Shown here piece by piece: positions 1 to 64,000 of a stretch of 64,000 bases of DNA. This DNA comes from Marsupella aquatica (Eukaryota > Plantae > Marchantiophyta): positions 21,515,619 through 21,579,618 of the forward strand of contig OZ316892.1 of the NCBI GenBank assembly GCA_973895155.1, given 5' to 3'. Both the position numbers and the translations under genes were made by a program. Numbering within the stretch: the stretch's first letter is position 1; every line of letters begins with the position of its first letter. The notes beneath the pieces are model-generated. The model was given only the letters and a program-made list of their open reading frames with translations. It was not told where the DNA came from and ran no database searches.

Positions 1-2179
1 CCAAATAGCATGGCACGGGACCTGTGATCCCCATCCTTTGCTTTAGTTGAGAGTATACAGCAGCAACAAACTTGAACTGGTCAGCATGCAAACCAGGCCT
101 AAATACAGCCATGGCTCTCCTGTCCCATTGAAGGGTGTTCAGACTAGGGCCTAATGCATTACTTTGCAAGCAGTCCACCACACGCCTGCCACCGTGTTGG
201 AACAATATCTGGGAAAGAAGTTTAGTGCCAGGCCGAAAGGTGTTTCCTTCTTTCTTCCTATTAAGATTTGCAGCTACATCTCGCAACAAGTCCCATAGGG
301 CCTCTCTCCCACCAAATGCACCACGCTGGTGAGCCAAGACTATGTCATTGCAAAACTTGTACATGTCTTTCCTACTTCCAGACTCTTTGCAAAGATCTCT
401 CAAAGTGGGGACTCGGGCCCCCAGCATGCATAGGCGGTGTTGCTGAGCTCTGAGACATTTTCTGAGAGACGAAATGTTTCTCTTGTAAGTTTTGGCTTGT
501 TCTTGAATCTCAGGAATTGTGAGATATGCCAACCGTCTACCCTTACCGGTTCCTCGAGTACCTCTTTTCTCTACTGCAATGTCCTCTCTAAAGGCTCTTA
601 ATCGGAAGTCACCCATCCTTGCAATACTGTAACATTCTTCACAAGTCAGATCTTGAAAACCACCAAGAAGCCGTGATGCTCTACTACAGTTCACGTGCCT
701 GAACAGTCCTTCTATCAAACAAGATTCTTGGCCTAGAAGACACCACACCTCTACCTTTACCCCTGACTCTGCGTACCATGCTCCATCAACCTTTGGCTGA
801 TCTAATAGGATATCCTTGATAGGCCTGATTACTGCACCATATTGAACTGAGTTCCGCCACAATCCCCAACACAACAATGACCAAGGGTGGGGTTTACTTG
901 GATCTCCTGTCACATCCCCTGAATGGCCTGAACCTCCACTGTAACCACTCCCTCCTGAACCACTCCCTCCAGCTGTCCCTCTTGACCGGCTGCTGGAAGC
1001 AATATCTCTGGCCTGCCGGGTTAAGAACCCATTAATGGTTCTTTGGCGAACATCCCTCTTATCATCCTTGGGAGGTCTGCCTGACCTTCCTGACAGTATT
1101 GGTGCACCAGGTGGTGGCTTCAAACTCCTAGCCACTACTGATAGATGATTTGCAGAGATGCAATGGGAATTCAGATTAACCTCCAGATTACGTTGCTTGG
1201 GTACCAAAGTGAACACGTCAGAGCAAAAATGGCACCCCACTCTGAACCGCTCTAACTTCTCCACAGGCTCCTTCTGAACATCACCTACAATGTAGAAGGT
1301 AGGTTTGGACACAGGCTCAGATTCATTGAGCCTTTCAACTATCTGAACATGCATGTCAAGAGTTGCACGATCGTTCAAGGAGGAAGCTGCAGCCCTTCGA
1401 CTGATCTCAACAGAGTCTACTCTCTGCCCCCTATTATGTGCCACATTTTTGGCATGCTTTGGGGTGATCAAATGCTTTTGTTTGAAATTTGTGAAACAAT
1501 TAGTGACAGACACCCTATCCATAACATACTTAGATGATCCAGATATATTAGTGTTGCACTCGCAACACTCTATCTTACCACATGGAACACCACCATTGTC
1601 CCAAGTTTTGACGCTCCACTTGTGGTCCTCACACTTTATGAAGACCATATGCTCCTTCAACTTGTCAACACTGGACACCCAGAGCTTGGCCAGATCATTT
1701 GACATAGTTGTTGACTGGAAACTCACATGTGGATCATCATCCACAGGTACATTAGGGAGAGGTGAAGTTGGGGGTGAAACAGGTAGAGGCAAGTCCTGTT
1801 GTCCCCACTGTATCTCAGGTTCTACCCTAACTTCAGTGTGCCACTCTCCGTCACTAACGCTCTTACTCAGAGCCTCAGCATTGGAGGCATTGCTGCTTCC
1901 AACATCTACCCCCACTTTCTGGATGGGCAGAGACTGTATTTTTGGGATGATGACAATCTTTCCATCACAATCATCAATGAGGTTGCCTTTTTCCCAAGCA
2001 GCACGCAATCTACAACCTCCCACGCTATCAATAAAATCAAAATCAAAGTCCCAAAGTTCCAAATCCACCATTTTCTGCCTAGCATCCGCCAAGGTCCATC
2101 CAGGGAGACAACTAATGGTCCCAGAGTGTTTTCTGGTCCCTGACTCATGGTCAACGAGAAATACAGGCACAGGCGGCAT
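1..2179 (-). CDS. Long ORF (>=726 aa, runs off left edge): putative DNA transposase N-terminal region with two C2H2-like zinc fingers
   Basis: Not in the ORF track because no stop falls inside the window. Manual translation from ATG 2179: MPPVPVFLVDHESGTRKHSGTISCLPGWTLADARQKM...GKIECCECN...FTNFKQKHLITPKH...VGCHFCSD...NLNSHCISANH...QHGGRRVVDCLQSNALGPSLNTL...MGITGPVPCYL. Preceded by a splice acceptor near 2200. It lies inside an element with a TIR-like end at 8249. The catalytic core would lie outside the window. Confidence 0.6.
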   Translation of the reverse strand, partial: MPPVPVFLVDHESGTRKHSGTISCLPGWTLADARQKMVDLELWDFDFDFIDSVGGCRLRAAWEKGNLIDDCDGKIVIIPKIQSLPIQKVGVDVGSSNASNAEALSKSVSDGEWHTEVRVEPEIQWGQQDLPLPVSPPTSPLPNVPVDDDPHVSFQSTTMSNDLAKLWVSSVDKLKEHMVFIKCEDHKWSVKTWDNGGVPCGKIECCECNTNISGSSKYVMDRVSVTNCFTNFKQKHLITPKHAKNVAHNRGQRVDSVEISRRAAASSLNDRATLDMHVQIVERLNESEPVSKPTFYIVGDVQKEPVEKLERFRVGCHFCSDVFTLVPKQRNLEVNLNSHCISANHLSVVARSLKPPPGAPILSGRSGRPPKDDKRDVRQRTINGFLTRQARDIASSSRSRGTAGGSGSGGSGYSGGSGHSGDVTGDPSKPHPWSLLCWGLWRNSVQYGAVIRPIKDILLDQPKVDGAWYAESGVKVEVWCLLGQESCLIEGLFRHVNCSRASRLLGGFQDLTCEECYSIARMGDFRLRAFREDIAVEKRGTRGTGKGRRLAYLTIPEIQEQAKTYKRNISSLRKCLRAQQHRLCMLGARVPTLRDLCKESGSRKDMYKFCNDIVLAHQRGAFGGREALWDLLRDVAANLNRKKEGNTFRPGTKLLSQILFQHGGRRVVDCLQSNALGPSLNTLQWDRRAMAVFRPGLHADQFKFVAAVYSQLKQRMGITGPVPCYL

Positions 2180-2444
2180 GAAAAAATCACAGATTCAGAC
2201 CTGCAAGAAATACAATGGACATGTCACATTCAAGCATTTCCCCACAATATACACATGTCAATTACACAATCAACACTACCAAAAGAACTGTCCACCATTC
2301 TTATATAGAAGTCTGTGAACATGACAAACCATTTCCTGAGAATGCAAAAACTATCTCAAAAGTTTCAGATTGATAGTATATACAATAGAACTACAAAAAA
2401 TGATCTGAGTGGTGCACTAACTCTTCAAAATTGAATACTGAGAT

Positions 2445-3830
2445 TCAAAATCGCCTACGTCTATCAGTCTCCTCATCACTATCACTACCCCAACCTCCCC
2501 AATGTGGTTGTTCTCTCCAAACATTTAATTTTGGCCAATGTGGAATAGTCTTCACGGTGTGGGGATAAGCCCACAACCAATGGAATTCCACTTGGTTCAT
2601 CTCAGGATTAACCACTGCCACTGAAACCCTGCGTGATGGAATATCACAACAGGCTAACATGCAACATTCACAGAAACTTCCATCTGCCATTTTAGCAGTC
2701 AGTAGACCACATACATTTACCGTAGGCAAATATGTACAGAGAGGTCGAGGAGGGAGTTGTCTATTTCGGTAGGGATACAGTTTCCCACCTACGTCAACCC
2801 AAAACTCTGTGGCCAGAGAATTTTCCAGACCATCAATGACGTCCTGGATTTCATCAAAACATTCCTTTCTATTTTCCTTGTAGAAGTTTACTTCATACAA
2901 TAGAAGCCCCTTCACCACATGACAACAGTGAAGAATGAAGGTCTTCACTGCACCGGATTTGATGAGGAGAAATATAACATTTCTATTGTACTTGACATAT
3001 TTGTCCCATCTGATGTAAATCATTCTATCACCTTAATCCACAAAGAAATGGTGCACGTTCAAGTAATATTCTCTGCAGAGCAACCCTACAATATGCATAA
3101 TTAATTCTGAACTATTCAACCTCTTCAACTGTAAAAGAAGATCCCCTTTGCCATAATCAGGCAAGGCTCGGGTAATATCCACTTCAGGTATGGATAAATC
3201 TCCAACATTGCCTGTTAAAACCAGGCAGAATGTAGTGAGTTATTAAATCTAAACTGTGACCTCCCCAATCAAATACCCTAGTACAAAACATCTACAGCAG
3301 CCCACTGCTTGGGAGACCACATCCATTGGACCAACCCCCAAGAGAGCCTTGCCCCATCCCGGCCATTGCTCTTGGTGATTGGCTTCTACAGATCCAAGTC
3401 AGTTTTCTCCGAGAAATCTCGGGTGGGAAGGGTGGCCCCTTTGCTGACAAGGATTCCAATGTCAATGTAAGCACTAGAGGGATTGGGATCTGTAACATGC
3501 TCATGTGTGCTTAGCATGTACAGTCGGGTTGCCCACACTCCAATTCCCTCCACTCGAACACGGTGTACTTGAACTCAGTCCCTATCGACCCTAAATGCCC
3601 CAAGAATTTGGATTCTTTGCCAATCCCGGACCAACCAAATCCTAACACTTTGGGCTCTAATCAGGAATGCCATTGGCAATCAACTCCAAGGCCCCCCCCC
3701 CCCTCCCAGGCAACCTGCTCTCTCATTCAAGGGGCGCTAGACTGCTGGGTCATCACTTCCAGCAAGTCTCCTCTGGGGGCATTAGTTCCCCAGGGTCCCA
3801 ATGAACTTGAGGAACCTGCAAACCAACACT
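2445..3830 (-). pseudogene. Multi-exon cargo gene of unknown function in element X, with premature stops
   Basis: ORF 2445-3023 extends upstream in frame through one TAA (GNVGDLSIPEVDITRALPDYGKGDLLLQLKRL...FFVD*GDRMIYIRW) to an acceptor near 3212. A further exon-like frame at 3280-3830 is broken by stops (RVRVEGIGVWATRLY...WGLVQWMWSPKQW). Confidence 0.4.
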
Positions 3831-5939
3831 TGCAATAGCAGGGAAGGAAATTGCAAACAGGACCTAGAAATGAAAAGTTGAAAACTTACCTCAGCAACAC
3901 ACAATGCCTGTCAATTAGCGTCTGTGGAAACATTATAGATACGGTAATCCAGAAGGAAATAGTACAAAATGCAAAATTGATTGGATACCTTGTGATGGTG
4001 GAACCCAACACTTGGGGGCGTCTGTCCTTCCTGACTTCAGAGGTGTATGAGTATCTGTGTAAATGACAACAAAAAATGAGTTTAAGGAATATCTTTAAAA
4101 ATAGTTTGCAGTGGGACTATTTAGAAGGGTAATGTCAGGAAAAGGAAGGCATTGCCATATACAGGAACATCAATGATCCCCCAAATCTTACCTTACAACG
4201 TACTCAGTGTGTGGGACATGTTTCCTTCTGGAGGTGGGGCATAGGGGCATAAGTAATACAGTCTCAATGATCACTCCCTCCTACAAAGAGTGAGAAGCAA
4301 AGAGAAAAGGCATTAAGTAAATAGCAATTCAATTTCGTCTCATTATAGTAATGCAACACAATTATCATGGGCAATTGAAATTGTTACCATTTCAGCCCGC
4401 ATTTCAGTAATGACCTACTAAGAGAATTGCTACATTCGGTGATAAAATAAAGTTACGCAATACTATTGCAATGAGCAAATGAAGTGGGTTTTTTAATATT
4501 GCAATCTGTATAGGATATTTCAATGGGTTATTTGAATAATGCAATCCGCTGCTTGTTCGAATTGCTCAAAATCCATCTAGTCCCTACCCCTACAAATGCT
4601 GTGAAAGGAGCAGGAACAAGGCACAGAAGTAGCAGAGGAGCATGAAATCGATGCCTCTCGCTTGGATCGATCCAGATGAGATTAAAGGAGTTGAGTGATG
4701 GAATGGCTGAGATTGAGGGGTTAAGAGAAAGGTCTTATTGGACACACAGAAAATCTCACAAGTGTATTGCAACTTGGTATCGGACAAACAAGATAAAGTA
4801 AACAAACCAGCAACACAAAATATGACACCGAAATGAGGATTAGAGCTGCGATCAATCATGAATTACTATCTTGGCTTGGGAAACAAGGGAAGGGAGAAGG
4901 GGAATGTAGGCAAAGCAGCAGAAGCTGTGTTTGAAGTCAATGCCAAAAAGGAGAACGAGATGGCAGAATTGTTACACCTTCAAACCGGACCACCAAAATC
5001 CTCATATGATTGCATAGACTGCAAGCCAAATCTCGTTCAACAAAGAAAAACCAAAACACGAAACCCCAAAACACAAGAAATCCCTCAGCTCCTCAACGCG
5101 CCGGGGCAGCCGCGCACAGCAGCTCAGCTTTGTATTCGACTCCTCATTCATGACCTCATCTAAATCTTTGAGTGGGGTTTTGGTCGATACTTCCCTTTTT
5201 ACAACTCACTGTGCAGTGCAAAGCCACTTACTACTCTGTAATACTGGTTTGCTTGTGTCATCGGATGTGAGAATTGGACAAAATCATGTCAGTTGTCTAG
5301 AGCCATGATCGGAAAAATTGGCCATGATCAATCTTCTTCATCGCTTTGCCGTGATGCAAAATTGTTCTATCTACTCTCAGCTCAGCTCAGCTTTGCTACG
5401 TCCATCGCTTCCCATCTCATATACCAAAGTTCTTAATTGTGGTTCTCGATCAAACAACGACATTTCTACCCCACAATTATTCCTGGACTAGTACAATGGA
5501 CACAAAGGAGAACTGAGAGGCAAACTACCCAAAAGCAGACACCTTCCACAGGGACTTCCGCAGCAGTAGCCGCACATTTGACAAGTAAAATGCCCGGACA
5601 GCAAGAGCAACAACTTCTGCACACATTTGAAGCACAAATTTAACCACGATGCAGGCCACGATGGAGCAACAAATAGGAGTTCACCATGCTTTGCTACTCT
5701 GATTGAACAAGAGCAAATGATATACCAATAGATTTGAAAATCACTATGATATTGTGCAAAAGAAACGATTAGATAGTTTGAAAATGACCTGATTGTTGCA
5801 ATCGCTTGTAGTCTTTTGAGGTGGACAACGCTCACCCAAACAAAAAACTCTGCAATCACAAAAAATATTAGCATTTAGAAAACCAAACACATCTACAACT
5901 GCACAGGCATTGGCACCCACATTAAACAAGAAGCCTTGT

Positions 5940-6096
5940 AATCGAGAAAGACTTGGATTCTGTGAAAGACGAAAGTTGTAATCCCCGTGAAACACAGAGC
6001 GTACCTCCGATTGGAAGACATCTACAAGTACACAGTAATGTAATCGAGAAAGACTTGGACTCTATGAAAGACGAAAGCTGCAATCCTCGTGAAACA
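5940..6096. repeat. Direct duplication of about 56 bp
   Basis: taatcgagaaagacttggaYtctRtgaaagacgaaagYtgYaatccYcgtgaaaca at about 5940 and 6041. Confidence 0.8.
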
Positions 6097-7669
6097 TATT
6101 GAGGGTCCAAGTCAAACAGAGACGTCAAGAGCAAAGAGCACGGACCTTTTCACGCAAACACTGGATTTCACCCAAGACTGACTAATCTCAACAATTCGGA
6201 GGCCACCAGCTCAAATTCAACATCCCGAACGCTCTCCGAACAGCCGATCAAATCGAAAGAACTCAACGCAGCTGGCTCATCGCTGTATTGGACAGTCAAA
6301 TGCCATCGAACAAGTCAGAAGAAAAACTGTAATGGAGAGCAAAATACCATTACAATGTAAGCAACTAGCAAAGCTTTACAGTCACTATGTAAATGAAAAT
6401 AGCTGCCCAAGATTGAGATACACGGACAAGATCAAAAGCAAAGGAATAAGTCAAGCAAAGAGGAAAGAGGAGACAACACATTTCCTGTCACACAATAGAA
6501 CATAAAATTATCTGGATTGCTTGCGAGTAGACTTACGGATCAGTAAGCCATAGCCCACATTAACAAGATGACAGCACTGAGCACGACAATGTGGGAATCA
6601 GCAGAGAGCACCATATCCAACAAATTCCAAACGGCAGCGGCAACAGATACAGTCGGGCCCAACATTCAATTAACACAGGATTGCCAAAACGCCCGGGAAA
6701 ATGCCACGACCAGACTCAACATGAAAGCTTGTAAAGCTTCAGGATACAATGAAAAACTAAATTGCATAGACAATGACAATGAGTAGAGGGTGTGCAGGGT
6801 GGTGAAAAGGCAAGACACTGATTTGGACCTTTTTGCATTGCAGCATGCTAGGATTTGTGGGCCTCCTACAGACAGCTTGAGACACCGTCTGCAGTTGCAC
6901 GCATACTCGGGGCTGCGCTCCAATAGCAATAGTAGCAAACCTTACATAGACAATGTCGCTTCCCACAACACCCAAGGCATACCACCTTTCATTTTCTGCA
7001 ACATTTCAGCCCTGCTGTGAGCCGCAATTTCAAAACAAAGAGGAGTTGACCATAGTCGAAAGTGGAGCGGGAAGTGCAGTGCATACCAAAATATTTGAAA
7101 TCACGTACTATGCGGAGTAAGGTAGTGAGCCGAGTAAGATAGTGAGCAGAGGGAGTCGGACCTCTTTCAGATGCCTGGGCTTCCCGCTGGCCGGGCTTCC
7201 AGCAGACAAACGGCACTAAGCGCAGATCAACAATAGCCACAACAACACCTCAACCCGCGCCTCACCCTTCTTACAGATCGACGGTAGCTCGGGCAATAGC
7301 TGGCAGTAGGTTACGAGCTTTCATAGTTAGTAAAGTGTATGCATGCATAAACAATGGAAAGTATGATCATTCTACGTAAACAGTGGGCAGTGTAAGGAAA
7401 GTTACCCCTAAACAAAACTCCAAAAAAGGTGTGCCTCCCACAGTCGGTCCCGCCAGTGCACGCCTCCCAGCCTTGCAACGTCCCGCTTTGCGTCAAATGC
7501 CACTTTCGCAAGCATCAAGTGTCGGCCTCCACCCGCAACATTTCATTTAGGCCCCATAGCTTCCTTCATCCAAGGTCCGTAGCCAACCTGCAAGCTCCAC
7601 TTCCCTCAGCCTAAACCAAACCTCTCGACTTGGTAGCACTATGTGAAATCCGGCGGCTTGAAGCTGAGC

Positions 7670-7870
7670 CCTAATTCCCTTCGACCCCGACTTTGACACT
7701 CCCTTGGACTCACTTTGACCCCGGGCCTTCGACTCGTTCCCTTGGGGATTGAGTATTCCCGGCCCCTGCCCCGGGCCTTCGACTCATTCCCTTGGGGATT
7801 GTTTACTCCCCCTGCCCCGGACCTTTGACTCATTCCAGGGCTCATTCCCTTGGGATTGAGTACTCCCCCT
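7670..7870. repeat. Subterminal imperfect tandem repeats of element X
   Basis: Several copies of gactcattcccttggggattgagta..ccc and ccccgggccttcgactc about 400-600 bp inside the terminus. Confidence 0.75.
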
Positions 7871-8249
7871 GAACTTTTGCCCTGCAAACACCCAAAACCC
7901 CCTAGAAATGTACCCCCAAAAACCTTTCACCCTAAACCCTCAAAACTCCAAATACTTTCATAACTCATCCTATTCACCACAAGTATTTGTTACACTAAAC
8001 TCCACTCAGGGCGTGCCACGTGGACCAATCTCATCATGATGTGTGTCATGCCATATTACTGGCCCCCTTCAAGCAAATTATTTTGGCCGGCATTTTGGAT
8101 GCCTTGGAATAGTTATAAAGAGATTGTCATATAAAATATGGTCTTGTTGGTTATAAGTCGATTATAAAAATTAATCTGGAATTGATTTAAATGTACCCTT
8201 CGGCCGTTCGCACGTCCGGTCCATTATTAATAACGTTGGGGGCCCAGGG

Positions 8250-10780
8250 TGACATCCTCATGGGTGTGACCAACCATGAGAAACGACATCTGCACTGTTT
8301 CAAAAACACCTCTACTAACAAGCTCACTGCAAAATGCCATCACGTACTGGTTTTTGTTATCTTTCCCTGAATTATCCATTTGCAAGGTCAGGTGCCTTGG
8401 CAATGGTTTGAAAGAGGTAGACGTAGCCTTGGGATCAACACCAAAGTCATCATCCACCACATTTGATAACCCAAGATCTTGGTCATCTTCAGCTCCTTGA
8501 AATCTAGCAATTGAGACTTTTTTGGGTTCTAAGTAACCTGCGAGAAATGCTTCAAAGTCCAAAAGAGATTGAAAAATTGGCCTCGTTGCAGCCCAATATA
8601 ATCCTTCAAGGAGGTCTCCAGATTTTTCCCCCTTGTAATCCTCCAGATCTCTAAGGCACTTGGCCAATGATGTCACTGTGAAGTCTGCATCTCCCGGCCA
8701 AAGTCCAGTGAAACTGAAGTGAGCATACACTCCGGGATCCCTTCCATGGGTCAACATCCCAATGAGCGCAATGGGGAGCGGTTGACCACTACCAGACAAT
8801 GATTTAGGAGTGGGGACCAACCTAGGGATCCATGTCTTGGCTTGGTCCATCTTGTCATATATAATGCAAAGATAGTTCTCAGGATCCTTCTTCGCAAGAA
8901 CCCTATGAGCATAGTAAACATATCTCCTAGACATTTGCTCACAAAGATGGAGAGCTCTTTCCTCAATCTCTAAACGCTCTTTCTTTCTCTTCTCCCGCAT
9001 CAACTGATCTTTGAACTCAGTGCAAAGTGTACACTTTGCAAATGCACTTCCCTTGTGAAAGTCAAAATTCATGAAGGACTCACTCCAGAGTTTATACATA
9101 GTGTTTTCACTCACCTTCACGTAGCCATCTAATTCCATTTGTGAGTATACCTCCTCAAAAATCTCTTTCTTCGTGAAACAAGATGGAAGTCTGTACTCAA
9201 CTGTGTCAGTACCATGAGACCCTCCATAGGGAAGATGCGGCATGGGTTCTCCGTTTTGGGTTAGAATGGACTCCAACAAAGCATGAGCAAGCAAGGTGCT
9301 TCCCCGTGTCTTGTGTGAACCCTTGTTTCCGTGGAATCCAACCGTGCAACCTGCTTCATATTGATTTTTGTAATCATAATACTTGGCAGTGCTGAATCCA
9401 TGCATTTTAATAAATGCACCCTTGCAAACAAGTCTACTTCTTACAATGAAATATCCTTTTGTCTCCACTTCCTTCTCCCTATAGCCAAAAAGAGTGAGAA
9501 TGTGACTGGTTTTGTTGTCGCTTGACATCCCATGGTATTCCCTCCTTATCGCCTGTAGGTCTTCTCTTGGCATGCTGAGGCAACACTTCAACTTACAACA
9601 ACCTTCTCTTTGGATGGAGTCAATTTCCTCCTCTATGATTTTCAGTATCGCCTGAGACTCCAAGTGCTTCTTTCTTTTTTCATCTGGGTTAACCTTTGTT
9701 CTCTTGATGAAGTTATACTGGCGCTTTGAAAACTCAGTGTCACCTTTCATATCTACCTCTAGATGATCTCGACCATCAATAATTGGTTTCGGAGAAACCT
9801 CTTCAATGAGATCCAGAAGAAAAATACCCCTTGATATCAGCAGAAGTGAACGGACGGCCCACCTAACAAGACCAGGCACTCCTGGGGAGATATTTGGGAA
9901 AAATAGAGGGTCAATCACGCGTGTGACCACAACGTACCCCAACGTGATCTGGCCCAAGGACATCATCATCAATTGCACCTGACTCGAAAGGAACTGTGAT
10001 GATGCCAACCCCCACTTTGGTCCGATTATCCTCAGCATACAATTCCACCTCCTCGGTCATCCAATTAGAACGCAAACTATAATCCTTGAAATTATAATTT
10101 GAAAAAACATCCCGTGTGGACAGGTCGTTTAGTATATCCTGGGAAGAACTCCTCCGAGTAACATCCTTTAAATTCCAGAATACAAAAGTGTCCAATGCTT
10201 CCTGAACGGTATCGGCTCCATTGTGAGGAAAGGGTAACCTCTCCCTTCCTTGAAAAACTTCACATATTTTCACACTAATCCTAGAAGTGCCAAGTCTTTC
10301 ATTGTGACAGGTCTCATCGGGATTCATCTTGAACACAAGATTTCCACGAGCCACAATCTGATTGCCGATCTAGAGCTCAACTTCATTGCCAGATACAATC
10401 GAGTCTCCAAAACTTCCCACCAAAGATTTGTCTGGTACAAAACCGGGAACTGTATCCTTTGTAGAACAAGAGGCATCCATTTCTGTTGTCGTTGGAGTTG
10501 ACTATGACTTCAAATATGCAAAAGAGGCATCCCAAATAATGCAGGAGTCGACAACATCAAACAGGGTCCTGATCGGCGGCAAAGGGTAAGGAATTTCCCG
10601 TGATCCCTCATAGCACTTCTCAATGAGAACTCCAATACGATTACCTCCCAAATCAACATTACGCACTGAGTCACCCGGGTCAACCTTGAGGACGGTCCCG
10701 CAAGCAACTTCCACTCCATCGATTACGAGGCAAACCTTGTCCCCTCGAAAGAAAATCCCCATTTTGAAAATGTGGTCCAA
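8250..10780 (-). pseudogene. Transposase B: three tandem beta-barrel-like repeats (Tnp1/DUF8039-like) plus GHTH-type catalytic domain (DUF7869-like); truncated
   Basis: ORFs 10502-10780 and 9911-10354 are one frame broken by two TAGs, then a 1-nt frameshift near 9935 leads into ORF 8227-10038. Motifs: CCKLKC, FAKCTLCTEF, IIYDKMDQAKT, LQMDNSGKDNKNQY, FLMVGHTHEDV. Repeat unit of the type xVxLxxxxxxVAxGxV...xGV...W. Confidence 0.75.
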
Positions 10781-13280
10781 ACCGTTGGATGTAGTTACCT
10801 CGAGATGATCTCGAGGTAAAGTGACTACAAAAACAAACCAAAAAACCCAAGTGTAGAAGTTTATCCCACAAAACTATGTGATAGAGAAAATAAGAAACTC
10901 TTCTACCTCGAGACGATCTCGAGGTAGAAGAGGGACCAAAAACACCAATATGTAAAAATTCAGAAGTATTTAGCTCGAGATGATCTCGAGGTAGAATATG
11001 AAATCTCACTGAATAGCAAATTCAGATTCTATACCTCCGACTCTCTACAAACTCAATTAGAAGAAGGACAACCGAATGCACCATTAGCTAGAAGGCAAAA
11101 GTTAATAATTTTGAGGATCAAACTTATGACTCGAGATGATCTCGAGCCAAAAAGGACATTGTATTTGACAAAGATACTATTATGAATAATAAGCCACCCA
11201 AAATAAGAACATATAAATGGCTCTAGATGATCTAGAGGAATGATTTGGTGCAATTAAGAAAGTAGGCTCCCAGTTTACTTCCAAACACTGAGAAATAGCT
11301 TCTAAAAGGCCATCAAATAGAGGGAAAAGGCTTCCAAATGGATTTTGACCGACATTAGTATAAGTTGAAAAGGTTTGGTTTTCTAAGAGATAGGAGCTCA
11401 ATTGTTCTAGACCTCCTTCAGAGCTTAAAATGATAATTTCTTGACATATCCTAAACACAAACGTAGAGTCCACAACCCTTAAAAAGAACAATAGAAAGAG
11501 ATTAGAGCAGAAATCTAGAGCCAGAGAGAGGGAGAGGGAGAGGGAGAGAGCAGAGAGAGGCAGAGGGTGAAACGAGCGAGCAGTGAAACAAAATGAGAAG
11601 AATGACCCGCTGGAGAGCAAAGAGAAGCAATATATAAAACCCTGACTGACAAAAAGGCCAATAAGACGGCTTGGTTGAACTTGTGTCACGACTAAACTCG
11701 TGGTAGGGCTGAAGTACGGATAACAATAATGACAACACGTGTGACCGTAATAATGACTGTACGCTCAAACTAGTTTCATGGCAACCTGCATGAGCCCGTG
11801 GCACGCTTGGCACGGCCCTCAAGGCCGACCGCCAAGGGGCTTATAGTGGCTTCTGGGGGTTTGAACTCCCCATTTGCACATTCGCCTCCTTGCCTCCTCG
11901 CCTCCCTCGCCTCCTCTTGCCTCTAGATTTTTTTGCGCTCTTGCCTTGAGATCCTTGTAGTAGCCTCAAGATTAAAGAGGGTCGAGATTAGTTTTTTTCC
12001 TCGAGATTTTATAGGGTCAAGATTTTGTGTTTAGGCTCAAGCTTCGATAGGGTCGAGATTTTCTGTTTAGGCTCGAGATTTGTTTTTAAGTTCTCAGCCC
12101 GTAGTACGTTCCTCTCTTTACCAGCCATGTCTACTGTTGTAGATTTCTCCAAGGAGGACTTTGCTGAGTACAACCTTGCAACCGTTGGGGAAGAGCTTCA
12201 GACCCATCTAGACTCAGCGCATCAGATCCATCGCACCATTAAACGTAATTCATCATCTTTGTTCATTGTTCAGGTTTAACTCAAGATCATCTCGAGCTTC
12301 AATTGGTCCACTTGTTTCTGGATTCTTTGGATACAGTTGAGGCTCGAGATCATCTCAAGCCTATTGATGTTTTCTGCATTACTTTGCTTCAAAAGTTGTG
12401 ATCTATCAATTGATTTTGCATTTGATGTAAGTGGCATGAGGCTCGCGATCGTCTTGAGCCAATATGCATTTCCTGCATGTTACCTTGTCATATTTCTTCA
12501 AGTTGGAAACTCTTATCCTTCAAAATTGAACATCATATCTAAAATATCTAAAATTTCCTTCCTCTAGGGACTTTTGTACCCTCCAACTCATTCTGATCAT
12601 TGACATCCGAACGGGTTTGTGGGTATCAAAAGTCAATGGAGAAAGTGGATTTTAATCATTGATTGAATATGATGTTCATTGTTGAATATGATATTTGGAT
12701 CACTCGTTTGAGATGTTAGGCTCGAGATCGTCTTGAGCCAAATATATTCATCACCATCTTCCATTATGTTCATTCGTATCCCTTGGCCAATTTCTTCCAG
12801 TTGGAAGGACTCCATGTCGTCTACTTCAATTACTAATATCCTATTCAATGTGATCCAAGCTTGCCTTTTGGACCACTTTCTTAGTCCTCCAACTCGTTTG
12901 TGAAGATGACAAACCACTGAGTTAGAGGGTTTTGAATGTGGTCGAATAGGTGACATTGGATCATTCTTGAAAATGTTGTTCGTTAAATTTGACTGGTTTA
13001 TGATATACAATGGAATAAAACCTCAACTGATATATATGAGGATCGAGTTCATATATCATCTCGAGCCCTTGTCTTTTTCTTTTAAATAGATGGTGGCTCG
13101 AGATCATCTCGAGCCTATTGTGGTTCCTAACTATTGTGTTATCTTTTTAGATTTATTGGGGTTGAAATCTCTTTTTAAATTCCCCGGATGAAATGTGGCA
13201 TTGGAACATGTCAGACTATAGTGCATAAAACCGTCAACTCAACTGTCCTAAAAATGAAGGAAGATCGAGATCGTCTCAAG
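9757..13280. repeat. Cluster of 17-bp spaced palindromes CTCGAGA-N3-TCTCGAG
   Basis: Full or near-full copies at 9757, 10799, 10907, 10974, 11130, 11221, 12280, 12343, 12442, 12721, 13097 and 13264, plus half-sites at 11980-12080. Confidence 0.9.
11522..11570. repeat. GA-rich microsatellite in the divergent promoter region of element B
   Basis: gagagagggagagggagagggagagagcagagagagg. Confidence 0.8.
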
Positions 13281-14299
13281 CCACCTATTTGTTTCATGGT
13301 TTGTGGTACATGTTTATGACAATTGCTACATTTTGGCTGTAACAGGTGCGAAATTGGGATCGCCTAATTTGGTAGTCGAAGATGAACATGCAATTGAGGT
13401 TTCCTGCCCTGGACAAGGTCAATTTGGATTCTGTTGGGCCATTGAGCTTGCTGAACTGAAGACATGGAAGGAACTATTATTTGTGTGAAGACGAGGTCTC
13501 CATCAGTCGATCCTCTAGTGTGCAGCCTACTAGGGCCTGTTGTTTCTATTGTGACGAGTAACGGTAAGGACATGGTTTTGACGGTGGAGAACCACAAGAC
13601 AGGGAAGTGGGCTCTAATTAGACTTCACGCCAAAAACTACTCTTGCGATCTTAACATTGAACGTGCAGCCAGGAAACAATTGAGCGTGATATCAATGGGG
13701 TTCTTCCCCGAGGGTTTTACTACAAGTAATTTGCTAGAAGATACTCCTATATCTGGAGCCGACATAATTTTTGGATTCCTTTATTGTCGAAAGTATGGGT
13801 TTGATCGTGATGATGCATTCACAACTCCTTTCACGTGGAAGGTTTTGAGACTAATGTCGGAATCCAAATTGGGGGAGTTTGAATCCATATCCCCTGATTT
13901 TGTGTTTGGAGCCGGAGAATTTGACGAGGATGCTTGTAAAAAGTGGGTGTTGTCTCATTGGAGACAAACAAGAAAATTGAAATCTGTAGCTACGGGAGAC
14001 AAGACATCCGGTTTGGACAAAAAGGAAGCAAAGGTGTCTCAAAAGAGGAAGAGGGTTGAGAAACTCGAAAGCAAAGCGAAGAAGGCTCCAGCTCCAAAAA
14101 AGTCCGTGCCGCCCAAGGTAGATCTCATTCCGGCATCTTCCTCGGGTGTGATTGCACATACCGATGATGATGGCACTCCAGGAGATGCTTCAAGAGAAAA
14201 AAGCGTTAAAGAAGGAGCCAAAGTTCTTAAGGAGATTGAGGAGTATTACACATTTGGCATGAATGAAACTTTTGACATTCCTGTCACTAGTATAGATTC
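12128..14299 (+). pseudogene. 5' half of the element B ParB-MTase cargo gene (N-terminal region, Lys-rich linker, start of ParB-like domain)
   Basis: Putative first exon at 12128 (MSTVVDFSKEDF...IKR/gt), acceptor near 13345, ORF 13464-14306 ending EEYYTFGMNETFDIPVTSIDS. It joins in frame to 26058 across a duplicated ATTC. The upstream exon structure is tentative. Confidence 0.6.
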
Positions 14300-15430
14300 G
14301 CTATAGCAAGATGAAAAAGAGATAAATGACTATTTACTCCTTAATAACTCGATTTCGTTCCCGTTAGGAGTGGATAAGATCGAAAAGACTAAATTGACAC
14401 AATTTGAGAAGTTTACACCAACATTCTTAGGTTGGAGAGATTTCTAATGATCTCCTTAACATAAGTGTTTAACCACAAACTCAAGTGAGTAATCCTTAGG
14501 ATTCACAGTGCAATAATAAAGACTAGAATTAACAAAGATTGAAACTAGAGAGAGTAGGTAGGAGGTTTCAAAGCGCAAGGAAATTGAATTCCGACCATCA
14601 CCACTCTTTCAATAAGGATTATGGCCTAATTTAAGATTCGGAAATCAACATTGTATATGCTTTTTGATTTCTCATAGAAACTCTTCTCCATCTCTTGAAT
14701 TTAGAAGACAACAATGTAAATCAACCCGGGACACTTTTCTGGTCTTACTTAAGACGGTACTAGGATACTCGAATTGGTTTACTTCTCCTACTATCCTTAA
14801 GATTGCTTATTTGAGTTTCACATAAATTCCAATTTCTCTTTGGTGAATCTTCTATATGAATTGGTCACAGACCTTGCTGATCTTCCAATATCATCATAGG
14901 CACACGCTAGTATTCATTGAATATTGCACAATAACTCAAAGGGTTGCTAATCTTGAAACTTCTCTTTACTTAACCATGGTAAAAAGAAGGGAAGATAAGA
15001 CATAGATTTCTCCAAAATCAAAATGGGGAAATCAAATGCATCTCTCTCTCCCGGGGTTGACTTTGGGTTCTCCTCCTTTTGTACTAAAAGTGGAGATTAT
15101 GAAAATACATGCCTCTTCAAAACCCAAGTCTAAAGAAATATGTAAATAAAAGTGAACTATCCTAGTCAAAAATGGAGTAGAGTCTCCAATGGATACACCA
15201 ACAAAATACTGGAGTCTACTTACTCATATACTAGTCTATATAGTTATTTCTAAGTCTAAACTAATGTGGCTCTAACTCTCTAAATATAACTCTATTCTGG
15301 TCCTAGCTTTTGGGAAGGAACCTCCTCAGGGTTAGCCATGGCAAGGGGTTCTGGTCGAAGGACTCCCTGCTGGCCAGTGGTAAAAGGGATGGACGGGTCA
15401 ATATCCATGTTCTCCTGATGGGCACTTGGG

Positions 15431-15952
15431 TCATGAGAATAAGTGTACGTAAGAATGGGAGTGGAAGTGTGTACTGGGAGTGGGGAAACCAGGAGGGTTG
15501 AGGGGTGATGAGGGGCCAGTGGAATAGACTCCTTCATGAGGACTAGGAGAGAAAGATCTGGTAGTAAAGGCAGGAATCTCAGTATCAGCTAATAGCTCCT
15601 CTGTAGTCAAGTCACTCATCTCCCTTAAGGCTTCACAGGTCTTTGAGAGACCCGTAAGTGCATCATCCACCCTGGCACTCACATCTACCACTAAATGGTT
15701 AATCTTGGAGAAAAGGATGGGTGTGGTGTTTTTGGCCAAATACTCATCATAAATTTGGGTCTTAAGAAGATCCAGAGAAGCTATCTTAGTCAAAGGTTCA
15801 ATCAGATCCAAAGATTGAGTGATACTGAGTTGGAGAGTATGAACAAGAAGCCTTAAGGGATGAGTCCAAAGCCTTATTTCTCTTTTCAAAATCTTCATGA
15901 TATTAAAAAGTGTATACCAAAAAACCACCAAAAAATGGTATATATTTTCCAA
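15431..15952 (-). other. ORF of unknown function in the AT-rich left arm of the insertion
   Basis: 173 aa, helical-looking, no recognisable motif; possibly retroelement-derived. Confidence 0.25.
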
Positions 15953-16162
15953 ACTAGACTCAAGAGAATTTTACCACCAAAATCTAAGCATATCTTATAT
16001 GATATTCTCACAATTGTATAAACCTTGAAATATGCACTTTATAAAAGTAATCAAAATCAAACTCATCGATCAGAGTTTAAGTCAAACTCAAAGTTTTACA
16101 AAATATAACCCAACTTAAGCCCAAGTGGTTTCAAATGCTACGAGTCCCTCTATTTATCTAGT

Positions 16163-19100
16163 CTAATCCAAAGGGACCGCTTCCCCTTCGTCGGTTCCGG
16201 AAGTCCCTGTCGTCAATTCTGGAACAATTGTGGCATCGTCAACCACACTATCCTCTCCGGCCTGAGGAATGTCTTCCTCACTCTCCTCATCCATCTCCCC
16301 CTGTCCGTCTTCCTCTTCAATGTTATCTGCAAGGTTAAGAATCCTCCCTTTCAACACACTGCTCTGTCGCTCGTCAATCTCAATGGCAACGCAATGTCTC
16401 CCCATGGCCAAGGAGGAGGTTGTCCCAGTCCCTGATCCTGAACAAATATCCAAAACCCAGTCTCCAACCTGACTAAAATGACTCACTTCCCAATCTAACA
16501 ATGCACGTGGTTTCTGATAAACATTCACTGCCTTGTTATCCCCGTTGTGTTTCAGCTTCTTAGTCACAGCTGCGCATACAACCACATTGTTCCTTGATTC
16601 ATTTGTGTCAAAATTGAAGTGCTCCAATGACCGTTTACCATCCTGGCTGTGAAAGCCAATTGTAAAGCACTCAAAGTTGCTGTTCAATCTTGGTCCACCA
16701 GCATTCTTCACATTATCCTTAACCCTGAAAAGTCACAAAAAGTCAAGGAGTTATTTAAACTGAGAAACATGGTTCATGAAATCATGAATAACTAATAGTT
16801 GTTTTTTTCAAAAACAAATATTTCTTACCACACACAATTCTGGAACCCTCCATTACACTCCGCTTTCAAAACGGTCTTGATGGCCTCATATTGGTCAAGG
16901 CTGTGGTGAATGATAATACGCCACAACTTTGCAGTAGTAGCCACCTTGAACGATTGGACCATTTTTGTGATCTCCTCAGTTCCCCATCCAATAGTGTCTT
17001 CATGAAGACATCCAGGCAATGCAAACCCGTAGGGAATATCCACTAAAGCTAATGTGTAAGCCCGACCCGGAACCACCTCATGTAATCGCTGAGCATCATG
17101 AGTAAAAATATCATAGTGCACATCACCAAACTCTGGATGCTCAAACGAATTTGGATGAAGTTCCCCCTCTTGGGTTTGCCGACTAGAAGTCTTCATGGAT
17201 AGCCAATTTTGGGCTTGCACAATATGCGCATTGAATTTGTCCGGGAATGACTTGAGATCTTTGCCTTCCTCATCTCCCTTCTTTTTCCGGGAGGTGGTAT
17301 CTTTCTACAAAAAGGAACTGTAGAATTAGAAACAAGGATTCCAAATATTAAATGAATTCAAACAATCATTCGAAGAAAGGTGACAGAATCTTACCCATGT
17401 CTGGAAAACAGGTACAAAATTCTTAAGCACATTGTCTGTGCAATGCTCAGGGTACTTGGTTTTACAACCTGACCAACTCTCCTCGTGTAGACACGTGAGG
17501 AAGGCCTTCTGCACCTGCATCTGAAATTTGTGTCGAGTAAATTCGTGACCCATTTCCTGTAAAGAGAGTTCTTTAGTAAGAACTCTCTGTAACACTGGGC
17601 AAATCATATCAGGATCTTTCAAGGCCTGCATGTGTCTCCACTCTGTTAATTTCATGTCCTCATAAGGCAATTTGGCATCTCCAGACTTAGAGACTTTCTT
17701 CTTGCCTTTGTCTCCTTTTTGACCTTTGATCTCACACATCTCCCACTTGTCACAAATCCGCCTCACAAATGACCACACAGGATCTTGTCGGAATGCCAAC
17801 TGAAATAGGTTATCATTGGCATTAAGAACCTCAGCATCCTTTCGTACACCCCAATCCTTGAGATTGATTTCAGTAGCACACTCTTTCTTGAAATCCTGGT
17901 TGGACGACAATCCATTCTCAACAAATCTCATGTGAATATAATTTACTCTCTGGATTGTCGTCATCTGTTGTCGAAATTCAGAATCAATATTGTGACTCCA
18001 CGCAAGGTTTCTTGCCTCTTGCACACTCAATCCCGCAAATATCCAAGATTGCACTCTCCGAAATGCCTTGTTGTTAGGGAACTGAAGAGCAAGGTCTGCT
18101 TTGGCACAGGCTGAATGGTTGCCCCCAATCACATAATAATGGTAATCAGCTTTCCTTGAAAAATCAAAGTCTTGCCTAGTAGCACACTCCTTCGGATCCA
18201 CCAAGAGGACAAACGGAGCTGCAAGTGGACTGGCACCTACAGTCTTCATCCGCAAGGTCAATTGGGTCAAGAAATATGGTTGGATGTGTCGGACCTGGTA
18301 AATGGGCAAGCCCACAGCCTTCTCTCTCACTGGAGGGTAAAGTTGACCAATGTTAACGGTCACGGTCTCCTCTTGAACACCACATCTTCCCAGAATCTCC
18401 TCCTGGTACAATACCCGTGCATCCATTGACATTGATTGAGCCTTTTGCTCCAAATGCGTTGGAATTTTCTCCAAAGTCTTCTTTTTGGACTTTGTAGCAC
18501 TGGGCTCGGTAGGCTCAGGAGTCATAGCAGGTCGCTTCTTTGAAGAAATGCGAGTTCCAGTCGTACCTTGTGCCGACCCACCAGTCAAAGCCGTTCCCTG
18601 GGATGATCTGCCAACTTGAGATCCCCCTCCAGATGCTGCTGCTTCCCGGGAGGTTGTAGGCGCTACCACGGTCAAAATATCATCGGGTAAAATGCTAGGC
18701 CTCGATCCAGAAGGAACACCGGAAGCCCCAGATTTGGGTGGACGACTTACTCCCTTCTCTGCCGACCTTTTCCGGAGAATCTCTCTTGATTTTCGGATTG
18801 CACTCTTTAAAGTGCTAGCGTGAAATTCAAACACAAAACCGGAAATCTTTCCCGCGACGTCGTGGTAACGTTCCTCACTCAAAAGAGACTTGACAGTCTC
18901 AATGATGCTATCGATGTCCTCATCGAGATAGCAGGTGGCAGCCGTTCCAGAAAACCTCTCCACATCCACGACAATCAAAGTTGATGTTTCCTTCGTTGTG
19001 ATCAACATGTTCACAACTTCGTCGCCCCGTTGAAATACATCGATGCGGCCGTAATTTACCCACCCTAATGCCCCCGATGGAAGCCCCTCAAATACACACA

Positions 19101-19224
19101 GCATTAGGAAGGGCTTCTTCCATGTTTCCGTCCCTAAGGAAATCGTCCAGGATGAGTTGTGGAAGTCCGTCAAAGGATGGCGCGAAAAGATGTCATCCAC
19201 CAGCTCTTCCTGCGACATTGTCAT
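16163..19224 (-). CDS. ParB/Srx-like domain plus beta-class N6A/N4C DNA methyltransferase fusion; 3 exons, 955 aa, apparently intact
   Basis: Exons 19224-17395, 17304-16829 and 16724-16163 with GT-AG introns of 90 and 104 bp splice in frame (2868 nt). ParB-like motif YYVIGGNHSACA. MTase motifs in beta order: LALVDIPYG (IV), CVWVK...NFE, VNVYQKPRALL, GDWVLDICSGSGT (I), GRHCVAIEID. Confidence 0.85.
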
Positions 19225-19388
19225 GTTTTTGCCTGATCTTCAAACCTGAGAACATACCACAAAATCAGTCCACTTCAACCCCAACCTGCGAGACAAAGTG
19301 CCACAGAACCAAGGAATGTGCCAACAAATGGCTACTAAAACCGTGTCCTTACGGATCTAACAACGCTCTCGGCCACCCCAGGACTCCT

Positions 19389-19496
19389 ATCATGAATTCA
19401 TGAAGGGAGTCTCCCTCTCGCTCCGACCTTCATGAATTCATGAAGGGAGTCTCCCTCTCGCTCCGACCTTCATGAATTCATGAAGGGAGTCTCCTC
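19389..19496. repeat. 40-bp tandem repeat (about 2.6 copies) carrying palindrome TTCATGAATTCATGAA in the divergent promoter of unit A
   Basis: catgaattcatgaagggagtctccctctcgctccgacctt at 19391, 19431 and partially at 19471. Confidence 0.9.
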
Positions 19497-20043
19497 TCTC
19501 TTTGCTTGTACACCTCGGTGATGCAGAAGGGTATTTAAAATAGGGTTCGGAGGGGGGTGACGTGAAGAAATCACCCAGGGCCTAAATTACTACCTAAAAC
19601 AGGGTCGAAATGAAGTGCGACCGCGACAACTCGCGACACGTCGCCGATGAGTGCTGAAAATGGCACGAAATTGGATAGCGAGATTGTTTTTCACTCTTTT
19701 ACAAAGGAAATCCAAATGACATTGAGTGAAAATGAATGGGCTGCCCCGTGTTCCTTGGTTATACATACTAATCACGGATCAGGCGCGACTTAGTAAAATT
19801 AACCCAGAATCATGATAAATCAATGTTTTTGGGCCAATTATTCATGAATATTTCGGGGTATTAACGGGAAAAAGCTTGCAAATTTCATGAATATTTGATA
19901 TTTTTGAAGTTAAAAAGTCCCAACAATCCGTGAAAAACTATAAATAGGCTCGTTTATTCATGACTCTTGGTCATTATTTTGAGAACATTTGTTAGATTTT
20001 ACTGATTTTCTGAGTTTCCTGTCAATTTGCACTAGTTTTTCTA

Positions 20044-23000
20044 ATGGCGGCGTGTTACGAATCAGATGATTATTCAGATGGAGTTTCTGATGATGTTTCA
20101 TTGCCGGATGGCCCCTGCACAGTGGTTGGCCCAGATATCCCTGGAATAACTACTGTTTTAGATATGCCACCCCCCACCCCTATGAGCAAGTTAAAACGTA
20201 GTCCTTTACGACTTGCAATTAGTGGGAAGAAATCATTGGTCGGTGGTAAAGAGAGGTTAGGGAGCTCCTCTGACTCCTTGGAGAGTATTGGTCCCCCTGG
20301 ACGTCAAGTTGTATCTCCTTTGTCACCAACAAAGGACAAATTGGGGAGTAATCTGGAAGGTTCAATGCCTATTTGGATGTCTGGGAAACGGTCTCATGAA
20401 TTCATGAAGACTGGATTTGGAAAGACGAAGAAGGCACTAAGTGGGGAAAATGACAGAGATTTTTGCAGTCTGCAAAGTGTTCAGCGGCTGAAGCAAATGC
20501 CAAAAAGTAAAACCTTTGGTAAGCCAACGTCGGAAACATTTCACAGGGGGATGAGGGAAGAAACTAGACGACCAGTGTTATTGAAAAGTATTCCAGAAAA
20601 GAATTCTAATGTGCGTTCCTCAGTTTTACCTAGGAGTCATGGTGTTGGGGCAGGGAGCGGATCAAGTCACGGAAACTCAAACAGGGAAACCAACCTGGTG
20701 GAGAGGGACCCTAGGAAAATATTGAAAGGGTCCCTACACGGTAATGGAGGGATTTCTGAAATACGCCCAGGTATTCCAAGGGTGCATAGAGTGAAGGAAG
20801 AGCCTCCATCTCCGAAGGCTGCAGGTCTGGAATCTAGGCATGTTCAGAAGCAAATGTTGGTGACCATTTCATCATCGAATGAAAGCGAGTCTTCGGAGAG
20901 TGGGGAGGATGATGATGTTCCGGTGGCATCTAGTCGTTACAAACGTACGAGCAACGCCACTTTGTGTGAAACAAAGTTGAAAGAGGAGGATATCAAGAAA
21001 ACAAATAGTAAGTACTGTTGTCAGAGTCATTGTCTCCTAAGTCTATCTCCAAAAGAAATTCGTGAGGCCCGTTCTAAATTTTTGAGGCAGAAATCTCAGG
21101 ATCGATCTTTATCTTTGCAGTGGCTTATAAAGCGAGACGGAAATGAAGGAGGGAGGCAGACTATATCTTACACGTTTGGTCAAAAGAGTATTTGTCGGAA
21201 AGCTTTCAAGCTTATATTTTGCGTTGGCAATCATAGATTAAATAGAATTTTGAAATTAGACAACCAAGACTTAGGATATTCTAAACCAGTTGGACGCCCT
21301 CCATCTGTTAAAAGATTAGTCTTGGTCAGTTGGCTTAGGTCGTTTTTTGAGACACGCGTGGAAACATTGCCAAATAAAGAAGTTTCACATTTACCGGATA
21401 ATTATTCAAAGCTGGAGGTATGGAAGATCTACGACTCCAACTATGCCAAGATTGATGAATCTTCAAAAATATCCTATTGACAATTCTTGAAAGTTTGGGT
21501 TCAAGAATTTGGTCATGTGAAGATTCCTCCAGTCAATCGATTCAGTGCTTGCGCGGATTGCGAGGAGTTCAAATCAATTCGGGACAAAGCTGTCTCGGAG
21601 ACCGAAAAGAGTAAGTTGCTTACAAGTTTGACAAGTTTTTGTTTCAAGAATATGGCTTAACACATGATTTCTAATTCTTTTTGAAGAAACTAACAAGTTG
21701 TTTTTCCAGGGCGAGGGGAAATTATGTTACAAAAACATAGAGACCAACAATCCAAAGAACGTGAGAAACTCGCGAAGCATCGTAAGAAATGTTTTTCAAA
21801 TTCTGATAAATATTTGGGAGTTGTCATTGATGGGATGGATCAGAAGAAGACAAGGTTGCCTCATTGGCCGCGGCCCCCAAAATCGGTGGACGAAACATGT
21901 TTGATCCAAATGCACGTTGTCGGATGCCTGGTTTTCAATGGTGCACTATTTTCAAGAGTGTTTCTTAATTATCCTGTATTGCATAATGATGGAAACTTGA
22001 CAGTCACAATCCTGCAAAGGGTGTTTCACGAATGGGAAGAAAAGCCTGGTGGCTTGCCGCCTGTTCTCTATCTTCAACTTGATAATACCAGTAGAGAAAA
22101 TAAAAATAATTTACTCTTTGCCTATCTTCATATGTTGATTCGAAGAAAGGTTTTTCGGAAAATCAAACTAGGATTCTTGTTGGTTGGACACACACACGAC
22201 CAAATAGATCAAATGTTCAGTCGATTTTCTAAACGACTAGCAAGGTTTAAGGCATTCACATACGAAAGCCTATGTGATATTATTTGTGAATCATATCAAC
22301 CCCAACCAAATATCGCTCTTTTAAAGGAAACATATGATTTCCGTCAATATGCCTTCTCAGATCCACCTTTAGTCATTGAAAGGATTCGAAATGTTACCTT
22401 CCACCACCAGTACAAATTTGCATTTGACAAGTTGGAAAATCAAGTTCCAACCCAATGGGGGAAGAAGTTTTCCACGGACTCAACTTGGAAACCTGACGGA
22501 GGCGTGAAATTTTTGAGGGAAGAGGAGCCAGAAAAGGTGATGGGTTGTGCTCCCGGATTACCCCTTTTCAAAAAGGGGGATAAGAACGTTACAAGGACTC
22601 AACCAAATATGTCTAGTTCTTCAAGAATGACTTTGAAGGAGATGGATGATTCGTTAAATGAGATTCAAAAGGGAATACTTGCAGTTGAAACTTTATTCTC
22701 AGAAGAGGAAGTGAACTGGTGGAGAATGTTTTTTGAAGAGCAACGGGAATTGAATAAATCTTTGCTCCTTGATCAAAGACCATTGATTTTCCCTTTTCAA
22801 TGGCCACGCTCCCAAAGGGAGATTGCTGTTGCTGCTGAAGTTCCCAGAGTCCTTGTCAATGAAGAGGAAATTGAAGAGAGAGTATACGGACCTACCAGAG
22901 ATATATACGTGGGTCCTTATCGGAATCAAGGAAAGATAGATGCAGAGAAGGAGAATATGGAAGGAGACTTTTCGGATCTTGAAGTCAACACTTATATTTC

Positions 23001-23442
23001 TGTTGCTGGAGAAGAATCGGAAACATTTTGGGTGGCCAAGGTGGAAAGAATTGACCAGCGCGACGAGTTCAACATTCCAAAAATGATTTATGTTTTATGG
23101 CATGCTCCAAAAACCGGGTCAGATCCTTGGAAAGCCAAGTACTTACCAGAAGTCTTAAACTACGAAAAGAAGAAAAGTGGTCGTGGGAAAGGAACTTTGA
23201 AACCAATATGGTTTCACCAAGAGCTTGATTTATCTTCAACGACTGTTTTTGCTTACAACTTCATGTTGACAAAATCTGATACATTGTACAAAAAGACAGT
23301 AGATCGAATCAAAATCCGATTGACTGAATTTTTGGCAGAAGAGAAAGAGCAAGAACAAGAGAATGGATCAACTAGAACCCCGCTAGGAGATAAATCTAGG
23401 GATATTTCGTTTCAAGAATTGAGAACTTCTGGATCTGAGTAA
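20044..23442 (+). pseudogene. Transposase A (GHTH-type, DUF7869-like), 2 exons, about 1099 codons with one premature TGA; C-terminal SH3/Tudor/BAH-like region
   Basis: ORF 20044-21480 reads through TGA into FSACADCEEF; intron 21611-21709 joins it in frame to ORF 21724-23442. Motifs CCQSHC, ICRKAF, VIDGMDQKKT, YLQLDNTSRENKN, FLLVGHTHDQIDQMFS are colinear with transposase B. Confidence 0.8.
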
Positions 23443-23976
23443 TGAAAAGTAGTTATTGTTTATGACATTACCATTGAAAAACATGGATAACTTGAAAATT
23501 TACAAATTTTCAAAATGCCTTTACCACTTATTCATGAATTCATGGTTAAAGTTTCTTGAGAAATTTGTAGTTTAATATTATCTTAGTGGGTTGTGTTTCA
23601 ATTCAATTAGATGGTGTCATTTCTATTCTCCTTGTCTTCTTTTCACAATAATGTGTATCAGGTTAAGTTGTAGTAATTTATTTTCTGGTTTTTAAATGAC
23701 AATGGCTTTTGGAGGTGATTTAGTTGTTGTTTCAAAAGACACCTCGTGTAATTGTGAGACCATTGTAGATAATAGTGTTGTATTTGAGATCATTTATTGG
23801 TGGAATGTAACTTCAGATGAATTTGGTCATTTTTAGGTGTCAAAACATAGCTAGTTTATGTCATATTTTGTTCGCTCCATATTTTTGCTCTAAAATAGGT
23901 GCTAATTTTTGCACTTTTTTAGACTTTTTCGTTGTTTTTCTGATTTTTTGGCTAGAGTTCCTAAAGTATGGGCTTG

Positions 23977-25275
23977 TTACTCATCATTTAAGGCTTCTTG
24001 TTTATGCTCAAGCTCATTCTTCTTCTTACTCCTTTCCAACTGCTGTTTGAGTTTAGATACCTTCTTCTTGAGGAACTCATTCTCCTTCTCCAACTTCCTC
24101 TTATCTGTGGCATCACTCATGGTGGAGATCTTTTCAAGAATCTGCCCTGGTTTCACTCCTAACGTCTGAGAAATGTCAGTGATGGCCTTCTCCATCACAG
24201 TGGTCTTCCTCTTCACCTTCTGGAATGTGTCTGAGATGATCTGGAAATCAGCTAGGGTGTCTAGGGAGGCATGGCCGGGTGCATCCGGAAATTCAGCTGG
24301 GTCGACGAAGTCCGGGTTGAGGTTCCGGGCAGTAGACCGGGTCTTTCAAGGATTTGTCTCTGCTGGTTCCTCATCCTCACTGTCATCAGAGGTGGCCTAG
24401 GTGATATCTGGATCTGCCTCTCCATACTTTATGAAGTTGAACTTGGCCAATAGTAATTTCTTCTCCTCTCTGAACAAGACTCCTTCAAAGCTATATAGAT
24501 GTACCAGGTAGCAGGAGAGGGGAGTAGGACTCTTATTGGACAGGTTCTGTACCAACTTCCTTATCAAATCAAAGATAAGCTTAGCCCAGTTGACTTTTCT
24601 TTCTCCCTTGTAAGCAGCAACAATGGTAGAGCCAACTCCAACAGTAACTCTTCGTGGCTTCTCAGGATATAGCAGGGGTAGCAGGAAGCTGAAGACTCGT
24701 TTCAAATCAGGATCCAAACACTTAGAAACATTGAACCCGTCCTTACTATTGATGGCTCCTTTGAAGTAAGGGAGGATTAGATTGACAGCTCTCCCCACTG
24801 GACCTTCTCCTTCATCTTCCAATACAAAAGCTCCTGCAACCATCATCTGAGTCCATCGCTCAGGTCGGCCTCTGGAGGTATCCTTAAACTCAGCCGGACA
24901 CTCCTTGGATCGGATCTCTCTGATCATATCTTCGCTCTGATAACTCCAGGGTAGCTCCATCAGAGACTCACAGCCCATCCTGAGCAAAGACTCCCTCAAT
25001 TTGACCTTCTCAGCTTCATTGTCCGGAATAGCTGGCCTCAGAATTTTCATGGCAATGGGGACCTCCTTTCTCTTTGATCGTCTCACAGGGGCTTTAACCG
25101 GAGTGGGTGCAGGTGATGTTGAGGTTGAATGCCCCTTAGAAACGCGAGAAGTGGATATTCTGGCTGGATCCGCCCCTTGCTCCATAGGATTTCTGGAAGT
25201 AGCAAATTGATTTTTGATAAATGGTTTGCCTTCTCTACGGCAAGCTCCACAATGATGCGGCTTCAGAATGTTCAA
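23977..25275 (-). pseudogene. Plant transposon-associated protein (Transposase_32/PMD-like) with coiled-coil tail; two internal stops
   Basis: ORFs 24397-25275 and 23977-24216 share a frame across TAG and TGA. LMELPW...KVNWAKLIF...LSCYLVHLY parallels LASLP*...RKWASYF...FASHIEIIL in the ORF at 55974-58622. Confidence 0.55.
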
Positions 25276-26053
25276 TCTCTTCGGTGTCGACCACTGGTAG
25301 AAATGTCCGGGTCGACCTGGCCGCAGCGTTTCTGATCAACTGACGAGCTTTTCTGGAACAGTGTATCAAGATTCCGTCAACCAAAATACAGGTGCATCGA
25401 ACTTGGGGAAAAGCTAGACTCAATCGGGCCTGCAATGGTGATGTCCGGATCGACCTGGCCTCCCTTCTCACAACCGATGTATCCACAATCAGGATCTTAA
25501 ACTTTTTGCCTTCACTTCCAGCGGTGGAGTAGGCATTCCCCTCACAACGAATCAGTCAGTACCCTCATATCTAGGCTCTCATCATGCAATGCAAGATTGG
25601 TCCTATAATCCGGACCCAAGATCCTCTACCAAAAGGGTAGAGCCTCCTCACTCTACTACTTAAACAGCCTAATGCGCTTGGGAGCTCAAAACCTATTAAG
25701 TTCGGCTTTGAGAGGTGTGAGAGGCCGGATCGACTCTCCTTCCTTATATCCGGATTCTGCTGTGGTCGTGCCTGTGTTTGACTTATGGTTTTAAAAACTT
25801 TGGCAATGGACAGCTATTGTTCATAAGAGTCATGGTATAAGCTTTTATATCTCATCATGGCTTATAGTAAAAAGTTCCGGGTCGATCATCCTTCTCTAAT
25901 ATCAATCCGGGTTGACCTCAGATGGGCTTGAAAGTCTCATACCACTTCAAAGTAGTCTTCAGGTCCCTCTTCAGCCTCATTTGAGATCTTAAACATAAAA
26001 ATTCTAAAATTTATGATTAGTTAACCCTTCTTTCATAAACATCCTTATCTCAC

Positions 26054-28841
26054 ATTCACCGTCTGCAGTATTGGTATATAGGATGTTCAATAAAGATCAT
26101 GCCATGGAGGTCGCAAAATCCATGGTTAGAAACCCTGGAATGGTACTAGCTGTGGCGGATTTAATTCTGTATTCAAGAGAGAGTTTGCAGTTGCTCCATT
26201 ATGAGAATACTCCTGAGGATCGAAAGGAGTTTGAGTGGGGTGTTAAGAATAAGAAGGTGCAGTTCCTTGCAATTAGTGGACAACACTCGGTAAAGGCAGC
26301 TGTTTGGATCATAGGTTGGGCTAAGAGCGATGCAAAGTTGAAGGAGGTCGCGAAGAGTCTACAATATCGAAAGTCACAAATTCTTTCGGACAAAACTCCA
26401 AGAACAATACTTGCTCAACACTCACAAAGGGCAAATGCTGTTAATAAGACCATGGAGTATGAGTCCTATTTTCTTGATACTATGGTCCATGCCCGTTGAC
26501 AGTTTGACGAGTGTGGCCGTCCTGAGAGACCCGTGATTGGGTCCAATAGACTAACAAATTATCAAAAGTTCGAACTCAAATCCATTTCTAGCTCGAGATT
26601 GTCTCAAGCCTCGAGGTCAAGTTTCTGTATTTGATTTATCTTCGTGTATTCTCCCATAAATTTCAACATAGTTCCTTAATTCTACCTCAAGATCGTCTCA
26701 AGCCTCAGATTTTCTTTGTACTGTTTGGATCAGGATTGTATGGCCTTGGCCAAAATAACGACTGGAAAATCCGATCTGAAGAAATATTTTTTGGTTGCTG
26801 TTTTTGGAAGAGAACCTCTTCCAAACTTGGAGACAAATGTGCATCGATTGGGTCAAGGGACTTCTTCCGGATGGTCTAGGGGAGTTAGGTTCAAGAATAA
26901 ATGGGAAATCCCGGACAACAAAAATGATTACGCCGGCATTGTTTAGATGCTTTGAAGGAGACCTGAGTAGTGACAACATTCTGAAAGTTTTTACTGCCGT
27001 TCAACAATAGAAGGTTTTATTGAAGAAAGACCCAGCCAACAAATTTGATGTTCAATCAATGAGTGATATGGCTCATACTTTTAAAGTCATGACGAAGCTG
27101 AGGGCAAAAATTGTGGAGTACTTCATTTTGAAGTATCCGGATCGGTTTGCCAATTCACTCACTTGGTTTGAGCTAACTCAATTTTTGCCTGCATTTATGG
27201 ATCGTGGTGAGTTGCCTAAACTTAGACAACTTGTTGGAGAGGTTTGGATTTCCAACCTCCTAAAAAGAAATAGGCCAAAAGACCCATTTCCGCAAAGTCT
27301 CATTGTTAGGCTTGAGCAGATATATTGCAAGGTATTTGGCGGGATGCCTTCAATGGAGGATACTCCTTATTGCACATTTTTTAGCGATAATTTGATGAGG
27401 ACAATGAAGCCTGAGATTGTTGACTCGGTGCAAAGGACGTGCCCACTTTCCATTGTCGATTTTGGTCATCTTCGATAACGGCAGTGGACAGATGCCAATT
27501 TTTTTGTCTTGTTGGAGTATTGTTTGTAGATGGCGAACTCGACGGAGCTCTTGGTAATCTTTTTTGTCCGTCAAGGCCCATTGATAGGCCAGATTCAGAG
27601 TGCCTTTGAAAAGATTTTTCGTGAGAAGAAAGTCCACACGAAGCTGGAGTACGGGAGCTACTACCGTGATCAGCTGCCCAAGGAGGAGGGAGATTTTCTC
27701 ATTGGAGCCCGAGACTCAATCATCTTTGGGGGAATTTATTGTCAAGAGGAACCAGACTGGTCCCAAATTTTCTTTGATGACTTTTATGCATTTTGGAACT
27801 ACACTGAGAAATGGGACAGACTTCACAGTCTTGCCTTTGAAGGCCCCTACTGGGAACAACAAAGACCAATCAAAGGGGAAAGATAAGCTCGATGAATCCA
27901 CTGTTGATGTCAAAGTTTTGGAGAAGATGGCCCCATCTTATGAGATGGTCGGTCGGTGGGGTGGCTTTGTAAATCCGAGAGCAAAGCCTTTGCGAATGAC
28001 AAAGCATCTTGTTGATTATTTCTCGTGCCCAGGTCAGACAGTGTTGGATTTCTTCTTTGGAGGACAGACATTGAAAGCTTGTGTCATTCTTGGTCGGGAT
28101 TGTTTTGTGTATTTGGACACAGCTCAAGAGATGGAATTCACAGAAGCCTTTGCTCAGCTCCTTCATGACAACAAGCAGGTTTTATATGTGCCACCCAAAG
28201 AGCCGTTAGCATCTGAGGAAATTACTGCCGGTCCCCTCGTTCTTATAGAAGAGACGGCCTTAGACATAGCTCCGGTGGAAGCCAGTGTTTATGAGGAAGT
28301 ATTTGAAGAGAATTTAGAGCATTGCAAAACGGAGGGCCCAAAAATCACAAGCTACGTGGAAGAGGAGGGTGAAATAATGCCTGAATTTGGAAATGATGCT
28401 CGAGATGATCTTGATGTTCCAGGTGTTTCTTCATCGGGTGGCCTTGGGGATGCACAACGTGAACAACAGTCTTCAACCTTGGATGTTGGCTGGGAGTCCA
28501 CCTTGTAGGATGCAGTTAGCCAACCAATTCCAAGCCCTCCTCAACTGGATGAGATTTTCTCTACTAAGAAAGCTAGTGGCTGCCATACTCCCCCTCAAGA
28601 CGAGGCAGGTGCATCATCCCCTCCCTTGGACCAAATGTTTTGCGCTTCAGAGAATAAGCTTGTTTTCACAGATTCTTCTACTGGAAGCCCCGTAATTCTC
28701 CCTTTTGTTAGGAAACCGGGGACTGAAATCGGTAGAACTGGTTACAAATCACTCAAAGCAAGTGCTACTCATTATGTTTGGACTGATGGACCGTCAAAAG
28801 GTCAACAAGTCTCTATAGAGCAATCTGAGAAGATTATTTGA
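26054..28841 (+). pseudogene. 3' half of the element B cargo gene: ParB-like domain and degenerate amino-methyltransferase
   Basis: FLAISGQHSVKAA corresponds to YYVIGGNHSACA of gene A. FVNPRAKPLRMTKHLVDYFSCPGQTVLDFFFGG...LGRDC corresponds to VNVYQKPRALL...VLDICSGSG...MGRHC. Several stops and frameshifts. Confidence 0.75.
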
Positions 28842-29262
28842 TCTAGAAAGTATAGGAAGGATAAGTTCAAATTAGTGTCAGTTTGGTCTGAGCCAGCTCT
28901 TGTTGAGACCCTTCTTGGAGGGATAAATTTGGACATCCAAAACCAACTAGGAGATAACCTTCTAGATGAATTTGGGTCTTTCAGCATGTGAGGTTGAAAC
29001 CCAAGTAAGTTTGAACAGTCCTGAAATTCAGCCGTCTAAATTATTATGTCTATCTTCACAAAAATAGGCGGGCCCTTACCAGTTGTGGAGTGCGTCGATA
29101 ATAATCTCCGAAGATGTCCTGAGATTTCTTCAACTACTGACCTTCAACCAACAATAGGTATGATGTTGACTGTTGTTCATTCACTTGTGATGCTTGAGAT
29201 CGTCTCGAGCATTCCTTTGTTTTATCTCCCACAATTCTAACATTGGTGTTCCTTCTTTGCAG

Positions 29263-30023
29263 GACCCTTGCCTCCACTTCACGGTCCGATCAGACGGAAG
29301 CTATTGATTCTTGACCTCAACAAAATGTACTGGGATTCTGTCAAAACGCCAAGTTCCGGACCGCGTCGTAGTGCAACAAGTGTCAAGGGTGTCCACTGGG
29401 GGAGACGTGGAGGGTTTAACTTTATGTATGTTGAGCGACCCCATCTTCACGAGTTCTTAATCGCAGCTTTTTTGTTATTTGATGTTGCCATTTGGACTTG
29501 TGCAAGGAAACCCAGGACAGATGAAATGATTCATTTGATCTTCAGTCAAGAAGAGCGAGAGCAATTCAAGTTTATTCCCACACAAGAAGATACATTCGAT
29601 ACTGGAATCCAGAGGCCTGACATTACCGATGTGAAGGAAAATATTCATTTGAAGGATTTGAGGGTTGTTTGGAAACATTATGGTGGATTATATGACGAAA
29701 CTCATACACTCTTTCTTGATGACACTCCAATGAAGGCGTTTGCAAATCCAGAGAATTGTGGGTTGTTTCCTTCCTCATTTTTGCATCACTCCACGGATGA
29801 TACATTCTTTCCAGAAATACTGTGGCCTCTGCTCAGAAAATTGTATCATGCCTTCAATCTTCAGCACTACCTTTTTATCAATCATCCAAAGTGGTCTATG
29901 ATAAATGTTTTATCGGACAGAGATCAATAGGCTTCCATTTATGCGTTGTTGACGGAGCGGTGGGATAGTATGGTATGGGTTCATTCGGTTATCCATACAG
30001 TCTTGGATGTCACAGTGGACGAA
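29263..30023 (+). pseudogene. FCP1/NIF-type HAD phosphatase domain exon, cut by an LTR insertion at 30024
   Basis: RKLLILDLN...ERPHLHEFL...FDVAIWT...KDLRVVW...YDETHTLFLDDTPMKAFANPENC. Acceptor at 29262; the frame continues past TAG 29928 to 30023. Confidence 0.85.
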
Positions 30024-32890
30024 TGTCAAACACTTGTCAAGGAGCTTAAGCGGCTTTTCTCCCCAAAAGACTACCTAATACCTGCTCCATATCATACCAG
30101 GGTCACAAAGGATTGACAAAACTTCTGAAATGTGCCTCCAATGTCTAATCACTCCATACATAAGTAGTTTCAACTCTCCACTTCTAGAGAGGTAGTCCCC
30201 TTGACTACTTTTGTACTCACACCCTTCCCCTCTCCTCTACTCCAAGGATCAGCAAGGGGGATCTCTGCTCCAAGCTGTCACCTTAGAGTAGATTCTCACA
30301 CAAACACCCAAGAACCAAAGTACTTTCCTCTTCAAGCTTAAATCTCCTCAAGACCCTCAAAGTAGTGTTACCCCTCAACCTTGCCCCCTGGCCTTGGTTT
30401 GGGTCCACACATCCCCCTTTGAGCTCGAGAGAAGGCTCCTCTATCTGTAAAGGACTCTTCCTCTTGTTCTTACTTTTTGTTAACACCACACACCAAGCAA
30501 AATACTTTCCATCCTCAAGCTATAATCCTTTCTAAGTCTCAAAGTAGTGCTCTACCTTAACCTTGCCTCCTTGGCCTTGGTTTTGTACTAGCACATCCCC
30601 TTCAAGCTTAGACCAAGATTACATCATAGCATGGACTCTTCTCTTGCTCTCATATACTTCAAATGCACTCACACTTAATGGTCACAATGAAGATTGGCAA
30701 GTCTCCTTTTATTGCATCACCTTTACAACAAAAGTTCACTACACATTCTCTACACTAAGCATGGACCACCTCTCCCTTCTCAAGCTTAGCCCTACCTTGG
30801 CAAGCTAGGTAGAGATTCCACTTAAGAGATGAGACTCCCGGTCCCTAACAAATGAAAACTTACTCCTTATACACTATTCTCCTTCCACACCACACCAAGC
30901 TTGACCTGGGGTCCAACTACTCCTCCCCCAAGTCCTCCTAACACACAAAGTCCAACTCTATAGTTCGTAGCCCACCCTACAACCTATTGTTTGGACTCCT
31001 TCCCAGCCCTGGAATATGCCACACATGAGTTGCATGCTTTGACCTCCAAACCTGCTTCCACTTATGGTTCTCCTCACCAGCTTCCCAACCCACTTGAAAT
31101 CTCGCAAAAAGAGTGAGTGAGTCTCAAGTTATGCCTAGTCAAAGATGGCATTATTTTACTAACTACCCTAAGTAAACTACCCCCTATACTTACTTTTCTT
31201 AACATGATGACCTTACACCTTAGAACAAAGGTAAGTACCCTTCCCTAGAGCCTAACTAAAGTAGTATGGGTGCAAGAAAGGTCAGCCCCTAAATCTGGTA
31301 TTCATTTCCCTATGCCGACTTTGGTTTGCAAGCTATCGGGAACCCCTCGTGGCCTCGGCTAAAAATATATTTGAGTGATTCTTTTTCCAGGTTTCCACCT
31401 TCACCAAGGGGTGCCTTACCTTCCCCTAACTCAGCACAAAAATATTTGGGCCCCAACGGATACTCCTAGCCAAAGTTATGCCCATTCTCCCAAGGCCTGT
31501 TTTTGGTGTAAAGCGGGTGTAAGCGGCGACCCGATTACTTATTTTACACGCCCCTTATGGAGATTCCAGGTGTCACCAGGGGAGAGTACTCTCATTATAC
31601 TCACATTTCTTATGAAGAATTTGATAAGGACATCAATTTTCGTAGCCATTTTCCTCTCTCTTGAATTCAATCTGAAATTGCATCATTCTCTGTTGGATTT
31701 GAATGGCAGCAGGTCAATCTACAGCTCAACCAGTGCAGCACCCTTCTCAGTCCACCTCCATAGCCATCCAGCCTTGCAAGTGATTCAAAATCGCAGCAGA
31801 ATTTTGCAGCAGCCATAGCCCACCAATTCGCAGCTAGCCCTCTTAATTCCTTCCTTGCTGGTCCGTTTGCTACTACATTCAATCAATTTTCTAGAAAGCC
31901 TAGCTCTATTCTCCAGCAGCCGGCCATAGCTCACCCTTCTCAACTTCGTAGCTAGCAGAGCAGCAACACTATTGAGCTTGCAGCATACTTACTAATCAGC
32001 CAACACTCAACATCTCGTGCTTGAAGCTAGCCCTTGTAATTCTGGTGCAACAGTAAGTCTGATCAGTTGCCAGCCCTTCAATTTCATAGCCCACCATAGC
32101 TCACAGCCAGCCAACCAGCTCTTGATCAGCAGCAGCCTATTTCTCCATAGCAAGCAGCTCTATTCCAATCAGCAGCATCGAGGTAGCCAGCCAATTTTGA
32201 TCAGCATCCCATGCCTGAAGCTATAGCAGCTCAATTCAATTTCATAGCTGCCTCTTGATCCCAATTCGAAGCAAGCATCTTATGTATTGATCCTTATGGT
32301 GTTCCTCACCTCGTGCTTGAGTCACACCGGCCTCGTGCTTAAGTCGTGGTTGCCGCCGACGCGGTTGACACTTAGAAAAAACTTCGGATTTTTTTGTTGG
32401 GAAAACAGTATTTCCAGGCCATTTTGGACCGCCCCCAAAAATCACACATGAGTCCGAAATGACTTCTGAGTATATATACATATTCTCTGGATATAGGCCT
32501 ATGTCTTGGTTTACTAATATCTAGACAAAACCTTATCACCAATTTTCTAAAATTAGGTAAAATGGGTTAATTATTATGTTTTCCAAAATTCTTCTCACCT
32601 TTGAGATGCTCCCAAAAAGTAACCAAAGATACCCAGCTTCTACCACAAGTTCCTAGGGATATAGTGGACCATATTTAACCCACTTCCAAACTTGGAACTC
32701 CTAAATTTACTCATCAGCTATTTTTCCTGGGACCCGCTATTTTGTTAATTTAAGTCACACCAAAACACAAGGAAACCCTAGGTTGAGACCCCACTTGACA
32801 TCTAACTTTTTAGGGGTGCTCTAGGGACCTCCTAGCATCTATAGGAAAAATATGAACCAAAACTAAGACTTCAAGTGTTGGGTTGTTTCT
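30024..32890 (+). mobile_element. Long LTR-like insertion (probable solo LTR)
   Basis: Starts TGTCAAACAC abruptly within a coding frame. The first about 740 bp recur inverted at 34150-34898. Low-complexity CAGC-rich interior. The right end near gggttgtttc (about 32890) is uncertain. Confidence 0.55.
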
Positions 32891-33173
32891 CCGTCTCGAA
32901 ATAGTCGCCTCTTCTAAATAAGGACGGAACGTTGTATGCCCCATCATAAAGACCTTTCTTATCCCTTGTCACTTGCTTAGAACTCAGTAACCTTCCATTC
33001 CACTATCTTTCCTATTCTACCTACTTAAGTTCCTAAAACCTAGTTACTCCGATAGCACTTCAAACGTCTTTTTTACTATTCCTTGTTCAAAAAGCAAAAA
33101 AAATGACAAGTTTTTTACATAAACCTATATCGAGCCATTCCACAACAAAATTCCTTGGGATGTCAAGAATGAA

Positions 33174-33446
33174 GTGCAAAAATTACCACCAATAGAGGAA
33201 TTGACGGAGGAGGAGATCAACGACCTTGCAAAGATATTAATTGGAGATCAGTACATAGGACCCTATAGAGACAATCATCGGGGATTTGTTTCGGAAGTCC
33301 TGAGGTGTAGGGACCTCACCACGGAGTTCTGGAATAGAAAGCCTCTCGATTTTTGCAATCGCGATATGAAATATGACCCGTCAGGGTCTAGATTTACTTG
33401 CTCAAATGAATTCTGCGGGGTGGAGGAGCATGAGATTTGGGTCTAG
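33174..33446 (+). other. Small ORF in the right arm of element B, unknown function
   Basis: About 90-110 aa protein-like frame with acidic helix and CxxxxC near the end; bounded by element B palindromes. Confidence 0.3.
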
Positions 33447-34149
33447 ATTATCTCGACCCTACATTGAACAGTTACGATGTGAGTTGTAGATATACATATT
33501 CTTACTCGAATAAAGAGTGAAGCTATGCGTACTATCCATTTGGGTCTAGATGCTGTTGATCCTCTTTTACTTGTAGATATGTTCTCAAAAAAAGGTTATT
33601 TGGGTCTCGATCCTATACAAAGAGAATAGCTAGAGATATAGATTCAACAACAGGTCAAAATTATGTGGACTTTACATTTGGGTCGAGATAATCTCGACAT
33701 AGATTTTTACATAGTAATTGATATACATTCAACAACCGGTCAAAACCATCTAGAGCCTGCATTGGGGCAGACGTGGTCTTGACCCTGTGAAAATAGGTTT
33801 TTTACTTTTATAATACATCACTGGTTTACCTTCCCTGTTTGTGTAACTTGGTTATCACGAGTCATTTGAATTTATTATATTGTCTTATTCTATTTTTTCA
33901 CTATTTATATTTTATATAATAAGAACACTTTATTATCTTTTAATTAATAATTATTTATAATTGTTAACTGAATTATTTAATTAATAATTTGGGCATTAGA
34001 ATTATAATTTTAGACCTCAAAAAGTGTATATTTGGCCACTAAAATATATGCTTTTGGGGTACAAGTTATAGAACTTTTGGGGGTAAAATAATAAATTTGA
34101 AGGTCAACTTCTGGACTAGAAAAATTCCAGTTTTAATGAATAGGGTGAT

Positions 34150-34898
34150 GTCCATGCTTAGTGTGGAGAATGTGTAGTGAACTTTTGTTGTAAAGGTGAT
34201 GCAATAAAAGGAGACTTGCAAATCTTCATTATGACCATTAAGTGTGAGTGCATTTGAAGTATATGAGAGCATTCAAGAGAAGAGTCCATGCTATGATGTA
34301 ATCTTGGTCTAAGCTTGAAGGGGATGTGCTAGTACAAAACCAAGGCCAAGGAGGCAAGGTTAAGGTAGATCACTACTTTGAGACTTAGAGAGGATTATAG
34401 CTTGAGGGTGGAAAGTACTTTGCTTGGTGTGTGGTGTTAACAAAAAGTAAGTATGTACAAGAGGAAGAGTCCTTAGATAGAGGAGCCTTCTCTAGAGCTC
34501 AAAGAGGATGTGTGGACCCAAACCAAAGCCAGGGGGGCAAGGTTGAGGGATAACACTACTTTGAGGGTCTTGAGGAGACTTAAGCTTGAAGAGGAAAGTA
34601 CTTTGGGTTCTTGGGTGTTTGTGTGAGAATCTACTCTAAGGTGACAGCTTGGAGCGGAGACCCCCCTTGCTGATCCTTGGAGTAGAGGAAAGGGGAAGGG
34701 TGTGAGTACAAAAGTAGTCAAGGGGACTACCTCTCTAGAAGTGGAGAGTTGAAACTACTTATGTATGGAGTGATTAGACATTGTAGGCACATTTCAGAAG
34801 TTTTGTCAATCCTTTGTGACCCTGGTATAATATGGAGCAGGTATTAGGTAGTCTTTTGGGGAGAAAAGCCGCTTAAGCTCCTTGACAAGTGTTTGACA
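34150..34898 (-). mobile_element. Truncated second copy of the same LTR, inverted, abutting a copia element
   Basis: Reverse complement of 30024-30765 with scattered differences; ends ...gtttgaCA at 34898. Confidence 0.85.
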
Positions 34899-37800
34899 AC
34901 TACTTCCTCAGCATAACCCCATCCCATCAATCCATGACAACAATCACTAGATCTAATTACATAGAGGAAGGTTATGGTCCAGCAAAAGTCAGATTCCCAA
35001 GGGAACAATTATCCAAATCAACTCAACAATTTATGCACCACGGGCCACTAGAAACCTTTAGTGACATACGTGCTAACAGATTTCATATTCACACATGCAC
35101 CTATGGAAACCGTGAAGTCTTGCATATCCTGGAGAACACCATATTAGGGAGATTAGTCCGCGAAATACTACCCATATATCCTCGCGGACTCTACATCACC
35201 CGAATATATTCTTATCATACGGAGATTTCTCCACTTACCTTAACACAGAGATGGTACAATTGTCTCGGACATCCGGGTACAACTATACACCACAATATCT
35301 TAAAAGCTACCTTTAGCATACCTCAAGGCGTTCACCCCTCAGCATCCATCAGACCTTGTATTGCATGCTCACAAGGGAAAATGGTGACTCGTCCATCACC
35401 ATCAAAGACAATACACCAGATTCCACAATTCCTAGAGAGGATACAAGTAGATGTCTGTGGCCCAATTGACCCTCCTTCTGGTCCATTCAGATATTTCCTG
35501 GTTATCATTGATGCCTCCACCAAGTGATCACAGGTCTCACTACTTTCCACCAGGAATCTAGTTTTCTTGAGGATTTTATCACATATCCTGAAATTAAAAC
35601 ATCAATTCCCAGAGAACCCAATCAAAAAAATCAGAGTTGATAACGCGGGGGAATTTATATCAAAAACTTTTGATGACTTCTGTGAAACTGCAGGTATTGA
35701 CACTGAATATCTTGTTGCACATGTTCATTTTCAGAATGGCATTGCCGAATCCGTGATCAAGCGTATACAGATGGTGGCCAGTTGACCCCTACTGATGCAG
35801 TCTAACTTACCAGCATCAGCCTGGGGCCATGCGGTCCTACATGCAGCCGCCTCCTTAGATTGAGACCATCATCATTTAATTCCCAAACCCCCCATTTCCT
35901 GGCAAATGGATTGCCACCTGATATCACACATCTATGGACTTTCGGCTGCCTGGTACTTTTACCAATTTTAGGTCCTAAACGAACTAAAATGGGACCACAG
36001 AGACAACGAGGCATCTATGTTGAATTCGACTCACGCTCCATCATAAGATACTTGGAACCCTCAACAACAGACATTTTCAAAGCACGGTTCCAAGACTGTA
36101 ATTTCTTTGAAGATGAGTTTCCAACTCTTACAGAAGACCCAAACAGAAATGGAGAGGTAAAAGTGAAGGACTTACAATGGTTTTCTACACATCCTTTTAC
36201 TGACGACCACCGAACTAAAGAAGCAGATCAAGGAGTACAACATGTCCTCCACCTACAACAGATGCAGCTTATGAAACTCTGAGATGCCTTCAACGACGTA
36301 GCCACGGTCACTCGCTCACATTTAGAGGCAACAAACATACCAGCTCGCATTTCTCGGAAGTCTACACCAGCAACTGAAGCTGCACCAAGGGCAAAGCGAG
36401 GTCGCCCTTTGGGATCCAGGGACTCTCACCCTAGACTGCCGCGTACAGGCCTTCCATCTCCCCCTGTTATACCAGTTACAGTATCACCTTTACCACGACA
36501 GGCCGATAATGAGGAGATCATGATTAATTATGTACATACTGGGAAAATATTGCAGCGTGATACAATACAGGTCAATCCTTGGGCCCTCACTCCATGTAAA
36601 AGAAGTGGACCCCCTGCAATCGGGCCATTTTGTGTCTACCCCTTGTTATTTCCATTTTACCATTAAAAGTTCCCTTATTACCGGTAATAATTATAATTAT
36701 TAGTTCAAAATGAATAAAAACTACCCTTTGAGCGTTACTTAAGACTGAGGGCCTAGGGAGGTCAATGATGCATTTGCTTTTAATATATCTAAGGAGATCA
36801 TAAACGATACACCAGATCCTCTAACGATTGTTGAGGCCCAATCTTGACCAGACTGGCCACAATGGGAGCTAGCTATAAACTCAGAACTGGACTCCCTTAT
36901 AAAACAATTTTTTTTTGGACCGATTATACCTGCACCTGCAAGAACCCATCTCACGGGTTATAGGTTCATCTTTGTTAGGAAACACAATGCGAAAGGAGAA
37001 GTGATCAGACATAAAGCTCGCTTAGTAGCAAAGGGCTACACCCAGATTCCTGGCCGGGACTTTGATCAAACTTACTCTCCTGTGATGGATTCAATCACAT
37101 ATAGATATCTTATCGCATATGCTCTTCTTCACAAACTTGTCATGCACATTTAGACGTGATCACTACCTATCTATATGGTATACTTGATACCACGATATAT
37201 ATGAAGGCACCCCCGGAACTAATTAAGAGATTAACGTTCCACATTGAGGGGGAGAAAACCGGTAGAACCAACCCAGGTTTGCAACCTGGAGTACTCCAAA
37301 CTCGCCCTATAGGAGATTTGGATTCCATGACGATTGAGCTTGGACCTTCAGTATCGACCCAGCGAGATGTGCTGCACACATAAGATCAGAGGAAACACCT
37401 CTCTCACTGCTTACCCCTGCTACACAAACAAAGAGAGTTAAAAGAGAACTTGCAGTTTAGGTACTTCGTTCCATGTATGGTTTAAAATAGAGTGGATGGA
37501 CATGGTACAAACGATTCAAAGCTGAAATGCTTACATTGAATTTCAATACTGACGACATTGCTCCTTGTCTATTTCTCAAACAGGAGGGAGATGATTTCAT
37601 AATTATTGTGATCTATGTGGACGATATAAACATTTTTGGCACAGCAACAATCACAGCTCATACAATTGAGATACTTAAGAATACCTTCAAAATGCGAGAT
37701 ATTGGAAAGCCCACATATTGTTTGGGCTTACAATTCAATTACTTACCGAATGGAATACTCATTAACCAATCTACCTACACTGAGAAGGTACTCAGGAAAT

Positions 37801-39340
37801 TCAACATGGACTCTGCTCACCCAGTTAGCACCCCTATGGATTTGAGGTCCTCAGATCCTGATAAGGATACATTCAAGAAAGGGACTAAACCAGAAACAAT
37901 TCTTGGCCCAGAAAAACCTTACCTCTCTGCAATAGGGACTCTTATGTACCTTGCTACACAATCCCGTCCTGACATTTCGTTCGCAGTGAACCTCCTTGCC
38001 CGCCATAGCGCAAAGCCGACCATACGTCATTGGAATGGAGTCAAACGCGTTTTTCGTTACCTGCAAGGAACCACTGATATGGGACTACTCTTTCCCAAGC
38101 AATCAGAAAACCTATTGGTGGGATATGCGGACGCAGGGTACCTTTCAGATCCAGACGATGCAAAATCCCAAACAAGATATGTTTTTTTCCAAGGCGGCAC
38201 TATGATCTCATGGAAAAGTTGCAAACAGATATTGACAGCTACTTCTTCTAACCATGCGGAAATAATAGCGCTCTATGAAGCCACTAGGGAATGCATTTGG
38301 TTACGACACTTGATAGACCATATTCAAATACATACTAGCAGGCCCCGGTTTGATCAACCGACGATCATATATGAAGATAATTGACCCTCTGTCGATCAGA
38401 TAGTGCAGGGATTCATCAAAGGGGACCGAATTAAACATATAGCGCCCAAATTCTTCTATACACACGAACATCATGGCGAACAGGTCAACGTGCAGTGGAT
38501 TCCTAGCAAAGACAATAGGGCGGATTTGTTTACAAAATCCCTACCGCCATCCCTCCACCGTGAGCATACATATGGCATAGGAATGAGGAGCATGGCATCG
38601 ATGCTGCAAGGCACCAATGCATAAATCAAAATTACTTGAGCTCAAAGAATACGGACTAACCGGAAGAAATTGGATCCCTTATGGCTAAAGCACTTTGTTG
38701 AGCTCCACCAAGAAATTCAAAACGCAATGGCCCCGTACCAACCTCAACTTTGCTCTTTGCTCCATTGCCCTATCTCAATCTCCACCATTATCAAACGAGA
38801 ACTCAAATTTCACCAAGACACATAGGACACGCATCACTCAATCGACCCTGCAGGAACAAACTTACGAAAGATGACCATACAGAATGTGTTGTCTTCGACT
38901 TTACAATTAGTGTCTGCGCCTGATAGTATATTGTTTCATTATGAAATACAAACAATTGTTTGTATTTCAGATTTACATATCGTAGTATAGATACTAGTAT
39001 ATACCTTTCGGCATAAGTTTTTCTTTGGATTTCATAGACATGTTAAGGACTTAACCTATTATTGACCCTCCACCATGTAATAGTAGTGGCACTCTTTCCA
39101 TGATTGAAGCATGGTTTTAATGAGACCATACTAAACTTGGGCCATATAATAGGATTATAACAAAAAGGGTTAGTTTCTCCCCATATTTTGTGGTTGTTTG
39201 AAAAGTCCTTCTCATCCAACCAAGGGGGAGTGTTGTAAGGGATAAACCCTAACCCTGATTACCTAGACTCACCCTAACTGTATATAGGGAATTGAGGAGG
39301 TTACATAACCACCATACCATGTACTATTTACACTCCCACA
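34899..39340 (+). mobile_element. Degenerate Ty1/copia retrotransposon (GAG-pre-integrase, integrase, RT, RNase H, PPT, short 3' LTR)
   Basis: WYNCLGHPG, CIACSQGK, DVCGP, RVDNAGEF, QNGIAES, KARLVAKGY, IYVDDI, GYADAGY, SSNHAEIIAL, KHIAPKFF, NRADLFTKSL in copia order. Many stops. PPT aagggggag at 39222-39230 then TG; putative LTR end CA at about 39340. Confidence 0.9.
36577..36758. mobile_element. MITE, 182 bp, 8-bp TSD
   Basis: TIR CCTTGGGCCCTCA...TGAGGGCCTAGGG; TSD AGGTCAAT on both sides; inserted in copia pol. Confidence 0.95.
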
Positions 39341-39384
39341 ATCAGTGAGAAGGAAGTGAGCTTGCCGGTGCATTGGTGTCTATG

Positions 39385-39586
39385 CCCTGGGCCCTCACTC
39401 CGTGTAAAAGAAGTGGACCCCCTGTGATCGGGCCCTTTTCCTGTTTACCCCTTGTTATTTCCATTTTACTATTAAAAGTTTCCTTATTACCGGTAATAAT
39501 TATAATTATTAGTTCAAAATTAATAAAAACTACCCTTCGAGTGTTCACACGTCCTCCATGTATTAGTTAAGACTGAGGGCCCAGGG
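39385..39586. mobile_element. MITE, 202 bp, same family, 8-bp TSD
   Basis: Perfect TIR CCCTGGGCCCTCA...TGAGGGCCCAGGG; TSD TGTCTATG on both sides; internal sequence closely similar to the copy at 36577. Confidence 0.95.
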
Positions 39587-40274
39587 TGTCTATGGTGTGC
39601 ATAATAGAATGCATCTTATTGGGCCCTCCTATTGAGCTCCTATTCTTTTGCATTCTCGTTTACCAATGAGTTGCAAGGGGCCTCTAGTTATTATTTCTCA
39701 TAGAACTCACATTGTCTGTATGCCTAGCTCCAAATCTCACTTTCTTATCTGGCCAACCTGTACGTGGTATTCTAGCAGGACAAATTTTGATCACATTATG
39801 CCTCTAATTGACCCTTGCCTGCTTACCCTTTCCCAAAATTTGGTGATCCTCCAACATTGTCCATCTTGGGCAATCTTTAAGAGAATTAGTAGCAAACAGA
39901 AAACATGGAGTCCTTGCTCTTGGGATGACATTACTTGTAAAGTTCTCAGACCTTGTTGACGGGCTTGTTGAAAGTCTCCTTGTTGTTGGTGCCTAAAACT
40001 AGGTCTTTGACAGATCTATGGCACCCAATAAAATGGGGGTAGCCTTCCAAATGTCACCCTACTAACTTGCTCTCAAGGGACCTACTTGTCCTACTTTAAT
40101 TCAAAACCTCCAGCAGGAACCTCCACCCTTTGTTCCACTCAAAGCGGGACTCAAAGTGCTCCCTATGGCCTACACGCTCATTTTCAAACCCAGTTACCCA
40201 ACACATACAATCTGGAAAATCTCCAAAGTATGAATTATAGTAAGCACAACTAGCTCAATAGCCCTGTGTTGCCC

Positions 40275-42545
40275 ATAAGATGTCATTTTTTAGGAAAAAA
40301 AGATGTAGTATATATCACCTAAAGAATATGTCATTATGTGAAAGATGTCGTGAAGTCAAAGGATGTTGTCAAGAAAAAAGAAGTTGGTTTGCCAATGATG
40401 TTGTTATGTGAATGATGTTGTCAAATAAAAAGATGTCATTTAGAAAAAAGAGTTTGTGCCGCCAAAAAAGTTGTTATGTGAAACATCTCAAAAAAAATTT
40501 AAAAAATTGTTTACAAAAATGAAGTTGTTGCCAAAGATGTTGTTATGTGAAAGATGCTCGGGGGTTTCAATTTCATAGAATTGGCACATCATGTGCAACA
40601 AAGAATATGGTAGTTTTATTGGCTGTAAGGAAAGACTTTAAAAAATTTGTGGAAGAACTTGGGGTTCCTTTAAATACAATTTTGATTATTACAGGAAGAA
40701 CATTATGGTCATTTTAATCAAATTTTTGGAATATTTCAAGAATAATTTCAATTTCATAGGGTTTTAGAATTTTTTAAAAACCTTATATTTTAGATGGTGC
40801 GGGGCAGTCGCGGGACTCGACTACCTAAACACTTAGCTCCAGCATTGCTAACTCCGTCGCCGAGCTCCCCTATGGTCCAGGCCTGGAACGACCATCTGGG
40901 GAGGATTTAGCATGGGGAGACTTGTGGGCAATGGGGCATGGCATTGGCAAAGGCAAGGCGCTAAGCTAGTGAGACACACTAAGGACTTAGACCAGCTGAG
41001 GGTTGGTCGGGTCAAGGGGAAAGGGTCGGACTCAAGGTCGACCATCCGGACCCTTGGATGGACTTTGAGTTTTGAGGGCTTGAGTGAGAGCTCCTCTTGG
41101 GCCCAAGGCAAATGGAGTTTATTCCATGGGCAACAGACGCTTGGGGCATGAGTTACGGCCCGATCCAGGTTTAGCCAATCAAAGGCCTAGGGCGACTAGG
41201 ATTTGAGGGCCTAGGCATGAGTATTGGGTCGGCCCAATTGCAACTGGCTAAGGCACTCCGCTTACGGACGCCTAACTAGAAAGTTATGGGCATTGCCAGT
41301 TGGTGGCGCCTAGACGTGCGGGTTGCATTGGGGTCCAGGTGGGAGGCAAAATTTTGGGGATCAAAGTAGGTACTGAGGTGTCAGGTCTCCAAAAGCATAT
41401 ATGGAGGGAGTGGTGTCTCCCTGGGGCTAAGGGTGAGCCGAAGTGGTGAGCCGCGACAGTCATGGGCTAAGGGAAAATATCAAATGGAAACAATGATAAC
41501 TTCCCAACGGGAAGTCCGTTGGAGGACTTCTTGGGTGCGTTGGAAAGCTCTCAAGGAGGAATACATTCTCTTGAGCTCAGTTGGGTCTAGGGACACCATG
41601 AATTCTTGGGGTTTGTGGGGGCTAGTTCGCCCTCTTGCAAATCGTGCCGAAACAATAGCCAAGCCGTGTTCAGTCTCCCAAGGGACAAACTTTAGGACAA
41701 GCTACGCTATTTGGGCCATGAGCATGTCTTGGGGGCGGGGTGGTCAGTTGGAGATGGATAGGTACAAGGAGGAACCCAGGCTGCACCCAAGGAAGGAGCT
41801 GTTATGGATCAAGAGTGGGTGTCGATTTGGTTCCAGCTTATGGCATCAGGAGGACCTATCAATGACCTACTTACCAATGTTTGTTGAGCTTGAGTTAGGA
41901 TGCTAGACTTGGGGGAGATCTAGATCTGGTTTGGGTTACTTATCGAGTTACTTGGTTACTTGTGCAGAAAGTGAGGACCATTGAGTAGTGATCTTGTTAG
42001 AGAGCAAGTGCGGCTTTGTATATATGGGAGGGGTTGCAGGCGGTGCGAAGGGCAACAGGTTGCTTCCTCAAGGTATTCTGTGGAGGCATTCAGGCACAAG
42101 GGGCACTTAGGCTGGGTGTTGGGATTGGTGAGGGCACTGGGTGGCTAGGTCCACCACTAGGGCTTAAAAATGTCACAGGTGATGGGGGAATTCTATGTAG
42201 TGAGACCCCCTCGGAAAGATGTCATCAAGTAATTGTTTTAAGAAAACATAAGTTGTTTTGCCAAAAATGTTGTTATGTGAAACATGTTGTCAAGTAAAAA
42301 GTTGTCATGAAGAAAAAATAATTGTTTTTAAGATGTTCAGCAATATGTGAAAGATGTAGTCAACTAAGTGAAAAGATGTGGTTAAGAAAAAAGAAGTTGT
42401 GTGACCATCAAAAATGTTGTTATGTGACAGATGTTGTTACGAGTGTTGTCAAAGTAAAGGATGTCGTTGTGTAAATCTGGTCGTGTCGCCAAAGATGTGT
42501 TTATGTGAAAGATGTTGTTAAGTAAAGGATGTCATGATGTAAATG
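40275..42545. repeat. Degenerate minisatellite (aaagatgttgttatgtg-like units) split by an insertion
   Basis: Arrays at about 40275-40556 and 42214-42545 are continuous once 40557-42213 is removed. Confidence 0.8.
40557..42213. mobile_element. Non-autonomous TIR element, 1.66 kb, 8-bp TSD
   Basis: Left end CTCGGGGGTTTCAATTTCATAGAATT; reverse complement of right end CGAGGGGGTCTCACTACATAGAATT. TSD GAAAGATG at 40549-40556 and 42214-42221. Confidence 0.8.
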
Positions 42546-43316
42546 ATCTTGGGTCCAGGCAAGGGCCAAGGCGGCAATCAGGCGCAACAGGTTGGGGTGA
42601 GGAGGGAGGGAGAGCTGCAAGGAGGGAGCCGGGCCAAAGAGGGACGCGTCGTCTTTGAAGCTAATCGGGCACACGGTTCTTAAGATAGGGAGCAGGGGGG
42701 GTTACGGCTCCCTTGTCAGGTTGCAAAGGCCCATCGTTGTTGGTCCCTTTGAGATTGCAATAGGCAGTTGTTGTTCCCTCGGAGGTTGAGGCGACATCAT
42801 GCACAATAGTCATAACTTGGGCTTGGGGCAAGTTGGGCCTAGCTTGCTGGGCCACACTCATCCCTTGCCGGTTGTTCCCTCCTCTCCACCGTAATTCCTG
42901 TCAGGAAGAAAGGTTACCGGTGTGTAACCTTTTCTACTAGGTGTCACCATTTTCATAACCATGTGCCCACAAAGTCTTGCCCGGTAATCTTTTTTCGGGC
43001 AGGTATTATGTATGATAATGACTGTTTGGAGTGGGGTTGTAGTAAAAAACCTGTTCTCACAAAGCTCACAAAAATTTCCTCACTTTCTGGTCACATGGTT
43101 AGATACTAGTAACCCCAGACCCCAAACAATCGTTACCATATACGTTGCTAGTCCCTCCTCCCTCCCTCCTCACTTGTCAGGCCTTTGGGCCTTGCCCTTA
43201 CCTAGCTCGCTTGTTGTCAGGCCCCGTCGTCAGGTAGGTCGGGGCGCATCCAGAGGGAGGGAGTAAGGAGTCACGAGTCCAGTGCAAAGGGAGGGGCGTT
43301 AGTCAAGTGGGGAGGG

Positions 43317-43571
43317 ATGGAAGTCAAGTGGGCGGAGTTAGTCAAGTTGCGGGCCGGACTTGGCTGCGCGGCGCTTTTATGCTGTTTCTTATGCGATCAG
43401 GAACGCCATGTTGTGAGTACGAAAGCTGCGAAAGGAGTTTGCCCGAACTGCGGGTCGATCACAGCAGATATGAAAGTGAGAGACTCTTGTCGATTCTGCT
43501 TCATTCCAATCTGCTGGCGGACGCATCATGATGTTACCTGCACCACCTGTGGTCCGCCCCTCAAGAAGTAG
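43317..43571 (+). CDS. Small plant zinc-ribbon protein (zinc_ribbon_15-like)
   Basis: FLCDQERHVV...GVCPNCG...RFCFIPICWR...VTCTTCG, the typical CPxCG / RFCFxP / CxxC pattern. Confidence 0.85.
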   Translation: MEVKWAELVKLRAGLGCAALLCCFLCDQERHVVSTKAAKGVCPNCGSITADMKVRDSCRFCFIPICWRTHHDVTCTTCGPPLKK

Positions 43572-43763
43572 ATAAGTGGCATAGATCGGTGGAGAAATTG
43601 AGGAAGTAGTTTTTGTGAAGATGGGCTTGTTAAACCCATTTCCCCCACTTAATTTATGACCGAGCTAATGGACCGTGTGATGCATTTAAGGAAGTATGCT
43701 GCCCATGGCCGCCATGATGGAGGACAAGTGGATTGATGAGTGTATAGACTTAGGTGAAGTCGA

Positions 43764-43955
43764 TGTGTTTCCAATTGTCTTGGATCAGGCTGGAGAAGCG
43801 ATCATAGTTTATTCTCCATGAAGGCTAGCTTGTGTTTCCAATTGTCTTGGATCAGGCTGGAGAACTGATCATAGTTTATTCTCCATAAAGCCTTGTGTTT
43901 CCAATTGTCTTGGATCACACTGGAGAATCGATCATAGGTTATTTTCCATAAAGGC
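43764..43955. repeat. Three tandem copies of a 63-67 bp unit downstream of the zinc-ribbon gene
   Basis: tgtgtttccaattgtcttggatcaggctggagaa..gatcatagtttattctccat x3. Confidence 0.9.
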
Positions 43956-46694
43956 TGGGGAACTCAAATTCTATGAACATCTTCCCACTCCAGTCTAGGG
44001 ACGTGGGATTGAGGGGCACCTTGTGAAATCATACTAAAGTTTCGATACGTGATGATCTTCTCAATGGAGATTTTCTTAGCGTAGAGACTCGCAACGGATC
44101 TGCGAAAATTGAGGCTGAACTTCTGGTAGTAATATATAGAAGACATTAGCACACTGTTATTTTGTCCTCAGAATTCATTCTGTACTTGGTGGAATGGAAT
44201 ATTAAGCTTTCTGTCAATATAATTTTTCTAGAGACGTGTAAGTCGCAGCCATGCATTCAACATCGGAAATTCAGGACAACCTTCTCCGGAAGTCTTCTCG
44301 AATGCATGCAAAGTCATTTACGACTCTTAAGTTTAGTTGAATATATCTTCTAGTTACTGCATTGCTCAAAGTTACTAAACAAAAAGCAAAGTATACAAAT
44401 CCACTAGACAAATGTATGTTGCTCTTCAAGAAGAAATTCGCGCAAGTTGGATATCCTTGGAACATCAGCTGAGATAGAATTATTCTGTAATCCTCAAAAA
44501 GTATGCTGCTTCTCAATAGCTGAAACTCTTTAATTTGAAATGACGAAATTCCGAAAACATATACTTGGTACTAAACTATCTAAACGGAAGCGCACTCTGA
44601 GTCCTGGCCCAAAATTTCATACACTTTATGGTTTAAGAATCTTCTTCTTAAGCAAACGTCCATTCGAATTGTTCGGTTAGACTTATGTCTAATCAATCCC
44701 AAGAAGCTATCGCACACCAATGCTACTCAGCTCAAGTAGAGAGACCCATAACTTGTCCCTTGTTGGAAGAAGATTTACAATTAGTCTGGTTATGCAACAG
44801 TACTCTGGAGAAGGTGAATCGAAAGCAGGATGCTGAGCTTGTGTATGCTGTGCATTTAAAGATTTCAAGGAATTTGATACGCTAGTACAAACGGGCCATT
44901 TATTGAGAGAATTAAGCGTGAAGGGTATTATATAGTTGATATGCGAGATCCTTCATGCCTTCACACACTCCGTGCTGAAGAGCAGTATGTATAATTATAC
45001 ATTCTCCACCTGCGTTTTTTATCGGATTCTTGATAGAAATCGAAATCTCAACGTGTCAGTTGAATCATCGACAGCAATCTTTTTGAGCTAGATCTCATTT
45101 CACCTAGCTCTACCAATAATTACAACCCTTTGTAAATCTTGAAGCGCGAACCTTCGGGCATCAGGTAATATGAAGTCTTGTGTGATATAATTAGTGGCTT
45201 CAAATTCTAAATGTTGCCATGACCACTTGCAACACAGCCGCTTGAACAGAAGCTATACCGAATGCGAATATGATACCCAACATTATCAATCAGCGGAAGG
45301 AAATTCCACGGGAACTCCATAAACCATTTATACCTTTATCGCTAGTAAGGATCATTACTCTCTAATTTACGTAAGGATTTTTCTCACTTAGTAAAACCGT
45401 CGGGAAATTCCTCTCGTAATTGGGACTTGCCTTGCAGTACACATTGGCAAAAAAATTGGAAGGGGAATTTCTGGTATATATCTTGGGAATTGGTAGCGAA
45501 ACTTCGAAACGCCGGATCCAGACATTATGAGACAGAAAATCGTTACAGAGCCCGTTACAGAGTTGGTCCAAGCGACGCCTTAAATCTGGCAAAACCCTCA
45601 TCCAGTATAAGGTTATATGGTTGTCGAGTGACTTGGATATTAGAATCGACTTCATAGCCAAATGTGGGTAGATCCTACCAAACACACCCTGCAGATTCTG
45701 AGGCTTTCTATTTGTAAATGAACTCAAGGTACAGTATCTCATCTCAAATTGACCTCTGAGGAAGCGAAAAGTGTCTCAGTTTTGTGCTCTCTTAAGCATC
45801 CAGTGGAAACGGTCTGCCCATCCTTGCAAATCTAGCACACGAGAATGGTGAGTAATTAACGAAATCTTTAGCCAAGCCATGGTCTTAGACACTTAAAATG
45901 ATAGCACGTACGATATTCAGATTGAGTCTAAGTAGATCAACGTCCTGACTATCGTAGATTGAGGTTTTGAATGAGCTGGATCATATACGTACAAACTAAC
46001 TGCTGCTACCTAGGGTCTCCTTCTATGTCTAGCTTCAAAATCTAACTTCAAACTTGCTTTCCCGCTTGCTTTATAGTATAGGATAGATTGACCTGTGAGT
46101 CTAGATGCTTAAATCAAAACAGTCCATGGAGACAAGCATTTTCCTTTCTTGACTGTGCTCTTTTGCAACTTGTATTTTTAATTTTGCGAAGGGAGTGTCA
46201 GTAAGAATTTTGTCCATGGTCACTTCTAGAGTGACCAAAAGTGCACAGCTGAAAAAAATAAAATTGCATCGTGATCGATAGGGTTCGATTCAAGCCAGGC
46301 TCAGCCCAAAAAACATGATTGAGCCATGCAAGCAGAGTGGCAGTACACCTTTTTTTGCAGTAAGAACTGCTGCCGACATATATTACCATAAGTGTTTGTA
46401 GAAATATAGTTAATCAGATCAGACGTCAAGTTATCATTGTCAACAAGGTCACCATAGGCCTTCAACAAGGTCACCATCGCCCTTGTGCACGTACAAAAGG
46501 AGAGAAGATTGAAAAGTCTAAGCTGCTCGAATCTACATGTCTCGTTTGAACTCGACGGCACCCAATGACTAGAAAGTGGAAACCAGTATCGGCGGATTGG
46601 CCTCTTAGTAACACATTCCTTTCAACATGCACTAGTTTCAATCCTGGTTTACAATCTGAAGCTAGCTAGTGGAAGAGCTACTCGATTTCCCTCC

Positions 46695-47327
46695 TCATTT
46701 CTGCTCTTCTTCGGGATAGTATTGGTTCACCATCCCGAAAGTTGTTTTGATCTCCGCCGGAGTCTTGCCTGTGATAATGTCAGCAGCTCTTTCACACGTC
46801 AATTCTAACAAATTTTGAATATTGAGGTATCGGGCTGCCTGCAAGAAGCGAGAAGATAAGATTAGAGATCATAAAGTCACAGTAGAGGAACCTCAGCACT
46901 ACCCACTAACCTGGAGGTCAAAGAAAATTCTGCAAAGTAATTTAGAGAGATACCCGGCCTACTCAAGAAGTTCAGAATAAAAAATGAGCATGCATCAGTA
47001 CGTAAAACTTACGTTGATAAGACCCACAAGAGTGGCGTGATCGACCTGGAGAAACTCAGCATCACGCTGTTTGATTTCATCCTCTGTAGGTGCTGGCTTC
47101 TCCTCTGTACTCTGTTGAAACTGCCAATGATATGTGCAATACTCTATGACCTTGCCCAGGATATTTTTGGAAACATTGGGCAAAGGAATTGTACTTTCGT
47201 TTCCAGTGACGTCGACGATATCTGTCAACGTCTCTGAGTATTGCACAACGGAAATGTCCACTTCAAATATAACACCATCCGACGACTGGAGCTGCACCTT
47301 CCTGCTGACTCGCCTGTTGATTGACAT
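46695..47327 (-). CDS. SKP1: SKP1/ASK-like SCF adaptor, 2 exons, possible C-terminal frameshift
   Basis: Exon 47327-47013 (LQSSDGVIFEVD, IPLPNV, LGKVIEYCTYH, DAEFLQVD); intron 47012-46839; exon 46838-46695 (AARYLNIQNLLELTCERAADIITGKTPAEIKTTFG...PEEEQK*). Confidence 0.9.
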
Positions 47328-48379
47328 GTTGGTTGATCTGGTCCTTGCTTGATTGACTACCGGTCAGCGTTATATCCTACTTAGTTGCTCTTCCTCCAGG
47401 CGTTTTCTGCGCTTAGCCCAGAAGACCTGCCAACGAGTTTATCATGTTGATCATGTGCATATTACAATTGTTGGCAACCAGGACGAAGCGATTCTTAGCT
47501 ATATACTTCTTACGTTTACAGCCTCGATCAGATATGTGCGCAGCTTTATCTTTTACATGGTAAGATAGCCGAACGAACTCTATCGATCCACAAGTAGGAA
47601 CGCTGGGAAAGTAACCTGTAACACAAAATATACCAAGGATCGCGAGTAAAAGGTGCAAAGAGATGCATGTTATACCTGACGGTTAAGCTCAAATTAAACT
47701 CGATCTGAAGATGTTGAATATGCACTCTGATGATGCAAGCCGCTCCTGCCTCAACATAAAACTGAAGAAATCATCCTTGCTGATCGAAGAGCTACATATA
47801 CTTGCTTGGACAACAAAAGTATCGAAGCTTTTGTAGTCTTTGGTCAGTTTCGTATGACGCTGCTGAATGACTTCAAGGGAGCAAGTGTTTGGGCTCTGAG
47901 TCTTCTACGAAATCAAGCATTTGTAGTCTTTGGTCAGTTTGGTATGAATGCATTCAAGGGAACTCATCTGGCAGGAACGAGAGCATTGGTGGGAGCCAGG
48001 GTTTAAATTTTTGACTGGGCGGCGGGGATTTGAAATAAGGGCTTTAACAACATTTTCAAATGAAAACACTACAGAGTGCATCACCACTGTTGCTCAAAAA
48101 TGATTTCACCTCAACTTTATGCTGCAGTCTATAATTTTTTGTTTAATGTTACTTTTAAATCTACTATGAATCCAACAGCAACTTAGCTTCTTGCAACACA
48201 ACACCTTCTATTGAAAACACTTTTGCTTTGAAAAAAAATTCACTAGCTCATCAACACTTTCTCTCAAAGCATTGACCCAAAGGCACCAACAATGTACTTA
48301 ATTTTTGAGCTGCAACACACAAGTATGATTGAGCCTCATCTTTAATGGTTGTTGGTAGTATTGAGCCTTACATTGGCAA

Positions 48380-48820
48380 TCTTGCCTCACCCCCACATCA
48401 AGATTTGCCCCACCTCGTCATCTAAACTTGCCTTCTGCATTTTGGCCTTGCCTTGACATCTTGCCATCATCTTGCCATCTACATTTTCCTCAACATCTTT
48501 GCTTTCCCCAACATCTTTGCCTTACCTCGACATTTGGCGCTCACCTCAACATCTTTCCCTTACCTTGTTATCTTGCCCTCGTCTCATCATCTTTCCCTCA
48601 TCTCCCTATCTGTGCCTCTTCTTAACATCTTTGCTTCACCTTGACATCTTTGTCTCTCCTTGAATCTTTCCCTCACCTTGACATTTTTGCCTCTCCTTGA
48701 TATCTTGTCCTTAATTGTCTCAACATCTTGTCTTCACATTCACATCTTGCCCTTAGTTCAAAGTCTTTCCCTTACCTTGAAATATTTTCTTATCCTCGAC
48801 ATCTTGCCCTTCCCTTGGGA
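48380..48820. repeat. Degenerate minisatellite of about 19-bp units with ACATCTT core
   Basis: Recurring caacatctttgc/cctcaccttgacatc units; the core is the reverse complement of the AAGATGT core at 40.3-42.5 kb. Confidence 0.75.
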
Positions 48821-50750
48821 TTTTTCATGCAATACACTGTCATTGGGCTAGTAATATTTAGAACATTACTTAGGCTAGACCTATTGGCAGTAGACAAAAC
48901 ATATCACAACAAGGATACTTAGAAATATCTTTCATATTATGTTTTTTCAAATTCTCAATATATCTTAAGTTCATCTTTCCTCATCCTCTGGTCTCTGATT
49001 TTCTTGCTAGGTTTTGTCACCTCTACCCTATCCTGAAATGTGTCTCGAGGGGTCACTCCATTGTTTGTTGTTTCCATGGCATGGACAAAATCCAAAACAA
49101 CATTGTCCCTATCTTCCTCTGTCATGACAATTTTCACTATTTGGGTCTTTTTCTTGAACTCTTTTTCCAAGAATCTTAAAGGTTTTGGTCATGTGGATAT
49201 ATTACAATTGTTGTCAACCATGATGAAGCTGTTTCTTAGCTATATCCTTGTTACGATAGAGTCTCAGACATGTGTGTTTTAGCGTTTGTAGGTAAGTCTA
49301 CAAATTCCCATCTGAACACAAGAGAATAGGCAAAAACCCACTTATTACCAAAGGAAAATACAAATATATAAGTAGGATCTAAGAACACCAATATCAAACT
49401 AGGTAAAAGTCACAAATAAGGTACTATAAATTTGATTTCCAACCGGGGCATGTGACAGTTTTTACGTGTGAATGTCAACAGCTATTATCTGACCAACAAG
49501 TCTGTACTATCATTGGCTCCTGGTTACATGTGTACATACCCCAAACCCTTCGGATCTGTTCCCTGCCAATGTTTACTACAAGGCAGTCCCAAAAGTGAGA
49601 GTAGTTCTCCTAGGAATCCACTTAGTAAGAAAAATCTTAATTTACATGTATGGAGTGTAATGACGCTTACTAGCTAGCGATGAAAATTTCAATAACTTAT
49701 GGAGTTAGTTCCCTTGCAGTTTTCTTCGCTGTTTGTTAATGTAGGATACAATATTTGCATGCGGTTTATATTAGAGTCAATTAAAAAAGGTGTCGTGGAT
49801 TTTCAAGCGTAATGGATAAATTGGTTACTCGTGTTATGCCTTGGACATCACCTTAGCCTTTTGGTAGCATGGGCAATCTTAATAGCACAGTCTGCATGTC
49901 ATCAGTCAATGAGCCCGAGGTTATTGCCCGTGATATCTATTGGTGGAACTTAATTATTAGGGTTTGTTTCCTTTAACTATATAGCCTCACAGTAACCTCA
50001 GGGAACTCTTCCCGCCTGTGCGCGCCCAGCCTTAATTAACGGCAGACCTCTGTTGTTAGTCACCGTACTGGCATGGGATTATTACTTAGTGCTGTGCGCG
50101 CATCCAGGCCTAATGGTTGCGTCTAGAACTCCTACAGCTGGTACAGCATGAAGTTCTTAGCCAATGTATAAGTAGGGTTATTACTGTGACTGGGGTTATC
50201 TAACCATTACTAGAATTGTAACGGCAGGCTCTTTCTTAGTCACTGATTGGGATTGCTGCTGGGACTTCTGATCTAGGTTGCAGGTCTGTCTCATTTAAGC
50301 CGGATGCCCCCACTCAATTCGCAGCATCTCAAGCATTTTGCCTTGTGCATTCTGTCATCTTAATTTTGGTGAGGAGCTTTGCACTGTAGGACTGGTGTTG
50401 CATTTCGGGAGCGCATTCAACGAGGTGGGCACTGTAAGTTTAGATACTCTGTTTGCGAGAGCAATGTCAGTTTCGTATTTGGCCAGTAGTCAAATTGCTG
50501 ATTCTGAGTCCTGAGTGGGTCGTCAATTAACAGTGTTTTTTCTTGACTTAAACAATGGTGGGGAGGCGATGTGTGTTTTCTTTTGGTCTCTCACGTAAGC
50601 TATACCAACAAGTGCCAGAGCGTAGCTTGCTTTTAGTGAAATATGCGTACGCGGCATGAATTGATTTACTCTTGGAAGCTGATGTTTCCAAGTTTAGATT
50701 CTAGTCAATATGAAGGTGAACATTTCAATGAAATCTGAATTGCAGTCAAT

Positions 50751-52673
50751 ATGGACAGCAACCCTGCTGGTGATTTGACCTACGTGGGTCCTTCTCCGAG
50801 TTCTGTACATCTGCACACGGCAAGCTCAACATATGAAGACCCAAGTGGATGGGACGGTCAAAGCAAGATGCCAAGTTCTGTGCTCACCACGATGGACCAA
50901 GACAAGGACATGCTCAATTTATGGGAGAATGCAAGCAACATGTCGACTGCAGGAGTTTCACCGTCGCTGACCACCCGGGAGGTAGTCATGCAAGCTGGCA
51001 TGCAAGCTGTCCTGAATACTGTACTTTTCGAGGACTACCTCACGGCGGAGGAAATTGAATTCCTGGATATGAGTGACAGGACTCACGAGTTGAAGGTGGA
51101 AATGCAGACCAAACAAAATCTACCATCAGCGACCCGAAGCAGTTGTGGAGTTGGAGATGGAATAGATATGAGTGGCAGTCTGGACGAATGTGAGAAGACA
51201 CGGGCAAAGGATCAAGATATTGCACTTCCGGACTTCATCGGAATAAAGTCGGCGAGGAAGGGGATCTCCCTGGGAGCCGACGATTGCCAACAGACAAGGA
51301 TTCATCGCCACTCTAAAACAGCTGTGTTGAGCCTGAGGTAACATTTATGGATTATTTCCATGAGTCGGTTTACACCTCTAGATGATCGTAATGTATTTGA
51401 TTGAACAAATGAACTAACTTGGCCAGCTCTCATCATTCATGCAAGTATGTATCAAAATGTCCATTTTTTGGGGGTTGGAAGTGAATGTTATCTGGCTGGC
51501 ATGCATTTCCGATGAATATAAATAGACAATAGTTTTAACTTCTCTACTTTGGTTGCAGGAACTTTTATGATAACGAAACTCCTTATCCCAACGATAGGCA
51601 GCTTTACAAGCTTTCGAAGCTCTCTGGGCTCACAATAAAGCAGGTAGCAGTTAATTTCCTTTTGGTGCACCTCAGAAACTAGAAGGGGGCCAGAATTTTT
51701 GAATTGCATGTTAGCTACCTGAAAATCACACGAATTTTTAACTATCAGAGAATATTTCAGCCGCAATTATTAATTTCAGCTTTCGAAAATACTTGTAGGT
51801 CAACACCTGGTTCGGCAACGAAAGGGAGAAGAAACGGGAGATGGGCACAAACAGTGCTGGTGTCAGCTATAAGAGACAGAACCACCACCCTGACGATGCA
51901 ATCAGTGTGTTGAAGTATAAATTCGCTACCAAGACCAGAACAGCTTCACTACTGTAGCTAATTGACTTCATTGCTAGTAGACAGGACTTGTAACAAGTAA
52001 TTAATTGGCAGAGACTGGTTCTGCTTCTAGTTGTTGAAACTTTAATAGCTTGCAATGTTTTGAATACACAATGATTATCCAGGTATAGTATCTACCTACG
52101 TAGCGCGCTAGTCCAGCTAGTGAAATGCAACTTAAACTTGTGTTGTAAATCTCTCTGTATCTGTAGCATTCTGTGAACAACTGCTTGACAATCTGCGTGG
52201 TGTTTATTCAGAGCATGGGTCGAAACCCACCCTGAAAATGCAAGGCCAACTAAGGAGGAGAAAATTCAGCTGGCTAACGAAGCCAAACTCACCTTGAAAA
52301 AAGTAAGTAAAGGCGCGCACTTTCCCAGCACAACTCCTGGCACAATTTTCCTTCAACTCTGTCGAAAAAACCCCAACAGTGTCATCTGGAGTTGCTTATA
52401 TTCTGGAATTTTAAATGCAGAGTGTCATCTGGAGTAGCTTATATTCTGGAATCTTAAATGCAGGTATCGTGCTGGTTCGAGAATTATTGTAGGAAGCAAC
52501 GGAAACTTGCCTATAAATTGGAGAAAAATCAACTGGCGAAGATCGAGGGATGGCTATTCGACGACTCAAAACCTGAAGAACAAGGATTAGAAGCTTTGCG
52601 ACTAGATGTGTGGGAATCCTGCATCAAGACCGGCGCTCTAAAGCTAGGAAATCTTGGGGCCGGACCCCAGTAA
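50751..52673 (+). CDS. Divergent TALE-class (BELL-like) homeodomain protein, 3 coding exons, 295 aa
   Basis: Exons 50751-51337, 52212-52302 and 52464-52673 splice in frame to give HSKTAVLSLRAWVETHPENARPTKEEKIQLANEAKLTLKKVSCWFENYCRK, compared with BELL [21 protein letters not shown]...QVSNWFINARVR. Confidence 0.8.
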
Positions 52674-52894
52674 ATTCAATATATATTTAGGCATATCCAA
52701 TAGAACTTGGATAGCTTGGGTTTATATCCCCCAAGTCCAAGATTGTTCTGGTGAATTTCCAATGAGTAAAGCAGTCCATACTAACCCAACACTGTCCAGG
52801 CCAGTTACTGGTAATTAATTTAATGGAGAGATAGTATTCTAGATTCCAGGGTTGGAGATGGAGGGTGTTACTTTCGAGTAGAGGACAGGACCAT

Positions 52895-53130
52895 CCGGTC
52901 AGCGTTATTTATACCCTAGTTGCTCTTTCCACCAGGCGATTTCTGACGGTGAAGCTTAACTAAAAGCCTGAAGCCCGATCTGAAGATGTGGTTACGTACG
53001 TACTCTGAAGATGCTTGGGTCCAAACAAACATCTGCCTCAACCAAAACCTAAACCAATGATCCTTGCTCTAGAGATGTTGTAGTCTTTGGTCAGTTTGGT
53101 ATATATGATGCTGCTGAATGAACTCAAGGG
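52895..53130. repeat. Diverged copy of the SKP1 upstream region (47360-47960)
   Basis: Colinear shared blocks ccggtcagcgtta, tagttgctctt, ctgacggt.aagct, cgatctgaagatgt, actctga.gatgc, ttgtagtctttggtcagttt, gctgctgaatga. Confidence 0.75.
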
Positions 53131-53337
53131 GATATCCAAGTCTTTGGTCTCTAGCTTAGTCACATGGCAGGAGAGCATGCAATGGTTGAATTGCAGAGTA
53201 GGCCGAGTTACTACAGTGGAAACTAAGGGAGTGACCGTGACAGGTCGGGAAAGGCGTCTGAACAGGCTGTTGAGTATGTACTGGTGCCAAGGGCGCTTAT
53301 ATATATGCTGCAGCTTATACATATGCTTTCAATAGTC

Positions 53338-53485
53338 CCGTGGGCCCTCACTCTCGGTGTAGATGTGTATATTAACTTGTGTATGTTAGCAAAACCCACC
53401 TGTGAACGGACTCCCCTCCAAAACCTTTTATATTAAGGTGTATGTTAAGCGAAAACCCACCTGTGAAAGGCCTCCCCTCCAACTC
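53338..53485 (+). mobile_element. Orphan left TIR of the CCCTGGGCCC family with subterminal direct repeats
   Basis: CCGTGGGCCCTCACTC matches the MITE TIR at 15/16 positions, followed by two copies of tgtatgtta..aaaacccacctgtgaa.gg.ctcccctccaa. No matching right end seen. Confidence 0.5.
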
Positions 53486-55506
53486 CAACACCTTTCAGTG
53501 CTCTTCACCTGTTATAAAAAATAAAATTGTCAAAGAGATAGGTGTTGTATTCAGCGCATTCACTCGGGTGTTGCATTCAGCGCGCAACTTGAACATATGA
53601 AGAAGCGGACGAACTTGAGCACAACTCAACTTGAACATATGAGAAGCGGAAGGAAACACAAAAAAAATGAAAACCTCTTACCTAAAATCTGCAAGAGGAG
53701 CAACAACTTGGGACTCGGGCGCGTCACAAGAATTGAAGAGCAGTAGCGCCTTGATTGCTGCAGACGTTTGGAACCTACCTTCCTAAGCAATGCTGTTCCT
53801 TCCAAGCAATGCTGTTCCTTCCAAGCAACACTCTTCTTCCTTCCTTCAGAGTGGCGCCAGCATCATCGAGCTCAGAGCTACATGGTGGCGATGACAAGCT
53901 AGGAAAGCAAACAAAAGAACCTCCCACCTCCAAACCCGCCGCCAAGGTTGACCCCGCGCGTATCCTCAATGCCTGCCTTGACATTTTCTCGTGTAAACCC
54001 TAAGCATCCCTCACAAAAACCTAAAAAACTCACCCAAACAAGCAAAAAACGAGTACTCAATACGGACACTCACTTAATGCCAGGGGGGAGCCGAGTGAGC
54101 TGGGATGACTTTTAGGGGGGAGTGCAGCATAGCCATAAAAGAGATCTCAATCGTCAAATAATGTGCTTTGAATTTAGAGAATTTAAATGTAAATAATTAT
54201 TTATCTCGAGCAGGTGACAAGCAAGCTAAAGGGAAGTTTAAGTGGACATTTATTGTAGATGGAGTGTATGGATAGATTTGATGGTGTACATCCCACTTGG
54301 GAGGGGGTCTTGCTGGAGTATTCTAATGGTATTTGCCAAATTTGACAATGTTTGATTATCTAGGAGCTGCACGAGTCACAAAACAAGACATATATAAACC
54401 CCAAGCCCCTTCACCAGACGAGCTTCTAGGTATCTGACTACCTTAGTCTTCACCAACATTTTGTACAGCATTCTTGGGGAAGATCCTTTGCTTGCCTTCC
54501 GCATTGAGAACCGGTAGATCTCTAATGATTACTCTGTTCAGCTCTAGAGCCCACCTGGCGACTCGGATGCAGTCTTCTGAGCGTGTTTGGTGAATGGTTT
54601 GGGGGAAGTGTTTGATTGCTTGTTTGTATCTGCAACTAAAATGCACAGCTTGGCATCCACTTCACATGTCTTCATCAATCCCATGGCTCTCATGCAAACC
54701 ACTAATTTGGCATCTTTAGTGAGTGTGTCAAAGTCCAGCAAAAGTTTCAGAAAGATACCTAGGGTCCATGTTTAAAAGCAGAATGGCCCTCACATGCAAA
54801 AGGAACTCACATAGCACATGATGTTGAATAGGATTTTTATATATGTTTAATTACGTAATGCGGTTGAACTATGTACTTACTATGTTTAAGTCTTCAACAA
54901 CATGTGATTTGCCACTTAATCTGCTCCTACTTCCTTGCACGCACGTAACCTCTCCCTTGTTTTCCTGAACATATATATAAAATGGGCAGATCATGAAACC
55001 CCAAGACCATTATGTTCTAGCTCCACATCATTATGCACAAGTGAATTGCCATCCCTAGTAATTGTGAAATGTTCGATCTTGGCAGAGTACATTGTTGTGC
55101 CTAGACATAATGCAATTTGCTCACGCAACTCAGAAGTAGTCAACTTGTCCAAGTTGGCCATTGCAATATAACGTGAACAAAAATTGGGTACTCCCTATGA
55201 CACTGCACCTCTTGTGCACGACTGATTCACGAGAAATTCCCTATGCCATGAGGGACCTGAGGGACCTAACTGTACAATAAACAGCGCGAGGCCAATGCGG
55301 TAGGGAAAGAAGACTGGACACACACTTTTTTCCTTGCCTTGGAATGGGTGGTTTGTTTCAAAAATATTTGAACAGCCCACCGAGATTGAAGTGCCCCTTG
55401 AGAATGTGACACAGTTTATTTTCCGCCTCAACTTCTTTGTGAAAGTTGAATAGCTCGTCGAGATTGAAGTGCCCCTCCAGGATGCAACACAATGCACTTG
55501 CCACCC

Positions 55507-58500
55507 TGTGACGCCGCCGGTACGGTGGTTAATGAGTGATTCAGTCTAAATTGCGCTCGGCACGCGCGTTAGGTGGGTCTTAGGCCGCTATTATTAGCAT
55601 AACGATAGTATTTAGGTAATCATTAGGGGTAGGACATCATTAGGCAATAAGGGGGACTTCAGGTTCGGGCTGGCGGCGGGTCGCTATTCGCACACCCGGG
55701 TTACGAGCGTGGAGGGGCCCCTCCCTCGGGTCCGTATAACGAACTTAAGGAAGCGGCCACTGACGCACGCTGACTCAGACCGGCGGAGTGGCCGGTACAC
55801 CACAAGCGTGAGCGGTTCAACCTATGGGCGTCGAGGAGACGTCGGGGATCGACAAGCCCTCAAAGTATAAAAGGGGAGCCAACCCTTTGTAGTGCACCAG
55901 TCCATCAGTCCGCGTGCCAGCTTCGACCCCAGCTCTCTCGTTCTCTCTAGGTCGCCACTACTATCTCCTCTGAATGTCGCACACGATCCTCTCCAGCTCG
56001 GCCATTCGATTCTGGACGCAGTTCCTATCTATCGGAAGGCACTTGGCCGATTCATTGAAACACGCCAACCCGCGCCGATACGAGATCGAACGCGAATACG
56101 AGAGAGCCATCCGCCTAGCAGGACGACACCACTACGTCCTTAACTTTGACTACCCGTCTCAGAGCGAGCTTTACCGACCAGCTGAGGTATCTGGGTACTT
56201 CTTCAACGGAGACAAATATATCGGGTTCTGGGAAGCATTGCTTCGGCTTCCGGACGAGGTCTTCAATATCCCGGGTACAATCGACCTGCAGCGACATCAC
56301 TTCGACCACATCCCTGCCCAGGTTCGGGCTGTCATTAACGGCGAGTCCAGTACCAACCGTTCGACAAGGGCGTCCGCACTCACTTTGGAGAACTTCTACC
56401 AGCACCTATGGAGCTTCTTGGGAACTCGGCCATCAACCAACATGACCAACTCAACCGGGCCCGTGCCCGTACCCGTACCCGTACCCGTGCCCATGCAACC
56501 TCAGCTTCAGCTTCAGCCTCAGCCGCAGCCTAGCCAAACCCCACCACCTATCACCCAGCCAGCACAGGTATGCTCCGTCATCAACGCTGTGGATCTTAGC
56601 GATGACGACGAGGCTACCCCACCCTTGACCAGGCGGCCCAGAGGAACAAGCGCTCGGGGGGCAGACACTATATCGTCCCCACCCCCTACTCTGACCCCAG
56701 GAGCAGCCCCAGCAGACAACATGGTGACCATGGCCGCCCCGGGCCCGTTACCAACCGCAGTGGCACTCCCCAGGCCCGATCGGGAGGATGGGGAAGTATC
56801 ACCTTCCCCGAGTCAGTCACGGGGAAAGAAGAGGAAGGAATCCGCCAGTGCATCCGGGTTACCGTTGGCCACGGTAGCCGTAGCCAAGGTAACGATGCAT
56901 CGCATGGGGGAAAACGTTCACAGCAACATCCTCCATCCCAAGCATGCGGTGTACCTGAAGACTCAGGGATTTGAGCACCTCGCCTCTCTCCCCTAGAACA
57001 CTTGCAGGTACTACGGGGAGGACATGACAGAATTCGTCAAGAATTATGACGACGTACGTCAACAGACTCGGCTACGGGGAAGGAATATGTCCCTCACAGA
57101 AGAACGGCTCAAGATGATCTTTGGGTTACCCGAAGGTGACCATCGAGTCGAATCACGGGCTCCCGGGGGCAAGGGGGCCAAGTACCAATCTTCAAGTTTT
57201 CCCTCAGAGGGAGCAGTAGACAACGGGTTCGTGATGAGGACCTGCCTCATGCCCGAGATAGCTGAGCGGCTGGAGTTCCAGAGGTACGCTCTCCACATGA
57301 TGGAACCCCGGGGGGAGATCTCCGCCGCCCAGGTCATCCAGGTCGAGAACTATCGACCTAGGAAATGGGCGTCGTACTTCGCTAAGAAATTCCATGAAGA
57401 GATGGAGCGGCGAAGGAAGACGCTGTACATTGGCGGGAAGGCGTATTTCGCTAGCCACATCGAAATCATTCTGGAGTGGTACGCCCGGTTTGATCGACGA
57501 ACCCTTCCCCGCATCAACGTTACAAAGCTGGTCCCAGCTAGGTGGGTTTTTCCGGCATTGGAGAGACGGCCCCAACCCGAGGCCCGAAGTCCAGTGGACA
57601 CGCCAGCTTCACCCACCCCACCTCCACAAATAGCTGTAAACGTAACCGAGGAGGCGCCGGAGGGGTCGGTCGTCGCAACCGTTGATGCGAACCAACTAGC
57701 CGGGCTAAGTACAGAAGTTGGTACGGTAGAGGTCTTACCCGAACCCGGGTCTCCCAAGGACCCGCCGGTGGCAATTCCGGAGAACCGGACATCGCTGCAG
57801 GAGGACACTCCAGCCCCTTCCAAAGTTATGTCCCCAGGGCTGGACGTCACTGCCCCGGCCCCTGCGCGTGTTGATGTCTGCCCGTGCCCAAATCCGGACA
57901 GGCACAACTTGGACCACCCGGAACTCTTCATACAGGGTACGTTTCTGAACGGGCTTCTGGGAGATTTCTCTCATCAAATTGCCCGGGATACCGGGGAGTT
58001 CATGGCCCGGAAGGTAGCCTGTTTCTTCAATCAGGAGTTGGTTGCCGCCGTAAAGGCAGGTCGGGCCCAGTCGGAGGCCCTTCAGAGGATAGAGCGGTAC
58101 CGGGTGGAGTCCGTGTACCTAAAGAACGAAGTGGCGGCTCAAGAGGCTGAGCTTCTGCAACTACGACCCAAGGTTGCAGCCGCCGACGAGTTGTTAGCAA
58201 AGGCGTACGCTCTTACCGCCCTAGCCAAACAGGCCAAAGCTGGGAACGAGGCCGAGATTACACGACTCCGGAACCAGATTGACAGTTTGAAGAAACAAGC
58301 TGTCACCTGGCAGAAAGACCTGGAGGAGGCCGAGGAGCGAGCCCAGCGGGACGCGACGGAGATAGCCATGCTGCAGGCCGAGATGGCGCGGCTCCAAACC
58401 GAGGCCGAGAAGCAGGACCAGCTAGCGAGTAAACTGACGAGCGACGCCCAGCAGCTGGAGGAGGCATGTCAGGAGGCAGCAGAGGAGACGGACGCGGCGA

Positions 58501-59520
58501 GGCGAGAGAACGAATCTCTGCTAGACCAGGTCCAGCTCCTCAAAGCGGACAATGACAGGCTTCGAAGGCAGCGGGATGGCCATTCCCATTCGGGTGGCTC
58601 TGGCAAGCGTGCCAGGCATTAGCGGCGGAGTAGGAATAGATTAGGATTAGGATTGGCTTAGTCAGGCTCTTGGGACAGGCACCTGCCTTAGGTGCAGCAG
58701 CGCTGCCGTGCTGTCCAGCCTGCGTAGATTAGGATCTTCTAATAAGACACAGCCGTTTTCCGGCCTGACTGTCAGCTTAGTTAGGACCTTGGTCAGCGAA
58801 TCTTCGGCGGGAGGACGCCCCGTTCCTCGGCTCTTAGTATTTAGTGCACCCCTCGGTAGAGGCAGGGGGGGTTTTTAGTTTCAGAGTCGGATATCCGCGG
58901 GACATGCGGGGAGTCCCGACCTCTGGGAATGACAGAGTACCAAGGGGAGGGGGTAGGACTAAGCTCGTCGGGCGAGTGCGGAGCCGGGCTCCGTTGTAGT
59001 GTGCACCCTTGGCCTTGAACCTGTGCATTCCAGGGCTGTCGTGTCAACTAAGTGTACGCATATGTTCCCTTTGTAGTAAAATCCTTTCCCATCATTTTTC
59101 CTTCGTGTAAATCGAGATTGTATGCATGTGTGCGCATATGTGTGTGGGTTTCTCGTATATGGGTGGCAGCGCCGGGCCGAACGCACTACCCGAGACGTGC
59201 ACAGGGTGCAGCCTGCGGGTAAGTGGTTGCGAGCACGGGTTGAGGACCTGTATTATCGAATCCGGATCGAAGGCGGACAGCACGAAGGCTTAGAAGCCCT
59301 TAAGCCGGGGTCGATCCTGCTATCGACTAAGGTACGTTCCGGCGGCGGAACACAAACCATACCTAGGAGGTGTCCGTATTTAGTAGTATGCGCACTTAGC
59401 GCTAGTTTACGAGAATAAGGTGCATTACGTGCTTCCCTTCCTGCCCGAACCCTCAGATTTACGAGGGATGTGCCCGTCTAAGCTGAAGTCTGAGTTAAGG
59501 CCGAAGCCTACGACGTGACA
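55507..59520 (+). mobile_element. 4,014-bp GC-rich solo-LTR-like element with 5-bp TSD
   Basis: TGTGACG...CGTGACA termini; TSD CACCC at 55502-55506 and 59521-59525; flanking gattgaagtgcccct repeats continue on both sides; TATA-like tataaaag at 55866. Confidence 0.9.
55974..58622 (+). pseudogene. Single 882-codon frame with one TAG: Pro/Gln-rich linker, Transposase_32/PMD-like domain, C-terminal coiled coil
   Basis: ORFs 55974-56996 and 57024-58622 are in frame, separated by TAG plus 9 sense codons. The TAG aligns with Trp of LPW in the homolog at 24397-25275. Confidence 0.7.
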
Positions 59521-60743
59521 CACCCCAAGATTGAAGTGCCCCTCAGGTCAAAAGCAAGCTTGAGGGGTAGTGAAAAGTCTTCCATTTTCTCCACAAAAAG
59601 GATATACTCCTTGTCCTTATTCCAAGAATATTCCATAATGACCAAAATGTGACATGGAATGGTTAGGATTGCTTGGAAAAGATTTAAAGATTAGATCTTG
59701 CATGCCAAGTCTTTGGAAGTGTGCACAACATTGTTGGAAGTGCCCCAACCTTGTGGAAGTGTGTCCAACCTTTTAAGGAGGGTATTCAACCACATTTTAA
59801 TGACATTTTTAGTACTTTCCCTCATTCCTTTAAAAGTGGTTGTCCTTGGTTCTGATTGCCTCCTTTGGTACCCCTCAATCTTGCCATCCACCCTCAAGGA
59901 TGCAAACAGTGCACTTGTTGCCTCAATTTCTTTGTCAAATTTCAACAACCCGCCCAAGTTTTGATCAATAAGTGTCCCCTTTGAAATGGCGTTATATCCG
60001 TAGTCTCAGCGCCCACCTCATCTCTGTTTGTTTGAACCCATAGAATACCCTCATGATAACCAGGAGGATTACACAGCTAATTTAATTTCCCCCATTCAAT
60101 AAGTCCACGTACTTTGGATTTATGTGAACTATTTTGGAGAAGACAATTGCATGCTGCACCTCCAGAATCCAAAGCCAAAACTTGCGGAAACTTTGTAATG
60201 GCTTGCCGGATTCTAAGGAAGGCATCCTATGTGGCAAAATACCCTTTACGGATTTTGTCTAGGAGATAAGGCACGCATCAATCATCCCAGCAATTTCAGA
60301 TGGATTGTTTTTCTCCTGCGGAAATTTATGATCGATCATTCCTCATTCAATTACAAAATGTGGGCTCAAACACTGTAGGCTCTCACATTTCCAATGTTCA
60401 GTTCTCCACCTCTGCAAGACACGTAACTTAAGATGGACTTTGGTACCAAAGACCACGAAGGGCCTTTACAACAACAGCTGAAGAGGTTGACAGTTGTTCA
60501 TTGATAGTTTGCGCAAAATTTGCTTTGTTGAGTATAGGAAGTTAATATGTACATATTTCTTTGTACAATTCTCAGATGTATAGATCGGATGCATACATTT
60601 TTTTGTTAAGAAGGAAGACCAGCCAAGGTGGGGGGCAAGGACCGAGCGCAAGGACTGGCGGCTCATTTGCAAACACAAGCCAAGCGGACGACTACGGAAG
60701 GCCAACTGCTGTCCGCTGCTCAGGCAAGCACTCGGGATGGAAG

Positions 60744-61223
60744 TGTTGAGCATAGACGACGATCGCAACGGCAAGCCCATGAACCATCCAACGCACAATA
60801 GTTGACACAAGAGATACGTGGTTCACCTCCTTGAGGCTACATCCACGGGAACACACAAGAGAGCTTTACTGAACTCTAAGCCCGTCGGCTATACCGAGTC
60901 TCCACAGTGTAAGCTCTCCCTATCTCTCAAGTGGCTCCATAACAATGAGCCTTGGTTCTTGGGCTTGCCGTTGCGATCGTCGTCTATGCTCAACAATTGG
61001 TATCAGAGCCTTGGTTCTACTCCTCCAAGCACACGTGCCTCTTATGATATAGTGTGCAACTTAGTTAACCTAACCACATTATTGTACCTAATCACGTAGT
61101 TGTACCTAACCACGTAGTTGTACCAAACCATGTTGTTGTACCAACCCACGTTGTTGTACCAACCCACGTTGTTGTACCAACCCACGTCATACCTAACCTA
61201 GACGTAAGAGTAAATACCCAACA
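60744..61223 (-). mobile_element. 3' LTR of the minus-strand copia element
   Basis: Minus-strand PPT aaggggaagat precedes TGTTGGG at 61223; ends ctatgctcaaCA at 60744; 18-bp tandem ccacgttgttgtaccaa at 61075-61190. Confidence 0.7.
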
Positions 61224-61414
61224 ATCTTCCCCTTGACTCTGGTCTAGGGGAGAGTAATACTGCCAATGTATATGATCCCTCAGCGGGAAGTTCTGGACAA
61301 AAACGAAACCGGTTTCCCTCTCTAACTAGAGCAAACCAGAACTAAGCCGTAGCCTAATACATAGGAATGAGGAAGAGCATATATCAGTAATTACAATGAA
61401 TGTTAAGAAAAACT

Positions 61415-64000
61415 CTACTTGTGATGCAATTGCAAAACCTGCAATACGTCACGGTGTCTAGAGAAACTCTCCAAAGGAATCACTTTGGTAAATGCGTCAG
61501 CCGGGTTGAGTTTACCATCAATCTTGACTAGCTCAAACAAATTATCAGACACAGCCTGCCTGATAAAATGGTACCTGACGTCAATATGCTTCACTCTGCT
61601 GTCCATCACCTGGTTCACAGCAAGGTGGAGCGCACTTTGACTATCACAATGAAGCTTCACATTCCCCTGTGGCAATCCCATTTCAGTGATAAGTCTATCC
61701 AACCAAATCACTTCCTTTGCTGCTTCCGCAGCTGCAACATACTCCGCTTCTGTAGTAGACTGAGCAATACACTTCTACAAAGTAGACCTCCAACTTATGC
61801 ATCCACCGCCAAGTGTGAACACGTATCCTGTTGTTGATCTCCTTCGGTCCAAATCTTGTCCATAGTCAGAATCTACATAGCCAATCAATGATCTAGCATT
61901 CTTTGCATTCGCATCAAATAAAAGACCATGATCCACGGTACCCTTCAATTACCTGATAATCCACTTCACTGCTTCCCAGTGTACCTTCCCTGGATTCGAC
62001 ATGTACCTGCTCACCTTGTCCATAGCCATGGCAAGATCAGGTCTAGTGCAAGTCATCAAATACATGAGACTCCCCACTGCCTTGTCATATGGAACCTTTG
62101 ACATCAACCCCTTCTCTGTGTCATCCGTAGGACAGAACGCTGATGATAACTTGAAGTGTGGAGCCAACGGGGTACTTACTGGCTTGCTATTCTCCATGTT
62201 GAACCTTGCAATTACCTTCCTCGCATAATTGCTCTGCGTCAACCATAGCTTGCTAGCCTCCAAGTCCCTAGTGATCTCCATACCCAAAATCCTCTTAGCT
62301 GGCCCTAAGTCCTTCATCTTAAACTCTGCACTAAGCAGTGCCTTGAGCTTAACAATCTCAGACCTATCCTTGGCTGCAATTAGCATGTCATCCACATAAA
62401 GTACTAAAACAATGAACCCAAAGACAACATTCTTCACCGGTTTCAAATACACACAAGGGTCAAATACACTTCTGTGAAAACCTTGTGACCGAATCCAATC
62501 GTCAAACCGCTTGTTCCACTGTCTTGGTGACTGCTTCAACCCATACAAGGATTTCAGCAATCTGCAAACCAATTCCTCCTGTCCTCTCTTCACAAAACCT
62601 AGCGGTTGTCTCATGAAGATCACCTCTTCCAATGTGCCATAGAGGAAAGCTGTGACAACATCCATCTGATCTAGGAGCAGACCAAACATTACAACAAGTA
62701 CACACAATAGTCGTATTGTAGAGTACTTAGCAACTGGTGAGAAGACCTCATTGTAATCCACACCTTTCTCTTGTGTGAATCCCTTTGCTACCAATCTAGC
62801 CTTGTAGACCTTCGATCCACCTCCTATGGAATTATCCTTCAGCTTGTAAATCCACTTGCTGTCCACCACTTGCTGACCCTTAGGCAGCTTAACAAGCTCC
62901 CAAGTTTTGGTGTCCTTTAGTGACTGCATCTCCGTTTGCATTGCTGCAGTCCACTTCTGCTTCTCCTTTGAAGCACTTGCCTCATGAAATGAAGAAGGTT
63001 CTCCTTCTTCCAAAATTAACGCATCACCCTCATCATCAGCTGTAAAATCATCCTCTTGCAGTTGAGATGAATCAACCCACTGTCCATACCTTGGTGGAGC
63101 GCGTACAGTGCGACCAGATGTTCTTCTAGCCGATGACTCCGGTTGATCTGCGTGTGCTGGTACAATTTGAAGCTCAATAGCATCCACTTGCTGCTCACCA
63201 GCATCAACAAACTCCTCTGGTTCCTCTGGCACAGGAACCAGCTCCATAATTGGAGCAACTCCTTCTCTCCGGTCATGCACCTCATAACCAATCTCCCCCT
63301 CAACGAGATCCGGGATAGGAGATTTTCCTTTGTCAGTACGGGAGACCTGAGTATTCTCCCCCTCCTTCAATAATCTGGATTCATTGAAGGAAACATCCCT
63401 ACTGACAACGAGCTTACAAGCAATAGGATCCCATAGCCTATAGGCTTTCACACCACTCTGGTACCCAAGAAAAACACATTTCCTGGAGGTAGGATCCAAC
63501 TTGGTCCTATTCTGCTTTGGTGTGAGAGCATATGCATCACTTCCAAAAATTACCAAGCCATGATAGTCTGCTTGCCGCTTATAGCGCATCTCAAACGGCG
63601 TTTTGAAATTGATAGCACTAGAAGGAGAAAGATTTACCAAATAAGCTGCGGTATTGACAGCTTCTGCCCAAAATTCTTGTGGTAAACCTGATTGGCTCAA
63701 CATACTCCGTGACCGCTCCAACAGTGTCCGATTGAGCCTCTCAGCGATACCATTCTGCTGCGGAGTATAAATTGTGGTGAGATGGCGAGTTATCCCCTGT
63801 TCTGAACAGTACTCTTCAAATTCCATTGAAGTGTACTCCCCGCCGTTGTCTGACCTCAGACTCTTCACCCTTGTATCCAAACACTTGATCGTGTTTCCAG
63901 TCTGATTCTCCACCTGGGCCTTCCACTTCTTAAAAATGGACAAGACATCAGACTTATGCGTCATGAAATAAATCCACACAAATCTTGAGTAATCATCAAT
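61415..64000 (-). mobile_element. Ty1/copia pol (integrase, RT, RNase H), nearly intact, continues beyond right edge
   Basis: LRSDNGGEY, PQQNGIAER, FWAEAVNTA, KARLVAKGF, QMDVVTAFL, LKSLYGLKQSPRQW, LYVDDMLI, CTRPDL, STTEAEY, HCDSQSA, KHIDVRYHF, NPADAFTK. Stops at 61949 and about 61776. Confidence 0.97.

Follow-up and report, generated by a model that had tools for sequence, protein, structure and literature searches.

The window, a 64,000-nucleotide stretch of the liverwort Marsupella aquatica, carries two transposon units, A and B, in a nested arrangement: unit A lies inside another element, and that element lies inside the helper gene of unit B. Unit A is a complete 8,161-bp DNA transposon with terminal inverted repeats (TIRs) and a target-site duplication (TSD). 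Its features are as follows.

15842..24002, unstranded: unit A transposon, Sola1-like, delimited by empty-site joint, TIR, TSD and restored host ORF
15838..15841, plus strand: left TSD TATG, with the right copy at 24003-24006
15842..15873, plus strand: left TIR, starting AACAAGAAGCC, 15 bp perfect and about 32 bp imperfect
23971..24002, minus strand: right TIR, pairing with the left TIR
16163..19224, minus strand: helper gene A, 3 exons, 955 aa, no internal stop
17974..18390, minus strand: predicted ParB/Srx-fold domain, residues ~279-417, with YQVR, GGNH and HN..R conserved and a predicted homodimer surface
17506..17967, minus strand: helical domain, residues ~420-573, resembling ParB/KorB/SopB DNA-binding domains in whole-chain Foldseek alignments, weakly when taken alone
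16163..17304, minus strand: methyltransferase, exons 2-3, motif IV DIPY (residue 699) preceding motif I DICSGSG (residue 861)
20044..23442, plus strand: DUF7869 transposase A, ~1,100 aa, with a single intron near 21611-21709 and an early TGA stop at 21478-21480
19390..19483, unstranded: three TCATGAATTCATGA palindromes spaced 40 bp apart, lying between helper A and transposase A
16774..16787, unstranded: A palindrome in helper A intron 2, in the same intron in metagenome loci L001, L002 and L003
20394..20407, unstranded: A palindrome in transposase A exon 1, with a further one-mismatch copy at 23532

The terminus of unit A begins AAC at 15842, a position fixed by the empty site: the joint 15837->24003 was present, with 4 ambiguous letters, in three of the four public runs examined for this unit. 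When unit A was excised in silico, a 249-aa host ORF came back in frame. Contig depth over unit A in run X1 was ~500-620, compared to 21 for diverged contigs; this value is itself no copy number, and it hints that near-identical copies of unit A are numerous. The Sola superfamily is defined by a 4-bp TSD and TIRs (PMC10741241), and unit A fits this definition by its TATG duplication, 15-bp perfect TIR and empty sites. Unit A is likely a Sola1-type transposon, an assignment made independently of the Repbase Sola1 sequences. Insect Sola1 prefers AWWT targets (PMC3845634), which the TATG of this single insertion does not match. A Sola2 identity was rejected because the core motifs DFAENY, DG..QYKN and SHGK..CDG are absent, judged by eye against the first half of the Sola2 alignment.

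Transposase A contains DGMDQ, LDN and GHTHDQID, which may have a catalytic (DDD) role. Profile matches identified DUF7869 in the transposases of both units. The literature searched makes no mention of DUF7869, and an atlas search for the transposase without PF25273 returned no match. The in-frame TGA is codon 479 and interrupts a stretch that codes for protein in the 41 homologues aligned. Thus, of the pair given in a preliminary description of this DNA, the divergent layout (head-to-head, 820 bp from ATG to ATG) and the intact spliced helper stand, but transposase A is interrupted.

Helper A is read from exons 19224-17395, 17304-16829 and 16724-16163, separated by GT-AG introns of 90 and 104 nt, and both intron positions were found again in 3/3 metagenome loci. 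The protein comprises, in order, an N-terminal domain of unknown fold, a linker, a ParB-like domain, a helical DNA-binding-like domain and a beta-class amino-methyltransferase. The ParB-like domain is invisible to Pfam and PDB sequence searches. It was modelled by AF2 with a pLDDT of 90.5, and among Foldseek PDB matches to the helper A model at E≤0.001, the best 12 of 13 are all Noc/ParB. Structural comparison aligned the domain with PadC (Z 9.7, rmsd 3.3, 99 aligned), and KorB is among the top matches of helper A (Z 8.3). Modelling thereby supports a ParB/Noc/KorB-like fold for the N-half of helper A; lack of a ParB/Srx fold in the GGNH domain had been set beforehand as a refuting condition. 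The ParB box II arginine patch GERRxRA is absent from the helper family, which has GGNHSxxA instead, and the G, G and H of GGNH are near-invariant across 52 aligned rows. Since helper A lacks the arginine patch that canonically binds CTP, it may not form a true sliding clamp.

The helical domain alone gave weak matches to the KorB DNA-binding domain (Z 4.9, rmsd 4.5 over 111), SopB (Z 4.0) and ParB (Z 3.5), intermixed with unrelated helical proteins. Helper A was predicted to form a homodimer: the score was 0.61, none of 3 controls exceeded 0.00, the runs had at least 53% of contacts in common and pLDDT was at least 71. The threshold was reached by 17/29 eukaryotic homodimers and 0/30 single chains; because ParB dimers have already been solved, this pass may come from predictor memory.

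As the preliminary description expected, PF01555 was found, in exon 3 (35.3 bits against a cut-off of 26.7). Motif IV precedes motif I, and the catalytic and SAM loop motifs are intact, as in beta-class enzymes. Amino-methylase specificity follows a DPPY versus SPPY rule, and repeated changes between 6mA and 4mC have occurred in this domain. DxPY is present in helper A and in 5/8 relatives compared that have methylase motifs, SPPY is absent from helper A and from all 8 relatives compared, and the closest family and structure matches among methylases are CcrM-like adenine methylases. The DIPY motif and the CcrM-like matches suggest that helper A is likely a 6mA-type enzyme. The available texts on Marchantia DN4MT1 and bdelloid N4CMT likewise describe beta-class amino-methylases of bacterial origin in eukaryotes (10.1101/2021.02.12.428880, PMC8885841). 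Those proteins, unlike helper A, are host genes with SPPY that write 4mC, and the same texts mention no ParB. A DN4MT link for helper A was ruled out by motif, and the 4mC connection proposed earlier is unlikely.

Unit B and the element that splits it comprise the following.

8250..10762, minus strand: DUF7869 transposase B, decayed, ending directly after GHTHED
13347..14300, plus strand: helper B, part 5' of the insertion, with a putative first exon at 12128 that has no homologue backing
26059..28841, plus strand: helper B, part 3' of the insertion, with an SGQH ParB-like motif, degenerate methylase, stops and a frameshift
14301..26058 (14301-15841 plus 24003-26058), minus strand: unclassified 3.6-kb host element that took in unit A and splits helper B, with no TSD, belonging to neither unit
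9757..29209, unstranded: 16 CTCGAGAT-N-ATCTCGAG palindromes with ≤3 mismatches, in unit B, 14/16 non-coding
29241..29930, plus strand: NIF/HAD phosphatase ORF (PF03031, E 4e-15), with a B palindrome at 29193

The join 14300/26059 has an empty site in 4/4 public runs examined and is also spanned by two outside proteins covering both halves of helper B, which bears out the proposed joining of the two parts. The pair itself is decayed: transposase B has two stops and one frameshift and is cut at 8250, and helper B has several stops and two frameshifts. Helper B reads IVDFGH and DFFFGGQT where helper A has VDIPY and DICSGSG. PF01555 scores 28.4 bits in this one decayed copy despite the degenerate catalytic and SAM motifs, and by these motifs the unit B methylase is probably dead, contrary to the idea that unit B writes a mark. 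Self-blastn gave no match between the units, as first noted. Their transposase cores are 36% identical, and the ParB parts show weak profile homology (hhalign probability 24%, E 0.0008); the AF2 model of the B-family ParB part has a pLDDT of 40.6. Unit B is read as a decayed member of an older family, distant from A, that works on the logic of A.

Copies of a unit-specific palindrome are scattered through both units, TCATGA-NN-TCATGA in A and CTCGAGAT-N-ATCTCGAG in B. The A word occurs 6 times in the window against 0.36 expected, with all 6 inside unit A, and the B word 18 times against 0.12 expected, with 16 inside unit B and none in the 11.8-kb insert within it. Relatives show the same pattern, with 5 sites in L001 (0.07 expected) and 3 in L002 (0.01 expected), and the intergenic sites of A, L001 and L002 form clusters with 40-42 bp from one site to the next. 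The intron palindrome occupies the same intron in 4/4 relatives and is altered in concert in one; in the intron 2 alignment, 11/14 motif columns are invariant compared to 9/50 flank columns. All three L002 sites read TCATGC-TA-GCATGA, and several residues of the putative recognition region also differ; this site-protein covariation has a single locus as its basis. The preliminary description had missed the palindromes of both units, and they strengthen its element-design reading. Among the mismatches in B sites, 10/24 are C>T or G>A at the CpG, and CpG is depleted to 0.63 in unit A and 0.57 in unit B. This decay and depletion indicate no lasting escape from 5mC silencing.

ParB-methylase fusions are present in Chara, liverworts, a fern and Ginkgo. 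Our metagenome scan yielded 3 loci from 28 stretches, of which L001 alone had upstream DNA long enough to assess linkage. Its divergent ORF shares 15/21 N-terminal residues with transposase A, scoring above 1000/1000 shuffles. In Riccia sorocarpa, 2/9 ParB-family genes lie ≤2 locus tags from one of at least 32 DUF7869 genes (P = 0.0008 under uniform placement); the other 7/9 are not beside a DUF7869 gene among those listed. The linkage thus recurs in other copies and species, as was asked of it. Across 8 exon comparisons, pS was 0.69-0.83 and pN 0.17-0.29, with the pN minimum in the SAM-binding exon; helper A is under purifying selection. Together, linkage in L001 and Riccia and purifying selection support the earlier claim of a conserved element design over chance capture. 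The contigs of P0003 and P0172, both of 8,829, give a hint of linkage only.

Methylase motifs are degenerate in a Ptychodera relative as well as in unit B, so methylation is not universal in the helper family. A ParB tree of 22 rows (4 dropped) places A next to Calypogeia, and a transposase tree of 18 rows (8 without cut motifs dropped) supports 3/15 branches and gives B a very long branch. Peptide patterns identified helper relatives in 0/91 candidate stretches in viral contigs and 0/20 in prokaryote genomes, and tblastn of the helper against phages gave just 6 matches, all weak and in the methylase part.

The design is already in print for Ectocarpus and partly for Bostrychia, so it is not undescribed; ours is a land-plant member. 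The Ectocarpus element Sola1-1_Ec32 (2025) carries an opposite-strand gene with ParB and N4/N6-methylase domains, for which self-modification was proposed; compared by description, it resembles unit A in Sola1 class, 4-bp TSD, AAC..GTT termini and helper orientation (PMC12477816). It differs in coming from a brown alga and in its 21.5-kb length, 282-bp TIR and 1104-aa helper, and the main text, unlike unit A, has no 'palindrom'; that family is likewise not described there as AWWT-targeting (PMC12477816). Plavaka PAG2/PAG3 of Bostrychia have a ParB domain in a transposon, inverted repeats nearby, a PF01555 gene in the same element and proposed self-binding. Unlike unit A, they have a transposase of EnSpm type, a fusion of ParB with a 2OG oxygenase, a separate methylase gene fused to SET, and repeats that are tandem rather than dispersed (10.1101/2025.02.11.637652). 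The literature searched holds no description of a land-plant example; subscription journals, Repbase reports, Iyer 2011 and the Bostrychia supplements lie outside it and may hold one.

Helper A departs from bacterial ParB/Noc/KorB/VirB in lacking GERRxRA, in its 9-18% identity, fused methylase and eukaryotic introns, and in that no ParA was seen. VANDAL elements of Arabidopsis, whose transposases are Mutator-like, also encode a protein, VANC, whose target motifs are specific to the family and vary from one related element to another. VANC is an unrelated protein with an unrelated transposase superfamily, and it removes 5mC and has no methylase (PMC5735166). The likeness to the bacterial proteins lies in a ParB-N plus helical DNA-binding domain, a predicted N-domain dimer and palindromic sites; ParB-type dimers recognise palindromes, GERRxRA is the box II motif and VirB is an anti-silencer (PMC10653881).

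On balance, we consider it probable that unit A is a Sola1-type transposon whose helper binds the element's own palindromes and writes 6mA. A helper dimer would bind the scattered sites, quite likely reading them through its helical domain, and from there would place N6-methyladenine on element DNA close by; whether the A-type enzyme has activity and deposits 6mA appears about as likely as not. Because every family has a single protein matched to a single palindrome, action would be confined to self. By analogy with KorB/VirB operators or VANC, the mark or bound protein could possibly keep the divergent promoters usable or time transposition.

The helper could instead be mainly a site-specific DNA-binding regulator or scaffold that either represses the divergent promoters in the manner of KorB or bridges and compacts the element for transposition, its methylase fold accessory or dead. 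The 16 palindromes remaining in unit B beside degenerate methylase motifs, the regularly spaced intergenic sites and KorB as a top structural match favour this reading. We find it unlikely because constraint on the A-family methylase exons equals that on the ParB exon, and DxPY and SGxG motifs are kept in the Chara, fern and Ginkgo relatives. Passive cargo, a helper gene captured by chance, would agree with the mostly unresolved transposase tree and with 30 of the 32 listed Riccia DUF7869 genes having no known ParB gene adjoining; the far lower pN than pS, the kept orientation and recurrence in brown algae make it highly improbable.

Many transposases bind internal repeats, and eukaryotic amino-methylases have often shifted to RNA. 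It might thus be the transposase, or else some host factor, that recognises the palindromes, with the helper acting on RNA, target DNA or host chromatin. This is improbable: the palindromes lie 470-3,628 bp from the element ends and do not resemble the TIR, sites differ between families within one genome, which argues against a host factor, and ParB-type dimers recognise palindromes (PMC10653881). Quite improbable, too, is the same mechanism with N4-methylcytosine as the mark, able to block 5mC at the same base. PF01555 includes both specificities, which switched often, but the lack of SPPY and the adenine-methylase matches argue against it.

Returning to the self-marking account, domain names were the sole basis on which the algal reports suggested that an element binds and marks itself. 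The present material adds an intact helper gene, precisely mapped element ends, one candidate binding site for each family and a site variant that arose naturally, so that a single protein and three oligonucleotides would suffice for a direct test. Were the idea true, land plants would have an element-encoded source of 6mA and, beside VANC, another means of countering host silencing that is unrelated to it. More speculatively, and rather doubtful in our view, a Chara-to-Ginkgo transposon lineage might carry a private ParB-parS-like system in which a dimeric clamp loads at family-specific palindromes, spreads and writes 6mA, with recognition helix and palindrome co-diversifying. Such a lineage would mean that a transposon writes a DNA mark in land plants, and it would offer a naturally occurring series of site-addressable methylases. 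In unit B, the NIF/HAD phosphatase ORF is possibly a third gene of the element.

Empty-site evidence delimits unit A, the 8,161-bp transposon at 15842-24002 that carries a DUF7869 transposase and a divergent helper gene (16163-19224, minus strand) fusing a ParB-like domain, a helical domain and an amino-methyltransferase. We overlaid 13500-26500 with public contigs from four runs in three studies, one possibly the window's own source, and found two empty-site joints. Because the likeness threshold was 85%, these joints come from other copies of the repeat, as an empty site means. The joint 15837->24003 was present in three of four runs, the fourth holding a variant junction; four letters fit either side and read TATG on both flanks. 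Unit A ends in inverted repeats starting AACAAG, and removing 8,161 bp plus one TATG restores a host ORF of 249 aa in frame. The empty site, the TATG flanks and the restored ORF therefore indicate that the transposase and the helper gene transposed together. The element is real and well supported.

The second joint, 14300->26059 (4/4 runs), joins the helper gene of unit B, a member of an older, distant family, in frame; two outside proteins match it on either side of the joint, with Arg at the position of the window's stop. Unit A lies within a host element, which lies within unit B. This host element (14301-26058; 3.6 kb without unit A) holds only coiled-coil-like ORFs, shows no TSD or TIR, and has minus-strand ends TG...CTATAG. 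A 4-bp TSD with TIRs defines Sola (PMC10741241), and unit A fits. Sola2 was rejected, as its motifs do not match. Sola1-1_Ec32 of Ectocarpus is described with AACCG termini and a 4-bp TSD (PMC12477816). Unit A is likely 'Sola1-like', judged by TSD, TIRs and termini.

The preliminary description had proposed an intact spliced fusion in unit A, and this holds: the product is 955 aa and stop-free, and both introns occupy the same positions in three metagenome loci at ~65% DNA identity. Synonymous divergence of the gene is near saturation versus 0.17-0.29 for non-synonymous. One run X1 contig skips about the intron 1 span (17306-17390), which is not evidence of splicing. Exon 3 scores above the PF01555 cut-off, as anticipated, and blastn gave no match between units A and B, in line with the lack of nucleotide similarity noted earlier. 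Both proposed transposases contain DUF7869. Two points had escaped the preliminary description: transposase A is interrupted by a stop at codon 479, where 41 aligned homologues have coding sequence, and unit B is decayed in both transposase and helper gene.

The two genes are also linked elsewhere. At metagenome locus L001, a divergent ORF begins 1.0 kb from the helper ATG with MAACY, as in transposase A; its catalytic core lies past the contig end. In Riccia, a DUF7869 gene and a ParB-family gene occur together at tags 010795/010796 and again at 017504/017506 (2/9 listed ParB-family genes, P = 0.0008 under uniform placement, both gene lists being incomplete). A profile search with the helper family returned 432 clusters at 50% identity; 7/42 scanned passed the PF01555 cut-off and one more scored below it. 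Thirty look-ups named Chara braunii, Riccia sorocarpa, Calypogeia, Adiantum and Ginkgo among plants and algae, and Ptychodera, Saccoglossus and Exaiptasia among animals. Among named relatives, the one nearest to the unit A protein belongs to the liverwort Calypogeia fissa, which makes a bryophyte host likely. One Chara protein (P0017, CBR_g41648) holds two ParB-methylase units in tandem within one 1,825-aa model, and in family protein P0068 a SAM domain precedes the match.

The expected ParB-like fold is borne out by prediction. An AF2 model of residues 236-610 (pLDDT 90.5) significantly matched Noc and ParB in a Foldseek search of the PDB, VIA returned PadC (Z 9.7) and KorB (Z 8.3), viral matches were ParB/Spo0J-like, and Atlas features led to clusters of DUF3723 and ParB_N. 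The protein was also predicted to form a homodimer via its ParB domain (0.61 versus 0.00 in controls), a score that may reflect solved ParB dimers already known to the predictor. Where bacterial ParB is described with the arginine patch GERRxRA (PMC10653881), the helper protein has GGNH. By its motifs, including DIPY, the unit A methylase is assigned to the beta class, and CcrM-type adenine enzymes are closest. Unit B's methylase motifs are degenerate, and its putative ParB homology is weak yet consistent in motifs.

An unbiased scan for gapped palindromes yielded one dominant word per element. All six window copies of TCATGA-NN-TCATGA lie within unit A (0.36 expected), and 16/18 copies of CTCGAGAT-N-ATCTCGAG lie within unit B (0.12 expected), none in its insert and 14/16 non-coding by our exon model. 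The intron 2 copy is kept in 4/4 relatives. In unit A, L001 and a second metagenome locus, L002, copies lie upstream of the helper gene, 40-42 bp from one another. All three L002 sites are altered to TCATGC-TA-GCATGA, and within the putative recognition region several residues are private to its protein, a single case.

The simplest reading is that a dimeric ParB-type protein would locate its own element through the family-specific palindrome and bring the methylase there; binding, methylated base, spreading and benefit are all things we infer. Lasting escape from silencing is disfavoured, as B palindromes decay at CpG and CpG is depleted in units A and B alike. A core function in methylation is likewise disfavoured, since catalysis looks lost in unit B and in some animal relatives. 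Self-modification was proposed for Sola1-1_Ec32, which shares the transposase/helper gene pair with unit A (PMC12477816). ParB cargo with inverted-repeat arrays is reported from Bostrychia (10.1101/2025.02.11.637652), and Iyer 2016 mentions chlorophyte and chytrid methylases fused to ParB-HTH, with few such enzymes in land plants. Our literature search found no land-plant description of such an element. Unit A is a land-plant member of this recently noted kind, its function being inferred, and adds a wide plant range, exact element ends and family-specific candidate sites.

Copia elements and an intron-containing Skp1 fragment lie in the window, whose eukaryotic DNA is rich in repeats. Neighbouring features are:
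2-2194, minus strand: open frame of 731 aa, no Pfam/NCBIfam match, possibly another transposon gene
9914-10873, minus strand: start of transposase B, a tandemly repeated ~80-aa domain (E 9e-8) absent from transposase A
29241-29930, plus strand: ORF for a NIF/HAD phosphatase, immediately following a B palindrome and possibly a third cargo gene
30024-34898: element carrying 743-bp inverted repeats (96%) and cutting the right side of unit B, with two B-like palindromes (33441, 33682) and an ORF (33123-33443)
40325-42543, 48379-48811 and 61068-61193: degenerate tandem arrays, periods 17-19 bp
55974-58619, plus strand: two GC-rich ORFs with a coiled coil, in which CpG is only slightly depleted (0.86); the element is likely young and unrelated

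Follow-up and report, generated by a model that had tools for sequence, protein, structure and literature searches.

The 64,000-nucleotide window of Marsupella aquatica analysed here raises the question of why one short palindrome recurs within a single mobile element, and which protein, if any, reads it. The element, here called B, is a broken copy of a DNA transposon with a DUF7869 transposase, and a second element of the same kind, A, lies nested within it. The main features, with a dot where no strand applies, are as follows.

8251..10762, -: broken B transposase gene with tandem N-terminal domains, Cys motifs and DUF7869
12127..14301, +: 5' part of the second B gene, interrupted at 14301
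14302..26054,.: nested insertion within B, flanked by TTCGC / TTCAC
15835..24009,.: nested sister element A, ends approximate, with a 39-bp inverted pair (82%)
16163..19239, -: A gene for a ParB fold and a beta-class amino-methyltransferase, in three open stretches with DIPY and DICSGSGT motifs
19390..19965,.: 10 clustered TCATGA sites between A's divergent genes
20014..23442, +: A DUF7869 transposase gene
26055..30023, +: 3' part of the second B gene, with a ParB-like region (SGQHS box), helical region, methyltransferase fold and NIF-like phosphatase exon

The B transposase gene, whose start at 10762 was inferred from the homologues P0013, P0017 and P0020, is severed at 8251, right after a GHTHED motif, and its 3' part was not found within the window. 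The homologues carry Transposase_23/PF26133 and PF03017 domains at the N-terminus, and the DNxxxNKN and GHT motifs presumably resemble those of Sola-type DNA transposons. The 5' part of the second gene is matched at 14190-14294 by residues 52-86 of the homologue P0061; the 3' part contains stops and frameshifts in the window copy and encodes a beta-class methyltransferase fold without DPPY. Terminal repeats of B were not found within the window, where its ends are cut off. Pfam analysis of 22 ORFs returned DUF7869, N6_N4_Mtase and NIF, with no Mutator domain and no VANC detected; no ATPase family that would indicate ParA was present among these ORFs from a copy whose ends are missing. The TTCGC / TTCAC pair is a 5-bp duplication with one change, and the inverted pair of A contains TTAA and allows two end assignments. 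One run X2 contig passes from 14301 into letters resembling 26060 onward.

The first-pass annotation had described 18 copies of CTCGAGA-N3-TCTCGAG. All 18 coordinates match this pattern at up to 3 mismatches, and 16 of them fit the oriented 17-mer CTCGAGAT-C-RTCTCGAG, for which membership was cut off at 2 mismatches with CG to TG/CA changes not counted. The N3 spacer was incorrect and was replaced by T-C-R on one strand, which makes the word oriented. Exact matches to CTCGAGA-N3-TCTCGAG numbered 5 against 0.00 expected, and matches at up to 3 mismatches numbered 21 against 1.76 expected (100 shuffles, maximum 6). Across the 16 copies of the oriented word, only 4 of 176 non-CpG positions are changed. 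Perfect arms do extend further in some copies, the longest being 16 bp each at 10898-10932 and not 29 bp at 10901-10929 as first described. The flanks, initially called mostly unrelated, show 34% mean identity between copies over 24 bases and have extensions and unit duplications in common.

The two remaining sites, 33441 and 33682, were rejected as members, being absent from the 17 rows recovered at up to 3 mismatches beyond CpG decay. Both sit within the inverted-repeat block 30024-34898 and fit another local family of words, GGGTC[T/G]AGAT. The compensatory change reported at 33682 as a sign of selection on symmetry fails as an argument because that site lies outside element B; within B, 11221 is the sole doubly changed yet symmetric copy. 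In prokaryotic genomes the exact word occurs in at least 120 stretches, with a single match in 80 of 80 among the matches listed, which we read as chance.

Within the window the word is specific to its element, as had been proposed, with all 16 copies in B. The string ATCTCGAG occurs 17 times in the 10,020 bp of B, 0 times in the 8,175 bp of A and 0 times in the other 3,578 bp of the nested insertion, so the statement that the insertion lacks B's word holds across 14302-26054 (11.7 kb); it is likewise absent from the block 30024-34898, with a single occurrence in the remaining 37,352 bp of the window. A new observation is that the sister element A, which encodes a ParB fold with a beta-class amino-methyltransferase, carries its own word, TTCATGAA / TCATGAATTCATGA, and none of B's. 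The string TTCATGAA has 11 occurrences in A, against a single one in B and none in the rest of the window (7 in A versus 1 in B with A's tandem repeat collapsed). An unbiased k-mer scan gave each word the top rank in its own element. Non-coding placement applies to 14 of 18 copies of A's word, and six sites of the TCATGA cluster lie within a 40-bp tandem repeat. That nested A carries a word unlike B's is the strongest evidence obtained, with the co-variation of word and protein seen in this single pair of elements from one window. Two further mobile pieces of the window likewise possess words of their own, in 8 and 6 copies; a ParB gene was not found in either, so such words need no ParB protein.

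The copies of B's word, together with a related run of half-sites, are distributed as follows.

9757..9773, -: degenerate copy within the transposase reading frame
10799..11237, -: five copies (10799, 10907, 10974, 11130, 11221) 5' of the transposase start codon, in inferred 5' UTR/intron
11940..12090, +: run of TCGAGAT/TCAAGAT half-sites, within the 5' UTR inferred for the + strand gene
12280..13280, +: six copies (12280, 12343, 12442, 12721, 13097, 13264) in inferred intron 1 of the ParB-methyltransferase gene
26592..26702, +: two copies (26592, 26686) in an inferred intron at about 26568-26733
28399..28415, -: degenerate copy within coding sequence of the + strand gene
29193..29209, +: one copy in an inferred 105-nt intron 5' of the NIF-like phosphatase exon

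By the inferred gene models, 14 of 16 copies are non-coding, while non-coding DNA makes up 27% of B; introns in the window were placed from splice signals and homologues only, intron 1 of the ParB-methyltransferase gene spanning 12274-13345 with GT-AG ends. The first-pass count of two copies within coding frames was confirmed, the two being 9757 and 28399. Fifteen of the 16 copies point with transcription, 28399 being the sole exception, and those in 10799..11237 form degenerate duplicated units.

This sense-strand bias in what is, by the inferred models, nearly always transcribed non-coding DNA would suit an intronic and 5' UTR hairpin in the RNA that controls splicing or transcripts. So would the complementarity of flank positions 1-3, seen in 9, 10 and 8 of 16 copies where about 4 would be expected. 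However, CpG changes on the sense strand run in the stem-breaking direction, with CA 16 versus TG 4 (P 0.012) overall and CA 7 versus TG 3 (P 0.34) in the arms alone, P values that overstate independence because duplication produced part of the copies. Copies 26686 (0 kcal/mol) and 28399 (-1.2) hardly fold, the primary sequence and not pairing alone is conserved, and an Rfam scan of 8000-35000 gave no match. The direction of CpG change, the poor folding and the conserved primary sequence led us to reject the hairpin as the main reading, and we regard it as very improbable.

Comparison with assemblies of other sequencing runs revealed that spacers change and units duplicate or are lost while the word is retained. 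In contigs of four runs covering 10770-11260, just 1 of 40 listed variable sites lies within the five copies, where 6.9 would be expected; this one is a CpG change. Contigs often stop at the repeated word, so variants there may be hidden. Few contigs continued into unlike sequence (0.01 in X1 and 0.02 in X2), but placement needs matches longer than the word, and these values were not taken as a measure of genome-wide frequency. In run X7 (organism D), which is mostly less than 90% alike to element B, one 97-base contig includes two copies plus the beginning of a third, with different spacers. A metagenome scan for relatives returned one locus among 121 candidates, comprising transposase coding DNA without flanks, and two viral scans returned none.

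The duplication and deletion of units between copies, the longer arms in some of them and the related flanks are also what a neutral by-product would show, whether palindromes from slippage or template switching or remnants of tiny insertions. The micro-insertion footprint, a counter-explanation raised in the first-pass annotation itself, was ruled out as the origin of the word, since the best direct repeats at the copies are 0-4 bp, the same as at random positions. Against neutrality in general, distant copies along B share their orientation, the word is conserved where spacers diverge, and sister element A repeats the layout with a different word. Of the readings considered, this one is the least probable.

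A reader encoded by the element could be the transposase, whole or through Transposase_23-like domains at its N-terminus, acting like Spm TnpA or the AtMu1 transposase while the ParB fusion does something else. The PF03017/PF26133 domains of the B transposase homologues fit this possibility, as do the words in those mobile pieces where no ParB gene was detected, and transposases can activate in a sequence-specific manner (bioRxiv 10.64898/2026.08.24.746577). However, Pfam detected no N-terminal Transposase_23-like domain in the A transposase, yet A has an identically placed array, and TnpA sites cluster at element ends, whereas those of B lie in the interior, near promoters and within introns. 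We consider a transposase reader unlikely.

The claim that the element's protein unites a ParB-like part with an N6/N4-methyltransferase fold was supported by folds and sequence comparison. In its predicted structure, the A protein begins with a ParB/Srx fold, after which comes a helical DNA-binding-type region; the model matched the ParB fold (Noc, ParB; Foldseek E 6e-5), with Z 9.8 and rmsd 2.8 over 95 residues against PadC and Z 7.9 against KorB. A search for longer fused forms of the A protein found none, a weak negative, and cluster members had at most 669 residues. The model of B's ParB region has pLDDT below 50 over most of residues 64-257, and its profile comparison with the A family gave a probability of 0.6%, which is not significant; the region is called ParB because of its SGQHS box, its position, a weak link to P0061 (E ~0.005) and a weak Atlas lead. 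The ParB CTP-binding arginine box has the consensus GxxR, its arginine in KorB being R117. At the slot that we take to align with this box, GGNHS was present in 12 of 12 A-family rows and SGQHS in B and P0061, which would place His where the CTP-binding Arg stands.

For the methyltransferase, P0061 showed a beta-class permuted Rossmann fold (CcrM Z 17.7, rmsd 3.5, 224 residues), and PF01555 was found at 27588-28505 in B. The DPPY-type motif [DNS]PP[YFW] occurred in 0 of 32 search hits of the B family. The slot after the catalytic strand, covered by 20 of 25 aligned rows, reads DFSR in 9, DFTR in 3, DFAR in 2 and six other non-PPY variants, and DFGH in the window copy; at motif I, all 6 rows have DFFSGG. 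D496 was mapped to motif IV from strand order and aligned range, not from a residue-level alignment. These motifs suggest that the B methyltransferase is probably inactive, while the A enzyme, with DIPY and a glycine-rich motif I, may be active. Profile comparison of A's DIPY exon with the B family gave no alignment, and a sequence search of solved structures with both family alignments gave nothing significant.

These motifs bear on whether the array is a modification target, its copies marked by the element's amino-methyltransferase with 6mA/4mC at GATC, TCGA or CTCGAG. GATC is retained in 15 of 16 copies, the fold belongs to the beta class of amino-methyltransferases, and A's enzyme has the motifs of a possibly active one. 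However, beta-class amino-methyltransferases usually need sites far shorter than 17-23 bp, so the oriented site exceeds their usual need, and the reading is weak for B because DF[S/T/A/G]R stands where DPPY is expected. An XhoI-type target, as first suggested, is weakened further, with at least one intact CTCGAG in just 11 of 16 copies and a B family lacking DPPY/SPPY. Some N4C enzymes of the class recognise TCGA (PMC8885841). Overall, we judge a modification target quite improbable.

The reading we prefer, at a probability of roughly 0.55, is that the 17-mer forms a docking array at which an element-encoded protein, most likely the ParB fusion, recognises its own family and thereby counteracts silencing. 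That a protein binds the 17-mer is likely; given binding, the ParB fusion is moderately favoured over the transposase as the binder. The 17-mer would be the signature word of one DUF7869 DNA transposon family, and a dimer would read both of its half-sites. The fusion, with its probably inactive methyltransferase fold, would dock at the array and pick out own-family copies, keeping the element's divergent promoters active against host silencing. Duplication of short units may have enlarged the array, which CpG decay would have eroded in the dead window copy. By analogy with VANC and TnpA, the outcome would be anti-silencing or transcriptional self-regulation.

VANC and TnpA proteins bind motif clusters specific to their family (PMC5735166; bioRxiv 10.64898/2026.08.24.746577). 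VANC/VANDAL, a Mutator-like system of Arabidopsis (PMC5735166), shares with B a short family-specific word that differs in related families, enrichment in intronic and intergenic non-coding DNA, and growth through unit duplication. However, VANC motifs are 8-9 bp and non-palindromic, whereas B has a 17-bp oriented palindrome; VANDAL pairs a Mutator-like transposase with VANC, whereas B has DUF7869 and a ParB-fold/methyltransferase-fold fusion with no VANC detected; and anti-silencing, in which VANC binding to the motif brings about loss of DNA methylation, is proposed for B by analogy. The TnpA of Spm/CACTA (bioRxiv 10.64898/2026.08.24.746577) resembles the predicted B system as an element-encoded regulator with family-specific motif clusters, and the Transposase_23 domains of the B transposase homologues provide a further link, although TnpA sites lie at element termini and the catalytic domain of B is not a CACTA transposase by Pfam.

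KorB-OB of plasmid RK2 and ParB/Noc-parS/NBS (PMC11790492) share with the present elements a ParB-fold protein of a mobile element, putative in the case of B, and a palindromic site at varying distance from the element's own promoters. They differ in that ours are eukaryotic transposons in which ParA/KorA was not found, with fusion to a methyltransferase fold, predicted binding and, by an alignment we assume, His for the CTP-binding Arg. The label parS-like thus holds only by analogy, the site also having an odd length and an orientation, and we do not count the B array among true parS systems. Bdelloid N4CMT (PMC8885841) and Marchantia DN4MT1 (bioRxiv 10.1101/2021.02.12.428880) share the eukaryotic PF01555 permuted fold and, for DN4MT1, probably the liverwort setting. 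Both are host genes of bacterial origin with SPPY and shown activity, whereas the present methyltransferases are transposon-borne, ParB-fused, and have DIPY (A) or no PPY (B).

A bolder reading, which we hold only tentatively and think unlikely, is that liverwort DUF7869 transposons captured a bacterial or phage ParB-methyltransferase module, with each family's fusion protein loading at its own palindromic array and spreading along the element in a KorB-like manner, the enzyme of A-type families writing an amino-methyl mark and the dead enzyme of B-type families serving as reader or shield. If true, it would amount to a transposon-borne, prokaryote-style operator and epigenetic self-recognition in a land plant.

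In the literature outside subscription journals and Repbase reports, our search turned up neither DUF7869 elements nor a transposon with a ParB-methyltransferase described from bryophytes. Among flowering plants, VANDAL and Spm elements are known to encode proteins that counteract silencing of their own family. The nested pair of A and B points to an independent liverwort version with a bacterial-type ParB-fold protein. It sets an active-looking enzyme (A) against a dead-looking one (B) within one element pair, and with two proteins and two words at one locus it provides a ready-made swap test.

The palindrome CTCGAGA-N3-TCTCGAG described in the first-pass annotation proved genuine: the window holds five exact matches, against 0.00 expected, and allowing up to three mismatches raises the count to 21, against 1.76 expected. 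Once oriented, its copies represent a single 17-mer word, CTCGAGAT-C-RTCTCGAG, present 16 times in element B, a broken DUF7869 DNA transposon. Eleven copies departed from CTCGAGATCGTCTCGAG solely by CG to TG/CA changes and five further copies carried one or two changes of other kinds, while extending the search to three such changes added one row beyond the 16, a three-mismatch match at 57108. Across the 16 copies, 4 of 176 non-CpG positions were changed, and of the 48 CpG slots 20 had decayed, 3 were altered in another way, and 25 remained intact; the central CA variant (nine copies) may be an amplified variant rather than independent decay. In an unbiased 8-mer scan performed per element, ATCTCGAG headed the ranking for B, with 17 occurrences against 0.22 expected. 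The word is real and element-specific. Sites 33441 and 33682, previously counted as copies, with 33682 also cited for selection on symmetry, both misfit the oriented word; they are members of a local GGGTC[T/G]AGAT family positioned between 750-bp inverted repeats (30024–30766 and 34150–34898; 96% alike, TG...CA ends, no evident target-site duplication) and are therefore no evidence that symmetry is selected in B.

Element B lies in repeat-rich eukaryotic plant DNA and comprises two divergent genes; the only named homologues of the window's transposon proteins belong to two liverworts, Calypogeia fissa and Riccia sorocarpa, so a liverwort is the likely host.

Genes of element B
Start near 10762, cut at 8251, minus strand: transposase gene, DUF7869 plus tandem N-terminal domains
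From 12127, plus strand: second gene, to which its homologue P0061 aligns in three segments in order

The tandem N-terminal domains are Transposase_23 in the transposase homologues P0017 and P0020. This copy of B contains stops and frameshifts. Its transposase is truncated at 8251 by an LTR-like piece (8161–8251) 73% related to that of a broken copia-type retroelement (34899–39590; RVT_2 at 37491–38384, LTR-like pieces at 36577–36736 and 39385–39545), and the 3' part of the gene was not found in the window. P0061 is collinear with 14190–14294, 26059–26532, and 26792–28982, the second gene being split by an insertion at 14302–26054 (flanks TTCGC and TTCAC). A NIF-like (HAD) phosphatase exon (29241–29930; Pfam E 4e-15), whose targets might be chromatin proteins or the tail of RNA polymerase II, follows at the 3' end of the second gene, and the 750-bp inverted repeats truncate B's right end at 30023.

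With B's genes modelled from splice signals and homologues, non-coding DNA, which accounts for 2,780 of the element's 10,114 bases, held 14 of the 16 word copies. All but one of the copies (15/16) read the same way as their host gene, and orientation flips between B's two promoters. Since the copies have short flank extensions in common, they arose in part by duplication, and P values of 9e-7 for placement and 5e-4 for orientation consequently overstate independence. Direct repeats flanking the copies were no longer than those at random positions, which argues against a micro-insertion origin.

The B family was represented by many contigs in sequencing runs X1 and X2 and by more diverged sequences in X5 and X7. 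Within 10770–11260, 1 of 40 listed variable sites, a CpG change, fell inside the five word copies, compared with 6.9 expected (P 0.005, or 0.019 were one further row, not shown, inside copies); contigs often stop where the word repeats, and the listing leaves out differences close to contig ends, which biases this comparison toward conservation. One X5 contig spanning two copies showed 13 differences, of which 10 were traceable, 9 to the 50-bp spacer and 1 to a copy. An X7 contig carried a pair of copies separated by 11 letters, plus the beginning of a third, and X2 contigs had lost or added word units. The word is apparently under selection, and neutral amplification is a less likely explanation.

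Element A (about 15835–24009), a sister element inside the insertion, has the same two-gene plan, one gene encoding a DUF7869 transposase and the other combining ParB with a methyltransferase. The top of its 8-mer ranking is held by ATTCATGA (15 occurrences against 0.78 expected) and TTCATGAA (11 against 0.45), and TTCATGAA / TCATGAATTCATGA forms its own palindromic word, which occurred once elsewhere in the window. B's word was absent from A, as had been claimed for nested insertions. A's TCATGA sites were non-coding in 14 of 18 cases (10 of 14 with a tandem repeat collapsed). A 39-bp inverted pair (15835–15873 / 23971–24009, TTAA in the middle) can be read either as terminal repeats beginning GAG, with no visible duplication, or as a TTAA duplication within a palindrome, with arms of 18 bp, that belongs to the flanking reading frame.

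Own words also occurred in the rest of the nested insertion (8 copies) and in the 33060–34149 piece (6 copies), neither of which yielded a ParB gene; this weakens a ParB-only reading. The third word, CCGG[A/G]T[C/T][G/A]A (8 copies, compared with 4 in the other 60 kb), lies at 24312–25915 and 14721 in the retroelement-like part of the insertion. The fourth, GGGTC[T/G][A/C]GAT (6 copies in 33060–34149), is similar to the two half-sites at 11979 and 12050 in the 5' UTR of B, so that piece may derive from a B relative. Elsewhere, a minus-strand reading frame at 46990–47330 appears SKP1-like by eye (possible host gene or pseudogene), and degenerate short-period arrays with units of about 17–19 bp (40325–42543, 48379–48811, 61068–61187) are probably subterminal repeats of other elements.

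A's protein model, built from a 12-sequence alignment (mean pLDDT 75.5), matched Noc and ParB in Foldseek at E 6e-5 to 7e-4; further matches were PadC (Z 9.8), KorB (Z 7.9), and sulfiredoxin (Z 7.4). The A-family box is GGNHS in 12/12 rows, lacking the arginine on which KorB depends for CTP if, as inferred, the boxes are equivalent. The enzyme half of A's protein resembles CcrM (E 2.9e-10, below the family cut-off) and carries DIPY together with a glycine-rich motif I, which makes it a candidate for an active amino-methyltransferase encoded by a land-plant transposon. Eukaryotic adenine methyltransferases are few in land plants according to a review of them (PMC4738411), which places ParB-HTH fusions of chlorophytes and chytrids in another enzyme group.

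The P0061 model was confident over about residues 260–750, a predicted beta-class amino-methyltransferase (CcrM Z 17.7), and poor over the ParB-like part; the corresponding region of B (26017–26496) gave a weak Atlas lead, with a score of 0.89, to ascomycete DUF3723 proteins, which form 31% of their cluster, and another, scoring 0.91, to unnamed phage clusters. PPY occupied the expected catalytic slot in 0/20 covering B-family rows, [DNS]PP[YFW] occurred in 0/32 search hits, and motif I was DFFSGG in 6/6 rows. Since activity of a rotifer enzyme depends on its SPPY motif, B's enzyme is predicted to be inactive across the family, beyond this copy alone. This weakens the proposal that the word is a methylation target, and methylation by B's own enzyme is a less likely reading. 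A role of the word as an RNA hairpin is less likely as well.

The proposal of a binding site is partly supported. The main rival reader is the transposase; the ParB fusion is preferred because it is common to both elements and because KorB, a ParB-family protein, provides a precedent at promoters, regulating those of its plasmid through a palindromic operator whose distance from them varies. The literature search found no paper on DUF7869 or on a ParB-methyltransferase transposon in bryophytes; the two papers that did surface concern rotifers and a red alga. The array would work in the manner of VANDAL elements' VANC motifs, which are likewise family-specific, non-coding, and amplified by duplication, and in that of TnpA motif clusters; it belongs to neither family and is not a ParABS system. 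A self-recognition array is the most likely reading of the word: a dimeric element-encoded protein would occupy both half-sites at numerous positions in introns and around the two promoters, thereby favouring expression of the element's own family.

Follow-up and report, generated by a model that had tools for sequence, protein, structure and literature searches.

Why does a land-plant transposon carry the same short palindrome in an intron of one gene, between its two promoters, at the start of its transposase coding region and near its 3′ end, and which protein might read it? The question is posed by unit A, a cut-and-paste DNA transposon of 8,161 bp with terminal inverted repeats (TIRs), which interrupts the reading frame of another repeat in a 64,000-nucleotide stretch of liverwort DNA (hereafter, the window). 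The ends of the element (Table 1) agree with an empty site present in public runs X1 and X2, and the right end is further supported by the different flanking sequences found behind 24002/24006 in other copies; the repeat hosting unit A yielded no definite target-site duplication. The family to which unit A belongs has near-identical copies, and Calypogeia and Riccia contain homologs. None of 7 runs listed as containing the sequence is an RNA run, which carries no information about expression. Neither protein alignment, when scanned against viral and prokaryotic genome collections, brought up a relative, and one metagenome scan yielded 2 loci out of 124 pattern matches.

Unit A contains two divergent genes on opposite strands, one for a DUF7869 transposase and one for a ParB-methylase, a head-to-head layout that recurs in a relative, L002. 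The transposase, whose aspartate motifs read DGMDQ, LDNTSRENKN and GHTHDQID, carries one premature stop (TGA at 21478-21480, codon 479); its DNxxxxNKN and GHT motifs may resemble those of Sola1. The spliced ParB-methylase is intact and stop-free over 955 aa.

Table 1. Positions of features of unit A within the window.
Feature	Position	Strand	Remarks
Target-site duplication, left copy	15838..15841	+	4 bp, TATG
Unit A	15842..24002	.	empty-site joint 15837->24003, 4 shared letters, runs X1 and X2
Left TIR	15842..15873	+	32 bp, 27/32 matched, dyad-free
ParB-methylase exon 3	16163..16724	-	N6_N4_Mtase domain, SAM-binding motif I at aa 865
ParB-methylase intron 2	16725..16828	-	GT..AG
Dyad 1	16774..16787	.	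TCATGA-AA-TCATGA, intron 2 of methylase gene
ParB-methylase exon 2	16829..17304	-	catalytic motif IV variant DIPY at aa 699
ParB-methylase exon 1	17395..19224	-	610 codons
Tandem repeat	19390..19500	.	40-bp unit, 2.8 copies, 166-276 bp upstream of methylase start
Dyad 2	19390..19403	.	
Dyad 3	19430..19443	.	centre of exact 16-mer with 3 outer pairs
Dyad 4	19470..19483	.	centre of exact 16-mer with 3 outer pairs
Four single TCATGA half-sites	19810..19963	.	19810, 19842, 19885, 19958, around TATA-like box
TATA-like box	19939-19946		upstream of transposase
Transposase exon 1	20044..21610	+	low-complexity N terminus, Cys-rich region
Dyad 5	20394..20407	.	in transposase codons for H-E-F-M (aa 118-121)
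Transposase exon 2	21710..23442	+	DUF7869, three conserved aspartate motifs, PF25273 E 4e-51
Dyad 6	23532..23545	.	one mismatch; 90 bp past transposase stop, 457 bp from right end
Right TIR	23971..24002	-	
Target-site duplication, right copy	24003..24006	+	4 bp, TATG

The initial annotation had reported the motif as a 16-mer at six places, and all six hold: copies at 16773, 19389 and 20393 (one mismatch each), 19429 and 19469 (exact) and 23531 (two mismatches) amount to six dyads where 0.03 are expected by chance, a number reached in 0 of 100 shuffles. The copy at 23531, placed by that annotation in the 3′ flank, does follow the transposase stop by 90 bp but lies inside the element and not in host DNA. 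Both exact 16-mers fall within the 40-bp tandem repeat, whereas five of the six copies match the 14-bp core, TCATGA-NN-TCATGA, at every base. The excess does not depend on the repeat: after it is collapsed to one unit, 3 exact dyads and 1 with a single mismatch are left (0.01 exact expected), together with one degenerate, chance-level site at 17652. The remaining 55.8 kb of the window hold no exact or one-mismatch dyad. Within unit A, the dyads stay 932 and 457 bp from the element ends, and there are none in the TIRs or subterminal arrays. A further joint, 20411->23943, was considered as a deletion ending at a dyad and rejected; because its short side comprises only 23 letters (the dyad plus flanks) and the sequence before 23943 differs from that of unit A in the reads, it more likely represents a related family that shares the right end and has a dyad-like copy.

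Single half-sites are also concentrated upstream of the transposase. Those noted previously at 19841, 19884 and 19957 exist, an additional TCATGA at 19810 having been missed, and the resulting density of 4 per 544 bp compares with 0.18 predicted by the frequency elsewhere in the window (P 3e-5, for an interval chosen post hoc). The other 3 single TCATGA sites in unit A are at background level (P 0.44), and L002 too has single sites upstream of its transposase.

Whether the motif matters to the element can be judged from its persistence, and our comparison of dyads covers the DNA of three elements: unit A, L001 and L002, whose branching order the tree does not resolve. Synonymous sites among them are saturated (four-fold sites are 25-36% identical), and L002, with a ParB core 69% identical to that of unit A, matches it at 25% of four-fold sites. 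A dyad occupies intron 2 in 3/3 elements (expected 5e-5 each), where dyad 1 is the sole conserved internal block. Upstream of the methylase, dyads are spaced by 40 and 40 bp in unit A, 42 bp in L001 and 40 bp in L002, the L002 pair having unrelated flanks; L002 also keeps dyads in the 5′ coding region of its transposase, as two copies 63 bp apart. Spacings of 40-42 and 63 bp approximate four and six helical turns, and may be inherited rather than independent.

The sole gapped 5-bp dyad (spacers 0-10) common to all three elements is TCATG-N4-CATGA, and this is the conserved unit, shared by a clade. It replaces the earlier description of the motif as two TCATGA palindromes, since L001 has no TCATGA in 3,633 bp. 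The five outer pairs are invariant across the three elements and one pair varies, its natural variants being A-T and C-G: in L001 the varying inner base of the half-site has changed on both sides in 3/3 copies, 2.9 kb apart, each within a 32-bp perfect palindrome whose outer arms differ. From this comparison we conclude that the motif is under selection and is probably a recognition site for a protein. The symmetric change is what a code linking a homodimer to its site would predict, and it fits co-evolution of protein and site within the three elements compared.

The coding region of the transposase appears to bend to the motif as well. The 16-mer at 20393 spans transposase codons 117-122, and, among 146 proteins (87,034 aa), just two transposase N termini match the peptides compatible with a dyad in that frame, each with two matches (H-D-I-M at about aa 111-112 and 132-133). 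The H-x-x-M peptide is absent from one full-length transposase N terminus, P0141.

The initial annotation had regarded the motif as private to unit A and had set it against a different one in unit B, taken as a sister subfamily. The two motifs are indeed mutually exclusive within the window, with 0 B dyads in A and 0 A dyads in B, and unit B has its unrelated dyad at comparable places. The motif is not private to unit A, however, because L002 carries it in the form TCATGA-WW-TCATGA, and unit B belongs instead to a distant lineage: its transposase is ~30% identical, and its ParB-like piece matches the ParB part of A with a profile probability of 0.7% (E 0.014 with a wider profile). What stands of the co-evolved specificity code that was proposed is the concerted change in L001, in a motif that is clade-wide.

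What might bind such a site? The accessory protein of unit A is predicted to be a ParB fold fused to a beta-class DNA amino-methyltransferase. Exon 1 encodes a PH-like N-terminal domain, a disordered linker, the ParB fold (~aa 275-420, with GNHS as Box II) and a helical domain (~aa 420-570). Searching PDB, Pfam and PHROGs by sequence missed the ParB part, which was detected by structure models only, its best Foldseek matches being Noc, Noc bound to its site, ParB-CDP and KorB, with E values of 5e-5 to 2e-4 to Noc and ParB, as expected of a ParB-like domain. VIA aligned the ParB part with PadC over 97 residues (Z 9.2, rmsd 3.0), and ParB/Noc aligned across aa 285-567. Taken alone, the helical domain ranks KorB first and second among 48,161 chains (Z 5.8, rmsd 3.8, 97 aligned; Z 5.3, rmsd 4.1, 109 aligned), and SopB, Spo0J and ParB are also among the chains listed; these matches are weak, their Z falling short of what is needed to tell a relative from a widespread helical arrangement, and a Foldseek search with this domain found nothing at E 0.001. 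The models weakly suggest a KorB-like domain in the place of the central helix-turn-helix DNA-binding domain of ParB-type clamps.

Modelled as a homodimer, the protein scored 0.61 against 0.00 for the best of 3 controls, and the runs showed contact agreement of at least 64% and pLDDT of at least 73. The mark for this score is reached by 21/30 solved pairs and 0/23 single chains from microbes, and by 17/29 and 0/30 from eukaryotes, but by just 1/7 pairs without an older solved relative; since ParB dimers are already solved, the pass may draw on those structures. The arginine of the Box II motif GxxR is absent: the motif is GNHS in 14/14 close relatives, and arginine occurs in 0/69 pattern matches among 167 family proteins, a search whose pattern fixes the preceding His, so that canonical GERR boxes could not match. 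In ParB-fold proteins, changing the Box II arginine to alanine abolishes nucleotide binding, according to the available part of one study (PMC12704722), and CTP-driven sliding by the ParB-methylase would be doubtful because this arginine is replaced.

In the methylase portion, catalytic motif IV (aa 699) precedes SAM-binding motif I (aa 865), the order of the beta class, and exon 3 matches N6_N4_Mtase (PF01555, E 1.6e-8), a domain detected in 7/30 family proteins scanned. The catalytic motif is DIPY in A, L001, L002 and another relative, P0015, with DFPY, DIPH and DAPY in more distant ones. It is neither DPPY (N6A) nor SPPY (N4C), and by its letters would resemble the former more than the latter. 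CcrM is the nearest solved sequence to that of a relative (E 0.006), and PHROG methylase profiles match the methylase of P0015, for which a tblastn search against phages gave no match at 1e-3. Fusions of ParB and N6_N4 domains are otherwise typical of phages.

We favor a model in which the dyads serve as parS- or operator-like sites and the ParB-methylase encoded by the element would bind them as a dimer, probably by way of its helical domain, much as ParB, Noc and KorB bind their palindromes. The sites are few and spread out, lying in the intron, between the two promoters, at the transposase start and at the 3′ end; from them the protein might regulate the two divergent promoters.

The principal alternative, which we consider unlikely, is that the Cys-rich N-terminal region of the transposase binds the dyads, which would then be internal enhancers or sites of autoregulation comparable to those of TnpA or AtMu1, with the targets of the ParB-methylase lying elsewhere. 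Single half-sites do cluster at the transposase promoter in both A and L002, one dyad lies where transposase coding begins, and the AtMu1 transposase binds and activates its cognate copies (10.64898/2026.08.24.746577), a precedent for transposases acting alone on their own elements that counts against our model. But the peaks of AtMu1 lie in TIRs and subterminal arrays (10.64898/2026.08.24.746577), which are dyad-free in unit A; the best conserved dyad is the copy in the methylase intron; and the element encodes a protein of the very fold family known to bind such dyads.

Invariant outer arms across species, and sites flanking both promoters, could also be expected if a dimeric host transcription factor drove the element, e.g., in germ cells or under stress. 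The lack of exact or one-mismatch copies elsewhere in the window, the concerted inner-base change in L001, and the unrelated dyad at comparable places in unit B make this quite improbable. A heat-shock element was rejected, the three-unit element being absent from A, L001 and L002.

That one pair has changed on both sides would equally suit hairpins in RNA or single-stranded DNA that control splicing or translation; the 32-bp palindromes of L001, with their differing arms, fold strongly (z -8.6), and the repeat of unit A folds well (z -4.9). Nevertheless, 5/6 pairs are invariant, the covariation score is matched by 171/500 shuffles, and in each of the three elements shuffled sequences fold as well as intron 2 does (z -0.2, 0.1, -0.3). 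The dyad is found in transcripts of opposite orientation as well as in DNA that is presumably not transcribed, and Rfam gives no match; we regard this explanation as very improbable. Tandem duplication and template switching could have left neutral copies behind, which would account for the 3/6 copies within one tandem repeat, but this is contradicted by dyad positions conserved against a saturated background and by the unrelated flanks of the L002 pair, and its chance is negligible.

Returning to binding by the ParB-methylase, a second step may be that the protein writes N6-methyladenine or N4-methylcytosine onto the element's own DNA as a self-mark against host silencing. We hold this only tentatively, and the reported absence of abundant 6mA from streptophytes (10.64898/2026.05.21.726589) counts against it. 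In the fullest version, land-plant transposons would run a site-and-clamp system borrowed from bacteria: the dimer would load at a few helically phased palindromes, spread without the usual CTP switch and keep its element active by covering it with a prokaryotic methyl mark, with each lineage changing both half-sites at all copies in concert, which would give a readable protein-DNA specificity code that reshapes even transposase coding sequence. As a whole, this scheme is speculative and on balance rather unlikely.

To our knowledge, binding and chemical marking of its own transposon by an accessory protein is known for VANDAL elements only, and we know of no site so far tied to a ParB-containing accessory protein of a transposon. 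Conservation here defines a candidate to the base, TCATG-N4-CATGA, and the intact gene, the natural variants of the dyad and the unrelated dyad of unit B make the proposal directly testable. If true, it would mean that land plants have a source of 6mA or 4mC besides their own enzymes and that transposons defend themselves in a second way; a methyl writer loaded at a site might also serve in epigenome editing.

Unit A resembles VANDAL elements of Arabidopsis and their VANC proteins (PMC5735166, as far as its available text describes them) in encoding an accessory protein of its own, in motifs particular to a lineage that lie upstream and within introns, and in amplification by tandem repeats. 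In contrast to the VANC motifs, which are asymmetric, dense, in the same orientation and of fast turnover, the dyad is symmetric, present in few copies, clade-wide and kept over saturating divergence; and in place of a demethylation trigger unit A has a predicted methyl writer, with no Pfam match to DUF1985 or DUF287 (the VANC domains) in the five unit A exons scanned. Like Sola2 (PMC3627910), unit A has a 4-bp target-site duplication and short imperfect TIRs, although its motifs, compared by eye, do not match the DFxENY, SDGxxxQYKN and HGKxxCD given in the first of two parts of a Sola2 alignment. Prokaryote-type beta-class amino-methyltransferases in eukaryotes include DN4MT1 of Marchantia and N4CMT of rotifers (10.1101/2021.02.12.428880, PMC8885841); these are, in the available parts of both reports, host genes with SPPY and without a ParB domain, not transposon cargo, whereas unit A has DIPY.

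With ParB/parS, Noc/NBS, KorB/OB and VirB/virS (PMC12704722, PMC10770331, in their available text), the protein of unit A shares a ParB fold with a helical domain after it and a predicted dimerization by way of the ParB domain. Dispersed palindromic sites conserved in cis are likewise present, their assignment to the ParB-methylase being inferred. VirB, an anti-silencer, both loads and slides (available part of PMC10770331). Unlike ParB, Noc, KorB and VirB, the unit A protein has no Box II arginine, is fused to a methylase and is eukaryotic, encoded by a gene with introns.

The closest counterparts are algal: published work already describes ParB-methylase cargo, in Sola1-1 of Ectocarpus, and ParB cargo accompanied by inverted repeats, in Bostrychia. 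In the portions available, both papers (PMC12477816; 10.1101/2025.02.11.637652) propose that ParB accessory proteins attach to the transposons encoding them and modify these chemically, and our literature search found no land-plant case with traced site evolution. The red-algal Plavaka (EnSpm) elements of Bostrychia, with PAG3/PAG2, have a ParB-like protein, inverted repeats proposed as its sites and, as in unit A, a PF01555 methylase on the same element (10.1101/2025.02.11.637652, available text). There, however, the ParB domain is joined to a 2OG oxygenase, another gene, with a SET domain, supplies the methylase, and the repeats form tandem arrays beside PAG3; in unit A, a single protein combines ParB and methylase, and the dyads stand singly at set positions, among them an intron and coding sequence of the transposase. 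Unit A shows three features of algal accessory genes of the ParB plus N4/N6 methyltransferase kind: a ParB-like domain, an N4/N6 methyltransferase in the same protein, and a position opposite the transposase in a TIR element. In Sola1-1_Ec32 of Ectocarpus (PMC12477816), a protein of 1104 aa likewise combines a ParB-like domain with an N4/N6 methyltransferase, is encoded on the strand opposite the transposase of a DNA transposon, and has been assigned the same proposed role of self-binding and self-marking. The two elements, one of 21.5 kb in a brown alga and the other of 8.2 kb in a liverwort, are likened by domains and layout; and while the binding site is not named in the available part of the Ectocarpus paper, unit A offers a candidate dyad.

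All six dyads that the initial annotation had placed in unit A, the two-gene terminal-inverted-repeat transposon of the window, were recovered in place (starts 16773, 19389, 19429, 19469, 20393 and 23531; at most two mismatches), against an expectation of 0.03. The full 16-mer is exact only at 19429 and 19469 (two of six copies), and the 14-bp core, TCATGA-NN-TCATGA, is exact in five of the six. Three copies lie within a 40-bp tandem repeat; with this repeat collapsed, three exact dyads are left versus 0.01 expected under an order-2 Markov model, and the remaining 55.8 kb of the window contain neither an exact nor a one-mismatch dyad. The motif of unit A is real and under selection, and overall the first reading was partly right. 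Single TCATGA sites fared unevenly: those at 19810, 19842, 19885 and 19958 exceed background (P = 3e-5, for an interval picked after inspection), but three others in unit A do not.

The motif had also been thought private to the subfamily of unit A, yet it is clade-wide, being present in both loci (L001 and L002) that a metagenome scan returned. Identity over the ParB core is 66% between A and L001, 69% between A and L002, and 80% between L001 and L002, and identity at four-fold sites (36%, 25% and 34% among the three) is near saturation. Exact TCATG-N4-CATGA occurs three times in the 3,633 bp of L001 and four times in the 4,766 bp of L002 (0.01 expected in each), with a further one-mismatch copy at 283 in L002, and it is the only 5-bp gapped dyad, at spacers of 0–10, common to the three elements. 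A dyad lies in intron 2 of the methylase gene in 3/3 (5e-5 expected per intron), where it forms the sole conserved internal block; two or three lie upstream of this gene, spaced 40/40 (A), 42 (L001) and 40 bp (L002); and the 5' coding region of the transposase holds one in A and two, 63 bp apart, in L002. A second block shared by L001 (~385–400) and L002 (~1540–1556), GGTTGTGTGTATACAC, follows the upstream dyad and has no clear counterpart in A; in L002 a degenerate dyad (~1504) sits just ahead of it. Both upstream dyads of L001 (307–380) sit within longer palindromes with nine extra perfect pairs and copy-specific outer arms.

With peptides as a proxy, dyad-compatible HDIM (aa 111 and 132) was found only in P0144 and P0146 among 146 proteins, i.e., in two of six transposase N-terminal matches, three of the six ending short of the region; P0146 is close to L002 and hence not independent evidence. 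The compatible peptide is absent from the full-length N terminus of a further transposase, P0141, and because this N terminus is without H-x-x-M, the site of its element may differ. For P0141, a methylase (P0002) and a transposase core (P0025), the longest contig is in each case 8,829 bases long and comes from a single source; the three are probably parts of one further two-gene element.

The centre of the dyad varies by element, being AATT in five of six copies of A, ATAT or ATTT in L002, and CTAG in all three of L001. The description of the motif as two 6-bp TCATGA palindromes thus applies to A but not elsewhere, since L001 has no TCATGA. In L001 the inner base has changed symmetrically at three sites 2.9 kb apart, which fits co-evolution with a homodimer. 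A protein–DNA specificity code would predict such a change, but three elements, whose branching order the tree does not fix, are insufficient to establish one.

Because an empty-site joint (15837 to 24003, four shared letters) occurs in contigs of two public sequencing runs from two studies (X1 and X2), unit A is delimited to 15842–24002 with a TATG duplication. Three contigs continue into other flanking sequence after 24002 or 24006, and therefore the element has moved. Window-like contigs show 1 difference in 1,004, 4 in 1,821 and 3 in 661, at depths of 484–574 in X1; for most diverged contigs it is 18–28. The depth of the near-identical contigs, depth not being copy number, suggests a young multi-copy family. 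The dyad at 23531 is unchanged in a 548-deep contig covering 23330–23990. TATG also follows two other insertions in X1 and is absent after one in a third run, X3, in which an empty-site variant is CATG; a target preference resembling the half-site core is possible, on four sites only. A related family in X1 contigs (at 23943–23998) shares ~55 bp of the right end of A; its transposase is ~84% identical to that of A (X2 record), and it seems to carry a dyad-like 23-mer.

Features of unit A and of other parts of the window
Feature	Coordinates	Strand	Details
Unit A terminal inverted repeats			32 bp, 27/32 matched
Unit A target-site duplication	15838–15841, 24003–24006		TATG
Unit A transposase gene	20044–21610, 21710–23442	+	DUF7869 (Pfam)
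Unit A accessory-protein gene		-	three exons, 955 aa, no stops
Unit B transposase	8227–10056	-	DUF7869
Unit B ParB-like piece	26017–26499	+	ESM Atlas lead DUF3723, 0.89
Unit B N6_N4 domain	27588–28508	+
Unit B NIF phosphatase frame	29241–29930	+
Long inverted repeat	30024–30766 / 34150–34898		98% complementary over ~740 bp, encloses 3.4 kb
Integrase- and reverse-transcriptase-like frames	34886–39545		direct repeats 36577–36736, 39385–39545
Skp1 domain frame	46995–47363

Named homologs of the unit A proteins occur in Calypogeia (the nearest for the accessory protein), Riccia, ferns, Chara and marine animals; the match to Calypogeia suggests a liverwort host. The transposase has a stop at codon 479 (translation to 23376; remainder of the frame open). 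In the accessory protein, Pfam places N6_N4_Mtase in exon 3, with motif IV (DIPY, aa 699) ahead of motif I (aa 865), i.e., the beta order; motif order and the DPPY/SPPY rule of amino-methyltransferases are given in the available text of PMC8885841. Exon 1 has no Pfam match, and its model (pLDDT 73) has Foldseek matches to Noc, Noc on its DNA site, ParB-CDP and KorB. By VIA, this model aligns to PadC (Z 9.2, rmsd 3.0, 97 aligned) and, over aa 285–567, to ParB and Noc with high rmsd. When the helical part was modelled alone (pLDDT 88), KorB ranked 1 and 2 of 48,161 chains, at Z of 5.8 and 5.3, a range reachable by chance among helical folds, and Foldseek returned nothing for this part at E 0.001. 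A two-copy model scored 0.61 versus 0.00 for the best of three controls, with the ParB domains as interface and runs sharing at least 64% of contacts at pLDDT of at least 73. In calibration the score passed 21/30 pairs and 0/23 single chains from microbes, 17/29 pairs and 0/30 single chains from eukaryotes, and 1/7 pairs without an older relative; because ParB dimers are solved, the pass may reflect memory of them.

Box II reads GNHS in 14/14 relatives, and its arginine, needed for nucleotide binding in ParB-fold proteins according to the accessible part of PMC12704722, is absent from all 69 matches to the pattern in a set of 167 proteins. The family comprises 469 clusters at 50% identity, and PF01555 was found in 7 of 30 long members scanned. 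In the ESM Atlas the ParB part (aa 255–611; 17392–18462) adjoins fungal DUF3723 clusters (0.96, 191/256 features); in the three best of these, 22%, 78% and 99% of the members carry the domain. One 1,825-aa relative, P0150, has two ParB-methylase units in tandem. The N-terminal domain (aa 20–138; 18811–19170) is well predicted and weakly SANTA/PH-like (Z 4.8 and below), and, going by its model, could read chromatin or a partner.

With fixed outer arms, a free centre, near-helical spacing and few copies, spread over unit A but absent from its termini, the short dyad looks, as far as sequence can tell, like the site of a dimeric DNA-binding protein. Unit A itself encodes a protein whose modelled fold belongs to a family known to bind such dyads. 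We predict, with somewhat better than even confidence, that the ParB-methylase of the element would bind them. That it would, from the dyads, methylate the element's own DNA is a more tentative prediction, held at somewhat below even odds, and CTP-driven sliding is more doubtful than that. The complete scheme, in which a dimer would load at the palindromes, spread without a CTP switch and methylate its own element, with concerted half-site changes constituting a code, seems unlikely as a whole. Binding by the transposase has a precedent (10.64898/2026.08.24.746577), and we regard it as improbable here; binding by a host factor is less probable still. Lower again stands action as a hairpin, against which intron folding is no better, and covariation no higher, than in shuffles. 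That the dyads are neutral is scarcely credible.

The motifs of A and B are mutually exclusive within the window, but unit B is only distantly related to A. It looks like a single larger element split by nested insertions (7900–14300 and 25900–30020), with eleven CTCGAGA-NNN-TCTCGAG-type dyads over both parts, many of them decayed at CpG. Many B dyads (10799–11146, 12280–13113) sit within longer palindromes whose outer arms differ by copy. The repeat hosting A (14400–15837, 24007–25900) has a minus-strand reading frame that crosses the empty site; it is deeply covered in both X1 and X2, is poor in CpG and matches nothing in Pfam. The integrase- and reverse-transcriptase-like frames are presumably Copia-like.

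As to class, we take Sola1 to be plausible for unit A, given the Ectocarpus case, in which the element Sola1-1_Ec32 encodes an accessory protein with ParB-like and N4/N6 methyltransferase parts (PMC12477816). Its ends fit Sola2 in the available text of PMC3627910, but the transposase motifs differ. Openly accessible papers, searched in full text, yielded no land-plant report of such elements, none of the dyad motif, and no use of the term DUF7869; nor do the accessible portions of PMC4738411 and a Marchantia preprint (10.1101/2021.02.12.428880) mention the element. Judging from excerpts of the respective sources, VANC is a functional analogue of the accessory protein (PMC5735166), VirB is an anti-silencing ParB clamp (PMC10770331), ParB and N6_N4 fusions are common among phages (PMC12704722), and the DAM enzymes of retrotransposons form a separate class (10.64898/2026.05.21.726589). 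In Bostrychia, according to the part available of 10.1101/2025.02.11.637652, inverted-repeat arrays adjoin the ParB-containing PAG3, and self-binding was proposed. Self-binding ParB cargo has thus already been proposed in print, and unit A is a variant of that kind, for which the site evidence is better than in the published proposals, as far as their available text extends.
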